Origin: an uncultured Myxococcales bacterium
GTDB taxonomy: Bacteria; Myxococcota_A; Polyangia; Fen-1088
Direction: 5' to 3'
DNA: 64,000 bases
Assembly (NCBI GenBank): GCA_964647025.1
Contig: CAZYFU010000001.1
Span: 66,964-130,963, forward strand
A program made the translations under genes and the position numbers. Below are positions 1-64,000 of the stretch, in pieces; the first letter of the stretch is position 1; the number at the start of each line of letters is the position of its first letter. Below the pieces are notes generated by a model. The model was not told the DNA's origin. It ran no database searches and was given only the letters and a program-made list of their open reading frames with translations.

Positions 1-1
1 C

Positions 2-787
2 GCGGGCGAGATACTGTCTTGGCCGGAAAATCCTGGCGCGTTCGCGCTGGTCCTGGAGGCCGCCGGAATCAAGTGGACGATGTCCAGCGAGCTCTGCGGC
101 TACGACGCCGTCAACTACGGGGTCTGGTACGACGATGCACAGTTCGCCCGCGTCGCCATCAAGCACGTACAGGTCGCCAAGAAGCTCGGCGTGAAGAAGA
201 TCCTGGTCGGAGAATGCGGCCATGCCCACAAGTCCTTGATGGTCATCGCCGACCGCATCCTCACCGGCGAGCTGAACATCCCGCGGGAGAGCTCTCTCAC
301 CCTGCTGGCCGACATCGTGGAGAGCGGCAGGCTCAAGCTCGATCCGTCCCGCAACGACTTTCCGGTGACCCTCCACGATCCCTGCAACATCGTGAGGTTG
401 ATGGGCGTGGTCGAGCCGCAACGACGCGTTCTGCGCAAGATCGCGCCCCGCTTCCGCGAGATGACCCCACACGGCGTCCACAACTACTGCTGCGGCGGCG
501 GCAGCGGCTTCGCCATCATGTCGAGTCACAACTTCGCCGATTGGCGCGTCCGCGTCGCCAGCCGACGAAAGTTCCGACAGATCCTCGAGGCCTTCCAGGA
601 CGACATGGATCCGACGCACCCCAAGTACGTCTGCGCGCCGTGCAGCAACTGCAAAGGCGCAATCCGGGACATCCTGGCCCACTACAAGGCCAAGGAGAAG
701 GCCGGCATCCGCTACGGCGGGCTGGTCGAGCTGATCGTGAACGCGATGACCGACGCAAAACCGGGGTTCCTCTCGTCCGACGAGTGA
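2..787 (+). CDS. (Fe-S)-binding CCG-domain protein, HdrD/GlpC-like, C-terminal part (5' end outside window)
   Basis: The frame is open from base 2 with no stop. Cys-rich CCG-type motifs are present (HDPCNIVR, HNYCCGGGSG, CAPCSNCKG). Third-position GC bias is strong. Confidence 0.7.
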   Translation, partial: AGEILSWPENPGAFALVLEAAGIKWTMSSELCGYDAVNYGVWYDDAQFARVAIKHVQVAKKLGVKKILVGECGHAHKSLMVIADRILTGELNIPRESSLTLLADIVESGRLKLDPSRNDFPVTLHDPCNIVRLMGVVEPQRRVLRKIAPRFREMTPHGVHNYCCGGGSGFAIMSSHNFADWRVRVASRRKFRQILEAFQDDMDPTHPKYVCAPCSNCKGAIRDILAHYKAKEKAGIRYGGLVELIVNAMTDAKPGFLSSDE

Positions 788-845
788 AGTCGTTTTGGAG
801 GGAACGAGTCGTGCCCCTCGACGTTGATCCAGTCAGGAGGACGTC

Positions 846-1106
846 ATGAGAACCACAACGATGCTTCTGCTGGTCACGCTCACGAATCTCGGCACTCTCA
901 CTGCGCACGCGCAGCACGGTAGCCAGGCGGACGACGGATGGGTGCCGGTCAAGCACCTCGAATTCAGCGACGAAGACATCGAAGGCGGATGGCTCGGCCC
1001 AGATGGCGAGCTCATCATCAGTACTGAACGCGCGCGTCAGGCCTCTCTCATCGAGATCCGCCAGGGCTTCGAAGCCGAGCTCATCAAGACGATGGAAAAC
1101 CAGTGA
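846..1106 (+). CDS. small secreted hypothetical protein (86 aa)
   Basis: Signal-like N-terminus MRTTTMLLLVTLTNLGTLTAHA followed by an acidic mature part. No family recognised. Confidence 0.5.
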   Translation: MRTTTMLLLVTLTNLGTLTAHAQHGSQADDGWVPVKHLEFSDEDIEGGWLGPDGELIISTERARQASLIEIRQGFEAELIKTMENQ

Positions 1107-1115
1107 AGGCGCTGG

Positions 1116-1892
1116 TCAGTTGCCGGCAATCTTGAGGCACGTGGGGCTGCCGTAGGCGAAGCGAACGTCCGCCGCGCATCGCCTGATGTACGGCTCGCAG
1201 AAGCCGCTCGAGCAATCCTGGTTCGAGGAGCAGAGCTCGCCGAGCCCAAGCTGGGCGACGCACAGCCCGCCAGAGCAGCGAAGGCTCTCGAGGCATGGGA
1301 CCGTCTCGCTGCACGCCGCAGCCAGGTTCATCTTGGGCTGACAAGCGAAAACGCCCAGGCTGTTGCCGCAGTAGCTTCCGGTGGGGCACACCTCGCCAAT
1401 GTTGGCGCAACCCGCCCCGGCAGCAACCTCGGTCCTGGCCCCGCAGCGCCCGGTCGTCGTCCCCTTGCCGAGATCGCAGATCAGCCCCTCGACACAATCC
1501 TCATCGACGTCGCACGCCTCGTTGACCAACTTCGCCCCCCGGTAAACGTCGCGACAGACCCGGTCCACCGACTGGAGATCGGACGGCTTGAGGGCAACGG
1601 CCCCCTGCTGGATCCTGCCGTAGACGCTGCTCACCTGGTTGAGGCAGCTCTCGGCATTCGACGGCATGAAGTCCTGCCCCCGCGCCACGGCCTCCTTGTC
1701 GAGGTCCGAACGTGCAGCGAGCCGTCCGGCCATACACGACGCCTCGGGGATCAGGCACGCCAACGACACCTCCTTGCATATGTTCTGCGCATACCGACTG
1801 CTGAACTCGGCCGGGGTGAGTGGCTTATTGTCTTCCCCACAGCCCGGGGCAACAAGAGTACCGAGCAATAGAACGAGATGGCGCAGCTTCAT
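1116..1892 (-). CDS. Cys-rich secreted lipoprotein
   Basis: Signal peptide plus lipobox (LVAPGC). I counted 23 Cys; the C-terminal half is built from four similar Cys-knot-like modules. Confidence 0.7.
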   Translation of the reverse strand: MKLRHLVLLLGTLVAPGCGEDNKPLTPAEFSSRYAQNICKEVSLACLIPEASCMAGRLAARSDLDKEAVARGQDFMPSNAESCLNQVSSVYGRIQQGAVALKPSDLQSVDRVCRDVYRGAKLVNEACDVDEDCVEGLICDLGKGTTTGRCGARTEVAAGAGCANIGEVCPTGSYCGNSLGVFACQPKMNLAAACSETVPCLESLRCSGGLCVAQLGLGELCSSNQDCSSGFCEPYIRRCAADVRFAYGSPTCLKIAGN

Positions 1893-1945
1893 GGACGGGA
1901 TCTTCGCCGTCCCGCGAGGGCCGTCAAAAAAACGCGAGTTTGCTG

Positions 1946-3505
1946 CTACTTGGCAAAGTCCACGGCCCGCGTCTCGCGCACCACCGAGACGCGGATCTGC
2001 CCCGGATAGGCGAGCTGCGCCTCGACCTTACGCGCGATGTCCTTGGATAGGATGCGGGCCTGCTCGTCGCTGACCTTGGTGTTCTCGACGAGCACGCGCA
2101 CCTCACGCCCGGCCTGGATGGCGAATGCGCGTTCGACACCATCGAAGCCGACCGCCACCTTCTCCAGGTCGTCCAGACGCTGCACATACGATTCGAGGGA
2201 CTCGCGGCGCGCACCCGGTCGCTGATTCGCCAGCACGTTGGCCGCGTCCACGATGTGGTCGAGCACGTCCTCGGCCGGCACCTCGCCATGGTGGGCCTCG
2301 ATGGCATGGCAGATCTTGGGCGCCTCGCCGAACTTGCGCGCCACGATCGCGCCCGCGATGGCGTGCGACCCGTCGACCTCCTGGTCGACGCCACAGCCGA
2401 TGTCGTGCAGCAGGCCGGCCCGGCGCGCCATCTTGACTGAATAGCCCAGCTCGCCGGCGATGGTGCCAGCGAGGAAGCCAACCTCGATAGAGTGCTGGAG
2501 CAAGTTCTGGGCGGTCCCGGAACGGAAGCGGAGCTTGCCCAGCAGTCGGCCGAGGTCAGGATGCAAGCGACCGATCCCGAGGTCGAAGGCGGCCTGGTCG
2601 CCCGCCTCCTTGCATTGCGCATCGACTTCGTCGGTGGCCTTGCGGACCATCTCCTCGATTCGCGTCGGGTGGATGCGACCATCGGCGATCAAGCGGGTCA
2701 ACGCCAAGCGCGCGATCTCACGTCGGACCGGGTTGAAGCAGGAGATCACGACGGCCTCGGGCGTGTCGTCGATGATGAGGTCGATCCCGATCGCCGACTC
2801 CAGCGCCCGGATGTTGCGACCCTCGCGGCCGATGATGCGGCCTTTCATGTCGTCCGAAGGCAGCGGCACGACCGCGATGGTCCGCTCGGCGACATACTCG
2901 CTGGCGTAGCGTTGAATGGCGGCGCCCAGGATCAGCTGCGACTTCTGCTTCGCCTCGGCTGCCGCCTCCTCCTCGATGCGCTTCACCTCGGCGGCCGCGG
3001 CTGCTCGCGCCTCCGACTGGACCTCGGCGGTAAGCAGCTTACGCGCCTCGGCTTCGCTGATCCCCGCGATCTTCTCCAGCCGAGCCCGAGCCTCGGTGGC
3101 CTGGGCGGCCGCAGTGCGCGCCACGGTCTCGGCGGTCTGCTCGCGAGCCATCAGCTGCTTCTCTTTGCGCGACAGGTTTTCGCGCTCGGTCTTCATCTCG
3201 CGCTCACGGCGATCGGTCGCCTCGGCACGGGCCCTAATCTCGGCCGCGGTTCGGTCGAGCTCCTGGCGCCGCGCACGCAGCTCGTTCTCGACGTCGTTGC
3301 GCAGCTTCTGCGCGGCCTCCTTGGCCTCGATCTCGGCCTGTCGCTTGATGGCGATCGCCTCGCTATCCGCGGCCGCGAGGACCCGCTTTCGTTCTTCTTC
3401 GCTTTCGGGCACGGAGTCGGGCTTGCTCGACCGACCCAGCAAAAATGCGACGATCCCGGCAACCGCTGCCGCTACGATCGCGCCGACGATGGTTAGAGCC
3501 GTCAT
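1946..3505 (-). CDS. rny: ribonuclease Y
   Basis: N-terminal TM helix, long Glu/Ala/Arg coiled coil, KH motif (GRIIGREGRNIRALE) and an HD domain (LLHDIG). The length of 519 aa is typical. Confidence 0.95.
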   Translation of the reverse strand: MTALTIVGAIVAAAVAGIVAFLLGRSSKPDSVPESEEERKRVLAAADSEAIAIKRQAEIEAKEAAQKLRNDVENELRARRQELDRTAAEIRARAEATDRREREMKTERENLSRKEKQLMAREQTAETVARTAAAQATEARARLEKIAGISEAEARKLLTAEVQSEARAAAAAEVKRIEEEAAAEAKQKSQLILGAAIQRYASEYVAERTIAVVPLPSDDMKGRIIGREGRNIRALESAIGIDLIIDDTPEAVVISCFNPVRREIARLALTRLIADGRIHPTRIEEMVRKATDEVDAQCKEAGDQAAFDLGIGRLHPDLGRLLGKLRFRSGTAQNLLQHSIEVGFLAGTIAGELGYSVKMARRAGLLHDIGCGVDQEVDGSHAIAGAIVARKFGEAPKICHAIEAHHGEVPAEDVLDHIVDAANVLANQRPGARRESLESYVQRLDDLEKVAVGFDGVERAFAIQAGREVRVLVENTKVSDEQARILSKDIARKVEAQLAYPGQIRVSVVRETRAVDFAK

Positions 3506-3514
3506 ACCTCTTCC

Positions 3515-4141
3515 TCAGTCGTTCGTTGCACCGCACCGGACGGCACGTGCGTCCGTGACGATGCAGTCGAGTGGCACGTCCCATTCCCCGGCTGGGCACG
3601 TCTCCACCAGTTGAAAATCAAACGCGAAGCCCATGAAACGGGCCGCGGTCGCGTCGGGGTGTGCGTGGACGTAGGCAGCAAGCTCGTCGTAGTAGCCGCC
3701 GCCGTAGCCCACGCGGGCGCCGCGGGGATCGAAAGCCAAACCTGGCACCATGAAAACGTCGACTTCGTGCGCCGGGACCTCCGGGCAGTCGACGCTGGGT
3801 TCGAGCAGTCCAAAGATCCCGAAGACCAGATCGGTCTTCTTGTCGATCTTGTGGAAACGCAGGCGAGGCGGAATCAACCCCGTGCTCACGCGAGGAAGCA
3901 CTACCTCGATCCCCCGGCTGCGCAGCTCATCAAGTAGAGGGGCGGTATCGATCTCGGACCGCGTGGACACGAAGCCGGCGACCGTGCGCGCACTCCTGAC
4001 CTCCGGCCTTTCCAGGAAGCGCTCCGTCGCCTGCGCCACCATGATCGACCGCTGCTCAGCCGCAAGGGCATCTCGCCGCTCGGCCATCGCGCGACGAAGC
4101 GCGCGCTTCTCTTCTCTCAGCGACAGCTCGGCCGGATGCAT
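3515..4141 (-). CDS. 5-formyltetrahydrofolate cyclo-ligase
   Basis: MTHFS-like sequence (LREEKRALRRAM..., GYGGGYYD). I prefer the internal ATG at 4141 over the 4207 start in the track. Confidence 0.75.
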   Translation of the reverse strand: MHPAELSLREEKRALRRAMAERRDALAAEQRSIMVAQATERFLERPEVRSARTVAGFVSTRSEIDTAPLLDELRSRGIEVVLPRVSTGLIPPRLRFHKIDKKTDLVFGIFGLLEPSVDCPEVPAHEVDVFMVPGLAFDPRGARVGYGGGYYDELAAYVHAHPDATAARFMGFAFDFQLVETCPAGEWDVPLDCIVTDARAVRCGATND

Positions 4142-4350
4142 GTCTGCCAGCGTTTCATTCTCGATGCACCATGCTCGGCCAAGCCAAGGAACCCACTCGC
4201 GCCACACGGGGCGATTTGCGCATCGAGCACGAGGCCGCTGCCTCGCTGAGGGTTGTTTCGAAGGATAGGCATCTATGTGGAGCGCGCCGTCACTCTCGAC
4301 GATCCGGATGGCTGGCGCGGTGCTCGCACTATACCCGAAAACGTAACCAT

Positions 4351-6048
4351 CTATCCAACGACCGAATCGTCGTCGCCTTTGGCTGCGCGTCTCGAACGGC
4401 GCAGCATCTCCTCGGCGTGGGCGGCCGCCTGGGCGGTAGGGGTGGCGCCGCCCAACATGCGGGCGATCTCCGCCTTGCGCTCAGCGTCCGACAACACCGC
4501 GACCCGGACGCTGGTGCGGGACTTGGTCGATTCCTTGTGGACCTTCACGTGGCTGTCGGCGAAGGCCGCGATCTGGGCAAGGTGCGTGACGACCAAGACC
4601 TGCTTGTGCCTGGCGATGGTCGCCAGCTTCCGACCAATGACCTCGGCCGTTCCACCGCCGACGCCGGCATCGACCTCGTCGAACACGTAGGTGGTGGCCT
4701 GCCCCTCTTTCGCGAGCGCCTGGGTCACGGCAAGCATGACCCGCGACAGCTCCCCTCCCGAAGCGATGCGATCGAGGGGTCTCGGCTCTTCGCCCGGGTT
4801 GGGAGCGAACTGGAAGCGAACGCGATCGCGCCCCTTGCTGCCCAGCGTCTCTCGGTCCTCGACGACGACCGAGACGCGGGCACCTGCCAAGCCCAGGTCG
4901 CGCAGGGTCTCGTCGATCCGCTTGCCGAGGGTTCGAGCCGATTTGCGGCGTCGGTCCGCGAGCGATTCCGCGAGCACGCCCATGCGCTTCTCCGCTTCGG
5001 TCACGGCGCTTTGCCGTGACGCCAAGCCCTCCTCGAACGTGCCGAGGTCGCCCAACTCGCGGACGATCTCTTCGCGCCTGGCCATGACGGCTTCGACTGA
5101 GCCGCCGTGCTTTCTGACCAGCCTGCCGATCAAGAACAGGCGCTCCTCGATCTCTGCCAGTCGCTCGGGCTCGAAGCGCAGCTTGCCCGCATAATGGGCC
5201 AGCGACGAGGCCGCATCTTCGACCTGGGCCTGGGCCGCCCGCAGAGACTCGACGATAGGCGTCAAGGCGGGGTCCACCGCCGCCAGGGCGCCGATCTCGC
5301 GCGCCACCGACGCAATCCTGCCCGCCGCCGCGTCTTCAGCCGAGTACAGCCCGTCTTCGCCGCGCGTGCAGGCTGCCAAAAACTTCTCGGCACCCTTGCA
5401 CCGCTCGCGCTCGAGCCGCAGCGCCTCGTCCTCTCCGGGCTTGAGATCGGCCTCTTCCAACTCGCGGAGCTGAAAGCGCAACAGATCCTCCCGCTCTGCG
5501 CGGGTGCGCGCGTCTGCGTCGAACACGGCCAGCTCGGCACGCGCATCCGAAAGTGCCTGAAAGGCTGCCTTCGCTTCGGCGAGAAGGGAGGCGTTCCCCG
5601 CGAAGGCGTCGAGCATCGCCAGTTGGCTTTCCGGATCCATGAGCAGCTGCTGATCGTGCTGTGATGTGATGTCGCACAGCTTGCCGACGGTCGCCCCCAG
5701 ATCGGCGGCGGTAGCCAGTGCGCCGCCCAGGTGAATGCGGCCCCGCCCGGTGCGCGCCACGGCTCGCCTGACCACCAGCCCGTCGGAGATGTCGCGGCCA
5801 TCGGCCAGAAGCGTCTGCTTGACCTCCGAGTCTCCGGGGAGATCGAAGATGGCCTCGACGCGCGCCTCCTCGGCGCCGGTGCGGATCAGGTCCGAACTCG
5901 CGCGGCCGCCGCGAAGAAGCCCGAGAGCCTCGACCAGGATGCTCTTGCCAGCGCCGGTTTCGCCGGTGATCACGGTCAATCCGGGCCCGAAGGGAAGCTC
6001 GATTTCGTCGATCAGCGCGAAGCCCGTGACTCTCAGTTGCGTCAGCAT
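4351..6048 (-). CDS. recN: DNA repair protein RecN
   Basis: N-terminal Walker A (ITGETGAGKSILVEAL), long coiled coil, and a C-terminal SMC signature/Walker B (GGELSRVMLA, VFDEVDAGVGG). Confidence 0.95.
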   Translation of the reverse strand: MLTQLRVTGFALIDEIELPFGPGLTVITGETGAGKSILVEALGLLRGGRASSDLIRTGAEEARVEAIFDLPGDSEVKQTLLADGRDISDGLVVRRAVARTGRGRIHLGGALATAADLGATVGKLCDITSQHDQQLLMDPESQLAMLDAFAGNASLLAEAKAAFQALSDARAELAVFDADARTRAEREDLLRFQLRELEEADLKPGEDEALRLERERCKGAEKFLAACTRGEDGLYSAEDAAAGRIASVAREIGALAAVDPALTPIVESLRAAQAQVEDAASSLAHYAGKLRFEPERLAEIEERLFLIGRLVRKHGGSVEAVMARREEIVRELGDLGTFEEGLASRQSAVTEAEKRMGVLAESLADRRRKSARTLGKRIDETLRDLGLAGARVSVVVEDRETLGSKGRDRVRFQFAPNPGEEPRPLDRIASGGELSRVMLAVTQALAKEGQATTYVFDEVDAGVGGGTAEVIGRKLATIARHKQVLVVTHLAQIAAFADSHVKVHKESTKSRTSVRVAVLSDAERKAEIARMLGGATPTAQAAAHAEEMLRRSRRAAKGDDDSVVG

Positions 6049-6094
6049 GTGTCTGTTCTCGGCTATAGCTCAGGTGAAGTTGCTCTGAAAGAGC

Positions 6095-6949
6095 TCAGCC
6101 CTTGCGTTCACCCCACGACAGCTTCTGCCGCAGGATCTTGAAGAAGGAATGACCTGGACGAAACAGGCGGAGGTTACGCGCTGCCTTTCGGACCTCCACC
6201 ACGTCGCCGGGCCCCACCTCGCGGCTCCAGTGGCCGTCGACGGTGACCACGCCGTGGTACCGAGAGGTGTTGGTCACGGTGACCCCCTTGTCGGCGCGAA
6301 CCACCAGGGGTCGGTTCGACAGCGTGTGAGGACAGATGGGCGTCAGCACGATGGCCTCGAGATCCGGGCTCAGGATCGGCCCGGCGGCCGACAGGTTGTA
6401 GGCCGTGGAGCCCGTCGGGGTACAGAGGATGAGCCCATCCGCCTTGTAGCTGGTGATCGCGTCGCCATTGGTCGTCGCCGCCAGACTGATGAGGCGGGCG
6501 ACCTCGCGCTGGTTAATCACGGCCTCATTGAGCGCGGCCTGACTCTCGGCGGGCTTGTCTTTCCGATGCAAGGTCACGAGGAGGCGCATGCGCTCCTCGA
6601 TTTGCAGCCGACCTTCAGCGACGTCGATTAACGCGGTCCTTGCATCTTCGACGGCATACGGCGTGAGGAAGCCGAGACTGCCGAGATTCAGCCCCAACAG
6701 CGGGACGTCGTAGTCGGCGACCAACTTGACGCCATAAAGAAATGTGCCATCACCGCCCAGCGCGACCATGACGTCGATGGCCGCTCCGATGTCTTCCCCG
6801 GCAAGGCCACGATGGCCCGCTGGCGTACCGGGGCCGTAATCATCCACGAAGATCGCCTCGGATCCTCTTTCGCGCAGCAGCTCCGCCAGCCCCACAGCCA
6901 GGCCTCGGGCCCCGGGATTGCCGTCACGAACGATGAATCCGAACCGCAT
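6095..6949 (-). CDS. nadK: NAD+ kinase
   Basis: GGDGTFL motif and NAD kinase fold signature (TPTGSTAYNLSAGGP). Confidence 0.9.
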   Translation of the reverse strand: MRFGFIVRDGNPGARGLAVGLAELLRERGSEAIFVDDYGPGTPAGHRGLAGEDIGAAIDVMVALGGDGTFLYGVKLVADYDVPLLGLNLGSLGFLTPYAVEDARTALIDVAEGRLQIEERMRLLVTLHRKDKPAESQAALNEAVINQREVARLISLAATTNGDAITSYKADGLILCTPTGSTAYNLSAAGPILSPDLEAIVLTPICPHTLSNRPLVVRADKGVTVTNTSRYHGVVTVDGHWSREVGPGDVVEVRKAARNLRLFRPGHSFFKILRQKLSWGERKG

Positions 6950-7149
6950 CGGCCGGGATTATGTCACGAGCGAACGGCCAAGCGCACGCACGCTCAAGGC
7001 CCCCACCCTGACAGACGGTCGATTGCGAAGCCGAGGCGGTACGCGGTTTCCAGGCGCAGAAAGGCCGGCTTTGTCTTGCGACTCACCGGCCTGGCTAGCA
7101 CTGAGTATCGCTGCAGACTGGGCCCACTGAGCCACGGCTGCAGATCAGG

Positions 7150-7332
7150 TCAGGGCTGCATTTCGTAGAAGATCGTGATGCTCAGACAGTGAAACTCGCG
7201 GTCCGAGCTCTGGGTGACGACCTTGTCGATAATCCGGGCCTTCGGATTGTCGTGGATCCAACGGGTGAGGACCTCTCCGAGCTCGTCGCGATCCTTCGCC
7301 TTGGTAGCCGTGAAAACCTTTGCCCCCATCAT
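7150..7332 (-). CDS. small hypothetical protein (60 aa)
   Basis: Strong SD (GGAAGGAGAAG) 7 nt upstream of the ATG. Coding-like codon bias. Divergent from rpsU. Confidence 0.55.
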   Translation of the reverse strand: MMGAKVFTATKAKDRDELGEVLTRWIHDNPKARIIDKVVTQSSDREFHCLSITIFYEMQP

Positions 7333-7501
7333 TGGCGCTTCTCCTTCCGAACTGTCCTACGGAACACTGTTCGCAGAGCTCTCTCACAACCTGCGCGTGA
7401 ACCTTACATACACTTCCGAAAAAGCAATGTAAATAACTTTCGTAGTAAGGTAACACACGAGAAAGTTCGGTCAAGAATAGCATCGAAGTCGTTCGACAGA
7501 C

Positions 7502-7531
7502 TTGACCCGAACCCCGCGAAACGGTTAATAC
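7502..7531 (+). promoter_or_regulatory. candidate sigma70-type promoter for rpsU
   Basis: TTGACC at 7502-7507, a 17-18 nt spacer, then TTAATAC at 7525-7531. It lies ~45 nt upstream of the rpsU start in a locally AT-richer stretch. Confidence 0.3.
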
Positions 7532-7575
7532 TCACCCCTCACGGATTTTTCGGTCACGCCCCATCGGAGGTTTGC

Positions 7576-7791
7576 TTGGAGACACTGCTCGGACGCCCCC
7601 TCGAAGTAGAAGTTCGGGATTCCATCGAAAAAGCGATGAAGATCCTGAAGCAGAAGATGTCGAAGGAGGGCATCCTGCAAGAAATCAAGCGCCGTCGCTA
7701 CCACGAGAAGCCCTCGGTCAAGCGCAAGCGCAAGATCCGCGAGGCCCGCAAGCGGCGTCGTCGCGAGGCCAAGAGGCGCGTAATCCGCTGA
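7576..7791 (+). CDS. rpsU: 30S ribosomal protein S21
   Basis: S21 signature (KAMKILKQKMSKEGILQEIKRRRYHEKPSVKRKRK). TTG start at 7576 preceded by GGAGG 5 nt upstream. The track ORF from 7189 is over-extended. Confidence 0.85.
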   Translation: METLLGRPLEVEVRDSIEKAMKILKQKMSKEGILQEIKRRRYHEKPSVKRKRKIREARKRRRREAKRRVIR

Positions 7792-8690
7792 CCTCCTGGC
7801 TGGAAATCCAGATCGAGACCGAAGCCTCGGCTGCTGAGATACTCGCGGCCGAGGTTGGTCCATTGGTGGGCGGCGTAGAGCTGCGCGACGGTGGCACCCT
7901 GTTGTCGACGGCACCTGGCCGGACGGCTGTCATCGCCCTGTGCAAGCCCGAGGACCGACAGCTCGTTCTGTCGACTGCGCACGAGGTCTTGACTACGGCG
8001 CGGGACAGCGGCATCGCCGTCGATCCGGTCATCGTGCGCGAGCGAGACACCGACGAGAGCGAGTGGCGAGACGTCTGGAAGCAGTTCTTCCGCGCGACCC
8101 GCATCGGCCGACGGTTCTGCGTGCGGCCGAGCTGGGATCCCGTCTCGCTCGATGGCGTCCAGTTCATCATCGACCTGGACCCCGGACGAGCCTTCGGCAC
8201 GGGCGCGCATCCCTCCACCCGACTGGTCATCGGCCTCGCCGAGGACATCCAGGATCGACGGCCTGCGATCGAGCGCTTCCTCGACCTCGGCTGCGGATCC
8301 GGCATCTTGTCCATCGCGGCCGCGCGCCTGTGGCCCAGCGCCATCGGCGTGGCGGTGGACAATGATCCGGAAGCGACCGCCTGCAGCCAGGAGAACTTCG
8401 AGCGCAACCAGATCGCCACGGTCTCGCTCCTGACGGGCACGCTGGATGGGACCCAAGGCACCTTCGACGTCATTCTGGCCAACATTCAGGCTGACGTGCT
8501 CTCCGAGTTGGCCACGCTTATCGCGGCGAAGCTGACCGGGGGAGGCCACGCCGTCCTCTCGGGCATCCTGTGCGACCAGGCCGACGACGTGGTTGCCATC
8601 TTCGCGGCGACCGGGCTCGAGCTGCGCTGCCGCCGGGACGAGGGCGAGTGGAGCGGCCTTCTACTGGAGAAGCCCGCCCAAGGACCGTAG
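7788..8690 (+). CDS. prmA: ribosomal protein L11 methyltransferase
   Basis: PrmA-like N-terminus (TSWLEIQIETE...) and SAM motifs (GTGAHPSTRL, LDLGCGSGILSIAA). There is no ATG nearby, so a CTG/other start at about 7788-7800 overlapping the rpsU stop is assumed; the exact start is uncertain. Confidence 0.8.
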   Translation: MTSWLEIQIETEASAAEILAAEVGPLVGGVELRDGGTLLSTAPGRTAVIALCKPEDRQLVLSTAHEVLTTARDSGIAVDPVIVRERDTDESEWRDVWKQFFRATRIGRRFCVRPSWDPVSLDGVQFIIDLDPGRAFGTGAHPSTRLVIGLAEDIQDRRPAIERFLDLGCGSGILSIAAARLWPSAIGVAVDNDPEATACSQENFERNQIATVSLLTGTLDGTQGTFDVILANIQADVLSELATLIAAKLTGGGHAVLSGILCDQADDVVAIFAATGLELRCRRDEGEWSGLLLEKPAQGP

Positions 8691-8696
8691 TCGGGC

Positions 8697-9422
8697 ATGG
8701 CCAGACTCTTCGTCTCCGCCGAGCAGCTCGCGAGCGACCGCGCGACACTCGGTGAGACCGCCCACCGACACCTGATCAAGGTGCTCCGCCTGGGGCCGGG
8801 CGCGACGGTCTGGCTCTTCGATGGACAGGGCGGCGAGGTCGAGGCCCGGATCATGGGCGTGGGTCGGGACACGGTCGACGTCTCCCTCGGCGAAAGGCGC
8901 CGGGTCCAGCCGGCCGCGTGCACCATCACCCTGCTTCAGGGTGTGCCGCGCGGTGACCGGATGGATCTCATCGTTCAGAAGACCACCGAGCTTGGCGTCG
9001 CGCGCATCGTGCCGGTGCTGAGCCAGCACGGAATGAGCAAGCCCCCACCTGGCCGCGCGCGTCGGTGGCAGACCATCGCCGAGGAGGCCGCCCGACAATG
9101 CGGCCGAGCGGATGTGCCCACGGTTTGCGAGCCCGCGAGCCTGGCGGTCGCGCTCGCCGGTGTCGACGCTTCTGCCGCACCGTGTCGCTTCCTGCTGTGG
9201 GAAGGCGAGCATCGCCAGCCGCTCGCTCGGGCGCTCGCGAGCCGCCCATCCCACGTCGCGCTGTTGGTCGGCCCCGAGGGTGGATTCGCGATAGCCGAGG
9301 TCGAGTCCTGCGTCCAGGCCGGCTTTCTGTCGGTGGGGCTCGGGCCGCGGATCCTCCGAACCGAGACGGCGGCCATCGTCGCGGTGGCGCTTGCGCAGGC
9401 GGCCGCGGGCGGGCTCGACTGA
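8697..9422 (+). CDS. rsmE: 16S rRNA (uracil1498-N3)-methyltransferase
   Basis: RsmE-like N-terminus (MARLFV...HLIKVLRL) and C-terminal SPOUT motif (GPEGGF...LGPRILRTETA). Confidence 0.9.
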   Translation: MARLFVSAEQLASDRATLGETAHRHLIKVLRLGPGATVWLFDGQGGEVEARIMGVGRDTVDVSLGERRRVQPAACTITLLQGVPRGDRMDLIVQKTTELGVARIVPVLSQHGMSKPPPGRARRWQTIAEEAARQCGRADVPTVCEPASLAVALAGVDASAAPCRFLLWEGEHRQPLARALASRPSHVALLVGPEGGFAIAEVESCVQAGFLSVGLGPRILRTETAAIVAVALAQAAAGGLD

Positions 9423-9473
9423 GAATACACAAGGAAACTTGCGGCCGGGAGCCCAGCTTCGCAGAATGTTCGC

Positions 9474-10061
9474 GTGACTAGTTTTGCCGCCGTCGCCTCG
9501 GATGCGGGCTTTTCAGGGGAAAGCTCCCACGCCCAAGACCCACCACGAATCGTCGCCACGCAGCCTGGCGCCTACAGCCGCGAGCGCAGAATCCTGCGCG
9601 TACGCGCCGCCACGTTTCCCAGGCGTATCGCTGCGTCGCTCGTCGACCTCTTGCTGGTCTCCACCGTTTCCACAGGCGTGTCCGCGCTGGCCGCGGTGGT
9701 GCTTGGCATTCACTTGCCGACTGCCAAGGAGTTCGGCGCCGATTTCGTGCTGGCGGGACTGCTGGACCGCAATCCGATGGTGGCGGGCGGCGTGGGCCTT
9801 TTCTTCGGTATAAGTGGCCTCTATCAGATCTATCTCGGCGGGATCTTGGGACAGACCCTTGGCAAGCGCCTCCTGCGTATTCGCGTGATCTCGTCGCGCG
9901 GCCAGGCGCCCGGGCCGGTTCTGGCGAGCCTTCGATTCGTGACCATGGGTCTGTCGCTGGGCCTGCTTGGCCTCGGCTGGCTTTGGTGTATCTTCGATCG
10001 CGAGCGCCGCGCCTTGCACGACCACCTGTCGGGCAGCTACGTCATCGTCGACGAACGTTAG
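9474..10061 (+). CDS. RDD family membrane protein
   Basis: RDD-type layout: R..D near the first TM (PRRIAASLVDLLL), 3 TM segments, and a C-terminal RRALHDHLSGSYV. The GTG start is uncertain. Confidence 0.65.
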   Translation: MTSFAAVASDAGFSGESSHAQDPPRIVATQPGAYSRERRILRVRAATFPRRIAASLVDLLLVSTVSTGVSALAAVVLGIHLPTAKEFGADFVLAGLLDRNPMVAGGVGLFFGISGLYQIYLGGILGQTLGKRLLRIRVISSRGQAPGPVLASLRFVTMGLSLGLLGLGWLWCIFDRERRALHDHLSGSYVIVDER

Positions 10062-10097
10062 GCGGGGAAGCTCGAACGAAGCCCCACGCATAAGCCC

Positions 10098-11213
10098 ATG
10101 CCTTTGTCAGAGATTGCCCAGGCCCTCGTCCGCCGTGGTGTGATCACGCGGGACGCTGGCATCGAGGCCGAGCAACGCAAGAAGCTCTACGGCGGAGGGC
10201 TCGATACGGCGCTGTTGGAGTTGCGGGCCACGGATGAAGAGACCCTGTCGAGCCACCTCTCGGAGATCATCGGCATCCCGCTGGTCTCGCCTCGGATGCT
10301 GGGCGCCTTGCCCGACCCGGCGGCGAAGCAGTGGATCGAGCCCGCGACCGCACAGAAGCTCGGGGCGGCGCCGTTTGCAAAGCACAAGGACGCACTCGAC
10401 GTCTGGGTGCGGCCCGAGCACGACTACGACGGACTTCTGGCGTGGTCGGAAAAGCGAGCGCTGCTGGTCGAGCCGTTCCTCGTTTGCGAGGTCCGGTTCC
10501 GGGCACTCTTGCGTGCGGTCTATGGCCTACCGGTGCCTCCGCGTTACCTTGCGCTGTTGGTCAAGCTGGTGGGCGTGGCGGACGCGCGAAAGGCCGTGGG
10601 CGAGACAGACAGGCTGGAGATGCGCACGCCGACACCGGTCGTGGTGGGCGTGGATCCCGTGGATACCTTCGTCGCGGCGGCCCGGCTGGGAGATGCCGCG
10701 GCTCGCAAGTCAGCACTGCGTCACCTGACCGGCCGACTCGGGGATCCCCGGGTCATCGAGCTCCGGAGGGCCTTCGAAAAGAAGGCACACGACAAAGACC
10801 CCAAGGTGGCCACCACCGCCCTGCAAGCGCTTGCCCAGCTACGGGACAAGAATGCCGTTCCGGCCATCATCGAGCGGCTCGACGTCGGAGATGGCGCCGT
10901 CGCGGCAGCCGCACAGGCCGCGCTGGTCGCTTTGACATGTGAGGACCTGGGCCGAAAGACCAAGCGGTGGCTCGACTGGTGGGACGAGATGGGCAGCCTA
11001 TCCCGTATCGAGTGGCTCCTGGAAGGGCTCGCCCACAGGAGCCCGGAGCTGCGCCTTTCGGCCTCGAACGAGCTGTATGAGGTCTGCGGGGAGTACTTCG
11101 GGTACCACTACGACTTGCCGGAGCGCGAACGCGAGGAGGCTCGGCGACGCTGGATAGCATGGTGGCAGAACCAGCAGGCTAGCCCCGCGGTCAAAGGTCC
11201 GCGATCGCCCTAA
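10098..11213 (+). CDS. hypothetical protein, GspE-N/MshEN-like N-terminus plus HEAT-like repeats
   Basis: N-terminus LSEIAQALVRRGVITRDAGIEAEQ resembles T2SSE_N-type helices. The C-terminal half has HEAT-like repeats (ALQALAQLRDKNAVPAIIERL). Confidence 0.55.
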   Translation: MPLSEIAQALVRRGVITRDAGIEAEQRKKLYGGGLDTALLELRATDEETLSSHLSEIIGIPLVSPRMLGALPDPAAKQWIEPATAQKLGAAPFAKHKDALDVWVRPEHDYDGLLAWSEKRALLVEPFLVCEVRFRALLRAVYGLPVPPRYLALLVKLVGVADARKAVGETDRLEMRTPTPVVVGVDPVDTFVAAARLGDAAARKSALRHLTGRLGDPRVIELRRAFEKKAHDKDPKVATTALQALAQLRDKNAVPAIIERLDVGDGAVAAAAQAALVALTCEDLGRKTKRWLDWWDEMGSLSRIEWLLEGLAHRSPELRLSASNELYEVCGEYFGYHYDLPEREREEARRRWIAWWQNQQASPAVKGPRSP

Positions 11214-11261
11214 CATCCGCTCGACACTGCCGCGCAAAGCATGTGGTAGATTCCGCGCCCC

Positions 11262-12860
<1,599 letters not shown>

Positions 12861-12884
12861 CAGCGGCCCAGATGCGGCCCCGGT

Positions 12885-12905
12885 CCCGAGCTGCACCGGC
12901 TCGGG
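12885..12905. terminator. GC-rich hairpin in convergent ffh / PMI intergenic region
   Basis: CCCGAGC-tgcaccg-GCTCGGG, a 7-bp stem with a 7-nt loop. No clear U-tract. Confidence 0.3.
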
Positions 12906-12935
12906 ATCGCACGCCAGAGGATGCCGACGCGCGCC

Positions 12936-13916
12936 TCAGCTGAATCGAGGCGTCGCGACCAGGAGGTCCATCGGACCGTCGGCAAGCTCGATCCGCCAGG
13001 ATCCCGCGTCCGCCGGAACGAGCACGGTCTGCAGAGGCGACAAGGCCACCTTGCCGGCCGGGGTGGAGAGAGCCCCGTGCCCAGCGACGCAGGTGACCAC
13101 GGCGCAAAGCTCCTCGGTTGCCTGGCTCAAAGTCCCACGCACCCGCTGCTCGCGCAGAACGAAGTGAGGGCATTCGACCAACTGGCGCTCTTCGCTGACC
13201 GAATCGAGCGCGCGCCAAGGCTCGGGCGGATGGGGTCCGAAGCCCGTGCGTGAGAAGTCGATGGTCTCCATGGATTCCGTGACATGCAGCGGACGCGGCT
13301 TTCCGTCGAGGCCCAGGCGATCCCAGTCATACACGCGGAAGGTGATGTCCGAAGTCTGTTGGACTTCGTAGAGTAGGCATCCTTCGCCCAGAGCGTGCAC
13401 GGTCCGCGCCGGCAGGAAGAAGACGTCACCCTTGCGGGCGTCGAATCGGTTCAACGTGGCCGCGACCCTATGCTCGGCCAAGGCCCGCTCGAAGTCACCG
13501 CGACCGACGCCGGGCTTGAGCCCTTGGCAGATCTCGCCCCCGTCCGCGAGGAAGAACCAGCATTCGGTCTTGCCGTGCGGTCCGACCCCGAGCTTGCGAG
13601 CGAGCTCGGCGTTGGGATGCACCTGCACGCTAAGTCGCAGCGTCGCGTCGATGAGCTTCACCATCAAGGGAAACTCGCCCCCGGCAAAGCCCCTGCCAAC
13701 CAAGGCCGCCCCGGCCTCGCCCACGATATCGCCGAGGCGCTTCCCAGCGAATGGCCCCTGGGCGACCAGGCTCATGCCGCGTTCATGGTCGGCCAGCTCC
13801 CACGCCTCGCCAATGGGGCCAGCAGGCAGGCTGCGCCCCCACCGCTCCATACGCCGGCCCCCCCAAACCAAGGGTTGGTAGACGGGCCGGAACACGAGCG
13901 GGACACGAACTTCCAT
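12936..13916 (-). CDS. type I phosphomannose isomerase
   Basis: Bacterial class I PMI motifs (PLVWGG, KLIDA..LSVQVHP, GKTECW). Confidence 0.8.
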   Translation of the reverse strand: MEVRVPLVFRPVYQPLVWGGRRMERWGRSLPAGPIGEAWELADHERGMSLVAQGPFAGKRLGDIVGEAGAALVGRGFAGGEFPLMVKLIDATLRLSVQVHPNAELARKLGVGPHGKTECWFFLADGGEICQGLKPGVGRGDFERALAEHRVAATLNRFDARKGDVFFLPARTVHALGEGCLLYEVQQTSDITFRVYDWDRLGLDGKPRPLHVTESMETIDFSRTGFGPHPPEPWRALDSVSEERQLVECPHFVLREQRVRGTLSQATEELCAVVTCVAGHGALSTPAGKVALSPLQTVLVPADAGSWRIELADGPMDLLVATPRFS

Positions 13917-13943
13917 GCGTTGCGAGTCGTTCTTTGACTACAC

Positions 13944-14909
13944 CTAGCAGCCAAAGGCAAGTGCTAGCACAAGTCCCACCAGGCTCAACAACACAAGGAC
14001 ACCGACTGCCGTGGCGACGGCCGGGAGACGATTCGCCGGCGCAGACTTGTCATCGCTTTCAACGGAATCGCCGGACTTCGCTTCGCCGCGGGATCGTTTC
14101 GAGGGCAACAGCACCGTGGTGGAACGCCTGATCGCCTCCGCCTCGGCCTTGGCTTCCTCTGCCTGGATCTGGCGGAGGTAGCGATCCTCCGGATCCATCA
14201 TGCGCAGGCTGGTCCGACCGATGCGAACGATGTCCCCATCGTGCAACCAGCATGCTCCGTCGACACGCCGCCCCTGGACTTTGATGCCGTTCTTCGATTC
14301 CAGATCGCGCAGCGTGACTCCGGCCCCGCTCCTCGCGATGGACGCGTGTTCGCGCGAAACGTCCTCGTCGCACAGCACGAAATCGCAAGACTCCCCTCGA
14401 CCGATGACCAGCGGACGCCCGAAGTACGGAATGGGCAGCTCGCGTCCTGATCCCGGCCCGTCGATACCGACCAAGCGGACCAGCTCGCCTGGAGGACACG
14501 CAGCGAACACGTCATGCACGAGCCGGCGTGCAAGGGTATCGGTGCCGCCCTGAAGGGCAATCTCGTCGCTTGGAAGCTCGCCATCGAAGCGAACGCCGAC
14601 GCCGGCCACATCAATCACCTCGCCTGCGGCGATGGGCAGGGGCGCACCGGATTCAAGGCGTCGATCTCCAATCCGGGTCCCATTGACGCTGCCGAGGTCC
14701 TCGATTCGGTAGCCGTCGCCCTCCCTGAAGAAGCGGGCGTGCCGAGCCGAGACCGCGGGAAAAGGCAGCTCGATGGCGGATCCCGGCCTTCGGCCGATCG
14801 AAACCTCACCCTCTACCAGCGCCACGTCCACCACACGCCAGGGGTCGGCATCCGAGCGCTTCCCCTGCCCTTGGTTGCGCCCGGCGCATACCGAGAAGCG
14901 CAATATCAT
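13944..14909 (-). CDS. double FHA-domain protein with C-terminal membrane anchor
   Basis: Two FHA cores (VSIGRRPGSAIELPF..SARHARF..GSVNGTRI and LVIGRGESCDFVL..SREHASI..SKNGIKV). Terminal TM segment LPAVATAVGVLVLLSLVGLVLALAF. Confidence 0.8.
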   Translation of the reverse strand: MILRFSVCAGRNQGQGKRSDADPWRVVDVALVEGEVSIGRRPGSAIELPFPAVSARHARFFREGDGYRIEDLGSVNGTRIGDRRLESGAPLPIAAGEVIDVAGVGVRFDGELPSDEIALQGGTDTLARRLVHDVFAACPPGELVRLVGIDGPGSGRELPIPYFGRPLVIGRGESCDFVLCDEDVSREHASIARSGAGVTLRDLESKNGIKVQGRRVDGACWLHDGDIVRIGRTSLRMMDPEDRYLRQIQAEEAKAEAEAIRRSTTVLLPSKRSRGEAKSGDSVESDDKSAPANRLPAVATAVGVLVLLSLVGLVLALAFGC

Positions 14910-14918
14910 CGAACTCGA

Positions 14919-15467
14919 TCAGCCGGACGATTCGGCAGGCGTCGGCGCAGCCGCGGTGGCGACCTCGACAGGCGCGGTGGACGGCACAGCCGGCAGCGCC
15001 ACGGGAGCCGGAAGCGGTCCCGGCTCAATCCCGTGCTGCTTCAGGACAGCCAAATAGTGATCCCGCTCGGCGATGGCGCCGAGGAGCTTGGCGCGCATGA
15101 CGTCGTTGTTCTGTTTGAGGCGCGCGATTTCGGAGAGATCGCGTTGGCGAGTCGAATCCGTCTTCGAGGCCCGCGCCAGCGCCTTGAGAAACTCTGCCTG
15201 CGGGACCTCCAAGAACGGCGTCGAGCGGTACTTGCCGGTCTCGACCTTCTCCAGATAGCCCTCGGCCGCGAGCCCCAGGAGGGCGCGCGAAACCGCGGCT
15301 TCGCCGGCCCCGATGGCCATGGAGACGTCGACTGGCGTGAACACCTGTCCGCTTTGGGCGTGCTTCTTGAGCTCGTCGAAGAACTCCTGGCGCCCGAGTT
15401 TGTTCGCCGAGTCCCCGCCCGGACCGGACGCGGATCGTGTGCTGGAATGGCTGCGCTTGAGACTCAT
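14919..15467 (-). CDS. hypothetical protein, winged-helix-like plus coiled coil
   Basis: wHTH-like segment (VDVSMAIGAGEAAVSRALLGLAAEGYLEKV). Ends 9 nt before the FHA gene start. Pro/Ala-rich tail. Confidence 0.6.
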   Translation of the reverse strand: MSLKRSHSSTRSASGPGGDSANKLGRQEFFDELKKHAQSGQVFTPVDVSMAIGAGEAAVSRALLGLAAEGYLEKVETGKYRSTPFLEVPQAEFLKALARASKTDSTRQRDLSEIARLKQNNDVMRAKLLGAIAERDHYLAVLKQHGIEPGPLPAPVALPAVPSTAPVEVATAAAPTPAESSG

Positions 15468-15561
15468 ATTCTCCCCCGCAAAACAGGTTACCGACCCGCT
15501 TTATACATCAAACCGGGTTGCCCCGGCTCCACTTTGTCTCCCCCGCTCCTTCGCAGGGATC

Positions 15562-16638
15562 TCAGCGCTTGCGCCGGCGCCGAGAGGCGGGAGCAGCCTC
15601 GGCCGGTCCCGAGAGAGGCTGCTCCCACAGGCGCAGTGCCGAGGGATCCGCCTTGTACTTGCGCAGCAGCGACACGAGCAACGCAACGCCAGCCACGACC
15701 GACACGATGCCGATGAACTGCGACGTGGACAGGAAGCCGACGTTGCCGCGGTCGGAATCACCGCGGAAGATCTCGATGATCGGGCGAAGCGTGCCGTATC
15801 CGATGACCCAGGCGAGGAACGACTCTCCGGAGAATCGGCGGGAGCGGCGCAGGTACATGGCCAGAGCAAACACGGCGAGCGCAGCCAGCGATTCGTAGAT
15901 CTGCGTCGGATGCACCGGAAACGAGACCGGTGAGTCCTTGTCGAGCCCGAAGTGGGCCACGTGGTCCTGCCAAGCGGGAGCATTCTGCGGAAACCGGATC
16001 GCCCACGGAACGTCGGAGCGGCGGCCATAGTCGCAACCGAACAGCAAGCAGCCGACACGCGTGATCGCCGTGCCGAGAACCACGGCTGGTGCCGACACAT
16101 CGGCCCACCGTAAAAGCTGAATCTTGCGCTTGTGGCAGCCATACCAGCTGGCGAGGAAGCCGCCGATCATGCCGCCGTACGCGACGAGCCCGCCCTTGTT
16201 CAGCAAGAAGACATCGATCGGGTTCTCGAACTCGTGCCACTCCGTGATGACGTACAGCACGCGAGCGCCGACGATCGACCAAACCGCGGTCCACATGTAG
16301 ATGGCGCCGGCTTGCTCGGATGGAATGCCATCCCGCCTGGCGAGGCGCATCACCAGGAACCACCCCACCACCATCGACGTGCCCAGCATGACCCCATACG
16401 AAAAGATCGGGACCGGAAGCCAGTCGTGGGAAAACATTCCTCCTGACGGGATCCACGAATGGCCGCGCAGGCCGAGCAACAGCCACGCGCCCGCGAGTAG
16501 ATAGAACGGCGTCGAGCTCCGCGGCTTCTTGGGATCCAGCCTGCGCGCCCGGGCATTCCAGACTGCCGAGGCCACAGCGAGCACCAGTGCGAGCACGAAC
16601 AGCGGCTTGGACGGGATCTGAGCGAGGATCTGCAGCAT
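15562..16638 (-). CDS. lgt: prolipoprotein diacylglyceryl transferase
   Basis: Lgt core (FSYGVMLGTSMVVGW, GGLVAYGGMIGG, RVGCLLFGCDYG). It carries a ~67-aa N-terminal extension with TM-like segments; an alternative start is the ATG at 16437. Confidence 0.85.
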   Translation of the reverse strand: MLQILAQIPSKPLFVLALVLAVASAVWNARARRLDPKKPRSSTPFYLLAGAWLLLGLRGHSWIPSGGMFSHDWLPVPIFSYGVMLGTSMVVGWFLVMRLARRDGIPSEQAGAIYMWTAVWSIVGARVLYVITEWHEFENPIDVFLLNKGGLVAYGGMIGGFLASWYGCHKRKIQLLRWADVSAPAVVLGTAITRVGCLLFGCDYGRRSDVPWAIRFPQNAPAWQDHVAHFGLDKDSPVSFPVHPTQIYESLAALAVFALAMYLRRSRRFSGESFLAWVIGYGTLRPIIEIFRGDSDRGNVGFLSTSQFIGIVSVVAGVALLVSLLRKYKADPSALRLWEQPLSGPAEAAPASRRRRKR

Positions 16639-16706
16639 TGCAGGGGTTTTACCAGATTTGCCCGCAAGCTTGCGAACCCGCCTCTTGACGAGGCGACGCT
16701 CGAGAA

Positions 16707-16747
16707 TGAGAAAGGGCCGAAGCCGGACGCTGGTCCGACCCCGGCCC
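16707..16747 (-). terminator. putative intrinsic terminator after dnaK
   Basis: On the minus strand, stem arms GGGCCG...CGGCCC (16714-16747) are followed by TTTCTC. It starts 19 nt after the dnaK stop. Confidence 0.45.
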
Positions 16748-16765
16748 GTCTCGAGACGATGCTAG

Positions 16766-18694
16766 TTAATTCTTGGGCGTCTCGGTGTACTCGGCGTCGA
16801 TGACGTCGTCCTTCTTGCCGTCACCGTCACCGGTCGAGCCTGCCCCTGCGGACGGTCCAGCCCCCGCCCCGGGCGCGGCGCCTCCAGCGGCCTTGTAAAG
16901 CGCCTCGGCCATCTTGTGCGAGGCCTTCTCGAGCCGCTCGAACGCGCCCTTGAACACCTCGGGGTCGACCGCCTCCTTGTTCGAATCCAGCGTCGAGCGT
17001 GCGTCCTTGAGGGCATCCTCGAGAACGGTTCGCTCACCGGCCGGGATCTTGTCCTTGTTCTCGTCGAAGTGCTTCTGCACGCTGAACTGCAGGCTCTCCA
17101 GGCGATTGCGAGCTTCGATGGCCTCGCGGCGCTTCTTGTCCTCGGCTTCGTGCTCCTGCGCCTCTTTGGTCATGCGCTGGATCTCGGCCTCGGACAGGCC
17201 AGAAGACGCCGAGATGGTGATCTGCTGCGCCTTGTTCGTGGCCTTGTCCTTGGCGGACACGTTCACGATGCCGTTGGCGTCGATATCGAAGGTGACCTCG
17301 ATCTGCGGCACCCCGCGCGGCGCCGGCAGAATGCCCTCCAAGCCGAACTTGCCGAGCAGACGGTTGTCGTTGGCCATCGGGCGCTCGCCCTGGAACACCT
17401 TCACCTCGACAGATGTCTGGTTGTCCGCGGCGGTCGAGAACACCTCCGACTTCTTGGTCGGGATGGTCGTGTTCCGCGGGATCAGGGGCGTCATCACGCC
17501 GCCCAGGGTCTCGATACCAAGAGAAAGCGGCGTCACGTCGAGGAGGAGCATGTCCTTGACCTCGCCCGAGAGCACGCCGGCCTGAACCGCCGCGCCCAGC
17601 GCCACGACCTCGTCGGCGTTGACGCCCTTGTGGGGATCCTTGCCGAAGAACTCCTTCACGACCTGCTGGACGCGCGGTATGCGCGTGGAACCGCCCACCA
17701 ACACGACCTCGGCGATCTCCGACGCTCGCTTGCCGGCGTCGGCCAGCGCCTTCTTGCTCGGCTCGATGGTGCGCTGGATCAGGTCTTCGATCATCTGCTC
17801 GAGCTTTGCCCGCGACAGCTTGATTTGAAGGTGCTTGGGCCCCGTGGCATCCGCGGTGAGGAACGGCAGGTTGATCTCCGTTTCCATCATCTGCGACAGC
17901 TCGATCTTCGCCTTCTCGGCCGCTTCGCGCAGCCGCTGCAGGACCATCTTGTCCTTCGAAACGTCGATGCCCTGGTCCTTCTTGAACTCGGCGATGAGCC
18001 AATCCATGATCCGCTGGTCGATGTCGTCACCGCCCAAGTGGGTGTCGCCGTTGGTCGAAACGACCTCGACCACGTTCTCACCGACCTCGAGAATCGAGAT
18101 ATCGAACGTGCCACCGCCGAAATCGTACACGGCGATGATCTCGTCCTTCTTCTTGTCGAGGCCATAGGCCAAAGCTGCGGCCGTGGGCTCGTTCACGATG
18201 CGCTTGACGTCGAGACCAGCGATGCGCCCGGCATCCTTGGTGGCCTGGCGTTGCGAGTCATTGAAGTAGGCCGGGACCGTGATGACGGCCTCCGTGACCT
18301 GTGTCCCCAGGTGATCCTCTGCGGCCTTCTTGAGCTTGCCCAAGACCTTGGCCGACACCTCGGGCGGCGTCATCTGTTTGCCACGGATCTCGAAGTCGAC
18401 CTCGCCGTGTGCTCCGCGCACGCTCTTGAACGGCATGCGCTTGATGTCTTCGGCGGCCTCTTCGTAGCGGCGACCGATGAAGCGCTTGGCGGAGAACACG
18501 GTGTTCTCGGGGTTGGTGATCGCTTGCCTGCGTGCAATCTGACCTACCAGGACCTCACCCTTGTCGTCCCACGCCACCACCGACGGGGTCAGCCGACCGC
18601 CCTCCTCGTTGGCGATAACCTTGGGCTCCTTGCCGTCCATGATGGCAACGACCGAGTTGGTGGTCCCGAGGTCAATTCCGATAATCTTTCCCAT
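16766..18694 (-). CDS. dnaK: molecular chaperone DnaK (Hsp70)
   Basis: Unmistakable Hsp70 sequence ([35 protein letters not shown]). Confidence 0.97.
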
Positions 18695-18809
18695 GGTTTT
18701 GCTTCCCTTTGTGCTTGTGTCAGATGGTGGAGTGGTTGCTCCGAGACTCCTGGTTAATCACCCCTGCGAGGGGGTCAAGCATCAACCCTGCCAAGGGGGC
18801 ACCGGGCCG

Positions 18810-20120
18810 TCAGCGGCCGGGTCGAGGCTGCCCGACAAGCTCGAGGTCGGGCCTGAGGCCCAGGGCACGGCGGAGTAGGAACAGCCCCGTCATCTCGGGC
18901 GTCCCAGGGTCGACGAGGCTCCGACTTTCTGCCCGCTCCAGGGCGCGGTCGAGGAGTCGCATCGGTATGGGGCTGGCCGACCAGCGCGCGCGTCCTCCGT
19001 CCATGGCGGGCGAGAAGACGAGAATCACGGCGAGTGTCAGAGCGCCGGCCAAGCGGGCCCGACCAAGCCGGGCCGACACATGAACCAGCCCGACGCAGCC
19101 AAGGACGCAGGTGACAGCGATGGCCATGGGCAGCGCCGCCCGGACCGACAAGGGCCCGCCCGCGAAATCGCCTCCCAGGTTCGCGAAGAGCAGGCAGGTG
19201 GTCAGATTGAGACCAAGGCATGCCGCAATCATCGTGGACTTGGAGAGCAGCAGGACCACCCCGATGAACGCGAGCAGGGCACCCACGGCCCCCACCTGGT
19301 CGGCGAGCTCGACTGCAGTCACCCAAAGAGTGCCACGCCCCTGTGGAACGAAGGTGAACGGTGATACGACGACATCCCCGACCGACAGCGACGTCGAGGA
19401 GGTCGCGCTGGTAGCCAGTGCAAATCCCCCCAACGCCACGACGAAGCAAAGCGGAGCAAACAGCGGCCAGCGTGCCCCTTTGCGCAACGCCCAGACCGCA
19501 AGCCCGGCCAAGACGGGCCAGATCACGGGTCCGGCCATCGAGCCGACCCCGGCCGAAAGCCCCGCCAGGGCGGCGAGGCCGAGCCCGGCGTCGCTGCTCC
19601 GGATATCCCGCAGCAGCGCGACCTCGGCCAGGACCGCCCCGACCAGCAGCGCGAGGGTGAGGGCCGTCGCTCCCGCGGTCGTCCCTGCCTCGAAAGTCGC
19701 TAGGGACAACGCCGCCGCTACCGCCGCGCCGCCAGCCGCGATGGGCTCGTGCAGGAACATGCCCGTATACTGGCGCGCCGTGGGCGGGGGCCGAAACACC
19801 ACGACCAGCTCGATCGCCAGACGGGCAAGCAGCGCCGCGGCCAGCGCCGCCGAAAGGCACGACATCAGGTTCGCCCGCAAAACCAAATCTCCGATGGGCA
19901 CATATCCCAAAAGGCGCGCCAGCAGCAGAACCAGCGGAGCGCCGTGCTCGGCAGTGTCGAGCGATATCTCCGCCGCCACCCGGGGCGCGGCTTCGACGCT
20001 GCCGAGACCGAGAGGAACGCCGGCCGCGTACAGCACGAGGACCAAGGAAAACACGACAGGCTCCAGCGCCGGCCAAGCACGGCCGCGACGAAGCTTGGTC
20101 GTGCGCTGCTCGATCTGCAT
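18810..20120 (-). CDS. polytopic membrane protein (possibly DUF2723/PMT-like glycosyltransferase)
   Basis: More than 10 hydrophobic segments and an Ala/Leu-rich composition. The family call is tentative. Confidence 0.6.
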   Translation of the reverse strand: MQIEQRTTKLRRGRAWPALEPVVFSLVLVLYAAGVPLGLGSVEAAPRVAAEISLDTAEHGAPLVLLLARLLGYVPIGDLVLRANLMSCLSAALAAALLARLAIELVVVFRPPPTARQYTGMFLHEPIAAGGAAVAAALSLATFEAGTTAGATALTLALLVGAVLAEVALLRDIRSSDAGLGLAALAGLSAGVGSMAGPVIWPVLAGLAVWALRKGARWPLFAPLCFVVALGGFALATSATSSTSLSVGDVVVSPFTFVPQGRGTLWVTAVELADQVGAVGALLAFIGVVLLLSKSTMIAACLGLNLTTCLLFANLGGDFAGGPLSVRAALPMAIAVTCVLGCVGLVHVSARLGRARLAGALTLAVILVFSPAMDGGRARWSASPIPMRLLDRALERAESRSLVDPGTPEMTGLFLLRRALGLRPDLELVGQPRPGR

Positions 20121-20203
20121 GGGCGCATCTCACGCGAAAGCACGAACAAAGTCGAGAGCGAGGTTATTTGACGAAGCGGGACCGGCCCGGTATCCCGAAA
20201 GAA

Positions 20204-21154
20204 GTGCAAATCATCCACGGACGCCGCGGCATCATCCCTGCGTTAGGGCGCAGCCTGCGTGCGCCCGTGGTGGCGATCGGGAACTTCGATGGCGTGCATC
20301 TCGGCCATCGCGCCCTGCTCGATCGAGCCAGATGCACAGCCACGGCATCGGGCGGCGAGTCGGTAGCGTTGACCTTCGACCCGCACCCTGCCCGTTTCTT
20401 CGCACCGGCGCTGGCTCCGCCCATGTTGACCACGCTCGAGCGGCGGGCCGAGCTTCTGCACCAGGCTGGCGCCGACGTGGTCTTGGTCGAGCCGTTCACG
20501 GCCGAGCTGGCGCGATTGGACGCCGAGACCTTCGTGGAGGAGGTGCTGGCCAAGGAGATCGGCGCCAGGCACGTGGTGGTCGGCGCAGACTTCAGCTTTG
20601 GCAAAGACCGACGCGGCAACGTCGGCTTGCTCGAATCGCTTGGGTCCCGCGTCGGCATGGGCCTGTCCGTGGTTCCGCAGGTCACCGCCAACGGGGTGGT
20701 TTGTTCGTCGACGAAGATTCGAGAATTCGTTCTCGAAGGCCGGGTCGAGGGCGCACGCATCCTGCTCGGGCGCGACTTCGAGATCGACGGCAAGGTCGTC
20801 CGCGGCTTCGGTCGAGGTCGAACGCTCGGGGTGCCCACGGCGAATCTCGCACAAGACGGAGAGATCCTGCCCAAGCCGGGCGTGTACGCAGGGCGAGCAC
20901 GCCGCCTGGACGGCGATGCCGCCTGGCACGCAGCCGCCATCAGCATCGGCAATAACCCGACCTTCGCCGACAAAGGCGATCCACAATTGCTCGTCGAGGC
21001 ATACCTGCTCGACTTCCAGGGGGACCTGTACGATGCGCGCTTGCGCCTGGCGTTCGTCGCCCACCTGCGCGAGCAGCGTCGCTATGCGGCGGTCGCGGAT
21101 CTCGTCGCCGAGATCCAGCGCGACATCGCCCGAGTCAGGGAGATCTGCACATGA
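20204..21154 (+). CDS. ribF: bifunctional riboflavin kinase / FAD synthetase
   Basis: IGNFDGVHLGH motif, with a C-terminal riboflavin kinase part (GRTLGVPTANL). The GTG at 20204 gives an N-terminus colinear with E. coli RibF, so the track start at 20168 (TTG) is probably too long. Confidence 0.9.
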   Translation: MQIIHGRRGIIPALGRSLRAPVVAIGNFDGVHLGHRALLDRARCTATASGGESVALTFDPHPARFFAPALAPPMLTTLERRAELLHQAGADVVLVEPFTAELARLDAETFVEEVLAKEIGARHVVVGADFSFGKDRRGNVGLLESLGSRVGMGLSVVPQVTANGVVCSSTKIREFVLEGRVEGARILLGRDFEIDGKVVRGFGRGRTLGVPTANLAQDGEILPKPGVYAGRARRLDGDAAWHAAAISIGNNPTFADKGDPQLLVEAYLLDFQGDLYDARLRLAFVAHLREQRRYAAVADLVAEIQRDIARVREICT

Positions 21155-21630
21155 CAACCGATCACTTGTACGAGACCGAGACGATGGCCGAGCTGTGCGC
21201 CAGGCAGGGCCGACTGGGCGAGGCCATCTCGATCTACCGCGCCCTGAGCGAGAAGGGCACGGATGCGGCCGTGAAGGCGCGCGCGCAGGCCCGGCTCGCC
21301 ACGCTGGAATCGACCTGGCAGCCCTTGCGCGAGACCGAGGTTCCCCCGGCGGACATCGCCCTGCCTGCCGAGCCCGGAGTCGCGATCCTGGTGGCCGACG
21401 AACAGGTCACGGTCGCCTGGGCACTGCCAGTAGGGACCACGCCGCTGGCGTTGGACGTTCTGGTGCTGCAAAAGAGCAGCGCAGGCATCGACGCCCAGAA
21501 GAAGCTCCTGCCGGTGGAATCTCCGTCGGGAAGGATTGGCTTGGCCGTGCCGGCCATCTATTCGGCGGCGGCTGCCGCCGGAACCGTGCGCGAGGGCCGG
21601 TTCGTGCCGTTGGCGCGGTCCACGAGCTAG
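21151..21630 (+). CDS. hypothetical protein with one TPR-like motif
   Basis: The ATG overlaps the ribF stop (ATGA). Contains AELCARQGRLGEAISIYRAL. Confidence 0.5.
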   Translation: MTTDHLYETETMAELCARQGRLGEAISIYRALSEKGTDAAVKARAQARLATLESTWQPLRETEVPPADIALPAEPGVAILVADEQVTVAWALPVGTTPLALDVLVLQKSSAGIDAQKKLLPVESPSGRIGLAVPAIYSAAAAAGTVREGRFVPLARSTS

Positions 21631-22529
21631 GAGCTCTTCATCCCGAGCACGGCCTCGCAACGCGCGGGCATCGCCGGGGCCCCTTCGCCAGGCGGAGCGC
21701 GCTTCGCGCTGGCCTTCTTCGCGTCGGGCGAAAGCCACCAGTTGAGCGAGGCATCGCAGCCATCGCCCGGGGGAAGCGGCGTCTGTGCCGTGCAGTCAGG
21801 GCTGTTCTCGGGGCAACGGAGGCGAACGTGGAGGTGGTCCTGGTGGCCCCACCACGGGCGAACCCGACCGAGCCAGGCCCCTCGCCTCGCCTTGTCCTGG
21901 CACAATGCACGTTTGACGGCAGGGTGCACGAAGATGCGATCCACCGACGGACGAGACGCCGCCAACTCCACGAGGCTGGCAGCGCGCCGATTCCAGGCCG
22001 GCAGCATCGCGTTCGTGCGCAGATCGACCACCGACGGTGGCGTCGGCGATTTGCCCGGCTCGACGGGCTTGGCTGGCGGCCCGTACCAGAGATCCACGTC
22101 GAGACCGTTTTGGTGACTGCGATGACCGGTGGGCGTCGGTCCTCCGCGCACTTGCCCCAGATCCCCGACGTAGAGCGGCCCAAGCTTCTGCTTGTGAGCC
22201 GCGGCGGCGACGTCGCGCACATACGCCACCAAGTCTGGATGTCCGAAGTTCCGCTTCCGCTCCGGACGGACCAAAACATACCGCCGGTCGTGCACGGGCA
22301 ATACCGCCGCCCCCTGCAGACACCCCGACCCCGGCAGGCCAATCGACCGCGGCGGCCCGGCACTTGGCGACGAGAGCTTGCTCCAGCGCAAGTCGAACCG
22401 GTGCTGGACGCCGGCCTCGGGCCGATCGCCCCCCGCGTCGGTTGCGCCGCCATCGGGATTGGCCGCGGCTGCGTTGGGGGCCACGAGCAAGAGCAGCAGC
22501 GCCATCGTCGGGACGTCGATCCACTTCAT
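21627..22529 (-). CDS. mepA: penicillin-insensitive murein endopeptidase (M74)
   Basis: Signal peptide, and an HRSHQNGLDVDLWY motif matching the MepA HxSHQxGLDVD zinc site. Confidence 0.8.
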   Translation of the reverse strand: MKWIDVPTMALLLLLVAPNAAAANPDGGATDAGGDRPEAGVQHRFDLRWSKLSSPSAGPPRSIGLPGSGCLQGAAVLPVHDRRYVLVRPERKRNFGHPDLVAYVRDVAAAAHKQKLGPLYVGDLGQVRGGPTPTGHRSHQNGLDVDLWYGPPAKPVEPGKSPTPPSVVDLRTNAMLPAWNRRAASLVELAASRPSVDRIFVHPAVKRALCQDKARRGAWLGRVRPWWGHQDHLHVRLRCPENSPDCTAQTPLPPGDGCDASLNWWLSPDAKKASAKRAPPGEGAPAMPARCEAVLGMKSS

Positions 22530-22659
22530 CAGGAGTACGAATCATAGCCAGAAAAGGGCCCTTCCGGACGCCCAACGTACCGCTGCCCCCACGGCGAGCC
22601 CAGACGGTGCGTCGCCACTTTGTGGTTTGCGGTCCATCGGGCCCGACTATGATGCGGGC

Positions 22660-23496
22660 ATGACCTCATCGCGCATTCCGGGGGGCGGAGACAAGTCGCC
22701 CATCTTCACCTCGCACCGAGGCCCGGCCGTGCTGTGCTTGCACGGGCTCACGGGCACGCCTTACGAGGTCGCGCCGCTCGCTGCCGCCCTGGGGGCGGCA
22801 GACTACTCGGTGTCGGCGCCGCTGCTCGCCGGCCACGGGGAGACTGTCGCCGCGCTGGCGGGTACGCGCTGGCAGGACTGGCTCGCGACAGCCGAGGCCG
22901 AGCTCGAGAGGTTGCGCCGGGCCCGAGCCGGACAGGCGGTCGCGGTTCTTGGCTTTTCGATGGGAGGCCTTCTGGCGTTGCGCCTGGCGCGCCTGCGTCC
23001 GGACGACGTGGCCGCCGTGGTGGCGCTGTCGGTGCCGCTCAGGCTGCGGCCGTGGCAGATCGCAGCGGCCAAGGCCTGGCGTCGGTTGCCGGCTTTCCTG
23101 CGCCGCGGTCCGCTGGCCACGATTCGCAAGCGCGACGGCAGCGACGTCGTCGATCCGGTTGCCCGCAGAGAAAACCCCAGCCTGCCCGAGATGCCCATCG
23201 GCAGCGTGGCTGAGATCGTCGATCTCGCCGAGATCGTCCGCCGGGACCTGCCCTTCATCAAGCAGCCGGCGTTGGTCGCCCACGGCGAACGCGACCACAC
23301 TGTCGATCCGAAGGTCAGCTACGAGTTGGCCGGCAGCCTCGCTGGCGCCGTGGTCGAGCAGTTGCGGCTGCCCCGCTCTGCCCACCTGATCGGCGTCGAT
23401 GTCGAGCGCGCCGAGCTTGCCAACGCTGTGGTCCATTTCTTGAACAAGCACCATCAGAACGAGGCCAACGCCTCGCCGGAGAGCCAGCCCGCATGA
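22660..23496 (+). CDS. alpha/beta hydrolase (carboxylesterase/lysophospholipase-like)
   Basis: Internal ATG of track ORF 22378. HG oxyanion motif (LCLHGLTG) and nucleophile elbow GFSMGG. Confidence 0.8.
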   Translation: MTSSRIPGGGDKSPIFTSHRGPAVLCLHGLTGTPYEVAPLAAALGAADYSVSAPLLAGHGETVAALAGTRWQDWLATAEAELERLRRARAGQAVAVLGFSMGGLLALRLARLRPDDVAAVVALSVPLRLRPWQIAAAKAWRRLPAFLRRGPLATIRKRDGSDVVDPVARRENPSLPEMPIGSVAEIVDLAEIVRRDLPFIKQPALVAHGERDHTVDPKVSYELAGSLAGAVVEQLRLPRSAHLIGVDVERAELANAVVHFLNKHHQNEANASPESQPA

Positions 23497-24956
23497 GCAA
23501 AGCGCTGCTGCTAGCCATCGACCAAGGAACCACCGGAACCACCGTCCTGCTCGTCGACCAGACATTGCAGATCCAAGGCAAGGGGTACTGCGAGATACCG
23601 CAAAGCTACCCCGCGCCTGGTATCGTCGAGCACGACCCCGAAGCGATCTGGGGATCGGTGCTGACGGCCTTCCGCATGGCCCGTTCCCAGGCACCCGATG
23701 GAGACATCGTGGGCCTCGGGCTCACCAACCAGCGAGAGACCGTGGTGGTCTGGGAACGCGCCACGGGGCAGGCCGTCGCCCCGGCCATCGTCTGGCAGGA
23801 TCGTCGGACCGCGGATCGGTGCGAAGCCTTGCGTCGGGCGGGACACGAGCCGTTGTTCCAGCGGCAGACCGGGCTGGTGCTGGATCCCTACTTCTCCGGC
23901 ACCAAGATCGCCTGGCTCTTCGACAACCATCCGGGGCTGCGTGCCAAGGCGGACGGGCTGGCCTTCGGCACCGTCGACAGCTACCTGGTCTGGCGGCTCA
24001 CCGGCGGCAAGGCCCACATCACCGACGTTTCGAACGCCTCGCGCACGCTGCTCTTCGACATCGAGCGCCTGGCTTGGAGTGGCGAGCTGTGCGAGCTATT
24101 GGGGGTCCCCACCCGCATTCTCCCCCGGGTGGTCGCGAGCTCGGGAATGCTGGCCACCACCGCGGGTATCGAGGGCATCCCCGACGGGACGCCCATCAGC
24201 GGCATCGCCGGCGACCAGCAAGCGGCGCTCTACGGACAGGGCTGCTTCGGCAAGGGCGACAGCAAGTGTACCTACGGCACCGGATCGTTCCTCCTCATGA
24301 ACGTGGGCGATAGGCCGGTCCGCTCGAAGCACCGCTTGGTGGGGACCGTGGCCTGGCAGACCGCCCGCGGGATCCAGTACGCGCTCGAAGGCAGCGCCTT
24401 CGTCTGCGGGGCGCTCGTGCAGTGGCTGCGCGACGGGCTCGGTATCATCAAGACCTCCGCCGAGATCGAGTCCCTCGCGAGCTCGGTGCCTGACTCGGGT
24501 GGGGTGACCATCGTCCCTGCGCTGGTGGGTCTCGGCGCGCCTCACTGGCGTCCCGACGCGCGCGGCATCGTCTGCGGAATCACCGGCGGAACCCGCGCCG
24601 GACACATCGCCCGCGCAGCGCTCGAGGCCATGGCACTGCAAAACGTCGACTTGGTGCAAGCCATGGAGCTCGACGCCGGCCACCCCATCACCACCGTGCG
24701 CGTGGACGGGGGTGCCTCTGCGAACGACCTGCTCATGCAGATTCAAGCCGACCTCCTCGGTGCGGACATCGTGCGCCCCGCGGTGGTCGAATCCACGGCT
24801 TTGGGTGCCGCGCTTTTGGCGGCCCACGGCCTAGGGGGGTACACTGATGTGTCGGCCCCATCCTCTTTCCCGGCCGTGACCTTCCATCCCAAGCTCGACC
24901 CCGCTGCGCGCGACCGAACCATGGCGCGCTGGCGAGAAGCCCTCGCAAAATCTTGA
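23493..24956 (+). CDS. glpK: glycerol kinase
   Basis: FGGY N-terminus (LAIDQGTTGT) and GlpK signature (KCTYGTGSFLLMNVG). The start overlaps the upstream stop (ATGA). Confidence 0.9.
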   Translation: MSKALLLAIDQGTTGTTVLLVDQTLQIQGKGYCEIPQSYPAPGIVEHDPEAIWGSVLTAFRMARSQAPDGDIVGLGLTNQRETVVVWERATGQAVAPAIVWQDRRTADRCEALRRAGHEPLFQRQTGLVLDPYFSGTKIAWLFDNHPGLRAKADGLAFGTVDSYLVWRLTGGKAHITDVSNASRTLLFDIERLAWSGELCELLGVPTRILPRVVASSGMLATTAGIEGIPDGTPISGIAGDQQAALYGQGCFGKGDSKCTYGTGSFLLMNVGDRPVRSKHRLVGTVAWQTARGIQYALEGSAFVCGALVQWLRDGLGIIKTSAEIESLASSVPDSGGVTIVPALVGLGAPHWRPDARGIVCGITGGTRAGHIARAALEAMALQNVDLVQAMELDAGHPITTVRVDGGASANDLLMQIQADLLGADIVRPAVVESTALGAALLAAHGLGGYTDVSAPSSFPAVTFHPKLDPAARDRTMARWREALAKS

Positions 24957-24957
24957 C

Positions 24958-25779
24958 GTGACTGCCTCGACAAAAACCCTGCCCGATGGATCTCATCAGC
25001 TCGGCACGGCAGAGCTGCACCTCGAGGCCGCGGCGGCCACCGACGCCGGGCAAGTCCGCGAGAGCAACGAAGACGTCTACGGCATTTACCTCGACCAGCG
25101 TCTCTTCGCGGTGGCGGATGGAATGGGAGGCAAATCGGCCGGGGAGATCGCCGCGCGGATCGGCATCGATACGCTCGAGGCCTTCTGTCGCGACAATCGC
25201 TACACCACGCCGACGAGCTGGCCCTACCCTGCCGATCCCAAGGTGTCGCGCTCGGTGAACCTGCTGCGCGTCGGCCTCAAGGTCGCCAACCGCCAGGTCA
25301 TCGACGAGTCTCGCAAGGATCCGTCATGGTACCGGATGGCCGCGACCGTCGCGGCGCTCACCTTCGACGAGGACCAGCTCATCGCCGGGCACGCTGGCGA
25401 CGTCCGCATCTACCGCTTCCGCCGCGGCGCCGTGGCCCGGTTGACCAGGGACCACTCCGTCGCCGAAGAGATGCGCGCGGCGCAACCGAACCTCACCGCC
25501 GAGCAGCTTCGCGCGCTCATCAATCGCAACGTGATCACCAAGGCGTTGGGCACCCGTCCGGAGCTCGAGCCGACCGTCTACTTGAACTCCTACCTCGACG
25601 GCGACACATATCTCATCTGCTCGGACGGGCTTTGGAATTGCGTCCCGGACGACGCCATCAGCGCCATCGTGAGCGGAGAGCCGGACCTGGAAGCAGCGTG
25701 CCACTCCTTGATCGACGCGGCAAACCGGTCCGGCGCGCCGGACAACGTCACAGCTCTGCTGGTTCGGGTGCGTCGGTGA
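24958..25779 (+). CDS. PP2C-family Ser/Thr phosphatase
   Basis: PPM motifs (RESNEDVY, ADGMGG, LICSDGLW, DNVTALLV). Confidence 0.85.
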   Translation: MTASTKTLPDGSHQLGTAELHLEAAAATDAGQVRESNEDVYGIYLDQRLFAVADGMGGKSAGEIAARIGIDTLEAFCRDNRYTTPTSWPYPADPKVSRSVNLLRVGLKVANRQVIDESRKDPSWYRMAATVAALTFDEDQLIAGHAGDVRIYRFRRGAVARLTRDHSVAEEMRAAQPNLTAEQLRALINRNVITKALGTRPELEPTVYLNSYLDGDTYLICSDGLWNCVPDDAISAIVSGEPDLEAACHSLIDAANRSGAPDNVTALLVRVRR

Positions 25780-26912
25780 AGAGCCGTCTCGCCGGTAAGA
25801 AGACCCTGGTCTGCGTGGGGCCGGGCGGCGTGGGCAAGACCACGACCGCGGCCTCGCTCGGCGTGCTCAGCGCACGGTCCGGACGCAAGACGCTGGTCTG
25901 CACCATCGACCCTGCTCCTCGCTTGGCGGATGCGCTGGGCTTGCCCAACCTGGGGCCCACGCCAACACCCATCGCGGCGGAGACCGCATCATCGCTCGGG
26001 ATCGCGTCGCAGGAGCTCCTCTACGCCATGCGTGTGGATGCGACCGCGGCCTTCGCGACGCTGGTGAACGAACAAGTCCCCGATCCCGAGCTTCGCAACC
26101 ACATCTTCTCGAACTCGCTCTACCGGCACGTGACCACCAACCTGACGGGGTCGCACGAGTACGCGGCGACCCTGGCGCTCTACGAGCTTCGGCGCGACGG
26201 CAAGTACGACATCATCGTGCTCGACACCCCGCCGACCGCGAACGCCTTGGAGTTCCTGGAGACCCCCAAGCGCTTGGCCGAAGCCATCGCCAGCCCGGCG
26301 GTGCAGTGGTTCGCTCGCCCCGACCCGAAGACCAGCCGGTTCTCGCTCAAACGGCTGGGCATGGGCGGGGCCAGCATCATCCGTCGCGCCGGCAAGCTGA
26401 TGGGCAGCCAGTTCCTCGACGACCTCGGGGCTTTCCTCCTCGACATCAATCAGGTGCTGGGCGGATTCCTGGTTCGTGCTCGAGAGATCGAAGCGGTGCT
26501 CAAGCAGCCTGACGTGGGGTTCGTCCTGGTGATGACGCCCGAGACGGCAGCCGTCAACGAGGCGCTGTACTTCGCCAAGCGCTTGCGCGAGACGGGTTCT
26601 CCGCTGTGCTGCTACATCGCCAACCGCACGTTGGCCGATCCCGGCCCGGTCAGCGTGGATGCCATCCGCGAGGGGCTGTCATCGCTGCCCGATATGAAGG
26701 AAAGCACACCGTCCGAGCTGGCGACGGCGGCGGCGAAGGTCGCGCATCTGGCGGAGTACTTGGACCGAATCGCCTGCGCGCAGAGGCGCGAGCTCGATCG
26801 GCTGGCCAACGAGTCGCCCGGCGTGGAGATCACCACCGTACCGCTGCTGCCGCACGATGTGTCCAGCATCGACTCCCTGCGAGCCATCGCCGATCGACTG
26901 GAAACGGCCTGA
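25776..26912 (+). CDS. ArsA/GET3-like P-loop ATPase (single P-loop)
   Basis: The GTG start overlaps the PP2C stop (GTGA). GPGGVGKTTT P-loop, DPA motif and ILDTPPT. Confidence 0.75.
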   Translation: MKSRLAGKKTLVCVGPGGVGKTTTAASLGVLSARSGRKTLVCTIDPAPRLADALGLPNLGPTPTPIAAETASSLGIASQELLYAMRVDATAAFATLVNEQVPDPELRNHIFSNSLYRHVTTNLTGSHEYAATLALYELRRDGKYDIIVLDTPPTANALEFLETPKRLAEAIASPAVQWFARPDPKTSRFSLKRLGMGGASIIRRAGKLMGSQFLDDLGAFLLDINQVLGGFLVRAREIEAVLKQPDVGFVLVMTPETAAVNEALYFAKRLRETGSPLCCYIANRTLADPGPVSVDAIREGLSSLPDMKESTPSELATAAAKVAHLAEYLDRIACAQRRELDRLANESPGVEITTVPLLPHDVSSIDSLRAIADRLETA

Positions 26913-26914
26913 GC

Positions 26915-27523
26915 ATGGTCAGGCTGTTCGTGGCGGTGGACCTGCCAGCCGATCTGCGGAACGAGGTCGCGGGCCGGATGAACCGCGTGCAGGGAGCCCG
27001 ATGGGCGAACACGGAACAACTCCACATCACGCTGCGCTTCTTGGGTGACACGGCCGAGGACGACTTGCCGAGCCTGCGCGCGCGTTTGGCCCAGGTCCGA
27101 CAACAGGCCTTCCGGCTGAGGCTGCGCGGCGCTGGCGTCTTTCCCGAGGCGGGTGAAGCCGGGCGGAAGAAGGCGCCGCGCGTGCTCTGGCTTGGAATCG
27201 AGCCCACGCAAGACCTCGGCCGGCTCAAGCATTCGATCGATGCCGCACTGTCCGCCCATGCTCCGGCAGGGCCGCAAGGCTTCTCGCCCCACCTGACCGT
27301 CGCGCGCTTCTCCGCACGTCCCGACCACACCTTGTCGGACTTTCTATCCAAGCATGGGGGGGACACCAGCGCCTACTGGTGGGTAAAGGACTTCCACCTG
27401 TACCAGAGCACGCTACGTCGCGAAGGCGCCTTGCACACGCGCGTGGCAAGCTATCTGCTCGACGGGCCCGAGGTCGGAGAACAAAACCCGGGCCGACTGG
27501 TTCAAGAGCACGGACTTCCATGA
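26915..27523 (+). CDS. thpR: RNA 2',3'-cyclic phosphodiesterase (2H family)
   Basis: Two HxT/S motifs (LHITLRFLG and PHLTVARF). Confidence 0.8.
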   Translation: MVRLFVAVDLPADLRNEVAGRMNRVQGARWANTEQLHITLRFLGDTAEDDLPSLRARLAQVRQQAFRLRLRGAGVFPEAGEAGRKKAPRVLWLGIEPTQDLGRLKHSIDAALSAHAPAGPQGFSPHLTVARFSARPDHTLSDFLSKHGGDTSAYWWVKDFHLYQSTLRREGALHTRVASYLLDGPEVGEQNPGRLVQEHGLP

Positions 27524-28512
27524 CTGCCTCTCGCTCAGCCGCATCTGCAGTGGTCATCAATGGACCGTTGCCGGCGACTGCGGTGCCGCTCGTCGCGGCG
27601 AGCCAGAGCGCGGACCTGGATGTTGGCATCTACCACGCCATCTTCGACCACCTCGACGACGGCGTGTATTTCGTCGACCGCAAGAAACGGGTTCTTCTGT
27701 GGAACCGCGGCGCCGAAGCGATCACGGGTTTCTCGCGCGCGGAGATCCTCGGCGAGTCGTGTGCCAACCAACTGCTGTGCCACGTGGACGAGAGCGGCCG
27801 ACTGCTGTGCATGACCGGCTGTCCCCTGCAAATCGCCACGGATGCCGGCGTGCCCATCGAGGCGGACGCGTTCCTGCAACATAGGCTCGGACACCGCATC
27901 CCGGTGCGAATCAAGGCCAGCCCCGTGAGGAACGCTCACAACCAGCTCATCGGTGCGGTCGAAATCTTCAAGCCGACCTCGGCGGCACGACGTCAGGACC
28001 TCCTGATCGAAGAGCTGTCCCAGCTGGCGATGATCGACGACCTGACCCGCCTGCCGAACCGAAGGCACTTCGACATGCAGCTCGAACGCAGGTTGGCCGA
28101 GCTCAACCGGTTCGGTTGGCCATTCGGAACCTTGATGATCGACCTCGACGACTTCAAGCAGGTCAACGACCGGCTCGGGCATCAAGCCGGGGACGCCGTC
28201 CTGCAGATGGTGGCTCGTACGCTGTCGGCCAACAGCCGCTCCCTGGACACCGTCGCACGCTGGGGCGGCGAAGAGTTCGCTGCCATCATCGCCAACGTCC
28301 ACGCCGAGGAGCTGCACAAGGTGGCGGAGAAGTTCCGCGCCATGATCGACGCCGGTAGCGTCCGCGACGGAGACGACGGGCCCCTGCGCATCACCGTGTC
28401 CATAGGATGCGCCGTGGCCCGGCCGGACGAAAGCGCGACCGAGCTCTTGAAGCGCACCGACGAAATGCTGTACGTCGCGAAACGATCCGGACGCAATCGG
28501 GTTTGCCTGTGA
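27520..28512 (+). CDS. PAS-GGDEF diguanylate cyclase
   Basis: The ATG overlaps the thpR stop (ATGA). PAS-like N-terminal half, GGEEF active site (RWGGEEF) and an RxxD I-site (RSLD) five residues upstream. Confidence 0.85.
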   Translation: MTASRSAASAVVINGPLPATAVPLVAASQSADLDVGIYHAIFDHLDDGVYFVDRKKRVLLWNRGAEAITGFSRAEILGESCANQLLCHVDESGRLLCMTGCPLQIATDAGVPIEADAFLQHRLGHRIPVRIKASPVRNAHNQLIGAVEIFKPTSAARRQDLLIEELSQLAMIDDLTRLPNRRHFDMQLERRLAELNRFGWPFGTLMIDLDDFKQVNDRLGHQAGDAVLQMVARTLSANSRSLDTVARWGGEEFAAIIANVHAEELHKVAEKFRAMIDAGSVRDGDDGPLRITVSIGCAVARPDESATELLKRTDEMLYVAKRSGRNRVCL

Positions 28513-28554
28513 GCGAGACGTCACCATGCGCCTCGATCGCGCATCTGGGCGACG

Positions 28555-29796
28555 GTGCAAGGTTGTGGTAGGGGTAGTGCCTCGATGACACCAGCGAGGG
28601 AATCTGGAAGTGTCTCGCCGACCGGCACGAAGCGCTGGCCGTGGATGCTTGCGCTGGTGCTCTGTCTTGGCGGTCTGTGGCTGTCGGTCGTGCTCGAGCA
28701 GATCCACATCGGAATCCACACGCAGCCCGACTTTCACAGCTTCTGCGCCATCGATCGGACGGTGAACTGCGACATCGTCGCCAAGAGCCCCTATGCCGTG
28801 CTGTTCGGGGTTCCGCTGGCGACCTGGGGCATCTTCGGTTACGCCATCGCGGCCGTGCTGTCCCTGTGGGGGGCCATCAAACGGTCACGGCTGGCCGCGG
28901 GCTGTGGGCTGTACCTTGGTATCGCCTTCGTGGCTTCCAGCGCCGTACTCGGCGCCATCTCGGCTTTTCTGATCACCGCGGTCTGCATCCTGTGCATCGC
29001 CACCTACGGCGTGAACATCTTGTTCCTCGCCAGCATGCTGTTGGCGGCGCGCGGGCCAGGCATCCGCGACGCGCTCGCCGAGCCTTGGAAGGTGCTGCGC
29101 GAACGCACCGGCCGCGCCTTGCTGGTGCTCTTCGTTCTGGGGGCAGCCGCCGGGGCACTAATCTTCGCGCACCCGTCGTACTGGAACCGCACCGACCCCA
29201 ACCCTCGCACCAAGCCCGTCACGCCCACCCTGCCCCATGGCATCGAGCCCGGCGGCGGCCACTACCTGGGCGCGGCCAAACCCGCCGTGACCATCATCGA
29301 GTTCAGCGACTACGAGTGCCCGTTCTGTCGCCAGTCGCACACACAGTTGCGCGCCCTGCTCGAACGCTACCCCAACCAGCTGCGCGTCGTGCACCGGCAC
29401 TACCCGCTGGACCATGCCTGCAACACGACCCTCGCCGGGCCAATGCACAGGAACGCCTGCTTCGCCGCCGCCATCGCCGAGTGTGCCGGCCTGCAGAACC
29501 GCTTCTGGGAAGCCAACGACTACCTGTTCGCCGAGGCCCGCATGCTGCACGCGCGATCCAACGCCGAGATCGCCCGGGACCTGAGCCTCGACCTGGCTGC
29601 CCTGGAGGCGTGCCTGCAAGATCGCGGTCCACGCACCGTGGCCCTCGACCTCGACGAAGGCAATCGCCTGGGCATCCAAGGCACCCCCACCTTCGTCGTC
29701 GAGGGCAAGACCTACATGGGCAACCTGCCGCCCTGGGTGAAGACCCGCCTGGAGAACGCCGCCGCCGGTGTCGACAGCGGCGCCAACGCGCCCTAG
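28555..29796 (+). CDS. VKOR-DsbA/thioredoxin fusion oxidoreductase
   Basis: VKOR-like Cys pairs (CAIDRTVNC and CILC) in a 5-TM domain, followed by a periplasmic DsbA-like domain with CPFC. The start (GTG 28555 or ATG 28585) is uncertain. Confidence 0.8.
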   Translation: MQGCGRGSASMTPARESGSVSPTGTKRWPWMLALVLCLGGLWLSVVLEQIHIGIHTQPDFHSFCAIDRTVNCDIVAKSPYAVLFGVPLATWGIFGYAIAAVLSLWGAIKRSRLAAGCGLYLGIAFVASSAVLGAISAFLITAVCILCIATYGVNILFLASMLLAARGPGIRDALAEPWKVLRERTGRALLVLFVLGAAAGALIFAHPSYWNRTDPNPRTKPVTPTLPHGIEPGGGHYLGAAKPAVTIIEFSDYECPFCRQSHTQLRALLERYPNQLRVVHRHYPLDHACNTTLAGPMHRNACFAAAIAECAGLQNRFWEANDYLFAEARMLHARSNAEIARDLSLDLAALEACLQDRGPRTVALDLDEGNRLGIQGTPTFVVEGKTYMGNLPPWVKTRLENAAAGVDSGANAP

Positions 29797-29813
29797 GGCG
29801 TCGGCGTGCCGTC

Positions 29814-30308
29814 TTGAGCGAGCCCGAACCCCGCACGGAAGCGCAGCTCGTCGGTGAGAAGCCATCCGGTCGGCTCACGCGCCTCGGCGCAGCCCGCTTC
29901 GCGAGCAGCCGTCGGGCGGGCTTGGCCCTGGCTGGGGCGTTCGTCTCCTTCCACCTGATCGCGTGGCTCATCCACGAGCTGGCCAGCCCGGGCCACCGGC
30001 ATCCAGCGACCTTCGTCGCGCACCTTCGCCATCTGCCCGACGAGCTCGTGCTGCAGCTCCTGTTCATGCCGACCGCGATGCACTTCGCGATTCCGGCGCT
30101 GTTTCACCCCGGCAGCCTGTTCACCTGGAGCCCCGGTTATCTCGCCCCACGCGTGTTCGCCGTGGCCTACTGGTTTACCCTGCTCGCCGCCAGCACCGCG
30201 CTCGTGCGAGGTCGCCGCAAGGCATGGCTGCTGCTCATCGGAGCCTTGCTCTTGGCCACCGCGCCGCGGTTCGGCGAGCTGATCATGGTGGCGCTGTCGG
30301 AGAACTGA
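29814..30308 (+). CDS. hypothetical membrane protein
   Basis: Only the C-terminal third of the 555-aa track ORF looks real, with 4 hydrophobic segments. TTG start assumed. Confidence 0.4.
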   Translation: MSEPEPRTEAQLVGEKPSGRLTRLGAARFASSRRAGLALAGAFVSFHLIAWLIHELASPGHRHPATFVAHLRHLPDELVLQLLFMPTAMHFAIPALFHPGSLFTWSPGYLAPRVFAVAYWFTLLAASTALVRGRRKAWLLLIGALLLATAPRFGELIMVALSEN

Positions 30309-30344
30309 ACGCGACGAGCGGGCCATGCCGACAGGACGGACACG

Positions 30345-30872
30345 ATGAAGAAGACGAAGAGCGCAACCATCGCGGCAGGGGCCCTCTTGGGAACATGCGT
30401 GCTGATGGCGGCCATGGGAGCGCGCAGCCTAGCGCTCGCCTCCCCGGGGACGTGCCAGGCGGCGGACTCGCGTGTCGTCGTCGACCTGAAGAAGCGCGCG
30501 CTCGTACTCTGCGAGAAGGGCAACGCCGTCGGAACCTTCGACGTTTTCCTGGGCCGCGGGGGAATCGGCAAGACCCGAACGGGAGACGGAAAGACGCCGG
30601 TCGGCACCTACGCGCTTGGAAAGCCTCGGCCGTCGAACAAGTTCGGGACCTTCATTCCCATCGGATACCCAACCGAGGAACAAAGGCGCAAGGGATACTC
30701 GGGGAGCGCCGTGGGTGTGCATGGCCCGCCGAGGTGGGCCAAGTGGCTCGGCGCTCTGGTGACCAGGTTCGACTTGTCCGAAGGCTGCGTCGGTGTCGCC
30801 CGCGATTCTGAAATCCAGCAGATCGCGAGCTGGGTCACGGCGGCGTCTGTGCGGACCATCGAGCTGCGATGA
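30345..30872 (+). CDS. L,D-transpeptidase (YkuD domain)
   Basis: Signal peptide, and a YkuD catalytic motif (VHGPP...SEGCVGV). Confidence 0.8.
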   Translation: MKKTKSATIAAGALLGTCVLMAAMGARSLALASPGTCQAADSRVVVDLKKRALVLCEKGNAVGTFDVFLGRGGIGKTRTGDGKTPVGTYALGKPRPSNKFGTFIPIGYPTEEQRRKGYSGSAVGVHGPPRWAKWLGALVTRFDLSEGCVGVARDSEIQQIASWVTAASVRTIELR

Positions 30873-30996
30873 AGGTGCTGGTGCCGCGAAGCCGCCGAGG
30901 CGTGATGCCCGCAGAGCGACATCCCGGCAAACGAGCCCTGCCCGGATTCTGTCGCAGAAAATTCGCGCTCGCAGGCTATGATGCGGCTCGACGGAC

Positions 30997-31509
30997 ATGA
31001 GGAGCCTATTCGCCCTATTCTTCTCGGTGACGACGCTGGTCTTCCCGGTCACCTCGACTGCGGGTCGCAAGGATCAGGCGTTCACGCGAGCGGAGATCTG
31101 CGAGTTGGTCGATGCGACTCTGACTGCTCCGTGGGGAGGCTCGGAAGGCGGCGGTCTCGCTCGCTACTCCTGTGTGCAGAGCAATGCCAGCGAAGGCGAG
31201 CACCTTCTCCTCGATGTCGCCGTCGTCTCCGTCGATGGAAAGGTAACCAGACCGCTTCGGCAGGGAGAGACTTGCGGCCGATACAAGCAGTACCGTCGTG
31301 GCCGGAACGAAGGGGTCCTCTTCGTTGGGATCCGCCTTACCCGAATCGCGCCAGACAAGGTCTGGTTCGAGGCGGGCCTCGCGGGCATCCAGTTCGACGC
31401 CGCCGGGAAAGAAGACGGAACAATCGGAGTTGGATGTGGCGCTGCCAATGAGGGCGTCATCGAGAAGAAGTACGGCCGGTGGTCGCAGAGCCGTCGAATG
31501 TGCCAATGA
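30997..31509 (+). CDS. secreted hypothetical protein
   Basis: Signal peptide MRSLFALFFSVTTLVFPVTSTAG. No family recognised. Confidence 0.5.
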   Translation: MRSLFALFFSVTTLVFPVTSTAGRKDQAFTRAEICELVDATLTAPWGGSEGGGLARYSCVQSNASEGEHLLLDVAVVSVDGKVTRPLRQGETCGRYKQYRRGRNEGVLFVGIRLTRIAPDKVWFEAGLAGIQFDAAGKEDGTIGVGCGAANEGVIEKKYGRWSQSRRMCQ

Positions 31510-31560
31510 GGCGCCGAAAGCCACGCCCGCTGCTTTTCGCCTGACCTCGCCGGTGGCGAG

Positions 31561-32031
31561 CTATGCTCGGACGCTGCCGGCCTTCGGACTGCGTGATGCG
31601 CGCAGCAGCTTCTCTTCGATTCGCCGCATCTCCTTGGCGGGCGCGGGGCGGTGGTGGTCGTGTCCGAAAAGGTGACACAAGCCGTGGATCGCGAGACGGG
31701 CCAGCTCCCCGGGTAGACGACGGCCACCGGCTCGGCGCTTGGCGGTCTCGACCGAGATCACGATGTCCCCGAGAAGGACATCGTCCCCCGCGGGGTCGCC
31801 GACGCCGCCTAGGTCGTGTTGATGAAAGCTAAGGACGTCGGTGGCACGGTCGAGCTTGCGATAGTCGCGGTTGAGGGCCCGGATCTCCTCGTCGCAAGTG
31901 AGCACGAGCGCGACCTGTGATCGTGAACGGCCCAGCACGCGCAGGGCCTCGCGCAAGCGGCGGGCCAGCACCTTGCCGTCCTGGGCGGAGACGAATGCGC
32001 GGGCCTCGGGCCTTATCAGGAGATCGATCAT
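31561..32031 (-). CDS. ybeY: rRNA maturation RNase YbeY
   Basis: Internal ATG of track ORF 31561..32556. Zinc motif HGLCHLFGHDH. Confidence 0.9.
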   Translation of the reverse strand: MIDLLIRPEARAFVSAQDGKVLARRLREALRVLGRSRSQVALVLTCDEEIRALNRDYRKLDRATDVLSFHQHDLGGVGDPAGDDVLLGDIVISVETAKRRAGGRRLPGELARLAIHGLCHLFGHDHHRPAPAKEMRRIEEKLLRASRSPKAGSVRA

Positions 32032-33680
32032 GGGAGAACCACCTTGTAGACTTGCGTGTCGATGAAAAGTCGGAACAGGTCGCCGTCGCACTTGCCGGCC
32101 TTCACGTCGCCCGCGATGATGTCGAGCGCCCGCGGCACCGGAACGGCTGCCTTGTAGGGTCGATCCGAGGCGGTCAGCGCATCGAAGACATCCGCGATGG
32201 TCAGCATGCGCGACTCGACGGGGATCTCGTCGCCACGCAGCTTGCGGGGGTAGCCGCTGCCGTCGAGCAATTCGTGATGCGAGCCTGCGATGTCCGGCAC
32301 GTTGCGAAGGGTGCGCCCCCAGGGAATCGTCCGAAGGAAAGCCAGGGTGTGGTCCACGTGGCACTGAATCTGCCCCCGCTCGTCCGGGGTGAGGCTGCCG
32401 CGCGGCACCTGCAAGGCGGCCAGCTCTTGCGGAGTCAGGTAGGGCTGGGCGAGCCCGTCCTCGTCGAGGTACTTGCCTTCGGCCAAATCGCGCAGGCGCG
32501 CCAGCACGGGTTGCTCGAGGAGGCTCGGCTGGTTGGCCGCGAGCACGCACCGCCAACCATCATCCAAGAAGGCAATCCGCGCGGCCAGATCGGCGTCGAT
32601 TCGCGATAGCAGGCTCGCCTCCGGCACGCCCCCTTTCTCGTACAGCGCGAGCTTGCGTCCAAGCGCCTCCGCCTCCAGGGATTTGCGCAAGTACCGGAAG
32701 CGGTGGGCGATGGCGTCCAGCTGCCAGTCGTAGAGCTTCTTCGCCTTGACCAGCACGTGCTCGCGTACGCCGACCTTGCCGAAGTCGTGCAGCACCCCCG
32801 CGTACTCGATCTGGCGAAGGTCATCGCGGGAGAAGCGGATCCCGGCCAAAGGCCCGTGGGTGATGGCATCGACCTTCTCCGCCAGTGCCACGGTCAGCGT
32901 GGCCACCCGCCGGGAATGCCCGGACGTCGTGGGATCGCGAGACTCGATGGCGGTCACGGATGCATCCACGAACCCATCCAACAGTCGGCGGATTTCGTCG
33001 TAGAGGATCGCGTTCTCCAGCGACACACCAGCCTGCGAGGCCAGCGCCAACGCCATCTCCTCGGCATGCCCGTCGAACGGCACCACCTGGGACGCGAAGT
33101 CCGCGTCGCAGGCGAGCTTGGCCGAGGCATCCTTCTTCTTGTTGATGAGTTGGATGACCCCGATGACCTCGCCCACGGCGGACAACATCGGGACGGTCAG
33201 CATCGAGCGCGCGCGGTAACCCGTCTGCTGGTCGAAGCTGCGATTGTGGCTCAGCCCCGGCGCATCGGCCTCCCCCATGGTGGCCACGTCAGCGATGTTG
33301 ATGGGCTGCCCCGACAGGACCGCTTTGCCCACGATGGACGATTCATCGATCGTCAGCGTGAGCTCGCGAAAGTTCACCGCGATGGAATCGTTTTGCGAAA
33401 GCATGAAGTGCAGGCAAGCATCCGCGCCCTTCGCTTTGCTGAACCCGGCCCGGCGGCCCGGCTCGCCCGCCGACTGCGACGTGTCGCCGACATCCTTGGA
33501 CTCGACCACGTAGACGCTGCCGGCGTCGGCGCCCGTGATCTCGCGGCTCTTGAGCAGGATCAGGTCGAGCAGCTCGTGGATGTCGCGCTCCGAGGACAGC
33601 GCGCGGGAGATGCCGAGCAGCTCCTCGCGTTCGTAGCGCGCCCGGGCCGCAAGGTCGGTGAGATTTTCCGGCAACGCCAT
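32028..33680 (-). CDS. GAF-HD-GYP domain protein (putative c-di-GMP phosphodiesterase)
   Basis: N-terminal GAF-like domain, HD (VLHDFGK) and the HHELLDGSGYP motif. The stop overlaps the ybeY start. Confidence 0.85.
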   Translation of the reverse strand: MALPENLTDLAARARYEREELLGISRALSSERDIHELLDLILLKSREITGADAGSVYVVESKDVGDTSQSAGEPGRRAGFSKAKGADACLHFMLSQNDSIAVNFRELTLTIDESSIVGKAVLSGQPINIADVATMGEADAPGLSHNRSFDQQTGYRARSMLTVPMLSAVGEVIGVIQLINKKKDASAKLACDADFASQVVPFDGHAEEMALALASQAGVSLENAILYDEIRRLLDGFVDASVTAIESRDPTTSGHSRRVATLTVALAEKVDAITHGPLAGIRFSRDDLRQIEYAGVLHDFGKVGVREHVLVKAKKLYDWQLDAIAHRFRYLRKSLEAEALGRKLALYEKGGVPEASLLSRIDADLAARIAFLDDGWRCVLAANQPSLLEQPVLARLRDLAEGKYLDEDGLAQPYLTPQELAALQVPRGSLTPDERGQIQCHVDHTLAFLRTIPWGRTLRNVPDIAGSHHELLDGSGYPRKLRGDEIPVESRMLTIADVFDALTASDRPYKAAVPVPRALDIIAGDVKAGKCDGDLFRLFIDTQVYKVVLP

Positions 33681-33695
33681 GCTGCCTCGTCTTGG

Positions 33696-34730
<1,035 letters not shown>

Positions 34731-34836
34731 GGTTGTGGTCTTTCGTAGCACGTTCGGGTCGCAAGAACCAGGCGGCAGAGAGGCGGTCCAGGCGCTACAC
34801 TCGCCCGCCGTGAACGACCTGACGCCAGCGCCAGCC

Positions 34837-35649
34837 ATGAATCTCGACCCACTGCCGGGCAAACAGACCGGTGCCACCCTACCCCGCTTGGTCGGGCTCA
34901 TGCAGCGTTTGCTGGCCCCGGACGGCTGCCCGTGGGATCGCGAACAGACCTTGACCACGCTGCTTCCCTACTTGGTCGAGGAGACCTACGAAGTGGTGGA
35001 CGCCCTGCAGACGGGCCAGGTGGCCGACCACTGCGAAGAGCTGGGCGACCTTCTGCTTCAGATCGTCTTTCAGGCCGAGTTGCGACACAGCGAGGGCGCC
35101 TTCGGGATCGACCAGGTCATCGACGGCATCGTTCGCAAGCTGGTGCGTCGCCACCCGCACGTGTTCGGCGAGATCCACGCCAGGAACGCGGACGAGGCGC
35201 TGGCCAGCTGGGCGAGTCTCAAAGCGCAGGAGAAGGCGAAAAAGGGGAAGAAAGGCGCCCTCGACGGCATCCCGAGGAGCGCACCCGCGCTGGTTCGCGC
35301 CATGCGGGCCGGCGAGAAGGCCGGAGCCGTGGGGTTCGACTGGCCCGATGCCGCCGGCGTTCGCGACAAGGTCAACGAAGAGCTCGGCGAGTTCGACGAG
35401 GCGTGCAAGAGCGGAGACCGCGCCGCCATGTCGAGCGAGCTCGGCGACCTGCTCTTCGCCATCGTGAACCTCGCCCGCAAGCTCGACCTGGACGCGGAGC
35501 ACAGTCTACGCGAGGCCACCGACCGGTTTGGGCGGCGCTTCCGATACATGGAAGAGAAGCTCGAGGCGCAAGGCCGCACGGTCAAGTCTGCGTCTTCGAC
35601 TGAGCAGAATGACCTGTGGGAAGAGGCGAAGCGAGCCGGAGTGAAGTAG
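34837..35649 (+). CDS. mazG: nucleoside triphosphate pyrophosphohydrolase MazG
   Basis: Tandem MazG repeats ([25 protein letters not shown] / [12 protein letters not shown]). Confidence 0.9.
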
Positions 35650-35661
35650 CGCTCCCAGGGC

Positions 35662-36876
35662 TCACTCGACGAAGTCCAGGTCCTTTCCGTAGGTCTCGTC
35701 CAGCTGAGCAAGCGCTAGCACCGCGACGACCACCGACAAGGCGCCGAGCAACGCCGCGGAGCTGCGCATGCCGAAGCTGGGGCCGAGCGCCCGGAACGCG
35801 AGCGTGACGGGAACCATCGCGCCGCGAACGAAGTTGGGCGCGGTGGTCGCCACGGTGGCGCGAAGGTTGGTGCCGAACTGTTCGGCGGACATGGTGATGA
35901 AGACGGCCCAGTAGCCCGATGCCCAGCCAAGGGCGAAGCAGATACCGTAGTAGCCAGCCAGCGAGATGCCACCGAATGCGAAATAGGCGGCGCCGAACAG
36001 CGTAGTGAGACCGATGAACGAGGCCATCACGCGCTTGCGGTTGCGGTAGCGCTGGCTCAGGTATCCGGTCGTCAAATCGCCGACGGTGATGCCCAGGTAG
36101 TACCAAAGCACGGCGCGTCCCGCCTGCGGTGCCGGATCGAGGCCCATGTCCCGGCCTAGCTCGGGCGAGAAGGTGACGATGATGCCGATGATGAACCAAA
36201 TCGGCAGAGCCACCAGCACCACGGCGAGATACCTCTTGCATGTTCGCCAGCTCGCGAACAGCGCGAAGAAGTTCCCGCGGCCTATGCCGGCATCTCGCAC
36301 CTTGGTGAACAGGCCCGATTCGCTGACGCCGATGCGCAGAACAAGCAGCAGAATCCCCAGCACTCCCCCGATGACGTAGGCCGTGCGCCAGGCGAACAGT
36401 CCGGCCACCAGCGACGCGGTCACGACGCCGGTCACGCCCACGGCGGCGACGATCATCGTGCCGAGGCCACGCGTCTGCTTCGGCAAGAGCTCGGCCACCA
36501 AGGTGACACCCGCGCCGAGCTCGCCCGCTAGCCCGACGCCGGCAATGACGCGACAGACGCCATAGGCCGGCAACGAGTCAACGAGTCCGTTGGCCAGCGT
36601 GGCCGCCGAATAGAGGAAGATCGATCCGAACAGCACGGCACGGCGCCCGCGCCGGTCCCCCACCACGCCCCAAAGAACGCCCCCCACCAGCATTCCGACC
36701 AGCTGTGCATTGAGCAACCCTACGCCGGCCGACAAGATCTCGGATTCCGGCACACCGATCCCGCGCAAGCTCTGCACGCGCACGATGTTGTACAGGATCA
36801 GATCGTACGCATCGACGAAGTAGCCCAGCGCTGCCGCCAGCACGGCGAGGCCCATGCGCTTGCGATCGGTTTCCAT
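35662..36876 (-). CDS. MFS transporter
   Basis: 12 TM-like segments and an MFS loop motif (GDRRGRR). I prefer the internal ATG (METDRKRMG). Confidence 0.8.
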   Translation of the reverse strand: METDRKRMGLAVLAAALGYFVDAYDLILYNIVRVQSLRGIGVPESEILSAGVGLLNAQLVGMLVGGVLWGVVGDRRGRRAVLFGSIFLYSAATLANGLVDSLPAYGVCRVIAGVGLAGELGAGVTLVAELLPKQTRGLGTMIVAAVGVTGVVTASLVAGLFAWRTAYVIGGVLGILLLVLRIGVSESGLFTKVRDAGIGRGNFFALFASWRTCKRYLAVVLVALPIWFIIGIIVTFSPELGRDMGLDPAPQAGRAVLWYYLGITVGDLTTGYLSQRYRNRKRVMASFIGLTTLFGAAYFAFGGISLAGYYGICFALGWASGYWAVFITMSAEQFGTNLRATVATTAPNFVRGAMVPVTLAFRALGPSFGMRSSAALLGALSVVVAVLALAQLDETYGKDLDFVE

Positions 36877-37097
36877 TGCGACCGGGTACGTTATCAGGTC
36901 TCCCGCCGCAGCGGCGAGTGCTGTGCGCCGGCACACAGCGCGAGTAGCTCCGGCGGAGCGGGACTTGCACGGAGATGGCCTCGTCGCGGCCGAAAGCACC
37001 TCGACGCTGTAAGGAATCGACCCCGTCAAGGAACTAAGAGAATGGCGACACTGAGCTGCTCAACTTCATCGGGGACTCTTAGCCTGTGGAGAACGTC

Positions 37098-37946
37098 ATG
37101 AACCGCAAGTCTGGAGCCTTTTCTAGCATCGAACTCAGCGATGACCTGCGCTGCCAAGTCATTCCACTCGTGGGCAAGCACATCTCGCACTTCAGCTCGG
37201 TCGAGGACCGCTTCTTCTCGGAAGGGGATTCACTGTCGGCCGCCGGCGAGGGCCAAGACAGCCTCGAGGACATGACCGCGACACGCGTGCCCCGTCGCTG
37301 GCTCAGCAGGAACAGATCTCTGATGGCCGTCGCCGGCATCGCTGTGATAGTCAGCACGGTCCTGCTCATTCGCTCCGGGGGACACGCCTCGGACACCACC
37401 GACGACACCGTGGGCATCACGGATAGAGGCGTCGCCTCAAGGCCGGTCGCCGCGCCCGCGGCTTTGCCTGCGCCTTTGCCCCAACCTTCGAACCCGGCCG
37501 TCACGACCCACGAGCCGGAAGTCTTTCCCGCACCAGCCCCGGCCGACGAGGTTCTCCCTCCTTCTCCTACACATACGTCGGCCGGGGCGGCCGCGGGTTC
37601 AGACCAAGAGCCCATGGCCCTCTGCAAGAAGGCGATCGATCAGCACCGCAACAAAGAGGTGCTGAAGAGCTGCGCCGACGCCTTCGCAGCCGCCCCTTCT
37701 GCCGACGCGGCCGTCACGCTGGCCAAGGTGGAGTTCGATCGAGGTCGTGTCGCGCAGGCGCTCGACTGGGCCAAGAAGGCCATCGCAATCGACGCCGAGC
37801 GTGCAGACGCCTACGTGTTCCTCGGCGGGGCTGAACAGGCCGCAGGTCGCAACGCCGCCGCCAAGACAGCGTACAAGCGCTACCTACAGCTAGCTCCGCA
37901 GGGCCGTTACGCGGCAGACCTGCGCTCGGTGCTCAGCACGCTCTAG
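37098..37946 (+). CDS. membrane-anchored TPR-like protein
   Basis: Single TM (LMAVAGIAVIVSTVLLI), a Pro/Ala linker, and C-terminal TPR-like helices. Confidence 0.6.
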   Translation: MNRKSGAFSSIELSDDLRCQVIPLVGKHISHFSSVEDRFFSEGDSLSAAGEGQDSLEDMTATRVPRRWLSRNRSLMAVAGIAVIVSTVLLIRSGGHASDTTDDTVGITDRGVASRPVAAPAALPAPLPQPSNPAVTTHEPEVFPAPAPADEVLPPSPTHTSAGAAAGSDQEPMALCKKAIDQHRNKEVLKSCADAFAAAPSADAAVTLAKVEFDRGRVAQALDWAKKAIAIDAERADAYVFLGGAEQAAGRNAAAKTAYKRYLQLAPQGRYAADLRSVLSTL

Positions 37947-38398
37947 CGCCAGCCCAGCGCCCGCGCAGCCAGCAGAACCGCGCCCCCCCAAAGTCCTGCG
38001 AACACGTCGTCCATCACGACGCCCCAGCCTTCAGGCAGGCGCTCGGCTCGCCTGGCCGGCCACGGCTTCCACTGATCGAAGATCCTGAACAGGACCACGG
38101 CGGCGAGGATGCCTTTCCAATGGTAGGGCGCCACTACCAACGTGATGAGCACGCCCGCGACCTCGTCGATGCACACGATCTGCGGATCTGCGAGCCCTGT
38201 CTGGCGCACGACCTGGGTGGCGGCCCACACCCCGACCAGGGTGACCACGACGGCGGCGAGAGCCACGGCGACGGGCCCCGCGGGCGCGATCAGCAGGTAG
38301 AACGGCACGGCGCCCACGGTTCCCGCGGTACCGGGCATCTTCGGGAAACGACCACAGCCGAACCAAATGGAGAGCAGGTATGCCAACCGATACTTCAA
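37943..38398 (-). CDS. pgpA: phosphatidylglycerophosphatase A
   Basis: PgpA motifs (PGTAGTVGA, DEVAG, FRIFDQWKPWP). Confidence 0.85.
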   Translation of the reverse strand: MKYRLAYLLSIWFGCGRFPKMPGTAGTVGAVPFYLLIAPAGPVAVALAAVVVTLVGVWAATQVVRQTGLADPQIVCIDEVAGVLITLVVAPYHWKGILAAVVLFRIFDQWKPWPARRAERLPEGWGVVMDDVFAGLWGGAVLLAARALGWR

Positions 38399-39120
38399 GC
38401 GTCTTCTCCGAGCATGCGGCGGACGTCCGCCGAGTAGCCAGTCTGGTCGTGTACGACGAGCGGCGGCTCAGCCACGGGCCCTTCGCATCGGCGACGACCT
38501 TCGACCAGAACGCGCAGAGGAATCTCGCCCGAACGCGCGACCACTGATCGGTAGCGCGCAACCCCCAGTCCCCGCACCGAAAGCGCCGACCGCAGCTCGT
38601 CCCAGCGATCGAAGGGAAATATCGTCGCCAGTCTGCCACCGTCGCGAAGCGCCGCCGCGGCCACGTCCAACCATTCGCCGAGCGCGAGCGAGACCTCGTG
38701 GTTGGCGAGCGCCTTCTCAGACATCGGTGGCAACAGGCCGGTGCCCATCGGGCGAAACGGTGGATTGATCGCGACCAAGTCGAAGGCGGCGCCAGCGACG
38801 ATGCCAGGCTGGCGTACGTCGGCGGTGACGACGCGAAAGCGGTCGACGAAGCCGTTCTCGATTCGGCCCTGCTCGGCCAGCGCGGCCAGACGCGGCTGGA
38901 TCTCCACGCCAACCCCGGTCGAGGTTTCGTCATGGGCCAGCAGCAAGAAAGACAGGGCTCCGCTGGCGCAGCCGATGTCCAGGAAACGCCCGAAGGGCGG
39001 CGTGACGAAGCCGGCTAGCAACACGGGATCCAAGCTGCTGCGAAAGCCACGCTTCGGCTGCAAGAGCTTCACCCGCCCGCGCAAGAGCGTGTCGCAGGTG
39101 ATCTCCGCTTCGTTGTGCAC
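38395..39120 (-). CDS. SAM-dependent N6-adenine methyltransferase (TrmN6/YfiC-like)
   Basis: LDIGCASG SAM motif and NPPF catalytic motif. Confidence 0.75.
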   Translation of the reverse strand: MHNEAEITCDTLLRGRVKLLQPKRGFRSSLDPVLLAGFVTPPFGRFLDIGCASGALSFLLLAHDETSTGVGVEIQPRLAALAEQGRIENGFVDRFRVVTADVRQPGIVAGAAFDLVAINPPFRPMGTGLLPPMSEKALANHEVSLALGEWLDVAAAALRDGGRLATIFPFDRWDELRSALSVRGLGVARYRSVVARSGEIPLRVLVEGRRRCEGPVAEPPLVVHDQTGYSADVRRMLGEDA

Positions 39121-39132
39121 GAACCCTCCGGA

Positions 39133-40449
39133 CTACGCAGCCGGCGGCTTGGCGGGACGTAGCTTCTGCATCACGAGCCCCGTGGCGAGCTTCGGCTGGA
39201 AATAGGTCGACTTCTGCGGCAGCACGAATCCGGCCTCGCACGCGTCGAGCACCTGGTGAACCTTGGTGGCGTTCATGATGAAGGCCGCCTGGACCGCGCC
39301 GCTCGACACGCGGCTCAAAGTCTCGCCAAGCTCGTGGCTGTAGGTGAGGTTCGATTGCTTGGCCATGGCCTCTGCGCCGATGCCGAGCAGAGGGCTGAGT
39401 ATCAGGCCGTGCAGGACGCTCACGTCGAGGCAGCCCAACGCGGGCGGGCCCAGCCGCGACAAGTCCGCATCCTTGCGAAGGCGCAGCCACAGTGTCTCGG
39501 CCCGATTCGGCCTCCGCACGGCAAAGCTGACCGCGCGCTCGCCTTCGCGTCGCAGACGATCGCTGATGGAAGCGGCGTCGCCTTCCGCGCTGCTCTCCAC
39601 GTCGAACCAGGGCCGGCACCGCTCGGCCAGCGCATCGAGGGCGGACTCGGCGATGCCATGTACCATGCGGTGGGTCGGCAGAACCAGCAAGCCTGGGTCT
39701 TCCGCTCGAGCGAAGAACATGGGCCCGAAGTCGGCCTGGGAGGTTCCCGGCGCGGCGCCGGCGGGCCTCAGCGCGTCGCGGATGGCCACCATGGTTTCGT
39801 AGCGGTGGTGGCCGTCGGCGATCATGACCTGCTTGGGCGCCAGCGCTTGGACAACGGCTGCGATCGCGGCCTCGTCGCTCACAACCCACAGCCGGTGACG
39901 GCAACCATCGGGCGTCACGACGTCGACGGACGGCGCGCCACTCGTGGCCTGCTCCAATGCAGCCTCCACTTGGCCTTGCGGATCACGGTAGAGGGCGAAG
40001 ATCTGCGAAAAGTGGGCCTGGGTGGTCTTGATTAGCTTGAACCTGTCGACCTTCGGCCCCGACAGAGTGTGCTCGTGGGGCAAGACGATCCGATCGGAGA
40101 ACGGCGAAAGCTCGATGGCGGCGATGAAGCCTTTGCGCACGTAGGTCCGCGGACCAGTGCCGGTATCGAACGAAAACGTCTGCTCGTAGCGATAGATGGC
40201 CGGAGCGCCATCCTCGCGCAGCGTCCCGTCGGCGATCCACCGGTCGAGCAAATGTCGCGCGTTCGCGTACTTGTCGTCGCCCTCCCCGCGAGGCAGGTCC
40301 AAGTGCACGATGTTGCGCGGGTGCTGAGCCTCGAGCATGGCCCGCTGGTCGGGGGAGATCACATCGTAGGGCGGAGCGATCACCTGCGCGAGGTCGGGCA
40401 GGCGTTTCTCGTCGAAGCGAAGCGCTTTGAAGGCGGCGATGCGTGGCAT
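39133..40449 (-). CDS. DUF1015 domain protein
   Basis: Characteristic N-terminus (FKALRF...VIAPPYDVIS). Confidence 0.85.
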   Translation of the reverse strand: MPRIAAFKALRFDEKRLPDLAQVIAPPYDVISPDQRAMLEAQHPRNIVHLDLPRGEGDDKYANARHLLDRWIADGTLREDGAPAIYRYEQTFSFDTGTGPRTYVRKGFIAAIELSPFSDRIVLPHEHTLSGPKVDRFKLIKTTQAHFSQIFALYRDPQGQVEAALEQATSGAPSVDVVTPDGCRHRLWVVSDEAAIAAVVQALAPKQVMIADGHHRYETMVAIRDALRPAGAAPGTSQADFGPMFFARAEDPGLLVLPTHRMVHGIAESALDALAERCRPWFDVESSAEGDAASISDRLRREGERAVSFAVRRPNRAETLWLRLRKDADLSRLGPPALGCLDVSVLHGLILSPLLGIGAEAMAKQSNLTYSHELGETLSRVSSGAVQAAFIMNATKVHQVLDACEAGFVLPQKSTYFQPKLATGLVMQKLRPAKPPAA

Positions 40450-40529
40450 GGCCCACGCACTCTAGATTCCGCGCAACGGAAAGCCAAGCGCCAGGTGACG
40501 GTCGCGCCACCGAGTCAAGCTGGGATGGG

Positions 40530-41624
40530 CTAGGCCCGCCCCTCGGGGAACAGCTTACGCAGGCCGTCGGCCGTCGCGGGACAGACCCCTCGCTCGGTGA
40601 TGATGCCGGTTACGAGCCGCGCCGGCGTGACGTCGAAGGCCGGGTTCGCCGCAGGACTGCCTGCGGGCAGGATGTCGATCGTGGCCAGGTCGCCACTGGC
40701 CGTGCGGCCACGCATGAAACGAACCTCGTCGGCGCTACGCTCCTCGATGGGGACCTGCGCCACCCCGTCGGTTATCTCCCAATCGATGGTGGGGCCGGTC
40801 AGGGCTGCATAGAAAGGAACGCCGCAGTCGTGGGCGGCCAGCGCCTTGAGGTAGGTTCCGATCTTGTTGCACACGTCGCCCGAGGCGGTCGTGCGATCCG
40901 AGCCCACGATGCAGACGTCGACGCGGCCGTGTTGCATCAGGTGTCCACCGGCGTTGTCGGCGATCACGGTATGCGGGACGCCGTGCTGCCCGAGCTCCCA
41001 CGCGGTGAGGGAGGCGCCCTGGTTGCGCGGCCTGGTTTCGTCCACCCACACGTGAATCGGTATGCCGGCGTCGTGGGCCTTGTAGATGGGAGCGAGAGCG
41101 GTCCCGTAGTCCACCGTGGCCAGCCAACCGGCGTTGCAGTGGGTGAGGACGTTGACCGCGCGGCGCGGGTGCTTCTTGGCGAGCTCGGCCAGGATCAGCC
41201 TGCCGTACTCCCCGATGGAGGCACAGCTCGCCACGTCCTCATCGCATATCTCGGCGGCGCAATGGAACGCGGCGGCGGCACGCCCCGACGGAGGCAGCGG
41301 CGCCACGGCCGCGACGATCTCGTCGACCGCCCAGCGCAGGTTGACCGCGGTCGGACGGCTGGACAAAAGCCGTGTGCGCGCGGCCTCCAGCGCAGACGTG
41401 CTGGCATCCTCGCGCAGCGCCAGCGCCATGCCGTAGGCCCCGGTGGCCCCGATGAGAGGCGCACCGCGGACGATCATGTCGGCGATGGCGCGGACCGCAT
41501 CCTCCAACGTGCGCAGCCGCACGAGCGCGAAGTCGTGTGGCAGCTTGGTCTGGTCGATGACCTCGACGACCTGCCCGTCTTCGACGGGGTAGATGGTCCT
41601 CGTATGCTTGCCTGCGACTTTCAT
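40530..41624 (-). CDS. mtnA: S-methyl-5-thioribose-1-phosphate isomerase
   Basis: eIF-2B/MtnA family (IDQTKLPH..., MIVRGAPLIGATGAYG, GADRT-like SDRTTASGDVCNKIGTY). Confidence 0.9.
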   Translation of the reverse strand: MKVAGKHTRTIYPVEDGQVVEVIDQTKLPHDFALVRLRTLEDAVRAIADMIVRGAPLIGATGAYGMALALREDASTSALEAARTRLLSSRPTAVNLRWAVDEIVAAVAPLPPSGRAAAAFHCAAEICDEDVASCASIGEYGRLILAELAKKHPRRAVNVLTHCNAGWLATVDYGTALAPIYKAHDAGIPIHVWVDETRPRNQGASLTAWELGQHGVPHTVIADNAGGHLMQHGRVDVCIVGSDRTTASGDVCNKIGTYLKALAAHDCGVPFYAALTGPTIDWEITDGVAQVPIEERSADEVRFMRGRTASGDLATIDILPAGSPAANPAFDVTPARLVTGIITERGVCPATADGLRKLFPEGRA

Positions 41625-42494
41625 CTACTTCACGTACTTTCCGATGATGGGGGCAAGGCGCGTGCGCGTCTCTTGCGTGATGTAGCGGTGATCGGTCCAG
41701 ATACCGAGCTTGAGCGCCGACTGGCAGTCGCACGGCTTCGCCGCCTGGGCTGCCACGTACGGGATGGCCCGTCCGATGAGTGCCAGGGCGTTCTGCGTGG
41801 CCGCCTTGACGTTGCCGATGATCTCCTCGAGGAGCTTCAACTTGTCCACGTCGCTGGGCTGCTTGCGCCAGCAATCGTAGTCGGTGGCCAGCGCGACCGC
41901 CGCGTAGCAGATCTCGGCCTCACGAGCCAGCTTCGCCTCTGGCATCAGCGTCATCCCGATGAGGTCCCCGCCCCAGGCTCGGTGCATCTCGCTCTCGGCG
42001 CGGGTGGAGAACTGCGGGCCCTCCATGCAGACGTACGTGGCGCGCGAGTGGACCTTCACCGGCAGGCCCTCGCCGAGCTTGGACAAGAGGCTCCGCAGGG
42101 TCGGGCAGAACGGCGTGGCCATCTCGACGTGGGCAGCCAGCCCATCGAAGAAGGAATTGGGACGGCAGAAGGTCTTGTCGATGACTTGGTCGGGGAGGAC
42201 GAGGTCGCGGGGAGAGATCTGTTCGCGCAGGCTGCCCACCGCCGCGCTGGCCAGGATGTGCGAAACGCCCAGCTGCTTGAGCGCGAAGATGTTCGCCCGA
42301 AACGGCACTGACGATGGCCCGAGGACGTGACCTTCGCCGTGCCGCGAAAGCAGTGCGCAGGGCACACCCGCGATCTGAGCGGTGATGATGGGCCCTGACG
42401 TGGGACCGAACGGCGTATCGATGTTGTGGCTCTGCCCGGCGCCGAGCGCGCCCAGGGATTCGCCAAGTCCGGTTCCGCCGATGATGCCGATCAT
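41625..42494 (-). CDS. mtnP: S-methyl-5'-thioadenosine phosphorylase
   Basis: Internal ATG of track ORF 41625..43127. PNP family (IGIIGGTGL, SRHGEGH, GMTLMPEAKLAREA). The stop abuts the mtnA start. Confidence 0.9.
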   Translation of the reverse strand: MIGIIGGTGLGESLGALGAGQSHNIDTPFGPTSGPIITAQIAGVPCALLSRHGEGHVLGPSSVPFRANIFALKQLGVSHILASAAVGSLREQISPRDLVLPDQVIDKTFCRPNSFFDGLAAHVEMATPFCPTLRSLLSKLGEGLPVKVHSRATYVCMEGPQFSTRAESEMHRAWGGDLIGMTLMPEAKLAREAEICYAAVALATDYDCWRKQPSDVDKLKLLEEIIGNVKAATQNALALIGRAIPYVAAQAAKPCDCQSALKLGIWTDHRYITQETRTRLAPIIGKYVK

Positions 42495-42646
42495 GCTGCT
42501 TCTTGCTCCTGATGAGTGGTCGAGGTCAGAGAGTGCCCCGTCGGCCCGGACATAGCAAGCTGGAGCAGCCGGCGAGGCTTTGGCCAAAGTCGCGCGTGAG
42601 AAAGAGGCAATCCCGGGTGGAATCCCCGGCGGTAGGGCAATGGCCG

Positions 42647-43186
42647 CTACAGCTTGTAGGAGAGCTTCCCGCTCAGGTGCAGCGCGACGTCGGCGGACCA
42701 GTCTTGCTCGGGCGCGACGCCGGTCAAGTGGAGGGTGAATACGAGCTTCTTCGCGGCCCACACGCTGGTGACGTTGATGGGCTGGGTCGTGGGCACGTCG
42801 AGGACCGCGGACGGGCTGAAGTCCGTGGGCCGCGTGTAATTGATCACCTCGATGGGCTGGATGCTCGGGTCTTCGCCGGACGACATGATGATGCGCGCCT
42901 GGCGGATGAAGCTGAGATCGTTCACTCCCGAGACCGCCGTCAGCTCGACCTCGTACGCGTAGACGTCGGAGTTCAGATCCTTCGCCCAGGACAGATCGTC
43001 CGAAGTCACCGTGAAGGATCGGGTGATGGACACCTCGCCCGCGGCCTGCCCGCCCGGGATGCCTTGGAACGAGACCGCCCTCTGGGTGACCTTGGTGTCG
43101 GGAATGTCGGCGTCCACTTGGGCGCACGAGGCAACCGTCAGAACGAAGAGGGCGCCGAGGGAGAAAGACCGATTTGCAGTACGCAT
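42647..43186 (-). CDS. hypothetical lipoprotein
   Basis: Internal ATG. Signal plus lipobox (LTVASC). Confidence 0.6.
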   Translation of the reverse strand: MRTANRSFSLGALFVLTVASCAQVDADIPDTKVTQRAVSFQGIPGGQAAGEVSITRSFTVTSDDLSWAKDLNSDVYAYEVELTAVSGVNDLSFIRQARIIMSSGEDPSIQPIEVINYTRPTDFSPSAVLDVPTTQPINVTSVWAAKKLVFTLHLTGVAPEQDWSADVALHLSGKLSYKL

Positions 43187-43194
43187 GGGTTGCC

Positions 43195-43809
43195 TCAGAT
43201 GAAGAAGACGATCAGACCGACCTTGAGAGAAGAACCGACGACGGTAACCTTCGGATCCGAGCTGACCTCGATGGTCGTCGAGCTGGAGCTCTTCATGGCT
43301 TGGTTGAGGTTGTGGATGTCGGCCCACACCTTCGAGATGCCGCCGTGGACGAAGAAGATGACGTTCTTGCCACCGAAGTCGAGGCCTGCGTGGGCGTTGA
43401 AGTAGTCGTACCCGACGCGCTCGAGCAGAGGGCTGCCGGCGAAGTCACCGCTGACCAGGCGGCGCACCAAGCCGTTGGCATTGCCATCGCTATAGTGGCC
43501 GTATTCCACGGACACGGACGGGCCGGCGCCGAAGGGAACCAGTGAAAGGCCGCCACGCCATCCACGGCTGACCGAATTGGATCCGCCGCCGACGTAGGCG
43601 CGGATCCACTGCCAAGGCCGCACGACGAGAGAACCGATGGCCCCATCCGGTACGCCAGCGTCGACCATCAGGCCGATGCGCGGCCAGGACTCCGACCGCT
43701 GGGCCTGCAACGCGGTCTCCACCGTATGAGGTTCCTCGGCAATTGCCGCCAGAGGCGTTGCCGCAGCGGCGATGCCGACCAACCCGACCATAAACGACGC
43801 GAACCTCAT
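43195..43809 (-). CDS. putative outer-membrane beta-barrel protein
   Basis: Internal ATG. Signal peptide (AAIAEEP), alternating beta-strand pattern, and a C-terminus ending in aromatic residues (VFFI). Confidence 0.55.
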   Translation of the reverse strand: MRFASFMVGLVGIAAAATPLAAIAEEPHTVETALQAQRSESWPRIGLMVDAGVPDGAIGSLVVRPWQWIRAYVGGGSNSVSRGWRGGLSLVPFGAGPSVSVEYGHYSDGNANGLVRRLVSGDFAGSPLLERVGYDYFNAHAGLDFGGKNVIFFVHGGISKVWADIHNLNQAMKSSSSTTIEVSSDPKVTVVGSSLKVGLIVFFI

Positions 43810-43815
43810 GGCTGT

Positions 43816-43821
43816 ATTATA
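43816..43821 (-). promoter_or_regulatory. perfect TATAAT hexamer 6 nt upstream of the 43809 ATG (possible leaderless promoter)
   Basis: The plus strand reads attata at 43816-43821, inside a locally AT-rich patch (43810-43875). No convincing -35 element. Confidence 0.3.
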
Positions 43822-44015
43822 TCGCCGCCTTCTAAGTAAGCTTGAATACTTTTTATATAAGATAAAACATTGGTCGAGAGCGGCCTGACGCGGCCTCCGA
43901 ATCACTGGCAATGCTTGGGCTTTCTCCTTGGGCAGGCGTGACGCGCAGTTTGCGGACTCGGGCCGGAAGTGTTATCCACGATGGCGCTCAGGAAGCTCGA
44001 TTGGAGATCACCACG

Positions 44016-44291
44016 ATGAAAAGACTGCTCATTCTCTCGTTCCTGTCCGCCACCTTGTTCGCCACGCAGAGCCCAGCTTCCGCGGCCAGTCCCAAGACCT
44101 ATCAGGTGACAGGCCCAGTGCTCGAAGTGCGGGACGACGTGATCGTCGTTCAGAAGGGCAAAGAGAAGTGGGAGATCGCTCGTACGTCCGACACCGAGAT
44201 CAAGGGCGACGTGAAGGTCGGCGCCAAGGTGACCATCGAGTACAGGATGACTGCCACCACGGTCGAGACCAAGGACGAGGCCAAGAAATAG
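44016..44291 (+). CDS. small secreted hypothetical protein (91 aa)
   Basis: GGAG about 10 nt upstream. Signal peptide (ATQSPASAAS), and a Lys/Glu/Val-rich, beta-like mature part. Confidence 0.6.
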   Translation: MKRLLILSFLSATLFATQSPASAASPKTYQVTGPVLEVRDDVIVVQKGKEKWEIARTSDTEIKGDVKVGAKVTIEYRMTATTVETKDEAKK

Positions 44292-44879
44292 CTACGGGGC
44301 CAGCACCACGGGGCCCGGCCGAAGGATTTCGATTTGGCTGTCCCGTATGCGGGCGAGCGTGCTGGGCGAACCACCTGGGGTCTCGCCTCCGTCGAGGATG
44401 TGAAAGCCACCATCGGGGAACTGCGCTTCCAGCTCCCCTGCCCGGCGCACGGCCGGCGCGCCCGACCGATTGGCGCTGGTCGCGGTGATCGGCTGACCGG
44501 TAGCCCGTACCAACGCATGCGCCAGAGGATGGGACGAGACCCGCGCGGCCACGCAGCCGTCGGTCACGATGGCCGACGGCAGCCCCGCCCGGGCCGGAAC
44601 CGCCAGGGTCAGCGGACCGGGCCAGTGGTCCCGCGCCAGACCGATGGCCAAGGCGGGCATCCCTGCGCACAGGCCGGAGAACATGGCCAGGTCGGACACG
44701 AGCAACGCGCTGGCCTTACTCTCGCCACGGCCCTTCAGGGCAAACAGGCGATCCAGGGCCAGGGAGTCCAGGGCAAGCGCGGCGAATCCATAAAACGTCT
44801 CGGTCGGATAGGCCACGATCTCGCCTCGCAACACGGCGGCCCCGGCGTCGAACACCTGCTCGGGCGAGAAGGTGCTCAC
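44292..44879 (-). CDS. tsaC: L-threonylcarbamoyladenylate synthase (YrdC/TsaC)
   Basis: YrdC motifs (VAYPTETFYGFAA, KGRGESKA, SANRSG). The GTG start overlaps the pepT stop (GTGA). Confidence 0.85.
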   Translation of the reverse strand: MSTFSPEQVFDAGAAVLRGEIVAYPTETFYGFAALALDSLALDRLFALKGRGESKASALLVSDLAMFSGLCAGMPALAIGLARDHWPGPLTLAVPARAGLPSAIVTDGCVAARVSSHPLAHALVRATGQPITATSANRSGAPAVRRAGELEAQFPDGGFHILDGGETPGGSPSTLARIRDSQIEILRPGPVVLAP

Positions 44880-46153
44880 GCCTGACCGCTCTTTTCCACC
44901 CAGACACCAACCAGCTGAAGACAGACCCCCACGGCGGCCGCCATCCACTGCAACGAGGCCCACTCGCGAACCGAGTGAGGGGACTGGCCGCCGGTGAAGA
45001 GGTTTGGCGTCAGAAGTCCCATGGCAGAGAGCCTGGCCCCGTCGGTACCGCCGCGGATCGCCCGGCGCACCGGCTCGATGCCTTGGCGACGCGAAGCCAA
45101 TAGCGCGTAGTCGAGGACCTTGCTGTCCTTGGCGATGTGCTCGCCCATGTTGCGATAGGTCTGCATGATCGTCAGGTTGATGTTGGCGCCCGGAAAACGA
45201 TCCTCCGCGTGTGCGACGATCTGCTTGAGCGTCTCCTCCCGTTCATAGAGCTCCCCGTCGCTGAAGGCACGAACGAGCAGCTTGATCTGCGCGCGGCCTA
45301 CGTCGCCGCTGATGGCGAATGGATGAAGATACGACTGGCGACCGGCCGTGGTCTCCGGCAAGAAGTCCACGGGCAGAGCTGCGACGATCGCCGCCGCGAT
45401 TCGAACGGCGTTGATCATCACCCCCTTGGCGTACCCCGGATGCACGTCGTGACCGGTGATGGTGATGGTCGCGGAGTCTGCGCTAAACGTCTCGTCCTCG
45501 ATCTCGCCCACGCCGGAACCGTCGACCGTGTACGCGTACTCGGCGCCAAAGTCGGCCAGGTCCAGCCGCTCGACCCCGCGGCCGATCTCCTCGTCCGGTG
45601 TGAAGGCGAGACGAAGCTTGCCGTGGTGGAACTCGGGGTGCCGGCGCAACCAGTCGACCATGGTCATGATCTCGGCGACACCGGCCTTGTCATCGGCGCC
45701 GAGCAAGGTCGTCCCATCGGTGTGAATCAACGTGTGGCCCACGCAGTCGGCGAGCGCTGGGTTGCTGGCCAGAGGTATCACGGCGCCCGTGGCCGGCAGC
45801 GTGATGTCACCACCGGTGTACGCTTCGATGACCTGGGGTTTGACGTCGCGGCCCGAGGTTCCGGGATAGGTGTCTAGGTGGGCCAAGAAGCCCAACACCG
45901 GAACCTTGCCTGCGAATCCCTCGGGCAGATTCGCCGGTACCGTTGCGAGGACGTGCCCCGATTCGGTCATTGTCGCGTCCCCTAGGCCCAAGGCCCCAAG
46001 CTCATCCACGAGAAGCCGGCCGAGATCCTTCTGCTTCTCCGTGGACGGATACGACGTGGAGTCGTCGTCAGACTCGGTATCGATCTTCGCGTAACGCAGA
46101 AAGCGATCGAGCAACTCGCGCGTCTCCGCGACGGACAACGTTATGGCGGGCAT
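44876..46153 (-). CDS. pepT: peptidase T (M20B tripeptidase)
   Basis: PepT-like N-terminus (LLDRFLRYAKIDTESD) and M20 metal motifs (HLDT, GADDKAG). Confidence 0.9.
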   Translation of the reverse strand: MPAITLSVAETRELLDRFLRYAKIDTESDDDSTSYPSTEKQKDLGRLLVDELGALGLGDATMTESGHVLATVPANLPEGFAGKVPVLGFLAHLDTYPGTSGRDVKPQVIEAYTGGDITLPATGAVIPLASNPALADCVGHTLIHTDGTTLLGADDKAGVAEIMTMVDWLRRHPEFHHGKLRLAFTPDEEIGRGVERLDLADFGAEYAYTVDGSGVGEIEDETFSADSATITITGHDVHPGYAKGVMINAVRIAAAIVAALPVDFLPETTAGRQSYLHPFAISGDVGRAQIKLLVRAFSDGELYEREETLKQIVAHAEDRFPGANINLTIMQTYRNMGEHIAKDSKVLDYALLASRRQGIEPVRRAIRGGTDGARLSAMGLLTPNLFTGGQSPHSVREWASLQWMAAAVGVCLQLVGVWVEKSGQA

Positions 46154-46224
46154 CGCGATCCATCCTAGCGTGCGGTCGGCGCGCTCGGTAGCTCGGGATG
46201 CCCGTTCGATGGAATTGTCCGGCG

Positions 46225-47973
46225 CTAGAAGCCGCGCGGCATCCGCGGCGAGTACGTCGCGTGCAGGAGGTGGTGCGCCTTCTCTCCGTTGGGCTCACCA
46301 AGGAACTCCTCGTAGACTGTGCGAATCGCGGGGTTCTTGTGCGCCTGACGAATGGGCAGTCCGCGATCCTCCGCGTACATCGCCTCGATGCGGCGCCGCC
46401 GGGTCTCGTCGTCGGTCGGCAACGGCTGGCCTCCGCCGCCAATGCAACCTCCGGGACACGCCATGACCTCGAGGAAGTGGATCTCCTCCTTGCCGGCCTT
46501 GATGTCGTCGAGCACCTTGCGCGCGTTGGCCAGGCCGTTCACCGCGCACAATTTGATCTCGCGGTCGCCGATCAGCACCGAGCCGCGCTTGATGCCGGCC
46601 GTCCCCCGCAGCGCGGGATACTCCAGCCTCGCCTCCGTCTTCGGATCGAGGACCGCGGCCACCGTGCGCAACGACGCCTCCATCATGCCGCCGGTCACAC
46701 CGAACATCAGACCTGCGCCGGTGGCGTCGCCCAGGATCGGATCGAAGTTCGACTCGGGCAGCGAGGGGACGTCGACCTCGTGCATGCGCAAGAGGTCGCC
46801 GAACTCGCGCGTGGTCAGCACCGCGTCCATCTCGGGCGTACCGTCGTCCAGCTTGTGCTCGGGGCGTTGGATTTCGAACTTCTTCGCCGAGCACGGCATG
46901 ATCGACACATTGAAGATCTTCTTCGGGTCGATGCCGTTGCGCTGGGCAAAGAAGGTCTTGGTCAAGGCGCCCACGATCTGCTGCGGCGACTTGGTCGAAG
47001 ACATGTTCGGGATGAACTCGGGGTAGAAGTGCTCCATGAACTTCACCCAGCCGGGCGAGCAGCTGGTGATGATCGGATAGGGCCCCCCCTTGTTGATGCG
47101 GGCGATGAGCTCGTGGCCCTCTTCCATGACCGCCATGTCCGCACCGAAGTCCGTGTCAAACACGTAGTCGAAGCCGATGCGGCGGAGCGCGGTCGGCAAC
47201 TTGCGGGTGAGCGGAACGCCCGGCGGAAGATTGTACAGCTCGCCGACGGTCGCGCGCACCGAGGGAGCGATCTGCACGATGACGATCTTCTCGGGATCTT
47301 CCAGCGCATCCGACACCTGCTCGAGGTAGCTCTTGTCGCGAATCGCGGCGACAGGGCACTTGAGCAGGCATTGCCCGCACAGCACGCACACGGTGTCCGC
47401 CAAGTCGCGGTCGAACGGCGGCAACACGGTGGTCGAGAAACCGCGGTTGACGAAGTCGAGGGCATAGACCCCCTGCACTTCCTTGCAGACCTTCACGCAC
47501 TTGCCGCACAAGATACAGAAGTCGGGGTGGCGCGTGATGGCCACCGACGACGTGTCGTTCGTGCCGTGGCGCTTCTCGCCCTCGTAGCGGATCTTGTCGA
47601 TCGAGTACTCGCGGCAGGCGTCCTGCAGGTTGCAGCGCTGGTTGCGGATGCAGGTCTGGCAGGCACGCGGATGGTTGGCGAGGATGAGCTCGATGATCGT
47701 ACGCCGAGCATCGCGCAGCTCCCGCGTGTTGGTACGCACCATCATGCCCTCCACGGCCGGGTACGAGCAGGCCGGCTCCAGCCGGGTGGAGCCGGTGGGG
47801 TTCGCCACCTCGACCACGCACAGACGGCACGCGCCCGAGACGGTCAGGTGCTTGTCGTAGCAGAGCGTCGGGATACGGATGCCGAGGGACTGCGCGGCTT
47901 CGAGCAAGGTCGAGCCAGCGGGTACGCGGACCGGCAGGCCGTTGATGGTCAGATTGACTTGATTGTCAGCCAT
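46225..47973 (-). CDS. hydA: [FeFe]-hydrogenase catalytic subunit, M3-type HydA (module 1)
   Basis: N-terminal [2Fe-2S] ferredoxin fold, His-ligated cluster motif (HPRACQTCIRNQRC) and 2x CxxCxxCxxxCP. H-domain motifs are TSCSPGW, MPCSAKKFE and EVMACPGGCIGGGGQP, followed by a small-subunit-like tail. Confidence 0.9.
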   Translation of the reverse strand: MADNQVNLTINGLPVRVPAGSTLLEAAQSLGIRIPTLCYDKHLTVSGACRLCVVEVANPTGSTRLEPACSYPAVEGMMVRTNTRELRDARRTIIELILANHPRACQTCIRNQRCNLQDACREYSIDKIRYEGEKRHGTNDTSSVAITRHPDFCILCGKCVKVCKEVQGVYALDFVNRGFSTTVLPPFDRDLADTVCVLCGQCLLKCPVAAIRDKSYLEQVSDALEDPEKIVIVQIAPSVRATVGELYNLPPGVPLTRKLPTALRRIGFDYVFDTDFGADMAVMEEGHELIARINKGGPYPIITSCSPGWVKFMEHFYPEFIPNMSSTKSPQQIVGALTKTFFAQRNGIDPKKIFNVSIMPCSAKKFEIQRPEHKLDDGTPEMDAVLTTREFGDLLRMHEVDVPSLPESNFDPILGDATGAGLMFGVTGGMMEASLRTVAAVLDPKTEARLEYPALRGTAGIKRGSVLIGDREIKLCAVNGLANARKVLDDIKAGKEEIHFLEVMACPGGCIGGGGQPLPTDDETRRRRIEAMYAEDRGLPIRQAHKNPAIRTVYEEFLGEPNGEKAHHLLHATYSPRMPRGF

Positions 47974-47991
47974 GGGGATATCTCCGATCCT

Positions 47992-50463
47992 CTAGGTGCG
48001 CGCCACGGCGCCGAAGGGACAAACCCGGTTGCACTCGCCGCACTTGATGCAGCGTTCGTTGTCGATGACGTAGATCTCGCCCTTCTCGCCGCTGATGCAC
48101 TGGACCGGGCACCCGCGCGCGCAAAGGCCGCAACCGCGACAGTTGGAAAGGATGTGGTAGGTGAGCAACGACTTGCACACGCCAGCCAAACAACGCGTAT
48201 CGCGAATGTGCGATACGTACTCGTGCTCGAAGTAGCGCAGCGTCGAGACCACGGGATTGGGCGCCGTCGCCCCCAGGCCGCAAGCCGAGGTGCGCGAGAT
48301 GACCATGGCCAAGTGGCGCAGCTCGGTGAGGTCGTCCATCTTGCCCTTGCCGTCGGTGATCCGCTCCAGGATCTCGAGCATGCGCTTGGTGCCTTCCCGG
48401 CAGGGAATGCACTTGCCGCAGGATTCGTGCTGGGTGAATCCGAGGAAGAACTTGGCGAAGGCGACCATGCAGGTGCCCGAGTCGGTGACCACGAGGCCGC
48501 CTGAGCCCATCATGGCCCCGAGCTTCTTCAGGCTCTCGTAGTCGACGGCCGCGTCCATGCGGTCAGCCGGGATACACGCGCCGGACGGGCCACCGGTCTG
48601 CGCGCCCTTGATCGACGAGCCTTCGGGCGCACCGCCGCCGATCTCGTTGAGGAGATCTCGCATGGGGATGCCCATGGGAACCTCGACGAGACCGGTGTTC
48701 CGGATCTTGCCCGAAAGCGAGAAGATCTTCGTGCCCGCGCTCTTGTCGGTACCCACGCCGCGGAACCACTCCACGCCCTTGCTGAGGATGAGCGGCACGT
48801 TGGCGAAGGTCTCCACGTTATTCACGCAGGTGGGATGTCCGGCGAAGCCGTGCTGGGCCGGGTACGGCGGCTTGTTGCGAGCCATACCGCGCTTGCCCTC
48901 GATGCTGGAGATCATGGCGGTCTCTTCGCCGCACACGAACGCACCGGCGCCCTGGACGATCTCCACGTGCAGGCTCTTGCCCGAGCCGAGGATGTTCGGT
49001 CCGACGAGACCGTACATGCGCGCCTGCGCCAGCGCGATCTCGAGACGCCGAATCGCCAGCGGGTACTCGGCCCGGCAGTACACGAACGCGTGCTCCGCGC
49101 CGATGGCGTAGGCCGCGATCAACATGCCCTCCAGCACGCGGTGGGGGTCGCCTTCGAGGATGCTGCGATCCATGAACGCCCCGGGGTCGCCCTCGTCGGC
49201 GTTGCAAATGATGTAACGGGTGGTATCGGTCTGCGCGCGGGCGATCTGCCACTTCTTCCCGGTTGGGAAGCCGCCACCGCCTCGACCGCGAAGACCCGCG
49301 GCCGTGACCTCGGCGACAATCTGGTCGGGCGTCATCTCCTTGAGCGCCCTGTAGAGCGCCTTGTAGCCGTCCCGGGCGAGGTACTCGTCGATGTTCTCCG
49401 GGTCGATCTTGCCGGTGTTGGAGAGCACGCGCCGCTCTTGCTTGCTGTAGAAGGGAATCGACGCCTCGGTCACGTGACCGGGGGCGTAGAGCAAGCGCTC
49501 GACGATTTGGCCGCCCAAGATGTGCTTCTCGACGATCTCGGGTACGTCGGTCGCTTTCACGCGGCAGTAGAAGGCCTCGAGCGGCAAGAGCTGCACGATG
49601 GGGCCAACCTCGCAAAGGCCCTGGCACCCGGTCTCGATGAAGTCGACCTTGCCCGACAGGCCCCGCTTCTTGAGCTCGCTCAAGAATGCCTTGTAGACCG
49701 ACGGCTCATCGCTGGCGTCGCACGTCAGGCCCTTGCACAGGAATGCCGTGGCGAGGAACTGCGGTGACTTGTGCTCGGCGAGGTTGTGCAGTTCCTCGCG
49801 GAACTTCACACACTGCTCGTCGTCGTGGCAAGACATGCCCTCCATGCGACAGAGCAGGAAGTTGGGGCACGGCGTGCCCGGCCGGGTCTGGCACTTGTCG
49901 CAACAACGCTCGAGGAAGGTGCGGCCGCGCACCTTCTCGGTCCCGGCAGGCTTGCGCGCGACCACCGGTTTCGGTGTGGTCAGGAGCTTGCGCGCCATCT
50001 TGCCGACCATCTTGGGTGTCACGCGGCCATGCACCTCGCCGTCGATCACGACGGCGGGAGCCACGCCGCAGGCACCGACGCAGTTCACCTTTTCGAGCGT
50101 GACCTTGCCGTCAGGCGTGGTGTCGCCGGCATTGATGCCGAGGACGGCCACGAGCTCGCCCAACAGATCCTCCGAGCCCTTCACGTTGCACGCGGTCCCA
50201 TTGCAGACCTGGATGACGTGCTCGCCCTGCGCCTTCAGGCGGAACTGCGAATAGAAGGTCGCGACACCGTAGACGCGTGCCTCGGCAAGGCGCATGGCAT
50301 CTGCGACGTAGTCGAGAGCGTCGGTGGGGAGGTAGCCGTAAAGCTCCTGCGTCTTCTGCAGGACGGCAATGAGGTTGCGCGGCTTGAGGTCGACCCAATT
50401 GGCGAGCAAGTCGCGAAGCGGCGCCAGGTCAGTCACAGGAGGTGCAGCGGTGGTCTGTGTCAT
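47992..50463 (-). CDS. hydB: fused NuoE-like (HydC) + NuoF-like (HydB) flavoprotein subunit (module 1)
   Basis: Residues 1-160 are a NuoE-type [2Fe-2S] domain (CNGTAC...CVGAC). These are followed by a 7-Cys linker motif and a thioredoxin-like [2Fe-2S] domain. The NuoF core comes next (GRGGGGFPTGKKW, ESCGKCIPCREGT), then a C-terminal 2x[4Fe-4S]. Confidence 0.9.
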   Translation of the reverse strand: MTQTTAAPPVTDLAPLRDLLANWVDLKPRNLIAVLQKTQELYGYLPTDALDYVADAMRLAEARVYGVATFYSQFRLKAQGEHVIQVCNGTACNVKGSEDLLGELVAVLGINAGDTTPDGKVTLEKVNCVGACGVAPAVVIDGEVHGRVTPKMVGKMARKLLTTPKPVVARKPAGTEKVRGRTFLERCCDKCQTRPGTPCPNFLLCRMEGMSCHDDEQCVKFREELHNLAEHKSPQFLATAFLCKGLTCDASDEPSVYKAFLSELKKRGLSGKVDFIETGCQGLCEVGPIVQLLPLEAFYCRVKATDVPEIVEKHILGGQIVERLLYAPGHVTEASIPFYSKQERRVLSNTGKIDPENIDEYLARDGYKALYRALKEMTPDQIVAEVTAAGLRGRGGGGFPTGKKWQIARAQTDTTRYIICNADEGDPGAFMDRSILEGDPHRVLEGMLIAAYAIGAEHAFVYCRAEYPLAIRRLEIALAQARMYGLVGPNILGSGKSLHVEIVQGAGAFVCGEETAMISSIEGKRGMARNKPPYPAQHGFAGHPTCVNNVETFANVPLILSKGVEWFRGVGTDKSAGTKIFSLSGKIRNTGLVEVPMGIPMRDLLNEIGGGAPEGSSIKGAQTGGPSGACIPADRMDAAVDYESLKKLGAMMGSGGLVVTDSGTCMVAFAKFFLGFTQHESCGKCIPCREGTKRMLEILERITDGKGKMDDLTELRHLAMVISRTSACGLGATAPNPVVSTLRYFEHEYVSHIRDTRCLAGVCKSLLTYHILSNCRGCGLCARGCPVQCISGEKGEIYVIDNERCIKCGECNRVCPFGAVART

Positions 50464-50721
50464 GATTGCACGAGCTCGGTAGTGGCGATGCAGCGTCTAT
50501 CCCAACCGCACCAGCCTCGCAAGTAGGGATCTGCCCTGCGCGACTGGATCGGCCATTTCAAGACACGCAACACCTATTTGAGTGATTAGAAATCGGTCAT
50601 CATCGGCAGATACGCGTGCAGACTGAATTGCGGCCGGGCCAAGGTAGAGCTCTTCAGTCGTCGGGGGGTGCATCTGGCCCAAATACGCGGTATGTAGGGA
50701 CTAACAAAGGGGGGTCAGGTC

Positions 50722-51024
50722 ATGGTGAAAGTGGCGCTGCTGGTACGACTGGAAGCGAAGCCGGGGCGAGAGAAGGACGTCGAGCAGTTCCTACAGAAGG
50801 GACTGCCCCTCGTGGAGGCCGAACCGTCGACGGCTGCCTGGTTCGGCATCCGCATGGGAACCAACACATTCGGGATCTTCGACGCCTTCCCAGATGACGA
50901 AGCCCGCAATGCACATCTCTCCGGTCGGGTAGCAGAGGCATTGATGGCAAAAGCCGGCGACCTGCTCGTGCAGCCGCCTGCGATCGAGAAGCTCGACGTG
51001 ATCGCCGCCAAGTTGCCAAGCTGA
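50722..51024 (+). CDS. ABM (antibiotic biosynthesis monooxygenase-like) domain protein
   Basis: 100-aa ferredoxin-like alpha+beta protein with G-rich SD. Divergent from module 1 and convergent with the hybrid kinase. Confidence 0.65.
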   Translation: MVKVALLVRLEAKPGREKDVEQFLQKGLPLVEAEPSTAAWFGIRMGTNTFGIFDAFPDDEARNAHLSGRVAEALMAKAGDLLVQPPAIEKLDVIAAKLPS

Positions 51025-51026
51025 TC

Positions 51027-52487
51027 CTATGCCTTTGCAAGCGTGATCCGGAAGACCGAGCCCACGCCGATGGTGCTCTCGGCCGCTATCGTACCGCCCG
51101 CGCGCTCGACCAGGCGCTTCACGATGGCAAGACCGAGTCCGTTGCCGTCGATGTCGCGGGTCTCTGACCGCTTCTCCCGAAAGAACTCCTCGAACAGGTG
51201 TGGCAAGTTCTCGGGCTTGATGCCGATGCCGGAGTCTGCGACCTCGACCAGGATCTTGCCGCCGGCCTGTTTCGCGGACACCTGCAAGCTGCCGCCATCT
51301 CGGCCGTACTTGATGGCGTTGCCGACCAGGTTGCCGAGGACGGTCTTGAAGTCCTCGTCGCCGATGCTCGCCCGTGGCAGGTTGGCTTCGACGAGCACGG
51401 TCGCGTCCAACTGGCGGGCGGCGATCCTGGGTCGATACAAGTCGATGGTCATCGCCACGGCGGTCGCGACGTCGGTCGGCGGCTCGCTGGCGTTTGCCGT
51501 TCGCTCGAGGTCGATGCGCGAAAGCGACAGCAACTCGCCGATCAGCTCCACCAGACGATCGATGCGGTGGTCGGCGCGTTCGAGGTACGGCAAGTACGGT
51601 TCGAGCTTGTCGCCCAAGCTCTTCTCGGTGGCCACCTCGAGCAAGCTGCGGATGGCGCCCAACGGCGACCGGAACTCGTGCACCATGGTCCGGATGAAGC
51701 GCGGCTTCTCCATGGCCATCTTGCGCAGCAAGGTCACGTCCGCGAGGGTGAGAATCCGGCCCAGGGCTGAGCCGTCGTTGCCGTGAAACGTGACCACGCT
51801 GGCAAAGAAGATGCTATCGCCGATGGTGAGCTCGGCGACCCGCTGCTCGGGCTGATCCTTCTCGGACAACAGGCTGGCCAGCCCCGCCAAGCTGTCGTCG
51901 GTCAGCACGGTGTCGATGGGCATGCGCAAAAGCTCGGCGGAGGTCCGCCCCAAGAGCTTCGCCATCACATCATTGGCCAGCGCCACCTCGCGCTCGCGAT
52001 TGATCACCAAGACCGCGTCGTGTAGCGATGCCACGAGGGACGCGGTTTGGCTCTTCTCCGTGGCCAGCGCAAGCAGGTTGGCCTCGTTCTCCTTGCGCAG
52101 CTTCTCGGCTTCTTCTCTGAGCTGCTTGTGTCGGGCAAGCGTCTCGATCACGCCGAGCAAATCGTCGGGAGAGAACGGCTTCGGCAAGAAGAAGTCCACG
52201 CCTTGCCTGGTCGCCGCGATCGCCGTGTCGATGTTGGCGTACGCCGTGATCATGCAGGTGGAAGTGGCGAGCTTGCGGCTGCGCATCGACGACAACAGCG
52301 TCAGCCCGTCGATGTCGGGCAACTGGTAGTCGATCAGCGCGACGTCGAAGTCGCATTTCTCGAGCAGATCGAGGGCCTGGTGTCCGTTCTCGGCGACCTC
52401 GACGGCATACCCTTCCAGCTCGAGGATCTGGCGGATCCCCGAGCGGACACCGTACTCATCGTCGATGACCAGGACCCTCGCCGGCAT
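51027..52487 (-). CDS. REC-PAS-histidine kinase (hybrid, receiver at N-terminus)
   Basis: REC (VLVIDDE...ALIDYQLPDIDG), a PAS-like middle region, H-box (VHEFRSPLGAI), N-box (GNAIKY), and G-boxes (DSGIGI, GNGLGL). Confidence 0.85.
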   Translation of the reverse strand: MPARVLVIDDEYGVRSGIRQILELEGYAVEVAENGHQALDLLEKCDFDVALIDYQLPDIDGLTLLSSMRSRKLATSTCMITAYANIDTAIAATRQGVDFFLPKPFSPDDLLGVIETLARHKQLREEAEKLRKENEANLLALATEKSQTASLVASLHDAVLVINREREVALANDVMAKLLGRTSAELLRMPIDTVLTDDSLAGLASLLSEKDQPEQRVAELTIGDSIFFASVVTFHGNDGSALGRILTLADVTLLRKMAMEKPRFIRTMVHEFRSPLGAIRSLLEVATEKSLGDKLEPYLPYLERADHRIDRLVELIGELLSLSRIDLERTANASEPPTDVATAVAMTIDLYRPRIAARQLDATVLVEANLPRASIGDEDFKTVLGNLVGNAIKYGRDGGSLQVSAKQAGGKILVEVADSGIGIKPENLPHLFEEFFREKRSETRDIDGNGLGLAIVKRLVERAGGTIAAESTIGVGSVFRITLAKA

Positions 52488-52490
52488 GGG

Positions 52491-52910
52491 CTAGCCCGCG
52501 GCCGCGACCTTGCCCAGCTCGAGCTTCTCCTCGACGACCTTGAGGAGCTGTCGGCCGGTCACCGGCTTGTCGAGGAACGCATCCAGCTTGATCCAGTCCT
52601 TGAGCGCCGCGATCTCCGCGGAGAACTTGTGGCCGGTGGCGGAGGCAACGCCCGAGAGCATGAGGATCGGCACCTTTGCCATAGCTGGATCCTGGCGAAT
52701 CTTGCGGCTCAACATGAACCCGGAGTCGTAGTGCTCCATCATGAGATCGAGGACGATTACGTCGGGCTTCTCTTGCGAGACGCGCTCGAGTGCGCCATCC
52801 ACACGGTCCAGGGTCACCACCTCGAAGCCGCGCGAGCTGAAGAATGCGGTTTGCGCGGAAAGAAAGTCGCGATCGTCATCGACAAACAGAATCTTGGGGC
52901 TTTTCGCCAT
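52491..52910 (-). CDS. single-domain response regulator (REC only)
   Basis: ILFVDDD...VIVLDLMM...LDKP. AAGGAG SD 8 nt upstream. Overlaps the tail of the upstream kinase by 35 nt. Confidence 0.85.
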   Translation of the reverse strand: MAKSPKILFVDDDRDFLSAQTAFFSSRGFEVVTLDRVDGALERVSQEKPDVIVLDLMMEHYDSGFMLSRKIRQDPAMAKVPILMLSGVASATGHKFSAEIAALKDWIKLDAFLDKPVTGRQLLKVVEEKLELGKVAAAG

Positions 52911-54900
52911 GAAGCGTACTCCTTCTCAACGATTGGGTTTTCGGTAACTCGATGGTGAACGTGGTCCCGGTGCCAGAATCGGAATCGAACCAGATGCGAC
53001 CGTTGTGCATCTTCACGATGCCGTAGGCGATGGGAAGGCCCAGCCCAGTACCACGTCCAAGGCTCTTGGTGGTGAAGAATGGCTGAAAGACTTTGTCGCG
53101 CGCTTCGGGGGCGATGCCGCGGCCCTCGTCGCTGACACAGATGTGGACCCGGCCGGGCACGCCATCGTCGACGCAGAACAGACGGACTCTGCCCGCCCTG
53201 CCCTCCATCGCCTCGATGCCATTCTTGACCAGGTTGATCAGGACTTGGCCCATTTGGTCCTTGTCGAGATCGACCGCGAGATCCGGCGGCGCCTCGCAGG
53301 TGATGCGCAGCCCCGGTCCGGTGTCGCGCAAGGCGAACAGCGACTCTTCCACGACGCGCTGGAAGAGCTCGGCAAGGTTCGTGCGCTCGAGCTGAACCCG
53401 GTTTTGTCTGGCGAAGTCGAGCAGGTTGCCGATGATCTTCTTGCAGCGGTTGGCCTCGTCGACGAGCAGCTTGAGGTCGTGGTCGAGGTCGGGGCGTTCC
53501 TTGAGCTTGCGCGCGAGCAGGTTGGTGTAGAGGAGGATGGTTCCAAGAGGGTTGTTCAGCTCGTGCGCGACGCCGGCCGCCATCTGTCCCATCGAGGCCA
53601 GCTTCTCGGTGTTGATGAGGTGGCGGTGGATATCTCTGAGGTTCGGCCACGGAACGTTCAGCTCATGGCAGACCCGCTCGGCCTGCTCGATCATGAAGGG
53701 CAAGCACATGGCCTCTTCCGCCAGGCCTCGATGCACCGCGACCGCCTTGGCACGACAGGTCTCGTACCCGCAGGCACCACAGTTGAGCTCGTCTTCGGCG
53801 GTGAACTTGTTGGTGCGGGCAAGGATCACGCGGATCTCCTGCTCGGTGGGCTGTTTCAGGCGCTGGTCGTCGACCGTGAACTTGCGGTGCAGATCGACCG
53901 GTGGGATCGCGCTGGGATCCTCGCTAGGTTCGGACATGCGCGACTTCACGTACTCGGCAACGAGCCGCTTGCGCTGTGGCCGCCGCTCCACCCCCCGCAT
54001 GGCGGGGCCATTGTAGCAGCCATGGCACATGAGTGGCTCGATGAACAACGGTTCGGGATCGTCCGGCCGAAGATCGTCCAAGGCATCGAGGATCTCGGCC
54101 GCGCCAGACAGCACCATCACCTCGGTGTTGAGCGAGCTGCGCTCGAGCCCAGCGCCTTTGAGCAGACCGCCGACCAGTGGGTACAGTCGGCCGTTGCCCG
54201 CGCGCGGAGGATCGAATTCGCTCGGCGTGGCCGAGCTGATCTTGATACCGCGCTCGATGAACATGCGTCGCATTTCATCGAAGGTCAGCACCGCATCCAC
54301 GACCCGTGGAACCTGGGGGTCGCGCATCTCCTGCTTCTTCGAGACGCAGGGTCCGATGAAGACGCACGCGTGATCGGGGCCGTGCAGTGCCTTCACCGCC
54401 ATCGCGGTTGCGATCATCGGGGAAACGATGGGCACCAGGCACCCGACCAGATCGGGCAAGTACTTGCGGACGTACTCGACCACCGCCGGACACGCGGTCG
54501 CGAGCCGCGTCCCCGTCGGGTGCTCCTTGATGAAGGCGCGATAGGCCTGGTTGGTGAGATCGGCGCCGAAAGCGACCTCGACGACCTTCGCGAAGCCGAG
54601 GGCACGCAGAGCGCCAACCAGTCGAGCCGGGTCATGTCCAGAGTCGTCCGCCGGGAAAGCCGGGGCAACCATCGCCACCACCGGCTTTCCCTTGGAGAGC
54701 AGCTCGAGGACTTGCTCGGTGCTGCTCTCGTAGGCCTTGGCACCCTGTGAACAGACCACCGTGCAGTTGCCGCACGCGATGCAACGCTCTTTGACGACGG
54801 AGGCCTGGCCCTCGACGATCTTGATCGCCTTGGCCGGGCACTCGCGTACGCACGAGTAGCAGCGGCGGCAGTTCTGCAGGATGGTCTCGATCACACCCAT
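52876..54900 (-). CDS. [FeFe]-hydrogenase-like H-domain fused to histidine kinase (HydS-like putative H2/redox sensor kinase)
   Basis: N-terminal 2x[4Fe-4S] ferredoxin motifs. Degenerate H-domain motifs (LATACPAV, GPCVSKKQE, EPLMCHGCYNG). Cx2Cx4Cx16C motif at C374-C399. Then HisKA (AHELNNPL) and HATPase (NLVKNGIEA, DEGRGI, GTGLGL). Confidence 0.85.
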   Translation of the reverse strand: MGVIETILQNCRRCYSCVRECPAKAIKIVEGQASVVKERCIACGNCTVVCSQGAKAYESSTEQVLELLSKGKPVVAMVAPAFPADDSGHDPARLVGALRALGFAKVVEVAFGADLTNQAYRAFIKEHPTGTRLATACPAVVEYVRKYLPDLVGCLVPIVSPMIATAMAVKALHGPDHACVFIGPCVSKKQEMRDPQVPRVVDAVLTFDEMRRMFIERGIKISSATPSEFDPPRAGNGRLYPLVGGLLKGAGLERSSLNTEVMVLSGAAEILDALDDLRPDDPEPLFIEPLMCHGCYNGPAMRGVERRPQRKRLVAEYVKSRMSEPSEDPSAIPPVDLHRKFTVDDQRLKQPTEQEIRVILARTNKFTAEDELNCGACGYETCRAKAVAVHRGLAEEAMCLPFMIEQAERVCHELNVPWPNLRDIHRHLINTEKLASMGQMAAGVAHELNNPLGTILLYTNLLARKLKERPDLDHDLKLLVDEANRCKKIIGNLLDFARQNRVQLERTNLAELFQRVVEESLFALRDTGPGLRITCEAPPDLAVDLDKDQMGQVLINLVKNGIEAMEGRAGRVRLFCVDDGVPGRVHICVSDEGRGIAPEARDKVFQPFFTTKSLGRGTGLGLPIAYGIVKMHNGRIWFDSDSGTGTTFTIELPKTQSLRRSTLHGEKPQDSVCR

Positions 54901-54915
54901 GACCCGGACTCTCGT

Positions 54916-56637
54916 CTACTCTTCGGCGACTGCCCCCTCGCGCCTGCGGTCCACGTACTTGCGGTGCAGCAGGTGGTGGCTGATCTCCCCAAGCGGCTTC
55001 CCGAGCATGCTGCTGTACAGCTCGGTCACCTCTTCGTTCTCGTGCGAAACCTTCAAGGTCGCACGACGGTCGGCATCGTAGATGCGCTCGAGGCGCACGC
55101 GGATGCTCTCCGGATCCGTATCGTAGGGTTGACCGCCGCCGCCGATGCAGCCGCCGGGGCAGGTCATGACCTCGATGAAGTGCAGGTTCGAGTTGCCCTT
55201 CTTGAGCGGGTCGAGCATCGGCTGCAGCCGGCCGATGCCGTTGACGATCCCGAAGTTCAGCGTGGTGCCGGCCACGTCGATCGAGAAGCTCTTCAGGCCT
55301 TCGAGGCCACGCGCCTCCTCGATCTTGAAGCCGCCCTTGAGCTCGGTGCCCGTGAGCATCTTGTGCGCGGTCCGGATGGCCGCCTCCATGACGCCGCCGG
55401 TGCCGCCGAACAACCGCCCGGCGCCGCTGGCCGACGAGAACGGCGGATCCAGCGTGCCCTGCTCGGTCATCTCGTTGATGTCGATGCCAAAGCGTCCGAA
55501 CAGCTGCTCGATCTCGCGCGTGGTGAGCACGAAGTCGACGTCGCCCAGGGTGCTGGCCTCGACCTTCTTCGCCGTGCACGGCATGAACGACACGCACACC
55601 AGCTTCTTCCCGCCGAGGTCGCGGAACTTCGGGTACGTGTCTTTGATGAGCGCCGCCGCCATCTGCTGAGGGGACTTGCAGGTGGACAGGTGCGGAATGA
55701 GGTCCGGGCGGTGCTTCTCCACGAACTCGATCCAGCCAGGCGAGCAGCTGGTGAACATGGGCAGGGGACCACCGGTCTGCACGCGTTTGATGAGCTCGGA
55801 CACCTCCTCCATGATGGTGAGGTCGGCGGCGAAGGCCGTGTCGAACACGGCGCCGAAGCCGATCCTCTTGAGGGCCGCAGCCAGGCGGAGCAGCATGGTC
55901 TTCACCGAGCTGGCCTGGGCCTTCTCCATCAGCGTCGCGGGCACGGCCGGTGCGACCTGCGCCACCACGATGGTGTTCGGATCGCCGAGCGCCTTCACCA
56001 CACCCTCGACATGGCTCTTCTCCATCAGGGCCGCGGTCGGGCAGACGCGCGTGCACTGGCCGCAGGAGATGCAGGTCGACACGTTGATGCCGTCGTGGAA
56101 GCCCGGGCCGACGTGGGTCTTGATGCCACGCTCGATGAAATCGATGGCGCCGATACCCTGCACCTGGTGACAGACGGTCACGCAGCGTCCACACAGGACG
56201 CACTTGTTGGCGTCGCGCACCATGGCCGGCGACGACAGGTCGATGGGGTGGTTCTTCTTGAGACCGCGGTAACGACGCTCACGCACGCCCAGCTCGCTGG
56301 CGATCTGGGCGAGATCGCAGTTCTGGTTGCGCTCGCAGACCAAGCAGTCGTTGGGGTGGTTCGCGATGAGCAGCTCGGTGATGTTGCGCCGAACCGATTG
56401 CACGCGGGGCGAGCGGGTCTTGATCTTCTGCCCGTCCTTGGCCTCCAACGTGCAGCTCGTCTGCAAGCGCGGCATGCCTTCGACCTCGACCAGACACATG
56501 CGGCAGGCCGCATCCGACTTGCACGCCCAATCCAAGGCACACAGGTGCGGAATCGAGATGCCTGCCCGGCCGGCAGCCGAGAGCACCGTCTCGCCGGGGG
56601 TAAATTCAACTTCTTTGCCGTCGACAACGATACTCAT
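54916..56637 (-). CDS. hydA: [FeFe]-hydrogenase catalytic subunit, M3-type HydA (module 2)
   Basis: Internal ATG of track ORF 54916..56958, overlapping the hydB stop (ATGA). Same domain order as module 1, with motifs TSCSPGW, MPCTAKKVE and EVMTCPGGCIGGGGQP. Confidence 0.9.
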   Translation of the reverse strand: MSIVVDGKEVEFTPGETVLSAAGRAGISIPHLCALDWACKSDAACRMCLVEVEGMPRLQTSCTLEAKDGQKIKTRSPRVQSVRRNITELLIANHPNDCLVCERNQNCDLAQIASELGVRERRYRGLKKNHPIDLSSPAMVRDANKCVLCGRCVTVCHQVQGIGAIDFIERGIKTHVGPGFHDGINVSTCISCGQCTRVCPTAALMEKSHVEGVVKALGDPNTIVVAQVAPAVPATLMEKAQASSVKTMLLRLAAALKRIGFGAVFDTAFAADLTIMEEVSELIKRVQTGGPLPMFTSCSPGWIEFVEKHRPDLIPHLSTCKSPQQMAAALIKDTYPKFRDLGGKKLVCVSFMPCTAKKVEASTLGDVDFVLTTREIEQLFGRFGIDINEMTEQGTLDPPFSSASGAGRLFGGTGGVMEAAIRTAHKMLTGTELKGGFKIEEARGLEGLKSFSIDVAGTTLNFGIVNGIGRLQPMLDPLKKGNSNLHFIEVMTCPGGCIGGGGQPYDTDPESIRVRLERIYDADRRATLKVSHENEEVTELYSSMLGKPLGEISHHLLHRKYVDRRREGAVAEE

Positions 56638-58655
56638 ACGGACGCCCTTTCTTCTTCTCCCGGTTGAACCATGTGGATGGAGTGCTTGGGGCACGCGGTC
56701 ACGCAAGTGCCGCAGCCGATGCAACGGTCGACGATGATGTAGTGCGCTTGCTTGCGCTCGCCGACGATGGCGTTGCTTGGACACGATTTCTTGCAGATGA
56801 GGCAGCCGATGCAGGTCGCGTTGTCGACCTGGTACACCGCCAGCCCTTGGCACTGCCCGGCCGGGCAGCGTTGATCGATGACGTGCGATTCGTACTCGTG
56901 GCGGAAGTAGCGCAGGGTCGACAGCACGGGGTTGGCTGCCGTCTGACCGAGGCCGCACAGCGAGGCCTCCTTGACCGTCGAGGCGAGCTCTTGCAGGTGC
57001 AAGACGCCGCGGATGCGCTCGAGGCGCTTCTCCTCGTCACCAACGGGACGCTCGGTGATCGAGGTGAGGATCTCCAGCATTCGGGTGGTGCCTTCGCGAC
57101 ATGGGGTGCACTTGCCGCAGGATTCGTTGCGGATGAACTCCATGAAGAAGCGAGCGACGTCGACCATGCAGGTACGCTCGTCCATGACGACCATACCGCC
57201 CGAGCCCATCATCGCACCGAGCTCGATGAGCGTGCCGTAGTCGGTGGGCGTGTCGAAGTAGTCGCTCGGGACGCAGCCGCCCGAGGGACCGCCCATCTGC
57301 ACGGCCTTGATCTTGTGGCCGGGCAGCGCGCCGCCGCCGATGTCCTCGACGATAGTGCGCAGCTTGATGCCGACCGGGACTTCCACGAGGCCTGTGTTGC
57401 AGATGGTGCCGGAGAGGGCGAACACCTTGGTACCGGCTGCCTTGCCGAGGCCCAGATCCTGGAAGTACTGGGCGCCGCGGTCGATGATGACCGGAACGTT
57501 GGCCAGCGTCTCGACGTTGTTGAGCACGGTGGGCTTGCCGTGAAGACCGGCGATGGCGGGATACGGGGGACGCGGACGGGGCATGCCGCGGCCACCTTCG
57601 ATGCTGGCAAGAATCGCGGTCTCTTCACCGCAAACGAAGGCGCCTGCGCCCTGCTTGATGGTGATGTCGAACGAGAACAGGCTGCCGAGGATGTTGTTGC
57701 CGAGCAGACCGACGCGACGGAGCTGCGCGATGGCTTGCGAGAGGCGCTCGATGGCGAGCGGATACTCGGCGCGGCAGTAGATGTAGCCCTTGCTCGCGCC
57801 GATCGCGTACGCGGCGATGAGCATGCCTTCGATGACGAAGAAAGGATCGCTCTCGAGGACCGCGCGATCCATGAACGCGCCGGGGTCGCCTTCATCGGCG
57901 TTGCAGATGAGGTACTTCTGCGCGCGCGGCGTCTGGCGGGCGATGTTCCACTTCTGTCCCGTGGGGAAGCCTGCACCGCCGCGGCCACGCAGGCCGGATG
58001 CGAGGACTTCGTTGCAGACCTCTTCCGGGGTCATGTTGCACAGGGCGCGCGCCGCGGACTTGAAGGCGCCGGCGGCCAAAGCGGAATCTAGGTTCGACGG
58101 GTCGATGATACCGGCGTTGCGGAGCACGACCTTCACCTGGCGCTTGAAGAAGTCGGTGCTGTTGATCTCGGGGATGTCCGACCAATTCGGGCCAGCCTCG
58201 CCATGACGAGCGAAAAGGAAACTGTTGCGCAGGTTCTTCTTGATGAAGACCTCGTCGAGCAGTTGGTCGATGTTGCCTGGGTTGATGTCGGCGTAGGCGA
58301 GGCGCGGGCTGTCAGGCAACTGCACGTCCACGAAGAGCTCGCGCTGGCAGTAACCCACGCAGCCGGTCTCGATGATCTCGGCGGCGATCTTGTTCTGCTC
58401 CAGGAACTGGACGATGCGGGCGATGACCTTGGTCGAGCCGTTGGCACGGCCGCAGGTACCGGCGCCCACGAAGATCAGCGTGCCCTCCCCGCCGCGACGA
58501 ACCTTGGCGAGCAGGCTCTGCCGGGCCTTCCGGCAGGACTCGCTGTCGTGACAAACGGGTCCCTCGGAGATGCACTTGATGAGGTCACGACACGGGCTTC
58601 CCGGCCGGTGCGTGCACCGGTCGCAACATGGGGCGATGAGACTACTTGTCCGCAT
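56634..58655 (-). CDS. hydB: NuoF-like flavoprotein subunit HydB (module 2)
   Basis: N-terminal 7-Cys motif (CCDRCTHRPGSPCRDLIKCISEGPVCHDSESC) and a thioredoxin-like [2Fe-2S] domain. NuoF core (GRGGAGFPTGQKW, ESCGKCTPCREGT) and C-terminal 2x[4Fe-4S]. Confidence 0.9.
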   Translation of the reverse strand: MRTSSLIAPCCDRCTHRPGSPCRDLIKCISEGPVCHDSESCRKARQSLLAKVRRGGEGTLIFVGAGTCGRANGSTKVIARIVQFLEQNKIAAEIIETGCVGYCQRELFVDVQLPDSPRLAYADINPGNIDQLLDEVFIKKNLRNSFLFARHGEAGPNWSDIPEINSTDFFKRQVKVVLRNAGIIDPSNLDSALAAGAFKSAARALCNMTPEEVCNEVLASGLRGRGGAGFPTGQKWNIARQTPRAQKYLICNADEGDPGAFMDRAVLESDPFFVIEGMLIAAYAIGASKGYIYCRAEYPLAIERLSQAIAQLRRVGLLGNNILGSLFSFDITIKQGAGAFVCGEETAILASIEGGRGMPRPRPPYPAIAGLHGKPTVLNNVETLANVPVIIDRGAQYFQDLGLGKAAGTKVFALSGTICNTGLVEVPVGIKLRTIVEDIGGGALPGHKIKAVQMGGPSGGCVPSDYFDTPTDYGTLIELGAMMGSGGMVVMDERTCMVDVARFFMEFIRNESCGKCTPCREGTTRMLEILTSITERPVGDEEKRLERIRGVLHLQELASTVKEASLCGLGQTAANPVLSTLRYFRHEYESHVIDQRCPAGQCQGLAVYQVDNATCIGCLICKKSCPSNAIVGERKQAHYIIVDRCIGCGTCVTACPKHSIHMVQPGEEERASV

Positions 58656-59115
58656 GGGCCTCTCCTTCAGCTACGGTGTCGAGGAGACGGTCCAGCTTCT
58701 CCACGTCGAGATGGCCGTAGAACTCGCCATCCAATTTGATGACCGGCGCGATCGAGCAGGCCCCGAGGCAAGCCACCGTGATGACGGTGAACTTGTTGTC
58801 CGGCGTATTGCCGTTGGGCTTCAGGTTCAACTTGCGCTGCAGGTGCTGCGCGAGCTTCAAGCTCTGCTTCACGTGGCAGGCAGTGCCCCGGCACACTTCG
58901 ATGACGTGCGTGCCCTTGGGCGCGAAACGAAACTGGTTGTAGAAGGTCGCCACGCCGTAGACGCGGCTCTCGGGAACGCCGATCGCCTCGGCCACTTTGG
59001 CCATGGCGTCTTGCGAGACATAGCCTTCTTTCGCCTGAATCTCCTGCAAGATGGGGATGAGGTGCTCTTTGCAGAGCTCCTCATGTCCCGCAATGATCTG
59101 ATCCACGTGACACAT
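58642..59115 (-). CDS. hydC: NuoE-like [2Fe-2S] subunit HydC (module 2)
   Basis: NuoE signature (GVATFYNQF, CRGTACHV, CLGACSIAP). Overlaps the hydB start by 14 nt. Confidence 0.9.
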   Translation of the reverse strand: MCHVDQIIAGHEELCKEHLIPILQEIQAKEGYVSQDAMAKVAEAIGVPESRVYGVATFYNQFRFAPKGTHVIEVCRGTACHVKQSLKLAQHLQRKLNLKPNGNTPDNKFTVITVACLGACSIAPVIKLDGEFYGHLDVEKLDRLLDTVAEGEAHADK

Positions 59116-59181
59116 ACTGCTTACCTCGGGTGCTGCTCGGTGGGTGGTGGGAGGAGGAGTGGTGGGAAAAACTCGGATGGG

Positions 59182-59601
59182 CTACGCGGTGGCGGCCTTC
59201 GTCGCCTCGGCTTCCGCGAGAAGCTGGCGAATGGTCGCGAGAAGCTCAGGCATCGCGACCGGCTTCTTCATCAGCTTCGCGGCCGGCCAGTCGCGGCCAT
59301 TGATGAAGTCGAAGGACTCCCGCTTCGCAGCCATGTGATCCATGAAGCCCGTCATGAGGACGATGGGGATCTGGCGCGTGGCAGGGTCGGCTTCGAGCTT
59401 GTAGGCGACGGTGAAGCCCTCGGCGTCCGTGTCCATCATGACGTCGAGAACAATCAGGTCGGGCTTCTGGGCGGAGATGGCCTTGAGCGCGTCGGTACCG
59501 TTGTGCTCCGTGGCCACCTCGAAGCCGTTGGCTTCGAGCACGGCTTTGGTTGACGCAACGAGATCCTTGTCATCGTCTACGAGCAAAACGCGCTTCCTCA
59601 T
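59182..59601 (-). CDS. single-domain response regulator (REC only), first gene of module-2 operon
   Basis: VLLVDDD...LIVLDVMM...MKKP. It is a paralog of the REC at 52491-52910. Confidence 0.85.
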   Translation of the reverse strand: MRKRVLLVDDDKDLVASTKAVLEANGFEVATEHNGTDALKAISAQKPDLIVLDVMMDTDAEGFTVAYKLEADPATRQIPIVLMTGFMDHMAAKRESFDFINGRDWPAAKLMKKPVAMPELLATIRQLLAEAEATKAATA

Positions 59602-59710
59602 GGCTGTCTCCTTATGGTTGGTCCTTCAACTGGATCGGCAGGTCATTTGAGAACTTCGGTTTGAGCCTCGGTGCATTCGTGAACAGTTGCTCTCCGGTTA
59701 TCGGATTCAC

Positions 59711-59726
59711 AGTGAAAACTTTCACA
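59711..59726 (-). promoter_or_regulatory. Rex-box-like palindrome upstream of the REC-hydCBA operon
   Basis: AGTGAAAACTTTCACA matches TGTGAA-N4-TTCACA at 15 of 16 defined or flanking positions. It lies ~110 nt upstream of the 59601 ATG and directly downstream of rex. Confidence 0.55.
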
Positions 59727-59779
59727 GTTTTGCAAAATCTCTAGAGCCCCCCCCGACGCACACCATCCATCGTCTTGGG

Positions 59780-60460
59780 CTACTTCTTGCTGAGGAACGA
59801 GAGCTTCTCTAGCTTGGCCGCGATATCGATGCTCTCGACGTAGCCTCCTGGTGCTGGGGTGATGCGCTTGGGGACGAAGTTCAGAATGGAAAGGACGCCG
59901 CACTTGGCTAAGCGGTCCACCAACTGCTGCAGCCCGGGTGGACGGCACGCCAGCACCGCCACTCGGACGTTGAACTCGGGCAAAACCTTGTCCATCTGGT
60001 CAACGTGGTAGCAGCGACGGCCAGCGAAAACCTTGCCCGCCTTGTCGGAATCCAGGTCGAATATGACGCCGATGTGAAATCCGCGCTCTTCGAAGCCACG
60101 GTAGGCCAGCAGCGATCGGCCCAAGTCGCCAACGCCAAAAAGCGCGACCGTCTGCGGCATATCCGTGCCGAGAATGCGGCTGATGGTCCGGGTGAGCTGG
60201 TAGACGTTGTATCCCCGGCTGATGTTGCCAAAGGACCCGAAGCTGGACAGATCGCGCCGCAGTTGGGCCGGCGTTACACCAACCATCTCGGCCAGTTGCT
60301 GCGAGTAGACATACTCGACTCCGTCGTAGTGCAGCTCCTCCAGCACCTTGCGGTAGACGCTCAGACGCTCCACCGTGGATACCGAAACGTGGCGGTCGCC
60401 CTTCCTTGCCGCATCAGCAGCTTGGCCTTCGGTCTCCAGGGTCGCCGTCGCCTCATCCAC
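59780..60460 (-). CDS. rex: redox-sensing transcriptional repressor Rex
   Basis: wHTH (TVERLSVYRKVL, SQQLAEMVGVTPAQLRRDLS) and a Rossmann NADH site (LFGVGDLGRSL). I prefer the GTG at 60460 because a promoter-like element lies just upstream; the track start at 60514 is also GTG. Confidence 0.85.
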   Translation of the reverse strand: MDEATATLETEGQAADAARKGDRHVSVSTVERLSVYRKVLEELHYDGVEYVYSQQLAEMVGVTPAQLRRDLSSFGSFGNISRGYNVYQLTRTISRILGTDMPQTVALFGVGDLGRSLLAYRGFEERGFHIGVIFDLDSDKAGKVFAGRRCYHVDQMDKVLPEFNVRVAVLACRPPGLQQLVDRLAKCGVLSILNFVPKRITPAPGGYVESIDIAAKLEKLSFLSKK

Positions 60461-60464
60461 GATG

Positions 60465-60481
60465 TTGTGATTATCTTCACA
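60465..60481 (-). promoter_or_regulatory. Rex-box-like palindrome overlapping the rex -10 region
   Basis: The minus strand reads TGTGAAGATAATCACAA, which is TGTGAA-N4-ATCACA with one mismatch to TTCACA. Confidence 0.5.
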
Positions 60482-60498
60482 GCACCTCGGCCAGTCAA
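60470..60498 (-). promoter_or_regulatory. candidate sigma70 promoter of rex (near-leaderless)
   Basis: On the minus strand: TTGACT (60498-60493), a 17-nt spacer, then GATAAT (60475-60470). The GTG at 60460 follows 9 nt later. Confidence 0.45.
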
Positions 60499-60580
60499 GC
60501 CCTATTTTGTGCACACAGGTCGTCTTAATGCAGCAAGGGGCCGCGCAAAATCCCCGAAAGCACTGCGCCTCCCATCCAGT

Positions 60581-61897
60581 CTAAGAGCGCGCCCCGTAAG
60601 CTGGCTTGCGAAGAATCGACAACGCCAACAGACCACCGGCGCATAGCAGTATGAGGTTGCGGACGGCGATCATGACGATGGGCGCCGTTTGCATTGCGAC
60701 CAGGTCCCAGTAGCGCGGCGGGAACACCATCTGCGTAAGAAGGATGGCACAAGCGAGCAGGCACCCGGCCAGCCGCGCACGCGCCGTCCCCACTGCTATC
60801 ACGAGCGCCAGCAGGGGCAGGCTCCAGATGAGGAACTGGGGGGACAGAACCTTGCTCGTGCACACGAAGATCAGAACCAGAGCCAAGGTGGCGGCGGGGA
60901 CGTCGGCCAGTGATGCCCGAAAGTCCCGCCTGCGCCGCCAAAGCAACAGGTAGAAGGCCGCAGTAAAAGCCAGCATGATCCACAGCGACAGCGAAGCGAG
61001 CGTGCCCGCCCCGGCGCCGATGACCGATTGCGATCCGTGGGAATTGCCGACGGCGGTCTGCCACCCAGCGATGGCATGCCCAAGCAGGTAGGGCGACGAA
61101 TACAGGCTCTCGATCTGCAGGGGACGCCCCGTGTGGTACTTGAAGACGTAGAGCAACGACCGAGCGGACCGGACGAGATATGGAAGGAACGGCAGCGTCG
61201 CGGCAAGCACGAAAGCCAGGCCTGCTCCGACGATCTGCTTCATCCGGGGGGCCAACAAGAAGACCAACGGCAACAGCATGGCCGGCGTCAGCTTCAAGGC
61301 GAAGCCGATTCCAAGCACCGCCGCCGCGCGCATCGGCCACCGACGGGACACGCAGTACACGAAAAGAGCGATATCGAGAGCGACCGCGACGTCGAATCGG
61401 TTGGCCACGATGGGGCCGGCGAAGAGCGTGGCAAAGGCAAATGCGAAAGCCGCGACGATGGGCGCGGCAAAGCCTGAGGACAGGCGCACGGCCGCCGCCG
61501 TCGAGACCACCGCCGCAGCAACACAAAGAACGATCATCTCGCCAGCGAACGCGTCACGATAGTCGACCCACGGGCCAAGCCACTGGGCGACCGACATCAG
61601 GGGAATCGCCAGTGGTGGATACTCGACGCGCACGTCGATGTAGGGACGAAGCCCGCGCGCGAACTGCCGGGCGTAGTCCTCGTAGAGGCCAATATCGCTG
61701 ATGTCGTAGAACCCGTACCAAGTATGGCGGGTTCGAAAGTGGTGCACGATGATCCACCAGACGAGCGCCTGCAGCAGCAGCGCAACCGCCACGGATACCA
61801 GCATCCGGATATTACGGCGCCGGATAGCCAAGTCTATGGGTCTTCGTCTCGAGCGCAAACCACCGGACATCCTAGCGGACTGCGTCCCCACGACCAT
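60581..61897 (-). CDS. polytopic membrane protein, DUF2029/GT87-like glycosyltransferase
   Basis: More than 10 TM segments, and a VEYPPLA motif typical of the family. The start is uncertain (ATG 61897, 61870 or 61804); the 542-aa track version is rejected. Confidence 0.65.
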   Translation of the reverse strand: MVVGTQSARMSGGLRSRRRPIDLAIRRRNIRMLVSVAVALLLQALVWWIIVHHFRTRHTWYGFYDISDIGLYEDYARQFARGLRPYIDVRVEYPPLAIPLMSVAQWLGPWVDYRDAFAGEMIVLCVAAAVVSTAAAVRLSSGFAAPIVAAFAFAFATLFAGPIVANRFDVAVALDIALFVYCVSRRWPMRAAAVLGIGFALKLTPAMLLPLVFLLAPRMKQIVGAGLAFVLAATLPFLPYLVRSARSLLYVFKYHTGRPLQIESLYSSPYLLGHAIAGWQTAVGNSHGSQSVIGAGAGTLASLSLWIMLAFTAAFYLLLWRRRRDFRASLADVPAATLALVLIFVCTSKVLSPQFLIWSLPLLALVIAVGTARARLAGCLLACAILLTQMVFPPRYWDLVAMQTAPIVMIAVRNLILLCAGGLLALSILRKPAYGARS

Positions 61898-61992
61898 CGA
61901 CTTTCTTCGTCGGCAAACCGCCCGAGACCGGCGAATCCCTCTTGTCTCCCGCGGACGGTTAAGCCAAGGTCCCGGCTGCGAGGTAGAAGTCC

Positions 61993-63603
61993 ATGTCAAA
62001 GCAGCAAGACGTCCGCAAGCTGGCCAGCGGCAACGAGGCGGTGGCCCTGGCCGCGCTCCACGCGGACGTGAAACTCGGCACCGGATACCCGGGTACGCCG
62101 TCCACTGAGATTCTCGAGAATTTCGACGCCTTGGGTGGCCGCGCACAATGGGCACCCAACGAGAAAGTCGCGCTGGAGGTCGGCATCGGGGCCGCCTTCT
62201 CGGGTGCACGCGCGATCGTGACCATGAAACACGTTGGGCTCAATGTGGCAGCCGATCCGCTGTTCACCGTCGCCTACACGGGAACCAGCGGAGGGCTCGT
62301 CATCGTCTCGGCGGACGACCCCGGCATGGCCTCCAGCCAAAACGAACAGGACAACCGTCGCTTCGCGGTTGCGGCCGGGCTGCCCATGCTCGAGCCCGGG
62401 GACTCGCAAGAGGCCTACGACTTCACCTTGCGCGCCTTCGAGCTGTCGGAGCGCTGGCACACGCCGGTCCTGCTCCGCATGACCACACGCGTGTGCCATT
62501 CGGCGACGATTCTGCAAACGCCAGGCTACCCAGCACCACCGGCGGCTGCCGCGAGCTTCGTTCGCGATATCCCGGGACGCGTAATGATCCCGGCTTACGC
62601 ACGACCGGCGCACAAGCGGCTGCGTGCCAAGCTCGCCGAGATCGGAGCATGGAACGACAAGGACGGGCCGAACGTCGTCGTCGATCACGCGGGAAAGGAC
62701 CTGGGCATCATCACCTCGGGCATCGCCTTCCAGCACGTGTGTGAAGCCGCGCCCACCGCGAAGGTGCTCAAGATCGGCCTCACCTACCCCTTGCCCATCG
62801 AGACCATGCGGGCCTTCGCCGCGGGGGTCGAGCGCTGCCTCGTCGTCGAAGAGGGCGACCCATTCCTCTACGAGGCGGCACGGACGGCCGGAATCGCGGC
62901 AGAGAACAAGCCCGAGATGTTTCGTTTCGGCGAGCTCAACGTCGAGCGCGTCCGCCGCATCGTCGCGGGCGACACCTCTCCCGAGGCCGTCTCCCCGCCT
63001 GGCAAGCCGCCCGAGCTGTGCCCCGGCTGCCCGCACCGCAACGTCTTCGAGGCTCTGCACGACCTCGACTGTATCGTCGCGGGCGACATCGGCTGCTACA
63101 CCCTCGGCGTGCTGCCCCCGTTCTCCGCGATGGACACCTGCGTGTGCATGGGCGCGGCCATCGGGGTTGGGTTGGGCCTTCGCCACACGCTGCCGCCCGA
63201 GCAAGCCCGTCGGGTCGTGAGCGTGATCGGCGACTCCACCTTCGTTCACAGCGGTATCACCGGCTTGGTCGAGATGGTCTACAACCCTCCGACCACCGGC
63301 CACGTGCTCATCATCCTCGACAATGGCACGACCGCCATGACCGGCTTGCAGGAACATCCCGGCACCGGACGCCGCCTCAACCACGAAGGCACCGGTCGAG
63401 TGGTCTTCGAAGACTTGGCGCGCTCGCTCGGCATCAAGAACATCGTCGAGATCGATCCCATTCGCGAGTCCGCGGAGATCACCCGCGTGGTACGTGAAGC
63501 GCTCGCCAAGGACGAGCTCAGCCTCATCATTGCCCGCCGGCCCTGTCTGCTCGCCGCCGGCGCGATCAAAGCCCGGGAGAAAGCCGCCCATGCCCCGAAG
63601 TGA
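61993..63603 (+). CDS. iorA: indolepyruvate:ferredoxin oxidoreductase alpha subunit (TPP-binding), short form
   Basis: N-terminus GNEAVALAAL...GYPGTPSTEI, CPGCPH motif, and a TPP motif region (GDSTFVHSG...ILDNGTTAMTG). No CxxCxxCxxxCP ferredoxin insert seen. Confidence 0.85.
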   Translation: MSKQQDVRKLASGNEAVALAALHADVKLGTGYPGTPSTEILENFDALGGRAQWAPNEKVALEVGIGAAFSGARAIVTMKHVGLNVAADPLFTVAYTGTSGGLVIVSADDPGMASSQNEQDNRRFAVAAGLPMLEPGDSQEAYDFTLRAFELSERWHTPVLLRMTTRVCHSATILQTPGYPAPPAAAASFVRDIPGRVMIPAYARPAHKRLRAKLAEIGAWNDKDGPNVVVDHAGKDLGIITSGIAFQHVCEAAPTAKVLKIGLTYPLPIETMRAFAAGVERCLVVEEGDPFLYEAARTAGIAAENKPEMFRFGELNVERVRRIVAGDTSPEAVSPPGKPPELCPGCPHRNVFEALHDLDCIVAGDIGCYTLGVLPPFSAMDTCVCMGAAIGVGLGLRHTLPPEQARRVVSVIGDSTFVHSGITGLVEMVYNPPTTGHVLIILDNGTTAMTGLQEHPGTGRRLNHEGTGRVVFEDLARSLGIKNIVEIDPIRESAEITRVVREALAKDELSLIIARRPCLLAAGAIKAREKAAHAPK

Positions 63604-63622
63604 ACCAACGAACAGCGAGACC

Positions 63623-64000
63623 ATGAAGAAGACCATGAACGTCGTGTTCGCCGGACTCGGCGGTCAAGGCGTGCTGAAGGCATCGGGCATCTTCGCCAAC
63701 GTGGTGTTCCTCGCCGGCTTCGACGTGAAGAAGAGCGAGATCCACGGCATGAGCCAGCGTGGAGGTTCCGTGTCGAGCGACGTTCGCTTTGGCAGCAAAG
63801 TCTGCTCGCCCATGGTTCCTCCCGGCCAGGCCGACTACTTGGTCGTGCTTGCGCCGAGCCAGGTCGAGATAGCCCGTCCCATGCTGAGGGCAGGCGGTGT
63901 GCTGGTGGAGCCCAGCGCGATCGACGAGGCCAAGCTCGCCAACAAGAAGAGCCTGAACGTCGCTCTGCTCGGAGCGCTTGCACGCCACCTCGATCTTGCA
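63623..64000 (+). CDS. iorB: indolepyruvate:ferredoxin oxidoreductase beta subunit (3' end outside window)
   Basis: Not in the ORF track because there is no stop in the window. My own translation from the ATG at 63623 is MKKTMNVVFAGLGGQGVLKASGIF...EIHGMSQRGGSV. This is the typical POR-gamma/IorB N-terminus, and the frame stays open to base 64000. Confidence 0.8.
   Translation, partial: MKKTMNVVFAGLGGQGVLKASGIFANVVFLAGFDVKKSEIHGMSQRGGSVSSDVRFGSKVCSPMVPPGQADYLVVLAPSQVEIARPMLRAGGVLVEPSAIDEAKLANKKSLNVALLGALARHLDLA

Follow-up and report, generated by a model that had tools for sequence, protein, structure and literature searches.

Two predicted HydABC-type [FeFe]-hydrogenase modules encoded beside a putative H-domain sensor kinase, its receivers and Rex in an uncultured Myxococcota bacterium

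Introduction

Whether the "sensory" [FeFe] hydrogenases of groups C and D really sense H2, and by what route the signal leaves them, is still debated. The two characterised examples are HydS of Thermotoga maritima (TmHydS; group C, type M2f) and HydS of Thermoanaerobacter mathranii (TamHydS; group D, type M2e). The published signature of such proteins comprises replacement of C299 (CpI numbering), a small residue in place of M353, a variable residue at M497, loss of the proton-transfer residues and a Cx2Cx4Cx16C motif; with these substitutions, TmHydS and TamHydS bind a functional H-cluster and turn H2 over slowly (PMC10055695, PMC8163306). Neither has an obvious transmitter (PMC8163306, PMC13104023), and not even these two have been shown to sense H2 (PMC13104023).

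Kinase-bearing relatives have been catalogued. HydDB lists within [FeFe] group C a class "C1 histidine kinase-linked, putative" (PMC5037454), and a 2024 survey gave the name BfuT to a His-kinase-bearing sensor encoded in the BfuABC clusters of Hydrogenedentota, Caldithrix abyssi and Bacteroidota (PMC11406978); the literature that we searched yielded no experiments on this kinase-fused family. A functional parallel is the [NiFe] HoxBC/HoxJ/HoxA system (HydDB group 2b; PMC5037454), where a slow hydrogenase acting as H2 sensor drives a histidine kinase controlling hydrogenase genes. In HoxBC, however, metal site and fold are unrelated to those of the [FeFe] proteins, and sensor and kinase are separate.

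Here we analyse a locus that combines a kinase-fused H-domain with hydrogenase genes, receivers and rex, within a 64-kb stretch of DNA (the window) from an uncultured Polyangia-like bacterium. The account that we favour, with reasonable though far from full confidence, is that it encodes two separately promoted Bfu-type NADH-/ferredoxin-linked [FeFe] hydrogenases, one of them transcribed with its own hydrogen- or redox-sensing phosphorelay.

Results

Organisation of the locus

The ten minus-strand open reading frames (Table 1) have the coordinates, domains and junctions attributed to them by an earlier, sequence-only reading of this DNA. Module 1 runs in the order REC1-hydC-hydB-hydA-hydS::HK-REC2-(REC-PAS-HK), with rex in front; module 2 consists of a hydC::hydB fusion and hydA. 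From the ORF coordinates, hydB1 and hydA1 share an ATGA at 56634-56637, hydC1 and hydB1 overlap by 14 nt (58642-58655), and gaps of 15 nt (54901-54915) and 3 nt (52488-52490) separate hydA1 from hydS::HK and REC2 from the second-tier kinase gene, RPK; a further overlap, of 35 nt (52876-52910), joins hydS::HK to REC2 and recurs in relatives. Shine-Dalgarno-like sequences precede most starts, and no intrinsic terminator-like site is seen at a plausible place within the gene string. This tight same-strand packing suggests that enzyme, sensor and relay are co-transcribed, as had been proposed; that the hydrogenases are wired to the sensor, the relay and Rex is what we infer from the whole.

For hydA1, N-terminal alignment with HydA of T. 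maritima, T. kivui and A. woodii places the start at ATG 56637, not at that of the longer GTG ORF extending to 56958. The rex start adopted in Table 1 was preferred to that of the longest ORF because the rex promoter-like site and a Rex box lie inside the latter.

Table 1. Features of the locus, with positions numbered from the first base of the window
Feature	Position	Strand	Description
rex promoter-like site	60498-60470	-	TTGACT-17-GATAAT; only sigma70-like site in 45800-60800
Rex operator-like palindrome	60465-60482	-	CTGTGAAGATAATCACAA; covers -10 hexamer of rex promoter
rex	59780-60460	-	Start GTG 60460; longest ORF extends to 60514
Rex operator-like palindrome	59710-59727	-	CTGTGAAAGTTTTCACTG; rex-REC1 gap, upstream of module 1
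REC1	59182-59601	-	Single-domain receiver; heads module-1 string
hydC1	58642-59115	-	NuoE-like [2Fe-2S] subunit
hydB1	56634-58655	-	NuoF-like flavoprotein
hydA1	54916-56637	-	M3-type catalytic [FeFe] hydrogenase subunit
hydS::HK	52876-54900	-	Fusion of sensory-type H-domain and histidine kinase
REC2	52491-52910	-	Single-domain receiver
RPK	51027-52487	-	REC-PAS-HisKA-HATPase second-tier kinase
100-aa ORF	50722-51024	+	2pd1-like; divergent
Promoter-like element	50491-50523	-	CTTGCGA-N..-GTTGnGATAGACGCTG; upstream of module 2
hydC::hydB fusion	47992-50463	-	Module 2; NuoE and NuoF domains
hydA2	46225-47973	-	M3-type catalytic subunit, module 2

For comparison, a genome search based on the sensor gave 362 species-level genome hits, and 80 loci (L001-L080) were examined alongside the window. 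The divergent 100-aa ORF between the modules had been taken for an ABM gene, an identity that we could not uphold: it has no Pfam (E 0.01) or NCBIfam match and instead matches PDB 2pd1, a hypothetical protein (E 1e-32). Present at 76% identity in L001, it is missing from L003 and L008 and so is an insertion relative to them; it probably lies outside the hydrogenase/relay system.

Two distinct Bfu-type hydrogenase modules

In module 1, HydC1 matches PF01257 (163 bits) and passes NF005722 (149 bits; cut-off 141). HydB1 comprises a CCxxC prefix, an N-terminal [2Fe-2S] site, an FMN/NADH site, a [4Fe-4S] site and a C-terminal 2x[4Fe-4S] domain, and over residues 60-664 it can be aligned from end to end with the B subunits of the solved bifurcating enzymes 9n5u, 7t2r, 7q4v, 8a6t and 7p5h (E 1e-197 to 1e-175). 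HydA1 passes the group A model TIGR02512 (432 bits; cut-off 406) and finds its best PDB match in 8a6t HydA1 (E 2e-160), matching HydA of 7q4v and 7p5h as well. It keeps the equivalents of CpI C299, E279, E282, R286, S319, M353, M497 and K358; its P1 motif is TSCSPGW, with Ser at the position of CpI C300, the same as in 7q4v HydA1, and beyond that sequence and a remark in PMC11406978 our literature search yielded nothing useful on the TSCSP motif.

The module 2 fusion protein, HydCB2, is laid out as NuoE (27-159), CCxxC prefix (182-225), [2Fe-2S] (248-325), NuoF (353-756) and 2x[4Fe-4S] (768-820), and its residues 238-822 align with 7t2r_B (E 4e-246), 7q4v_B and 8a6t_B. HydA2 has the same domain set as HydA1 (Fer2_4, NADH-G_4Fe-4S_3, Fer4, Fe_hyd_lg_C and Fe_hyd_SSU); the NCBIfam model NF040763, "NADH-dependent [FeFe] hydrogenase" (cut-off 765 bits), accepts HydA2 at 784 bits, HydA1 scoring 683. 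H-cluster motifs P1-P3, the proton pathway and the M3 accessory clusters are present in both HydA proteins. Domains and curated cut-offs thus bear out, for both modules, the NuoE plus NuoF plus M3 HydA composition ascribed to them, and a Pfam check of the NuoE/NuoF-like and H-domain proteins returned the expected families. By composition both modules are Bfu-type (HydABC, HydDB A3), with predicted bifurcating turnover. Subunit set and cofactor domains are like those of HydABC from Acetobacterium woodii, Thermoanaerobacter kivui and T. maritima (7q4v, 8a6t, 7p5h); compared with these solved enzymes, the present locus adds the CCxxC prefix on HydB, fuses HydC to HydB in module 2, and includes sensor and relay genes in the operon.

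It is possible, though on the whole doubtful, that one or both modules are non-bifurcating—plain NADH-dependent enzymes such as the HydABC reportedly described in Syntrophomonas wolfei, or H2-oxidising, NAD+-reducing ones: sequence alone does not separate bifurcation from simple NADH dependence, and HydA1 falls under the NF040763 cut-off. Both HydB proteins, however, still have the [2Fe-2S] domain at the N-terminus and the 2x[4Fe-4S] domain at the C-terminus, the loss of which is the reason given for non-bifurcation (PMC11406978); both match bifurcating enzymes end to end, and the ferredoxin-reducing iorAB adjoins.

Identity between the modules is 48% for HydCB2 with HydB1, 44% for HydCB2 with HydC1 and 41% for HydA2 with HydA1. 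These values indicate old, distinct sub-types; recent duplication is ruled out by them and by the closer relatives that each module has in other phyla. Nor is the duplication with differing subunit architecture unusual, as had been thought, since many lineages have a second HydABC module within a few kb downstream. In some other loci it is a fused hydC::hydB that forms the sensor-linked module.

A sensory-type H-domain fused to a complete transmitter

Pfam domains of HydS::HK are Fer4, Fe_hyd_lg_C, PF04060, HisKA and HATPase_c. Two [4Fe-4S] sites (C11-C50) precede the H-domain (C137, C185, C292, C295), which is followed by the Cx2Cx4Cx16C cluster (C374, C377, C382, C399; PF04060 at residues 372-401); some 37 residues separate C399 from HisKA, and the transmitter is complete, with an H-E-x-x-N motif. 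Across 81 sequences from many phyla, all 20 cluster cysteines, the Cx2Cx4Cx16C four included, are invariant, as are H446 and the N/G1/G2 boxes; the position of CpI C299 is never Cys, that of M353 is Gly in all 81 and that of M497 Leu in all 81 (A136, G183 and L290 here). Proton-path equivalents of E279, E282, R286 and S319 are not kept; those of K358, P231, S323-P324 and E361, the residues that hold the [2Fe] site, vary little or not at all from phylum to phylum. With cluster ligands kept, proton relay gone and Cx2Cx4Cx16C present, this third H-domain of the locus appears to be of the sensory kind, as the sequence-only reading had it.

TmHydS is alike in its N-terminal 2x[4Fe-4S], H-cluster ligands, C299 to Ala and M353 to Gly replacements, lost proton pathway, C-terminal Cx2Cx4Cx16C and position among hydrogenase genes (PMC10055695, PMC8163306). 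It ends in a PAS domain and lacks a kinase, whereas in HydS::HK the HisKA/HATPase transmitter comes straight after the cluster; the M497 position is Ser in TmHydS and Leu in HydS::HK, and the P3 spacing CxxxC and CxxC, respectively. A PAS domain after the C-terminal cluster is a trait of M2f and characterised group C proteins; Pfam detects none in HydS::HK, an architecture shared by the best 120 database homologues. TamHydS resembles HydS::HK in lacking PAS, in its M497 to Leu replacement and C-terminal cluster, and in adjoining a trimeric bifurcating hydrogenase (PMC8163306); it differs in having Ser, not Gly, at the M353 position and no fused transmitter; separate flanking genes code for a HATPase-like protein and an AraC regulator.

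An AF2 model of HydS::HK, confident for the H-domain, links the last cluster ligand to His446 by helices 399-413, 418-436 and 438-465; because pLDDT is below 50 for residues 400-454, coupling of cluster to helix is only suggestive.

A different reading of this protein is that its five iron-sulfur sites serve to sense not H2 but the cellular redox state, be it reduced ferredoxin, O2 or cluster integrity, with the H-domain acting as a point of electron entry or surviving as a structural relic. We consider this unlikely: although the three accessory [4Fe-4S] sites are invariant, the canonical proton pathway has gone, the kinase helix contains an additional invariant cysteine (Cys486), and the 2024 survey expressed doubt about the H-cluster motifs of certain group C1 proteins (PMC11406978), the near-invariance of H-cluster cysteines and [2Fe]-site residues across phyla is unexpected for a relic, and the same substitutions go with a working, if slow, H-cluster in TmHydS and TamHydS (PMC10055695, PMC8163306).

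The cassette is widespread and already catalogued

An in-operon sensor with no DNA-binding output had been held to be an unusual feature. It proved to be the rule: an H-domain kinase with REC and REC-PAS-HK partners, and no DNA-binding one, is found in more than ten phyla, and about 60-70 of the 80 loci, likewise from more than ten phyla, show the colinear order hydCBA-hydS::HK-REC-(REC)-REC/PAS/HK. HydA is encoded directly upstream of the sensor in 60 of 66 loci and REC directly downstream in 70 of 71, with a REC-PAS-HK gene within 1.5 kb downstream in 69 of 71. Sensor homologues number more than 7,600 protein clusters at E <= 1e-20, and at least nine related MAGs carry the cassette at 77-89% identity. 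The cassette, shared by hundreds of bacterial species, has been catalogued before, its sensor being HydDB group C and the BfuT of the 2024 survey; homology to the Caldithrix-type BfuT suggests sub-group C3 of that survey (PMC11406978).

As in published BfuT clusters, the protein combining H-domain and histidine kinase is encoded directly after a group A3 hydA (PMC11406978). BfuT-type loci of Hydrogenedentota (L023, L029), Calditrichaceae (L021) and Bacteroidales (L069-L080) encode full-length homologues at 41-47% identity in the same gene order, and the Bacteroidales set includes the additional, divergent sensor gene that had been described in Bacteroidota (PMC11406978). Unlike these, the present host is a Polyangia-like soil MAG, and rex and REC1 are added in front. 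The survey makes no mention of conserved REC and REC-PAS-kinase partners or of Rex operators (PMC11406978); in the papers that we consulted we found no description of the near-universal partners, of the lack of a linked DNA-binding output or of the multi-phylum operators.

Receivers, second kinase and output

Response_reg is the sole domain of REC1, which has equivalents of CheY D12, D13, D57 and K109. REC2 likewise consists of REC only, and D11-D13, D55 and K115 recur in at least 90% of 74 orthologues; both genes, with no other domain detected, fit their earlier description as REC-only relays. For RPK, a set of 76 orthologues shows at least 90% conservation of D53, H270 and the N/G1/G2 boxes. 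To judge by these residues, HydS::HK and receiver would form a HisKA-class two-component pair, the kinase having the H-box and N/G1/G2 boxes and the receiver the acidic pocket, phospho-Asp and Lys; REC2 is the presumed cognate partner of HydS::HK. A REC-only gene also lies less than 350 nt upstream of the hydC start in 20 of 71 related loci.

The cluster encodes no DNA-binding output, here or in any of the 80 compared loci, as had been noted for this stretch; the Hox system, by contrast, has its DNA-binding HoxA. In distant phyla the gap before the second module was considered as a place for such a regulator, and holds DRTGG, PHP, HATPase and [2Fe-2S] genes.

This pattern invites the view that HydS::HK is a fourth hydrogenase subunit, as the name BfuT (PMC11406978) has it, which binds to HydABC and directly modulates its activity, the receivers being mainly phosphate sinks and control post-translational, not transcriptional. 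Besides the absence of a DNA-binding output from every locus compared, the position of the sensor gene immediately after hydA and the REC-only genes heading 20 of 71 hydC modules agree with it. Solved HydABC complexes lack such a subunit, however, and the complete transmitter, conserved receivers and second kinase favour genuine phosphorelay signalling, making the fourth-subunit role decidedly unlikely.

More speculative, and to our minds very doubtful, is that the conserved quartet of H-domain kinase, one or two REC-only proteins and REC-PAS-kinase works as a phosphorelay complete in itself, responding to H2 with a non-transcriptional output: phospho-REC or the sensor would dock on HydABC, switching it between H2 production and uptake or gating bifurcation within seconds. 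The idea comes from the genes of the quartet always lying within operons for bifurcating hydrogenases and never beside one for a DNA-binding regulator; if true, a hydrogenase would for the first time be seen to be under post-translational two-component control. One conceivable docking site would be the CCxxC prefix of HydB.

Rex and the two promoter regions

Rex, the repressor that senses NADH/NAD+, passes NF003995 (194.7 bits; cut-off 126) and has the Pfam domains Put_DNA-bind_N and CoA_binding. The Rex operator has been given as TTGTGAAW4TTCACAA (PMC2883068); scored against TTGTGAAN4TTCACAA, the palindrome at the rex promoter has two mismatches and that in the rex-REC1 gap three. The former has an equivalent in 11 of the 13 orthologous loci with enough upstream DNA, the latter is kept in all 14 loci that have rex-REC1-hydC, and five Bacteroidales loci with rex downstream have a Rex-like site directly upstream of hydC. 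Placement of the palindrome over the -10 hexamer suggests autoregulation and a near-leaderless rex mRNA.

No Rex box was found before module 2, the best site in 50464-50721 having five mismatches, which is background level. Of the proposal that Rex acts on this locus, the part concerning rex and module 1 thus stands, by predicted operators, but the part concerning module 2 does not. Module 2 has its own conserved promoter-like element (Table 1), nearly invariant among the window, L001, L003 and L008, and the modules are accordingly predicted to be separately promoted. In having rex beside its target and promoter palindromes of the same consensus, the locus resembles the Rex/hydrogenase regulons of anaerobic Firmicutes such as Caldicellulosiruptor bescii (PMC6391272); it differs from them in its occurrence in genomes labelled Myxococcota, Syntrophales, Thermoleophilia, Verrucomicrobiota and Bacteroidales, and in its coupling to the sensor cassette.

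Flanks and host

The flanking genes are as first identified: pepT passes its NCBIfam cut-offs and the GT87 protein scores 39 bits (cut-off 25). An iorA lies at 61993-63603 (+); on another contig, an iorA identical to it has a POR-domain gene, iorB, next in line. A Myxococcota background is supported by the nearest MAGs, labelled Myxococcales or delta proteobacterium, and by the SRP54 90%-identity cluster, which holds a Polyangia protein. Flanking genes are not common to close relatives, with the exception of iorA in L003, so that no argument can be made on vertical inheritance of the chromosomal position.

That the locus is a recently acquired, unexpressed island, its hydrogenases inactive for want of HydE, HydF and HydG, is very improbable: hydE, hydF and hydG are absent from the 64-kb window and the flanks differ as just described, but codon usage (GC3 0.82-0.90) agrees with that elsewhere in the window, no catalytic or ligand residue has been lost, related MAGs keep the cassette at the identity given above, and in L016 HydF and a HydG-like gene adjoin it.

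Discussion

In the favoured account of two hydrogenases, one with its own phosphorelay, a rise in NADH/NAD+ would take Rex off its operators, and module 1 would be made along with the sensor. The slow H-cluster of HydS::HK would equilibrate with H2 and pass electrons to the C-terminal cluster, which sits at the foot of the helix that runs to His446, the phosphate acceptor; depending on its redox state, this cluster might then toggle the sensor dimer between kinase and phosphatase. Phosphate would go to REC2, whose gene overlaps that of the sensor, and/or to the receiver of RPK, which may integrate a further PAS-borne signal and signal onward to REC1 or an unlinked regulator, so that hydrogenase expression or activity would be tuned to the H2 level. 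Module 2, a different and older sub-type tied to the relay by adjacency only and devoid of a Rex box, may be a target of the relay or a mere neighbour.

With the transmitter fused to the sensor, H2 sensing could be read directly as autophosphorylation and transfer to the neighbouring receivers. The window itself makes a modest addition, extending the cassette to an uncultured Polyangia-like soil lineage. The myxobacterial group is usually regarded as aerobic; the locus hints at a fermentative, H2-evolving lifestyle in this Polyangia-like member. The [FeFe] proteins MROS_2480-2482/2487/2488 of M. roseus were detected only under fermentation (PMC5492636).

The sensor cassette and its spread

The kinase-fused sensor of this locus, hydS::HK (an H-domain fused to a histidine kinase), belongs to a large family. 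Scanning one genome per species yielded 362 encoded relatives, from the best 80 of which synteny was counted. The gene directly upstream of the sensor is hydA in 60 of the 66 loci with enough flank, and hydB lies further upstream in 55/58; a REC-only gene follows the sensor directly in 70/71 loci, and a REC-PAS-kinase gene comes next in 69/71. rex is within the locus in 24 of the 80. In many lineages another HydABC module follows the first at a distance of a few kb, and in some other loci the sensor-linked module is itself a fused hydC::hydB. What the sequence-only reading took to be unusual is therefore the norm for the kinase-fused sensor family. Closest among the best 80, at 77-89% identity, are MAGs labelled Myxococcales or delta proteobacterium; the 80 also include Syntrophales, Thermoleophilia, Planctomycetota, Spirochaetota, Ignavibacteria, Bacteroidales, KSB1, Hydrogenedentota, Verrucomicrobiota, Calditrichaceae and others. 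In a large protein collection sensor homologues form >7,600 clusters at E <= 1e-20, the best 120 of which show identical architecture under generic names only.

In kind the locus is thus ordinary, one more example of a widespread class that has already been catalogued. In HydDB, [FeFe] group C1 bears the description 'histidine kinase-linked (putative)' (PMC5037454). A sensor gene named bfuT, in some cases with a histidine-kinase domain, adjoins group A3 genes in a 2024 survey of Hydrogenedentota, which reports this arrangement for Caldithrix abyssi too, notes a pair of sensor genes in some Bacteroidota and is silent on response regulators (PMC11406978). Both the Caldithrix-type organisation and the paired Bacteroidota sensor genes are seen among our related loci. 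In Melioribacter roseus, fermentation was the only condition under which [FeFe] hydrogenase proteins MROS_2480-2482 and MROS_2487-2488 were found (PMC5492636); the numbering skips four genes between these two groups, a candidate place for the sensor cassette. Among side features of the relatives (see table), the genes that precede the second module in distant phyla, as in loci L020 and L037, mark that module as of another sub-type than module 2 of the window. In the six Bacteroidales loci with a second H-domain gene, rex closes the cassette on its downstream side.

Features of the window, of the sensor protein and of related loci
Feature	Position	Strand	Remarks
Protein with two FHA domains	13944-14909		
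PAS-GGDEF diguanylate cyclase	27379-28512		
VKOR-DsbA fusion	28555-29796		
GAF-HD/HD_5 protein	32028-33680		
hydA2	46225-47973	minus	P1 motif TSCSPGW
Element CTTGCGA...GTTGnGATAGACGCTG	50491-50523		upstream of hydC::hydB fusion
100-residue ORF	50722-51024	plus	between relay and module 2; PDB 2pd1 (hypothetical protein), E 1e-32
R485-C486 codons of hydS::HK	53443-53448	minus	second kinase dimerisation helix
hydA1	54916-56637	minus	P1 motif TSCSPGW
ATGA shared by hydB1 and hydA1	56634-56637	minus	
rex promoter and start	60458-60498		-10 GATAAT ends at 60470, GTG start at 60460, 10 nt apart
Rex palindrome 1			2 mismatches; over -10 hexamer of rex promoter
Rex palindrome 2			3 mismatches; rex-REC1 gap
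Two [4Fe-4S] motifs	hydS::HK residues 1-55		
H-domain	hydS::HK residues 72-299		
C-terminal cluster	hydS::HK residues 374-399		C374-x2-C377-x4-C382-x16-C399, typical of HydS proteins
HisKA	hydS::HK from residue 437		
HATPase_c	hydS::HK from residue 546		
Lyase_1 (aspartase/fumarase-like), HydF, HydG-like genes	L016 14080-18420		Syntrophales chromosome, right after cassette; HydF with HydF_dimer, HydF_tetramer and GTPase domains; HydG-like protein of 470 residues, radical-SAM/BATS
DRTGG, PHP, stand-alone HATPase_c, small [2Fe-2S] genes	L020 15606-17767; L037 14350-16618		before second module
Second divergent H-domain gene without kinase	~3.9-5.2 kb in L059, L069, L073, L077, L079, L080	minus	Bacteroidales, upstream of hydC

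Gene calls and junctions

The sequence-only reading proved to be of a real arrangement, and well made. All ten of its minus-strand ORFs were recovered with the same boundaries, from which follow the ATGA junction, the 14-nt overlap of hydC1 and hydB1 and the spacings of 15 nt from hydA1 to hydS::HK and 3 nt from REC2 to the REC-PAS-kinase gene, RPK; its domain assignments agree throughout with Pfam and NCBIfam profiles. HydA2 scores 784 bits against a curated cut-off of 765 for the 'NADH-dependent [FeFe] hydrogenase' model and HydA1 432 against 406 for a group A model, while Rex, HydC1 and the flanking PepT each exceed their own cut-offs, as does the GT87-like protein of the other proposed flank (39 bits, cut-off 25). 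hydS::HK runs 35 nt into REC2, and the same is seen in relatives. Shine-Dalgarno-like sequences precede most starts of the cluster genes, and a search for intrinsic terminators inside the gene string found no convincing one. The only detail of the reading left without support is the label 'ABM' for the divergent 100-residue ORF, which has no Pfam or NCBIfam match; this ORF has a counterpart of 76% identity in related locus L001 and is missing from the ~105-nt gap of both L003 and L008.

Rex sites and promoters

Two palindromes near TTGTGAAN4TTCACAA are present in the window, palindrome 1 at 60465-60482 and palindrome 2 at 59710-59727, a count not significant by itself because chance alone gives 0.5 per window. 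Their positions are conserved: a Rex site occupies the rex-REC1 gap in 14/14 loci with the same gene order and lies upstream of rex in 11/13, and in five Bacteroidales loci that have rex at the opposite end a site is found just upstream of hydC. The promoter whose -10 palindrome 1 covers is the sole sigma70-like one of the 15-kb region, and from its position the rex mRNA appears nearly leaderless. The proposal that Rex acts on this locus thus stands for rex and module 1, with their conserved predicted operators, and finds no support for module 2, whose best upstream site has 5 mismatches, the background level. The gap before module 2 has an element of its own instead. That element is nearly invariant in the window and three relatives, whereas the surrounding DNA of the four genomes differs; it is a candidate promoter or binding site for a regulator.

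Two HydABC enzymes

The catalytic subunit HydA1 aligns end-to-end with its counterparts in solved bifurcating enzymes, best with 8a6t (E 2e-160) and next with 7q4v and 7p5h, and the B subunits of both modules (HydB1 residues 60-664, fusion residues 238-822) do so with their solved counterparts at E 1e-175 to 1e-246. These HydB alignments take in the N-terminal [2Fe-2S] and C-terminal 2x[4Fe-4S] domains, to whose loss the 2024 survey ascribes non-bifurcation (PMC11406978); that one or both enzymes are non-bifurcating seems to us rather doubtful. HydA1 and HydA2 retain C299, E279, E282, R286, S319, M353, M497 and K358 (Clostridium pasteurianum CpI numbering). In CpI, Cys300 coordinates the [4Fe-4S] part of the H-cluster. 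The P1 motif of both proteins places Ser at this position, as does the identical motif of 7q4v HydA1; the motif is common in group A3 (PMC11406978), and our literature search found no account of H-cluster ligation with TSCSPGW. Between modules, identity is 41% for HydA, 48% for HydB and 44% for HydC, which rules out a recent duplication; by sequence the two are old, distinct sub-types.

The sensor kinase

In an alignment of 81 full-length hydS::HK homologues from genomes of many phyla, all 20 cluster cysteines, H446 and the N, G1 and G2 boxes are invariant, as are the four H-cluster ligands and K358. Where CpI has C299 the homologues have Ala, Ser, Pro or Thr but in no case Cys, 81/81 have Gly for M353 and Leu for M497, and the proton-path residues of CpI are lost: changes published as the signature of putative sensory [FeFe] hydrogenases (PMC10055695, PMC8163306). 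hydS::HK thereby has both the Gly for M353 known from TmHydS and the Leu for M497 known from TamHydS, the two characterised proteins of this kind, and, unlike the characterised group C protein, is without a PAS domain. H2 sensing by TmHydS and TamHydS is still termed putative (PMC13104023), and our literature search found no experiment on any kinase-fused HydS member; a sensor that reads redox and not H2 is, in our estimate, an unlikely alternative.

Only ~37 residues separate the last cluster ligand, C399, from HisKA. The AlphaFold model, confident for the H-domain, predicts helices 399-413, 418-436 and 438-465 on the way from C399 to H446; residues 400-454 have a low pLDDT (<50), which is what one would expect when a helix bundle that forms as a dimer is modelled from a single chain. 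The R485-C486 pair is invariant in 81/81 homologues and, to our knowledge, not usual in HisKA; it could provide a thiol with redox activity or one more ligand close to the C-terminal cluster.

Relay and proposed working

Gene order, cofactor ligands, catalytic residues and the Rex operators, as predictions, are established by sequence. Upon these we propose, as the most likely working, that accumulating NADH would lead Rex to derepress the operon, and that a slow H-cluster in the sensor would pass an H2 signal to the C-terminal cluster. This cluster sits at the base of the helix toward His446, and its state would set the kinase/phosphatase balance. An H-E-x-x-N motif, typical of bifunctional HisKA kinases, adjoins the phospho-accepting His. 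Phosphate would then pass to REC2, the RPK receiver or both, with RPK contributing a PAS-borne input. An acidic pocket, a phospho-accepting Asp and the conserved Lys are present in each of REC1, REC2 and the RPK receiver; at least 90% of 74-76 orthologues keep these residues and the kinase boxes of RPK. Domain search revealed no DNA-binding or other output domain in REC1, REC2 or RPK, and no output domain linked to the relay in the locus of any genome among the best 80. Direct, post-translational control of HydABC is, in our estimate, improbable.

The interest lies mainly in the kinase-fused family, which would provide a direct kinase read-out for the question of H2 sensing by [FeFe] proteins; the importance of the window's own locus is much smaller.

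Host and surroundings

The 64-kb window contains no hydE, hydF or hydG, and codon usage of the hydrogenase cluster is that of the rest of the window; we consider it very improbable that the locus is an inactive island without maturases. The Myxococcota background is supported by the labels of the nearest MAGs and by SRP54, which falls in a 90%-identity cluster holding a Polyangia bacterium protein. The neighbouring iorAB also holds: IorA is supported, and on another contig an identical copy of iorA precedes a gene with a POR domain. The flanking genes tested do not lie beside the cassette in close relatives, except for iorA in L003.

Follow-up and report, generated by a model that had tools for sequence, protein, structure and literature searches.

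A histidine kinase with a hydrogenase-like iron–sulfur input module and a contracted third H-cluster motif, encoded beside a bifurcating-type [FeFe]-hydrogenase

The gene at positions 52876–54900 of the window, a 64,000-nucleotide stretch of DNA from an uncultured Myxococcales bacterium, encodes a soluble, cytoplasmic histidine kinase of 674 aa in which a hydrogenase-like iron–sulfur module forms the sensor half and HisKA and HATPase_c domains the output (this and all other features described here lie on the minus strand). The protein is an ordinary member, from an uncultured organism, of a large family already recognized from genomes, and what the present analysis contributes is that the unusual CxxC spacing in its third H-cluster motif is a hallmark of the whole lineage. 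The input module is best explained as a ‘sensory’ [FeFe]-hydrogenase of the group C type that would hold an H-cluster-like cofactor and respond to H2, an explanation that, taken as a whole, we favor with modest confidence.

Results

Open reading frame, Pfam matches, and an AF2 model compared by Foldseek agree on the fusion of an H-domain to a histidine kinase that an earlier note, made from this DNA alone, had proposed. The N-terminus of the protein, MGVIETILQNCRRC, agrees with the family consensus. Two [4Fe-4S] ferredoxin motifs (C11/C14/C17/C21 and C40/C43/C46/C50; 54739–54876) are visible in the translation and are matched by two Pfam Fer4 domains over residues 9–54; both had been noted, but the second ends in CxxxC-S and not in the CxxxC-P ascribed to it. 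Conservation was read from a set of 119 close homologs and from a diverse panel of 124 representatives at 50 per cent identity, the Pfam scan of the latter being run in parts, by cysteine spacing. None of the 119 close homologs departs from C21, C40, C43, C46, and C50, and C11, C14, and C17 are retained in 118, the one departure being a gap; in the diverse panel seven of the eight ferredoxin cysteines do not vary, the one missing from the invariant list being C43.

The H-domain (Fe_hyd_lg_C, residues 72–299; 54004–54687) matches PF02906 with an E-value of 6.8e-45 over profile positions 1–245, which is the whole profile, and is modeled with pLDDT mostly above 90. The top Foldseek matches of the model are [FeFe]-hydrogenases (E ∼1e-17), with ∼390–440 columns superposing on CbA5H, the HydA of HydABC, CpI, and DdH, and the predicted fold is that of a catalytic [FeFe]-hydrogenase-like part joined to a histidine kinase core. 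An accessory C-terminal [4Fe-4S] motif, Cx2Cx4Cx16C (C374/C377/C382/C399; 53698–53787), falls within a PF04060 ‘FeS’ match at residues 372–401, and its cysteines are invariant in both sequence sets. The motif has been described as a feature uniting groups C and D (PMC8163306; PMC13104023), which bears out its assignment in the note to the extra cluster of HydS-type proteins. Pfam finds no PAS domain of the M2f/TmHydS architecture in the protein, the linker running directly into HisKA as the note had remarked, and no NCBIfam model reaches its cut-off.

In place of the canonical H-cluster motifs P1 (TSCCPxW), P2 (MPCxxKxxE), and P3 (ExMxCxxGCxxG, with C499-x3-C503), the sensor kinase has TACPAV and GPCxxKxxE, both TmHydS-like, and ExLMCxGCxxG. 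Within P1 (LATACPAV, residues 133–140; 54481–54504) A136 stands at the position of the proton-relay Cys299, and C137, which corresponds to the ligand C300, is invariant in the family; the equivalent TmHydS stretch is ITT-A131-CPVV (TmHydS local motifs were taken from published mutagenesis primers). The altered P1 had been read correctly, but the TSCCPxW given for the neighbors proves to be TSCSPGW in both HydA proteins of the window. P2 is GPCVSKKQE, as previously read (residues 183–191; 54328–54354), with G183, C185, K188, and E191 corresponding to M353, C355, K358, and E361; these four residues and P184 are invariant in the family, and TmHydS has VFV-G177-PCIAKKS. The segment GNGRLYPLVGG is colinear with GAGLMFGVTGG of the neighboring HydA, which places Y240 of RLYP (54178–54189) at CpI F417, a position that is F or Y across the family and is Y223 in TmHydS (RARF-Y223-PTTDG).

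Aligned with the HydA proteins of the window, P3 (EPLMCHGCYNG, residues 288–298; 54007–54039) has L290, C292, and C295 at M497, C499, and C503, and between its cysteines there is one residue fewer (CxxC) than in the CPGGC (CxxxC) of both HydA proteins; C292, G294, and C295 do not vary. In the 119 close homologs and the 124-member panel alike, each of the four H-cluster ligand positions is filled and invariant. The placement of these cysteines, which the note had proposed checking by alignment, is therefore possible for all four, but only with a one-residue contraction that is absent in TmHydS.

The pocket substitutions equal those of characterized sensors, A136, G183, and Y240 corresponding to A131, G177, and Y223 of TmHydS and L290 to the Leu of TamHydS, and [2Fe] insertion tolerates C299A, M353G, and F417Y in TmHydS and M497L in TamHydS. 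Reported frequencies in group C are ∼43 per cent for Ala at Cys299 and ∼51 per cent for Gly at M353. The segments that touch the [2Fe] subcluster in catalytic enzymes (A79-P80, S160-P161, G183-P184-C185, and K188) are conserved to the same degree as in the PAS-type class; at the CpI S232 position the sensor kinase has Ala81, and 115 of the 119 close homologs have Ser. Fold, extra cluster motif, and pocket substitutions thus support the module as a candidate H2 or redox sensor of the HydS-type group C, as had been suggested. TmHydS itself, sought in the representative panel via published residue numbers, was not found there and is not among the top 150 representatives.

The CxxC of P3 had been presented as setting this protein apart from catalytic enzymes; the difference from both neighboring HydA proteins stands, but the spacing is not peculiar to one protein. 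It is invariant in the 119 close homologs, and CxxC or CCxxC occurs in 80 of 80 related genome loci, on which grounds a sequencing error or an oddity of a single gene was rejected; CxxC is found in 59 of the 124 panel members. An 11-locus subclade has CCxGC, in which a possible CxxxC pair is restored. PAS domains are typical of the CxxxC class only, and the PAS-type lineage, like TmHydS, keeps CxxxC. The CxxC lineage carries one sensor module fused to kinase, sigma-54 activator, GGDEF, or MCP outputs, which is the signature of a signaling input domain. Among panel members, K358 is kept in 48/55 of the CxxC class versus 64/65 of the CxxxC class, and S232 in 43/55 versus 64/65. Some loci (L011 and L018) encode a canonical CxxxC HydS as well as a CxxC sensor kinase. 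A neighbor-joining tree rooted on the window's HydA proteins groups 63 of the 65 CxxxC sequences as a single pure clade and leaves CxxC as a paraphyletic grade, for which reason the rooting is treated as unreliable and no claim is made on the ancestral state.

The kinase half is complete. Its HisKA/DHp domain (PF00512, residues 437–499; 53404–53592) carries the phospho-acceptor H446 in the H-box HELNNPL, within the AHELNNPL of the earlier reading, and its HATPase_c domain (PF02518, residues 546–655; 52936–53265) the N box residue N556, the G1 residues D591/G593/G595, and the G2 residues G617/G619/G621. All of these, together with E447 and N450, are invariant in the 119 close homologs. H, N, G1, and G2 boxes and an adjacent receiver gene are thus present, as in class I (HisKA-type) kinases, and ZraS is the best PDB match of this part both by sequence (E 5.9e-32) and by fold.

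The sensor kinase begins exactly 15 nt after the stop codon of hydA (54916–56637), and junctions and Pfam agree with the note that it lies downstream of this gene and upstream of two receiver proteins. The hydA product is an [FeFe]-hydrogenase large subunit of the group A bifurcating type (Pfam; NCBIfam TIGR02512 above its cut-off) that matches T. kivui HydA1 (8a6t) with an E-value of 1.7e-160. It is preceded by hydB (56634–58655), a NuoF-like flavoprotein subunit with Pfam Complex1_51K, NADH_4Fe-4S, and Fer4 domains, by hydC (58642–59115), a NuoE-like [2Fe-2S] subunit (2Fe-2S_thioredx), and by a second single-domain receiver (Response_reg; 59182–59601) that opens the hyd operon. On the other side, the start of a 139-aa single-domain receiver (REC) gene (52491–52910), preceded by AAGGAG, overlaps the 3' end of the sensor kinase by 35 nt, and 3 nt separate its stop from the start of a hybrid REC-PAS-HisKA-HATPase_c kinase (51027–52487). 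Co-transcription and translational coupling of the sensor kinase with the bifurcating-type hydCBA genes and with the REC/REC-PAS-kinase pair best explain this arrangement. No output regulator or DNA-binding response regulator is encoded in the gene cluster.

A gene for the redox-sensing repressor Rex (59780–60514; NCBIfam Rex models above their cut-offs) lies beyond the opening receiver gene, and Rex-box-like palindromes occur at 59711–59726 and 60466–60481. These are the sole two matches to TGTGAAN4TTCACA in the 64 kb window when up to two mismatches are allowed, with one mismatch each; a search with a 6-nt spacer gave no match. The sigma-54 promoter pattern TGGCAC-N5-TTGCW had 21 matches versus 27 expected by chance, none well placed, and a generic promoter and terminator scan stayed at or below shuffle expectation. 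None of the maturase genes hydE, hydF, and hydG is among the 20 other ORFs of the window, a search that is uninformative with a catalytic hydA adjacent anyway; as a true hydrogenase is nearly always adjacent to these kinases, the maturases for the [2Fe] subcluster should occur in the same genomes.

The rarity that the note implied does not hold. More than 7,000 homologs were found, with relatives in at least 362 species-level genomes of many phyla (at least a dozen), and the family is catalogued: kinase-linked [FeFe]-hydrogenases of group C already have an entry in HydDB, as putative, homologs of 44–47 per cent identity from Hydrogenedentota and Calditrichota have been placed in group C, and the kinase-domain form encoded directly downstream of bfuA has been named BfuT (PMC11406978). 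For the sensor kinase itself, C1 and C3 are both candidate subgroups. The cassette of hydC-hydB-hydA, sensor kinase, REC, and REC-PAS-kinase is strongly conserved: among related loci, hydA comes immediately upstream in 58/66 and hydCBA upstream in 47/52, a REC gene is directly downstream in 72 of 76 and a REC-PAS-kinase in 68/70. A REC gene upstream of hydC is found in 21 of 52.

Discussion

There is reason to think that the module shares its chemistry with two studied sensors. TmHydS, the one group C protein in which an H-cluster has been demonstrated, has the same order of modules (two N-terminal [4Fe-4S] motifs, H-domain, C-terminal Cx2Cx4Cx16C) and a gene near a catalytic hydrogenase, but it ends in a PAS domain and not in HisKA–HATPase_c, has C269-YGS-C273 (CxxxC) versus C292-x2-C295, carries Ser and not Leu at M497, and has the more compact H-domain. 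TamHydS resembles the sensor kinase in its accessory clusters, Cx2Cx4Cx16C included, in the absence of the proton-relay Cys, and in Leu at M497 (L290 here), and its gene adjoins those of a trimeric bifurcating hydrogenase, not far from one for a histidine-kinase-like ATPase. Unlike the sensor kinase, it has no fused signaling domain and has Ser instead of Gly at M353, and it belongs to a different phylogenetic group.

By this comparison, the H-domain would bind an H-cluster-like cofactor, with a proton relay disabled as in TmHydS and TamHydS and a correspondingly slow turnover. H2 binding or oxidation could then alter the redox state or conformation of this module, whose C-terminal cluster lies ∼45 residues before H446, and this change would switch H446 autophosphorylation in one direction or the other. 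The phosphoryl group may pass to the adjacent single-domain REC, to the REC of the hybrid kinase, or to both, and the hybrid kinase might relay it to a regulator encoded elsewhere that adjusts hydrogen metabolism, while Rex control of the operon (NADH/NAD+) would act in parallel. One point against the explanation is P3, which has one residue fewer than every catalytic enzyme and TmHydS; C295 is the cysteine required to bridge to the [2Fe] subcluster, and we know of no characterized protein with CxxC spacing in P3. A simple electron relay to the C-terminal cluster is also weakened, given that the corresponding cluster of TamHydS is unresponsive to H2 (PMC13104023). Ala81 at the S232 position and the lack of an output regulator in the gene cluster speak against the explanation too.

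The contraction could also be taken as a lost or altered [2Fe] site, the H-like domain then holding a [4Fe-4S] cubane only, as Nar1 does. Four cubanes would in that case equilibrate with reduced ferredoxin or with HydABC directly, and the kinase would report electron pressure on the hydrogenase and not H2. Such an iron–sulfur redox sensor seems to us possible but on the doubtful side. Its precedent is eukaryotic Nar1/IOP1 (NARFL), cytosolic Fe–S assembly factors homologous to the H-domain that have the four cysteines and several pocket motifs yet bind only Fe–S cubanes, with no [2Fe] subcluster, and motif retention therefore proves nothing by itself; these proteins keep the CxxxC spacing and are without the ferredoxin pair, Cx2Cx4Cx16C, and kinase. 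The universality of CxxC in the lineage and its absence from TmHydS and catalytic enzymes fit a redox sensor, as do the pocket positions, which the CxxC class keeps a little less strictly than the CxxxC class, and the silence of the TamHydS C-terminal cluster toward H2. L011 and L018, in pairing a CxxxC HydS with a CxxC kinase, suggest, moreover, that the signals are non-redundant. However, a cubane-only site offers no obvious reason for the near-invariance across phyla of A79-P80, S160-P161-M162, and G183-P184-C185-x-x-K188, a point tempered by the retention of several of those residues in Nar1-type proteins. It is likewise at odds with a substitution pattern that copies H-cluster-binding sensors, with an operon that already has a dedicated redox sensor in Rex, and with the CCxGC subclade, where restoration of a possible CxxxC pair suggests selection for canonical ligand geometry. 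Others hardly found P1–P3 in related kinase-domain group C proteins and doubt H2 sensing (PMC11406978), which fits a redox sensor and counts against the first explanation; the CxxC contraction could explain that failure.

At the scale of the family, it is conceivable, if not probable, that the CxxC lineage is a separate and very large set of hydrogenase-derived input modules without a standard H-cluster, so that thousands of genes from more than a dozen phyla, now catalogued as ‘sensory [FeFe]-hydrogenases’, would encode Fe–S redox sensors of hydrogenase electron flux and not H2 sensors. Where a locus encodes a CxxxC HydS as well as a CxxC kinase, two different signals would then be sensed. 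We think it improbable, by comparison, that the protein is a regulatory or electron-transfer subunit attached to the HydABC complex, for example gating bifurcation, with a kinase that is secondary or acts on the complex and not on gene expression. The gene adjoins hydA, is translationally coupled to the operon, and keeps this adjacency widely, no DNA-binding response regulator was found in the cluster, and a 2024 paper names it a T subunit of sub-type V BfuABC (PMC11406978). Nonetheless, a phosphorelay is the usual setting of a complete kinase whose catalytic residues are invariant and whose gene is followed by those of two conserved receiver proteins, the fusion of the same input module to sigma-54 activators, GGDEF, and MCP points to a free-standing signaling module, and the solved HydABC complexes (8a6t, 7p5h, 7q4v) have no such subunit.

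A group C H2-sensing kinase accordingly remains the reading that we hold to be somewhat likely, and the matter is of more than local interest. In the literature up to 2026 the sensory role of group C [FeFe]-hydrogenases is still termed putative, in keeping with the note's statement that kinase-linked forms are predicted from genomes; the two proteins studied so far both lack an output of their own, and doubt has lately been cast on the role proposed for the C-terminal cluster. A sensor fused directly to its histidine kinase provides a simple biochemical readout, autophosphorylation with versus without H2, that could settle H2 sensing, and the CxxC contraction, shared by the whole lineage, gives a concrete structural difference to test. 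Fermenting and syntrophic bacteria of sediments, soils, and guts have the family in abundance, beside electron-bifurcating hydrogenases, and it probably helps to govern how much H2 is produced and consumed in anoxic ecosystems.

A functional parallel exists in the [NiFe] group 2b system HoxBC, HoxJ, and HoxA, ‘histidine kinase-linked’ in the HydDB table, where the histidine kinase that regulates hydrogenase genes is under the control of a slow hydrogenase of the sensor type. Its metal center and fold are unrelated, its sensor and kinase are separate polypeptides, and it has been validated experimentally, whereas the present sensor kinase is known from sequence. A close described relative is ‘bfuT’, which encodes a group C hydrogenase bearing a histidine-kinase domain and lies directly downstream of bfuA in sub-type V BfuABC (reference WP_006928132.1), with clusters in Hydrogenedentota and Caldithrix abyssi (PMC11406978). 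As in the window, a kinase-domain group C gene there lies directly 3' of the hydA of a trimeric A3-type hydrogenase, and Hydrogenedentota and Calditrichaceae loci in our set (L021, L023, and L029) have 44–47 per cent identity to the query, the same synteny, and the same CxxC; the window comes instead from an uncultured Myxococcota/deltaproteobacterial lineage. The bfuT description is genomic only, and its accessible part does not report the contracted P3, the downstream REC/REC-PAS-kinase pair, or the other output fusions. The extra upstream bfuT of Bacteroidota is also seen in six of our loci (L059, L069, L073, L077, L079, and L080).

Architecture and relatives of the sensor kinase

The sensor histidine kinase at 52876–54900 (minus strand) is a soluble protein with a group C hydrogenase-like input, set within a conserved hydrogenase-linked phosphorelay cassette. 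Pfam recovers in its single 674-residue ORF every domain that the earlier note had read there, namely two 4Fe-4S ferredoxin motifs (residues 9–54), a complete Fe_hyd_lg_C H-domain (residues 72–299, E 6.8e-45, profile positions 1–245 of 245), HisKA (residues 437–499) and HATPase_c (residues 546–655), along with PF04060, a small 'putative Fe-S cluster' domain, at residues 372–401. Direct translation likewise puts GPCVSKKQE, EPLMCHGCYNG, LATACPAV, C374/C377/C382/C399 and H446 in HELNNPL at the residues claimed. No NCBIfam model attains its cut-off on this protein, and the public labels of homologs are generic ('signal transduction histidine kinase/iron only hydrogenase large subunit-like protein', '4Fe-4S dicluster domain-containing protein').

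An AlphaFold2 model built with 50 homologs has pLDDT mostly >90 in the H-domain. Foldseek against the PDB matches the sensor half to the catalytic [FeFe]-hydrogenases CbA5H, HydA of HydABC, CpI and DdH over ∼390–440 columns and the C-terminal half to histidine-kinase cores, e.g. ZraS; no sensory HydS structure is among the 50 PDB matches listed. None of the kinase residues H446, N556, D591/G593/G595 and G617/G619/G621 varies among 119 homologs, and the kinase half looks functional from its sequence. All 119 close homologs (at least 54% identity) also share two cysteines that are not invariant in the wider panel: C411, C-terminal to the Fe-S motif, and C486, within the DHp helix (ANRCKKIIGNLL). 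These two could be a redox-sensitive pair or supply an additional ligand.

Proteins of this kind are already on record. HydDB (2016) lists group C1 as 'histidine kinase-linked (putative)', C2 as 'chemotactic' and C3 as 'phosphatase-linked', all of 'undetermined role', and a 2024 Hydrogenedentota study describes HATPase_c or histidine-kinase domains on group C proteins, with P1–P3 barely detectable in its C1 set (PMC11406978). As the earlier note had it, kinase-linked sensory [FeFe]-hydrogenases are known from genomes, with a putative signalling role. The gene for the kinase-domain protein of BfuABC (HydABC-like) clusters, bfuT, lies immediately 3' of bfuA in sub-type V clusters, common to Hydrogenedentota and Caldithrix abyssi, which is the arrangement of hydA and the sensor kinase in the window; a second bfuT lies 5' of bfuC in three cultured Bacteroidota (PMC11406978). 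The present protein is one among thousands of relatives, its gene in an arrangement already published, and the lineage-wide CxxC feature is a useful new detail. Biochemistry within the sensory group covers TmHydS and TamHydS only, with the sensory role putative, and H2 does not reduce the C-terminal cluster of TamHydS, a finding that 'challenges earlier hypotheses' (PMC13104023). A kinase fusion offers a clean assay for whether group C hydrogenases sense H2.

The putative H-cluster site and the sensed signal

Alignment with the two HydA proteins of the window places all four H-cluster cysteines (C137, C185, C292 and C295), although exactly one residue fewer lies between C292 and C295 than in HydA. 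In CpI numbering C292 and C295 correspond to C499 and C503 and L290 to M497, and E288 is the Glu of ExMxC. The four cysteines are invariant in the 119 close homologs; across a diverse 124-member panel C185, C292 and C295 are invariant and C137 is at least 90% conserved. The segments A79-P80, S160-P161 and G183-P184-C185-x-x-K188-x-x-E191 correspond to stretches of catalytic enzymes that touch the [2Fe] subcluster; they do not vary across an alignment of 50 family sequences and reach at least 90% conservation in the diverse panel. A81 stands at the position of CpI S232, a residue that in catalytic enzymes makes a hydrogen bond to a CN ligand; 115/119 close homologs have Ser instead.

At P1 the sensor kinase has LATACPAV, as the earlier note read, and both HydA proteins (54916–56637 and 46225–47973, minus strand) read FTSCSPGW rather than TSCCPxW, with Ser at the cubane-ligand Cys300 position by direct alignment. 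The same variant occurs in the active HydA1 of Acetobacterium woodii (PDB 7q4v) and has been noted in Melainabacteria (PMC3787301).

Local TmHydS sequences were rebuilt from the mutagenesis primers of the TmHydS paper (PFITT-A131-CPVV, IVFV-G177-PCIAKKS, RARF-Y223-PTTDG and FIEA-S267-A-C269-YGS-C273-L), and from these A136, G183 and Y240 of the sensor kinase equal the Ala, Gly and Tyr of TmHydS at C299, M353 and F417, while Leu at M497 is shared with TamHydS (PMC8163306). All four substitutions are H-cluster-compatible, as TmHydS and TamHydS demonstrate (TamHydS: PMC8163306). However, TmHydS keeps the canonical CxxxC where the sensor kinase has CxxC, and this P3 contraction is the sole pocket feature without experimental precedent.

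There is some reason to prefer detection of H2 through an H-cluster-like cofactor, and we lean towards it, given that the pocket matches validated sensors, the ligands are invariant and a true hydrogenase nearly always adjoins; with such a hydrogenase adjoining, maturases should be present in the same genomes. The H2/redox-sensing kinase of the earlier note is supported as a hypothesis. The main rival, a less probable one in our judgement, is a redox sensor with cubanes only that would report electron pressure on the hydrogenase: contraction of the bridging-Cys loop is universal in this lineage, pocket conservation is slightly looser in the CxxC class, canonical HydS genes co-occur at some loci, and Nar1 is a precedent for a hydrogenase-like domain with Fe-S cubanes only. 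That the protein is chiefly a complex-bound subunit ranks last and seems improbable. Gene order suggests that phosphoryl groups would pass from the kinase to the neighbouring REC, to the receiver domain of the hybrid kinase, or to both, and then to an unlinked regulator. Neither a hydEFG maturase gene nor a DNA-binding response regulator is among the 30 window ORFs scanned.

A CxxC lineage with exchangeable outputs

P3 in the diverse panel reads CxxC in 55 representatives, CCxxC in 4 and CxxxC in 65, and a neighbor-joining tree, whose root is unreliable, gathers 63/65 CxxxC sequences in one pure clade. The 65 CxxxC members scanned with Pfam (median length 575 aa) are mostly PAS-type, with one kinase and one sigma-54 activator. 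Among 58 scanned members of the CxxC class HATPase_c is found in 37 and HisKA in 35, and the module (two Fer4, H-domain, Cx2Cx4Cx16C) is elsewhere fused to sigma-54 enhancer-binding activators (13/58), GGDEF (3) or MCP signalling domains (3) (P0121–P0270, alignment A3). The module acts as a portable input domain. Neither the contraction nor its tie to output-domain fusions was described in the open-access papers searched.

P3 is contracted in 80/80 genome loci encoding relatives (69 CxxC and 11 CCxxC, the latter chiefly Bacteroidales). The CCxGC form is found in the focal genes of L059, L060, L065, L068, L069, L071, L073 and L077–L080 and in panel members P0131, P0137, P0138 and P0157; its extra Cys one position before gives a possible CxxxC pair beside the CxxC pair, and either compensates for the shift in ligands or marks an intermediate stage of that shift.

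Twenty related loci hold a second sensor-like gene, 18 of these genes without a kinase domain, which suggests distinct signals for the two sensors. Of the 18 kinase-less genes, two encode canonical CxxxC HydS types (L011, 392–2323; L018, 896–2644); most others lack PCxxKxxE of P2 and keep Cx2Cx4Cx16C, and those of Bacteroidales, Spirochaetota and Planctomycetota are more degenerate, without the P2 motif. The second gene lies upstream on the same strand in L029, L031, L038, L040, L052, L061, L067, L070 and L076, and upstream on the opposite strand in L059, L069, L073, L077, L079 and L080.

A conserved cassette and its surroundings

The sensor half alone retrieves more than 7,300 proteins at E ≤ 1e-10, a lower bound, the best 120 of identical architecture and ∼670 aa; searched exhaustively, the 50%-identity representatives yield 4,898 clusters with E ≤ 1e-3, of which 958 reach E ≤ 1e-30. 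At least 362 stretches of species-representative genomes encode a relative, of which 80 were retained for synteny and motif counts. They cover Myxococcota/'delta proteobacteria', Syntrophales, Thermoleophilia, Planctomycetota, Hydrogenedentota, Spirochaetota, Ignavibacteria, Bacteroidales, KSB1, Calditrichaceae, Omnitrophota and others, the closest being uncultured Myxococcales/deltaproteobacterial MAGs (81–89% identity). With the window's own proteins as probes and evaluable loci as denominators, hydA lies directly upstream of the sensor kinase in 58/66 loci, hydC-hydB-hydA upstream in 47/52, a REC gene directly downstream in 72/76 and REC-PAS-kinase downstream in 68/70, and these counts define hydCBA, sensor kinase, REC and REC-PAS-kinase as a unit maintained across phyla. 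A rex gene upstream (16/52) and a second hydrogenase operon downstream (17/48) are also counted.

In the window the minus-strand order is rex, REC, hydC, hydB, hydA, sensor kinase, REC, REC-PAS-HisKA-HATPase_c and the second hydrogenase operon, tightly packed throughout. The hydB stop overlaps the hydA start, the sensor kinase follows hydA after 15 nt and precedes REC and REC-PAS-kinase genes, as the earlier note had it, and overlaps by 35 nt the downstream REC, which is preceded by an AAGGAG ribosome-binding site and followed after 3 nt by the hybrid kinase gene. Some 560 nt further on, the second operon comprises a HydC (NuoE-like)/HydB (NuoF-like) fusion of 823 aa (47992–50463, minus strand), also found after the cassette in the close relatives L001, L003 and L008, and a hydA that passes the NCBI model 'NADH-dependent [FeFe] hydrogenase, group A6'. 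The 560-nt gap holds a 100-aa ORF (50722–51024, plus strand) with no Pfam match at E ≤ 1e-5, which by eye looks like a small protein of the alpha+beta barrel (ABM-like) type.

The operon carrying the sensor kinase is probably Rex-repressed, because the only two Rex-box-like palindromes (TGTGAAN4TTCACA, one mismatch each) in the 64-kb window lie in the rex/hyd control region: 59711–59726, between rex and the REC-hydCBA operon, and 60466–60481, at the start of rex, where it overlaps a match to a sigma-70-like promoter (60498–60470). No link to the cassette is evident for the double-FHA protein (13944–14918, minus), PP2C phosphatase (24880–25779, plus), PAS-GGDEF cyclase (27157–28512, plus) or GAF-HD-GYP-like protein (32028–33695, minus) elsewhere in the window. 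Divergent from rex, and ∼1.5 kb from it (60514 to 61993) with unassigned ORFs between, an alpha-type 2-oxoacid:ferredoxin oxidoreductase (POR_N and TPP-binding domain, 61993–63603, plus strand) could be a source of reduced ferredoxin for the bifurcating hydrogenase.
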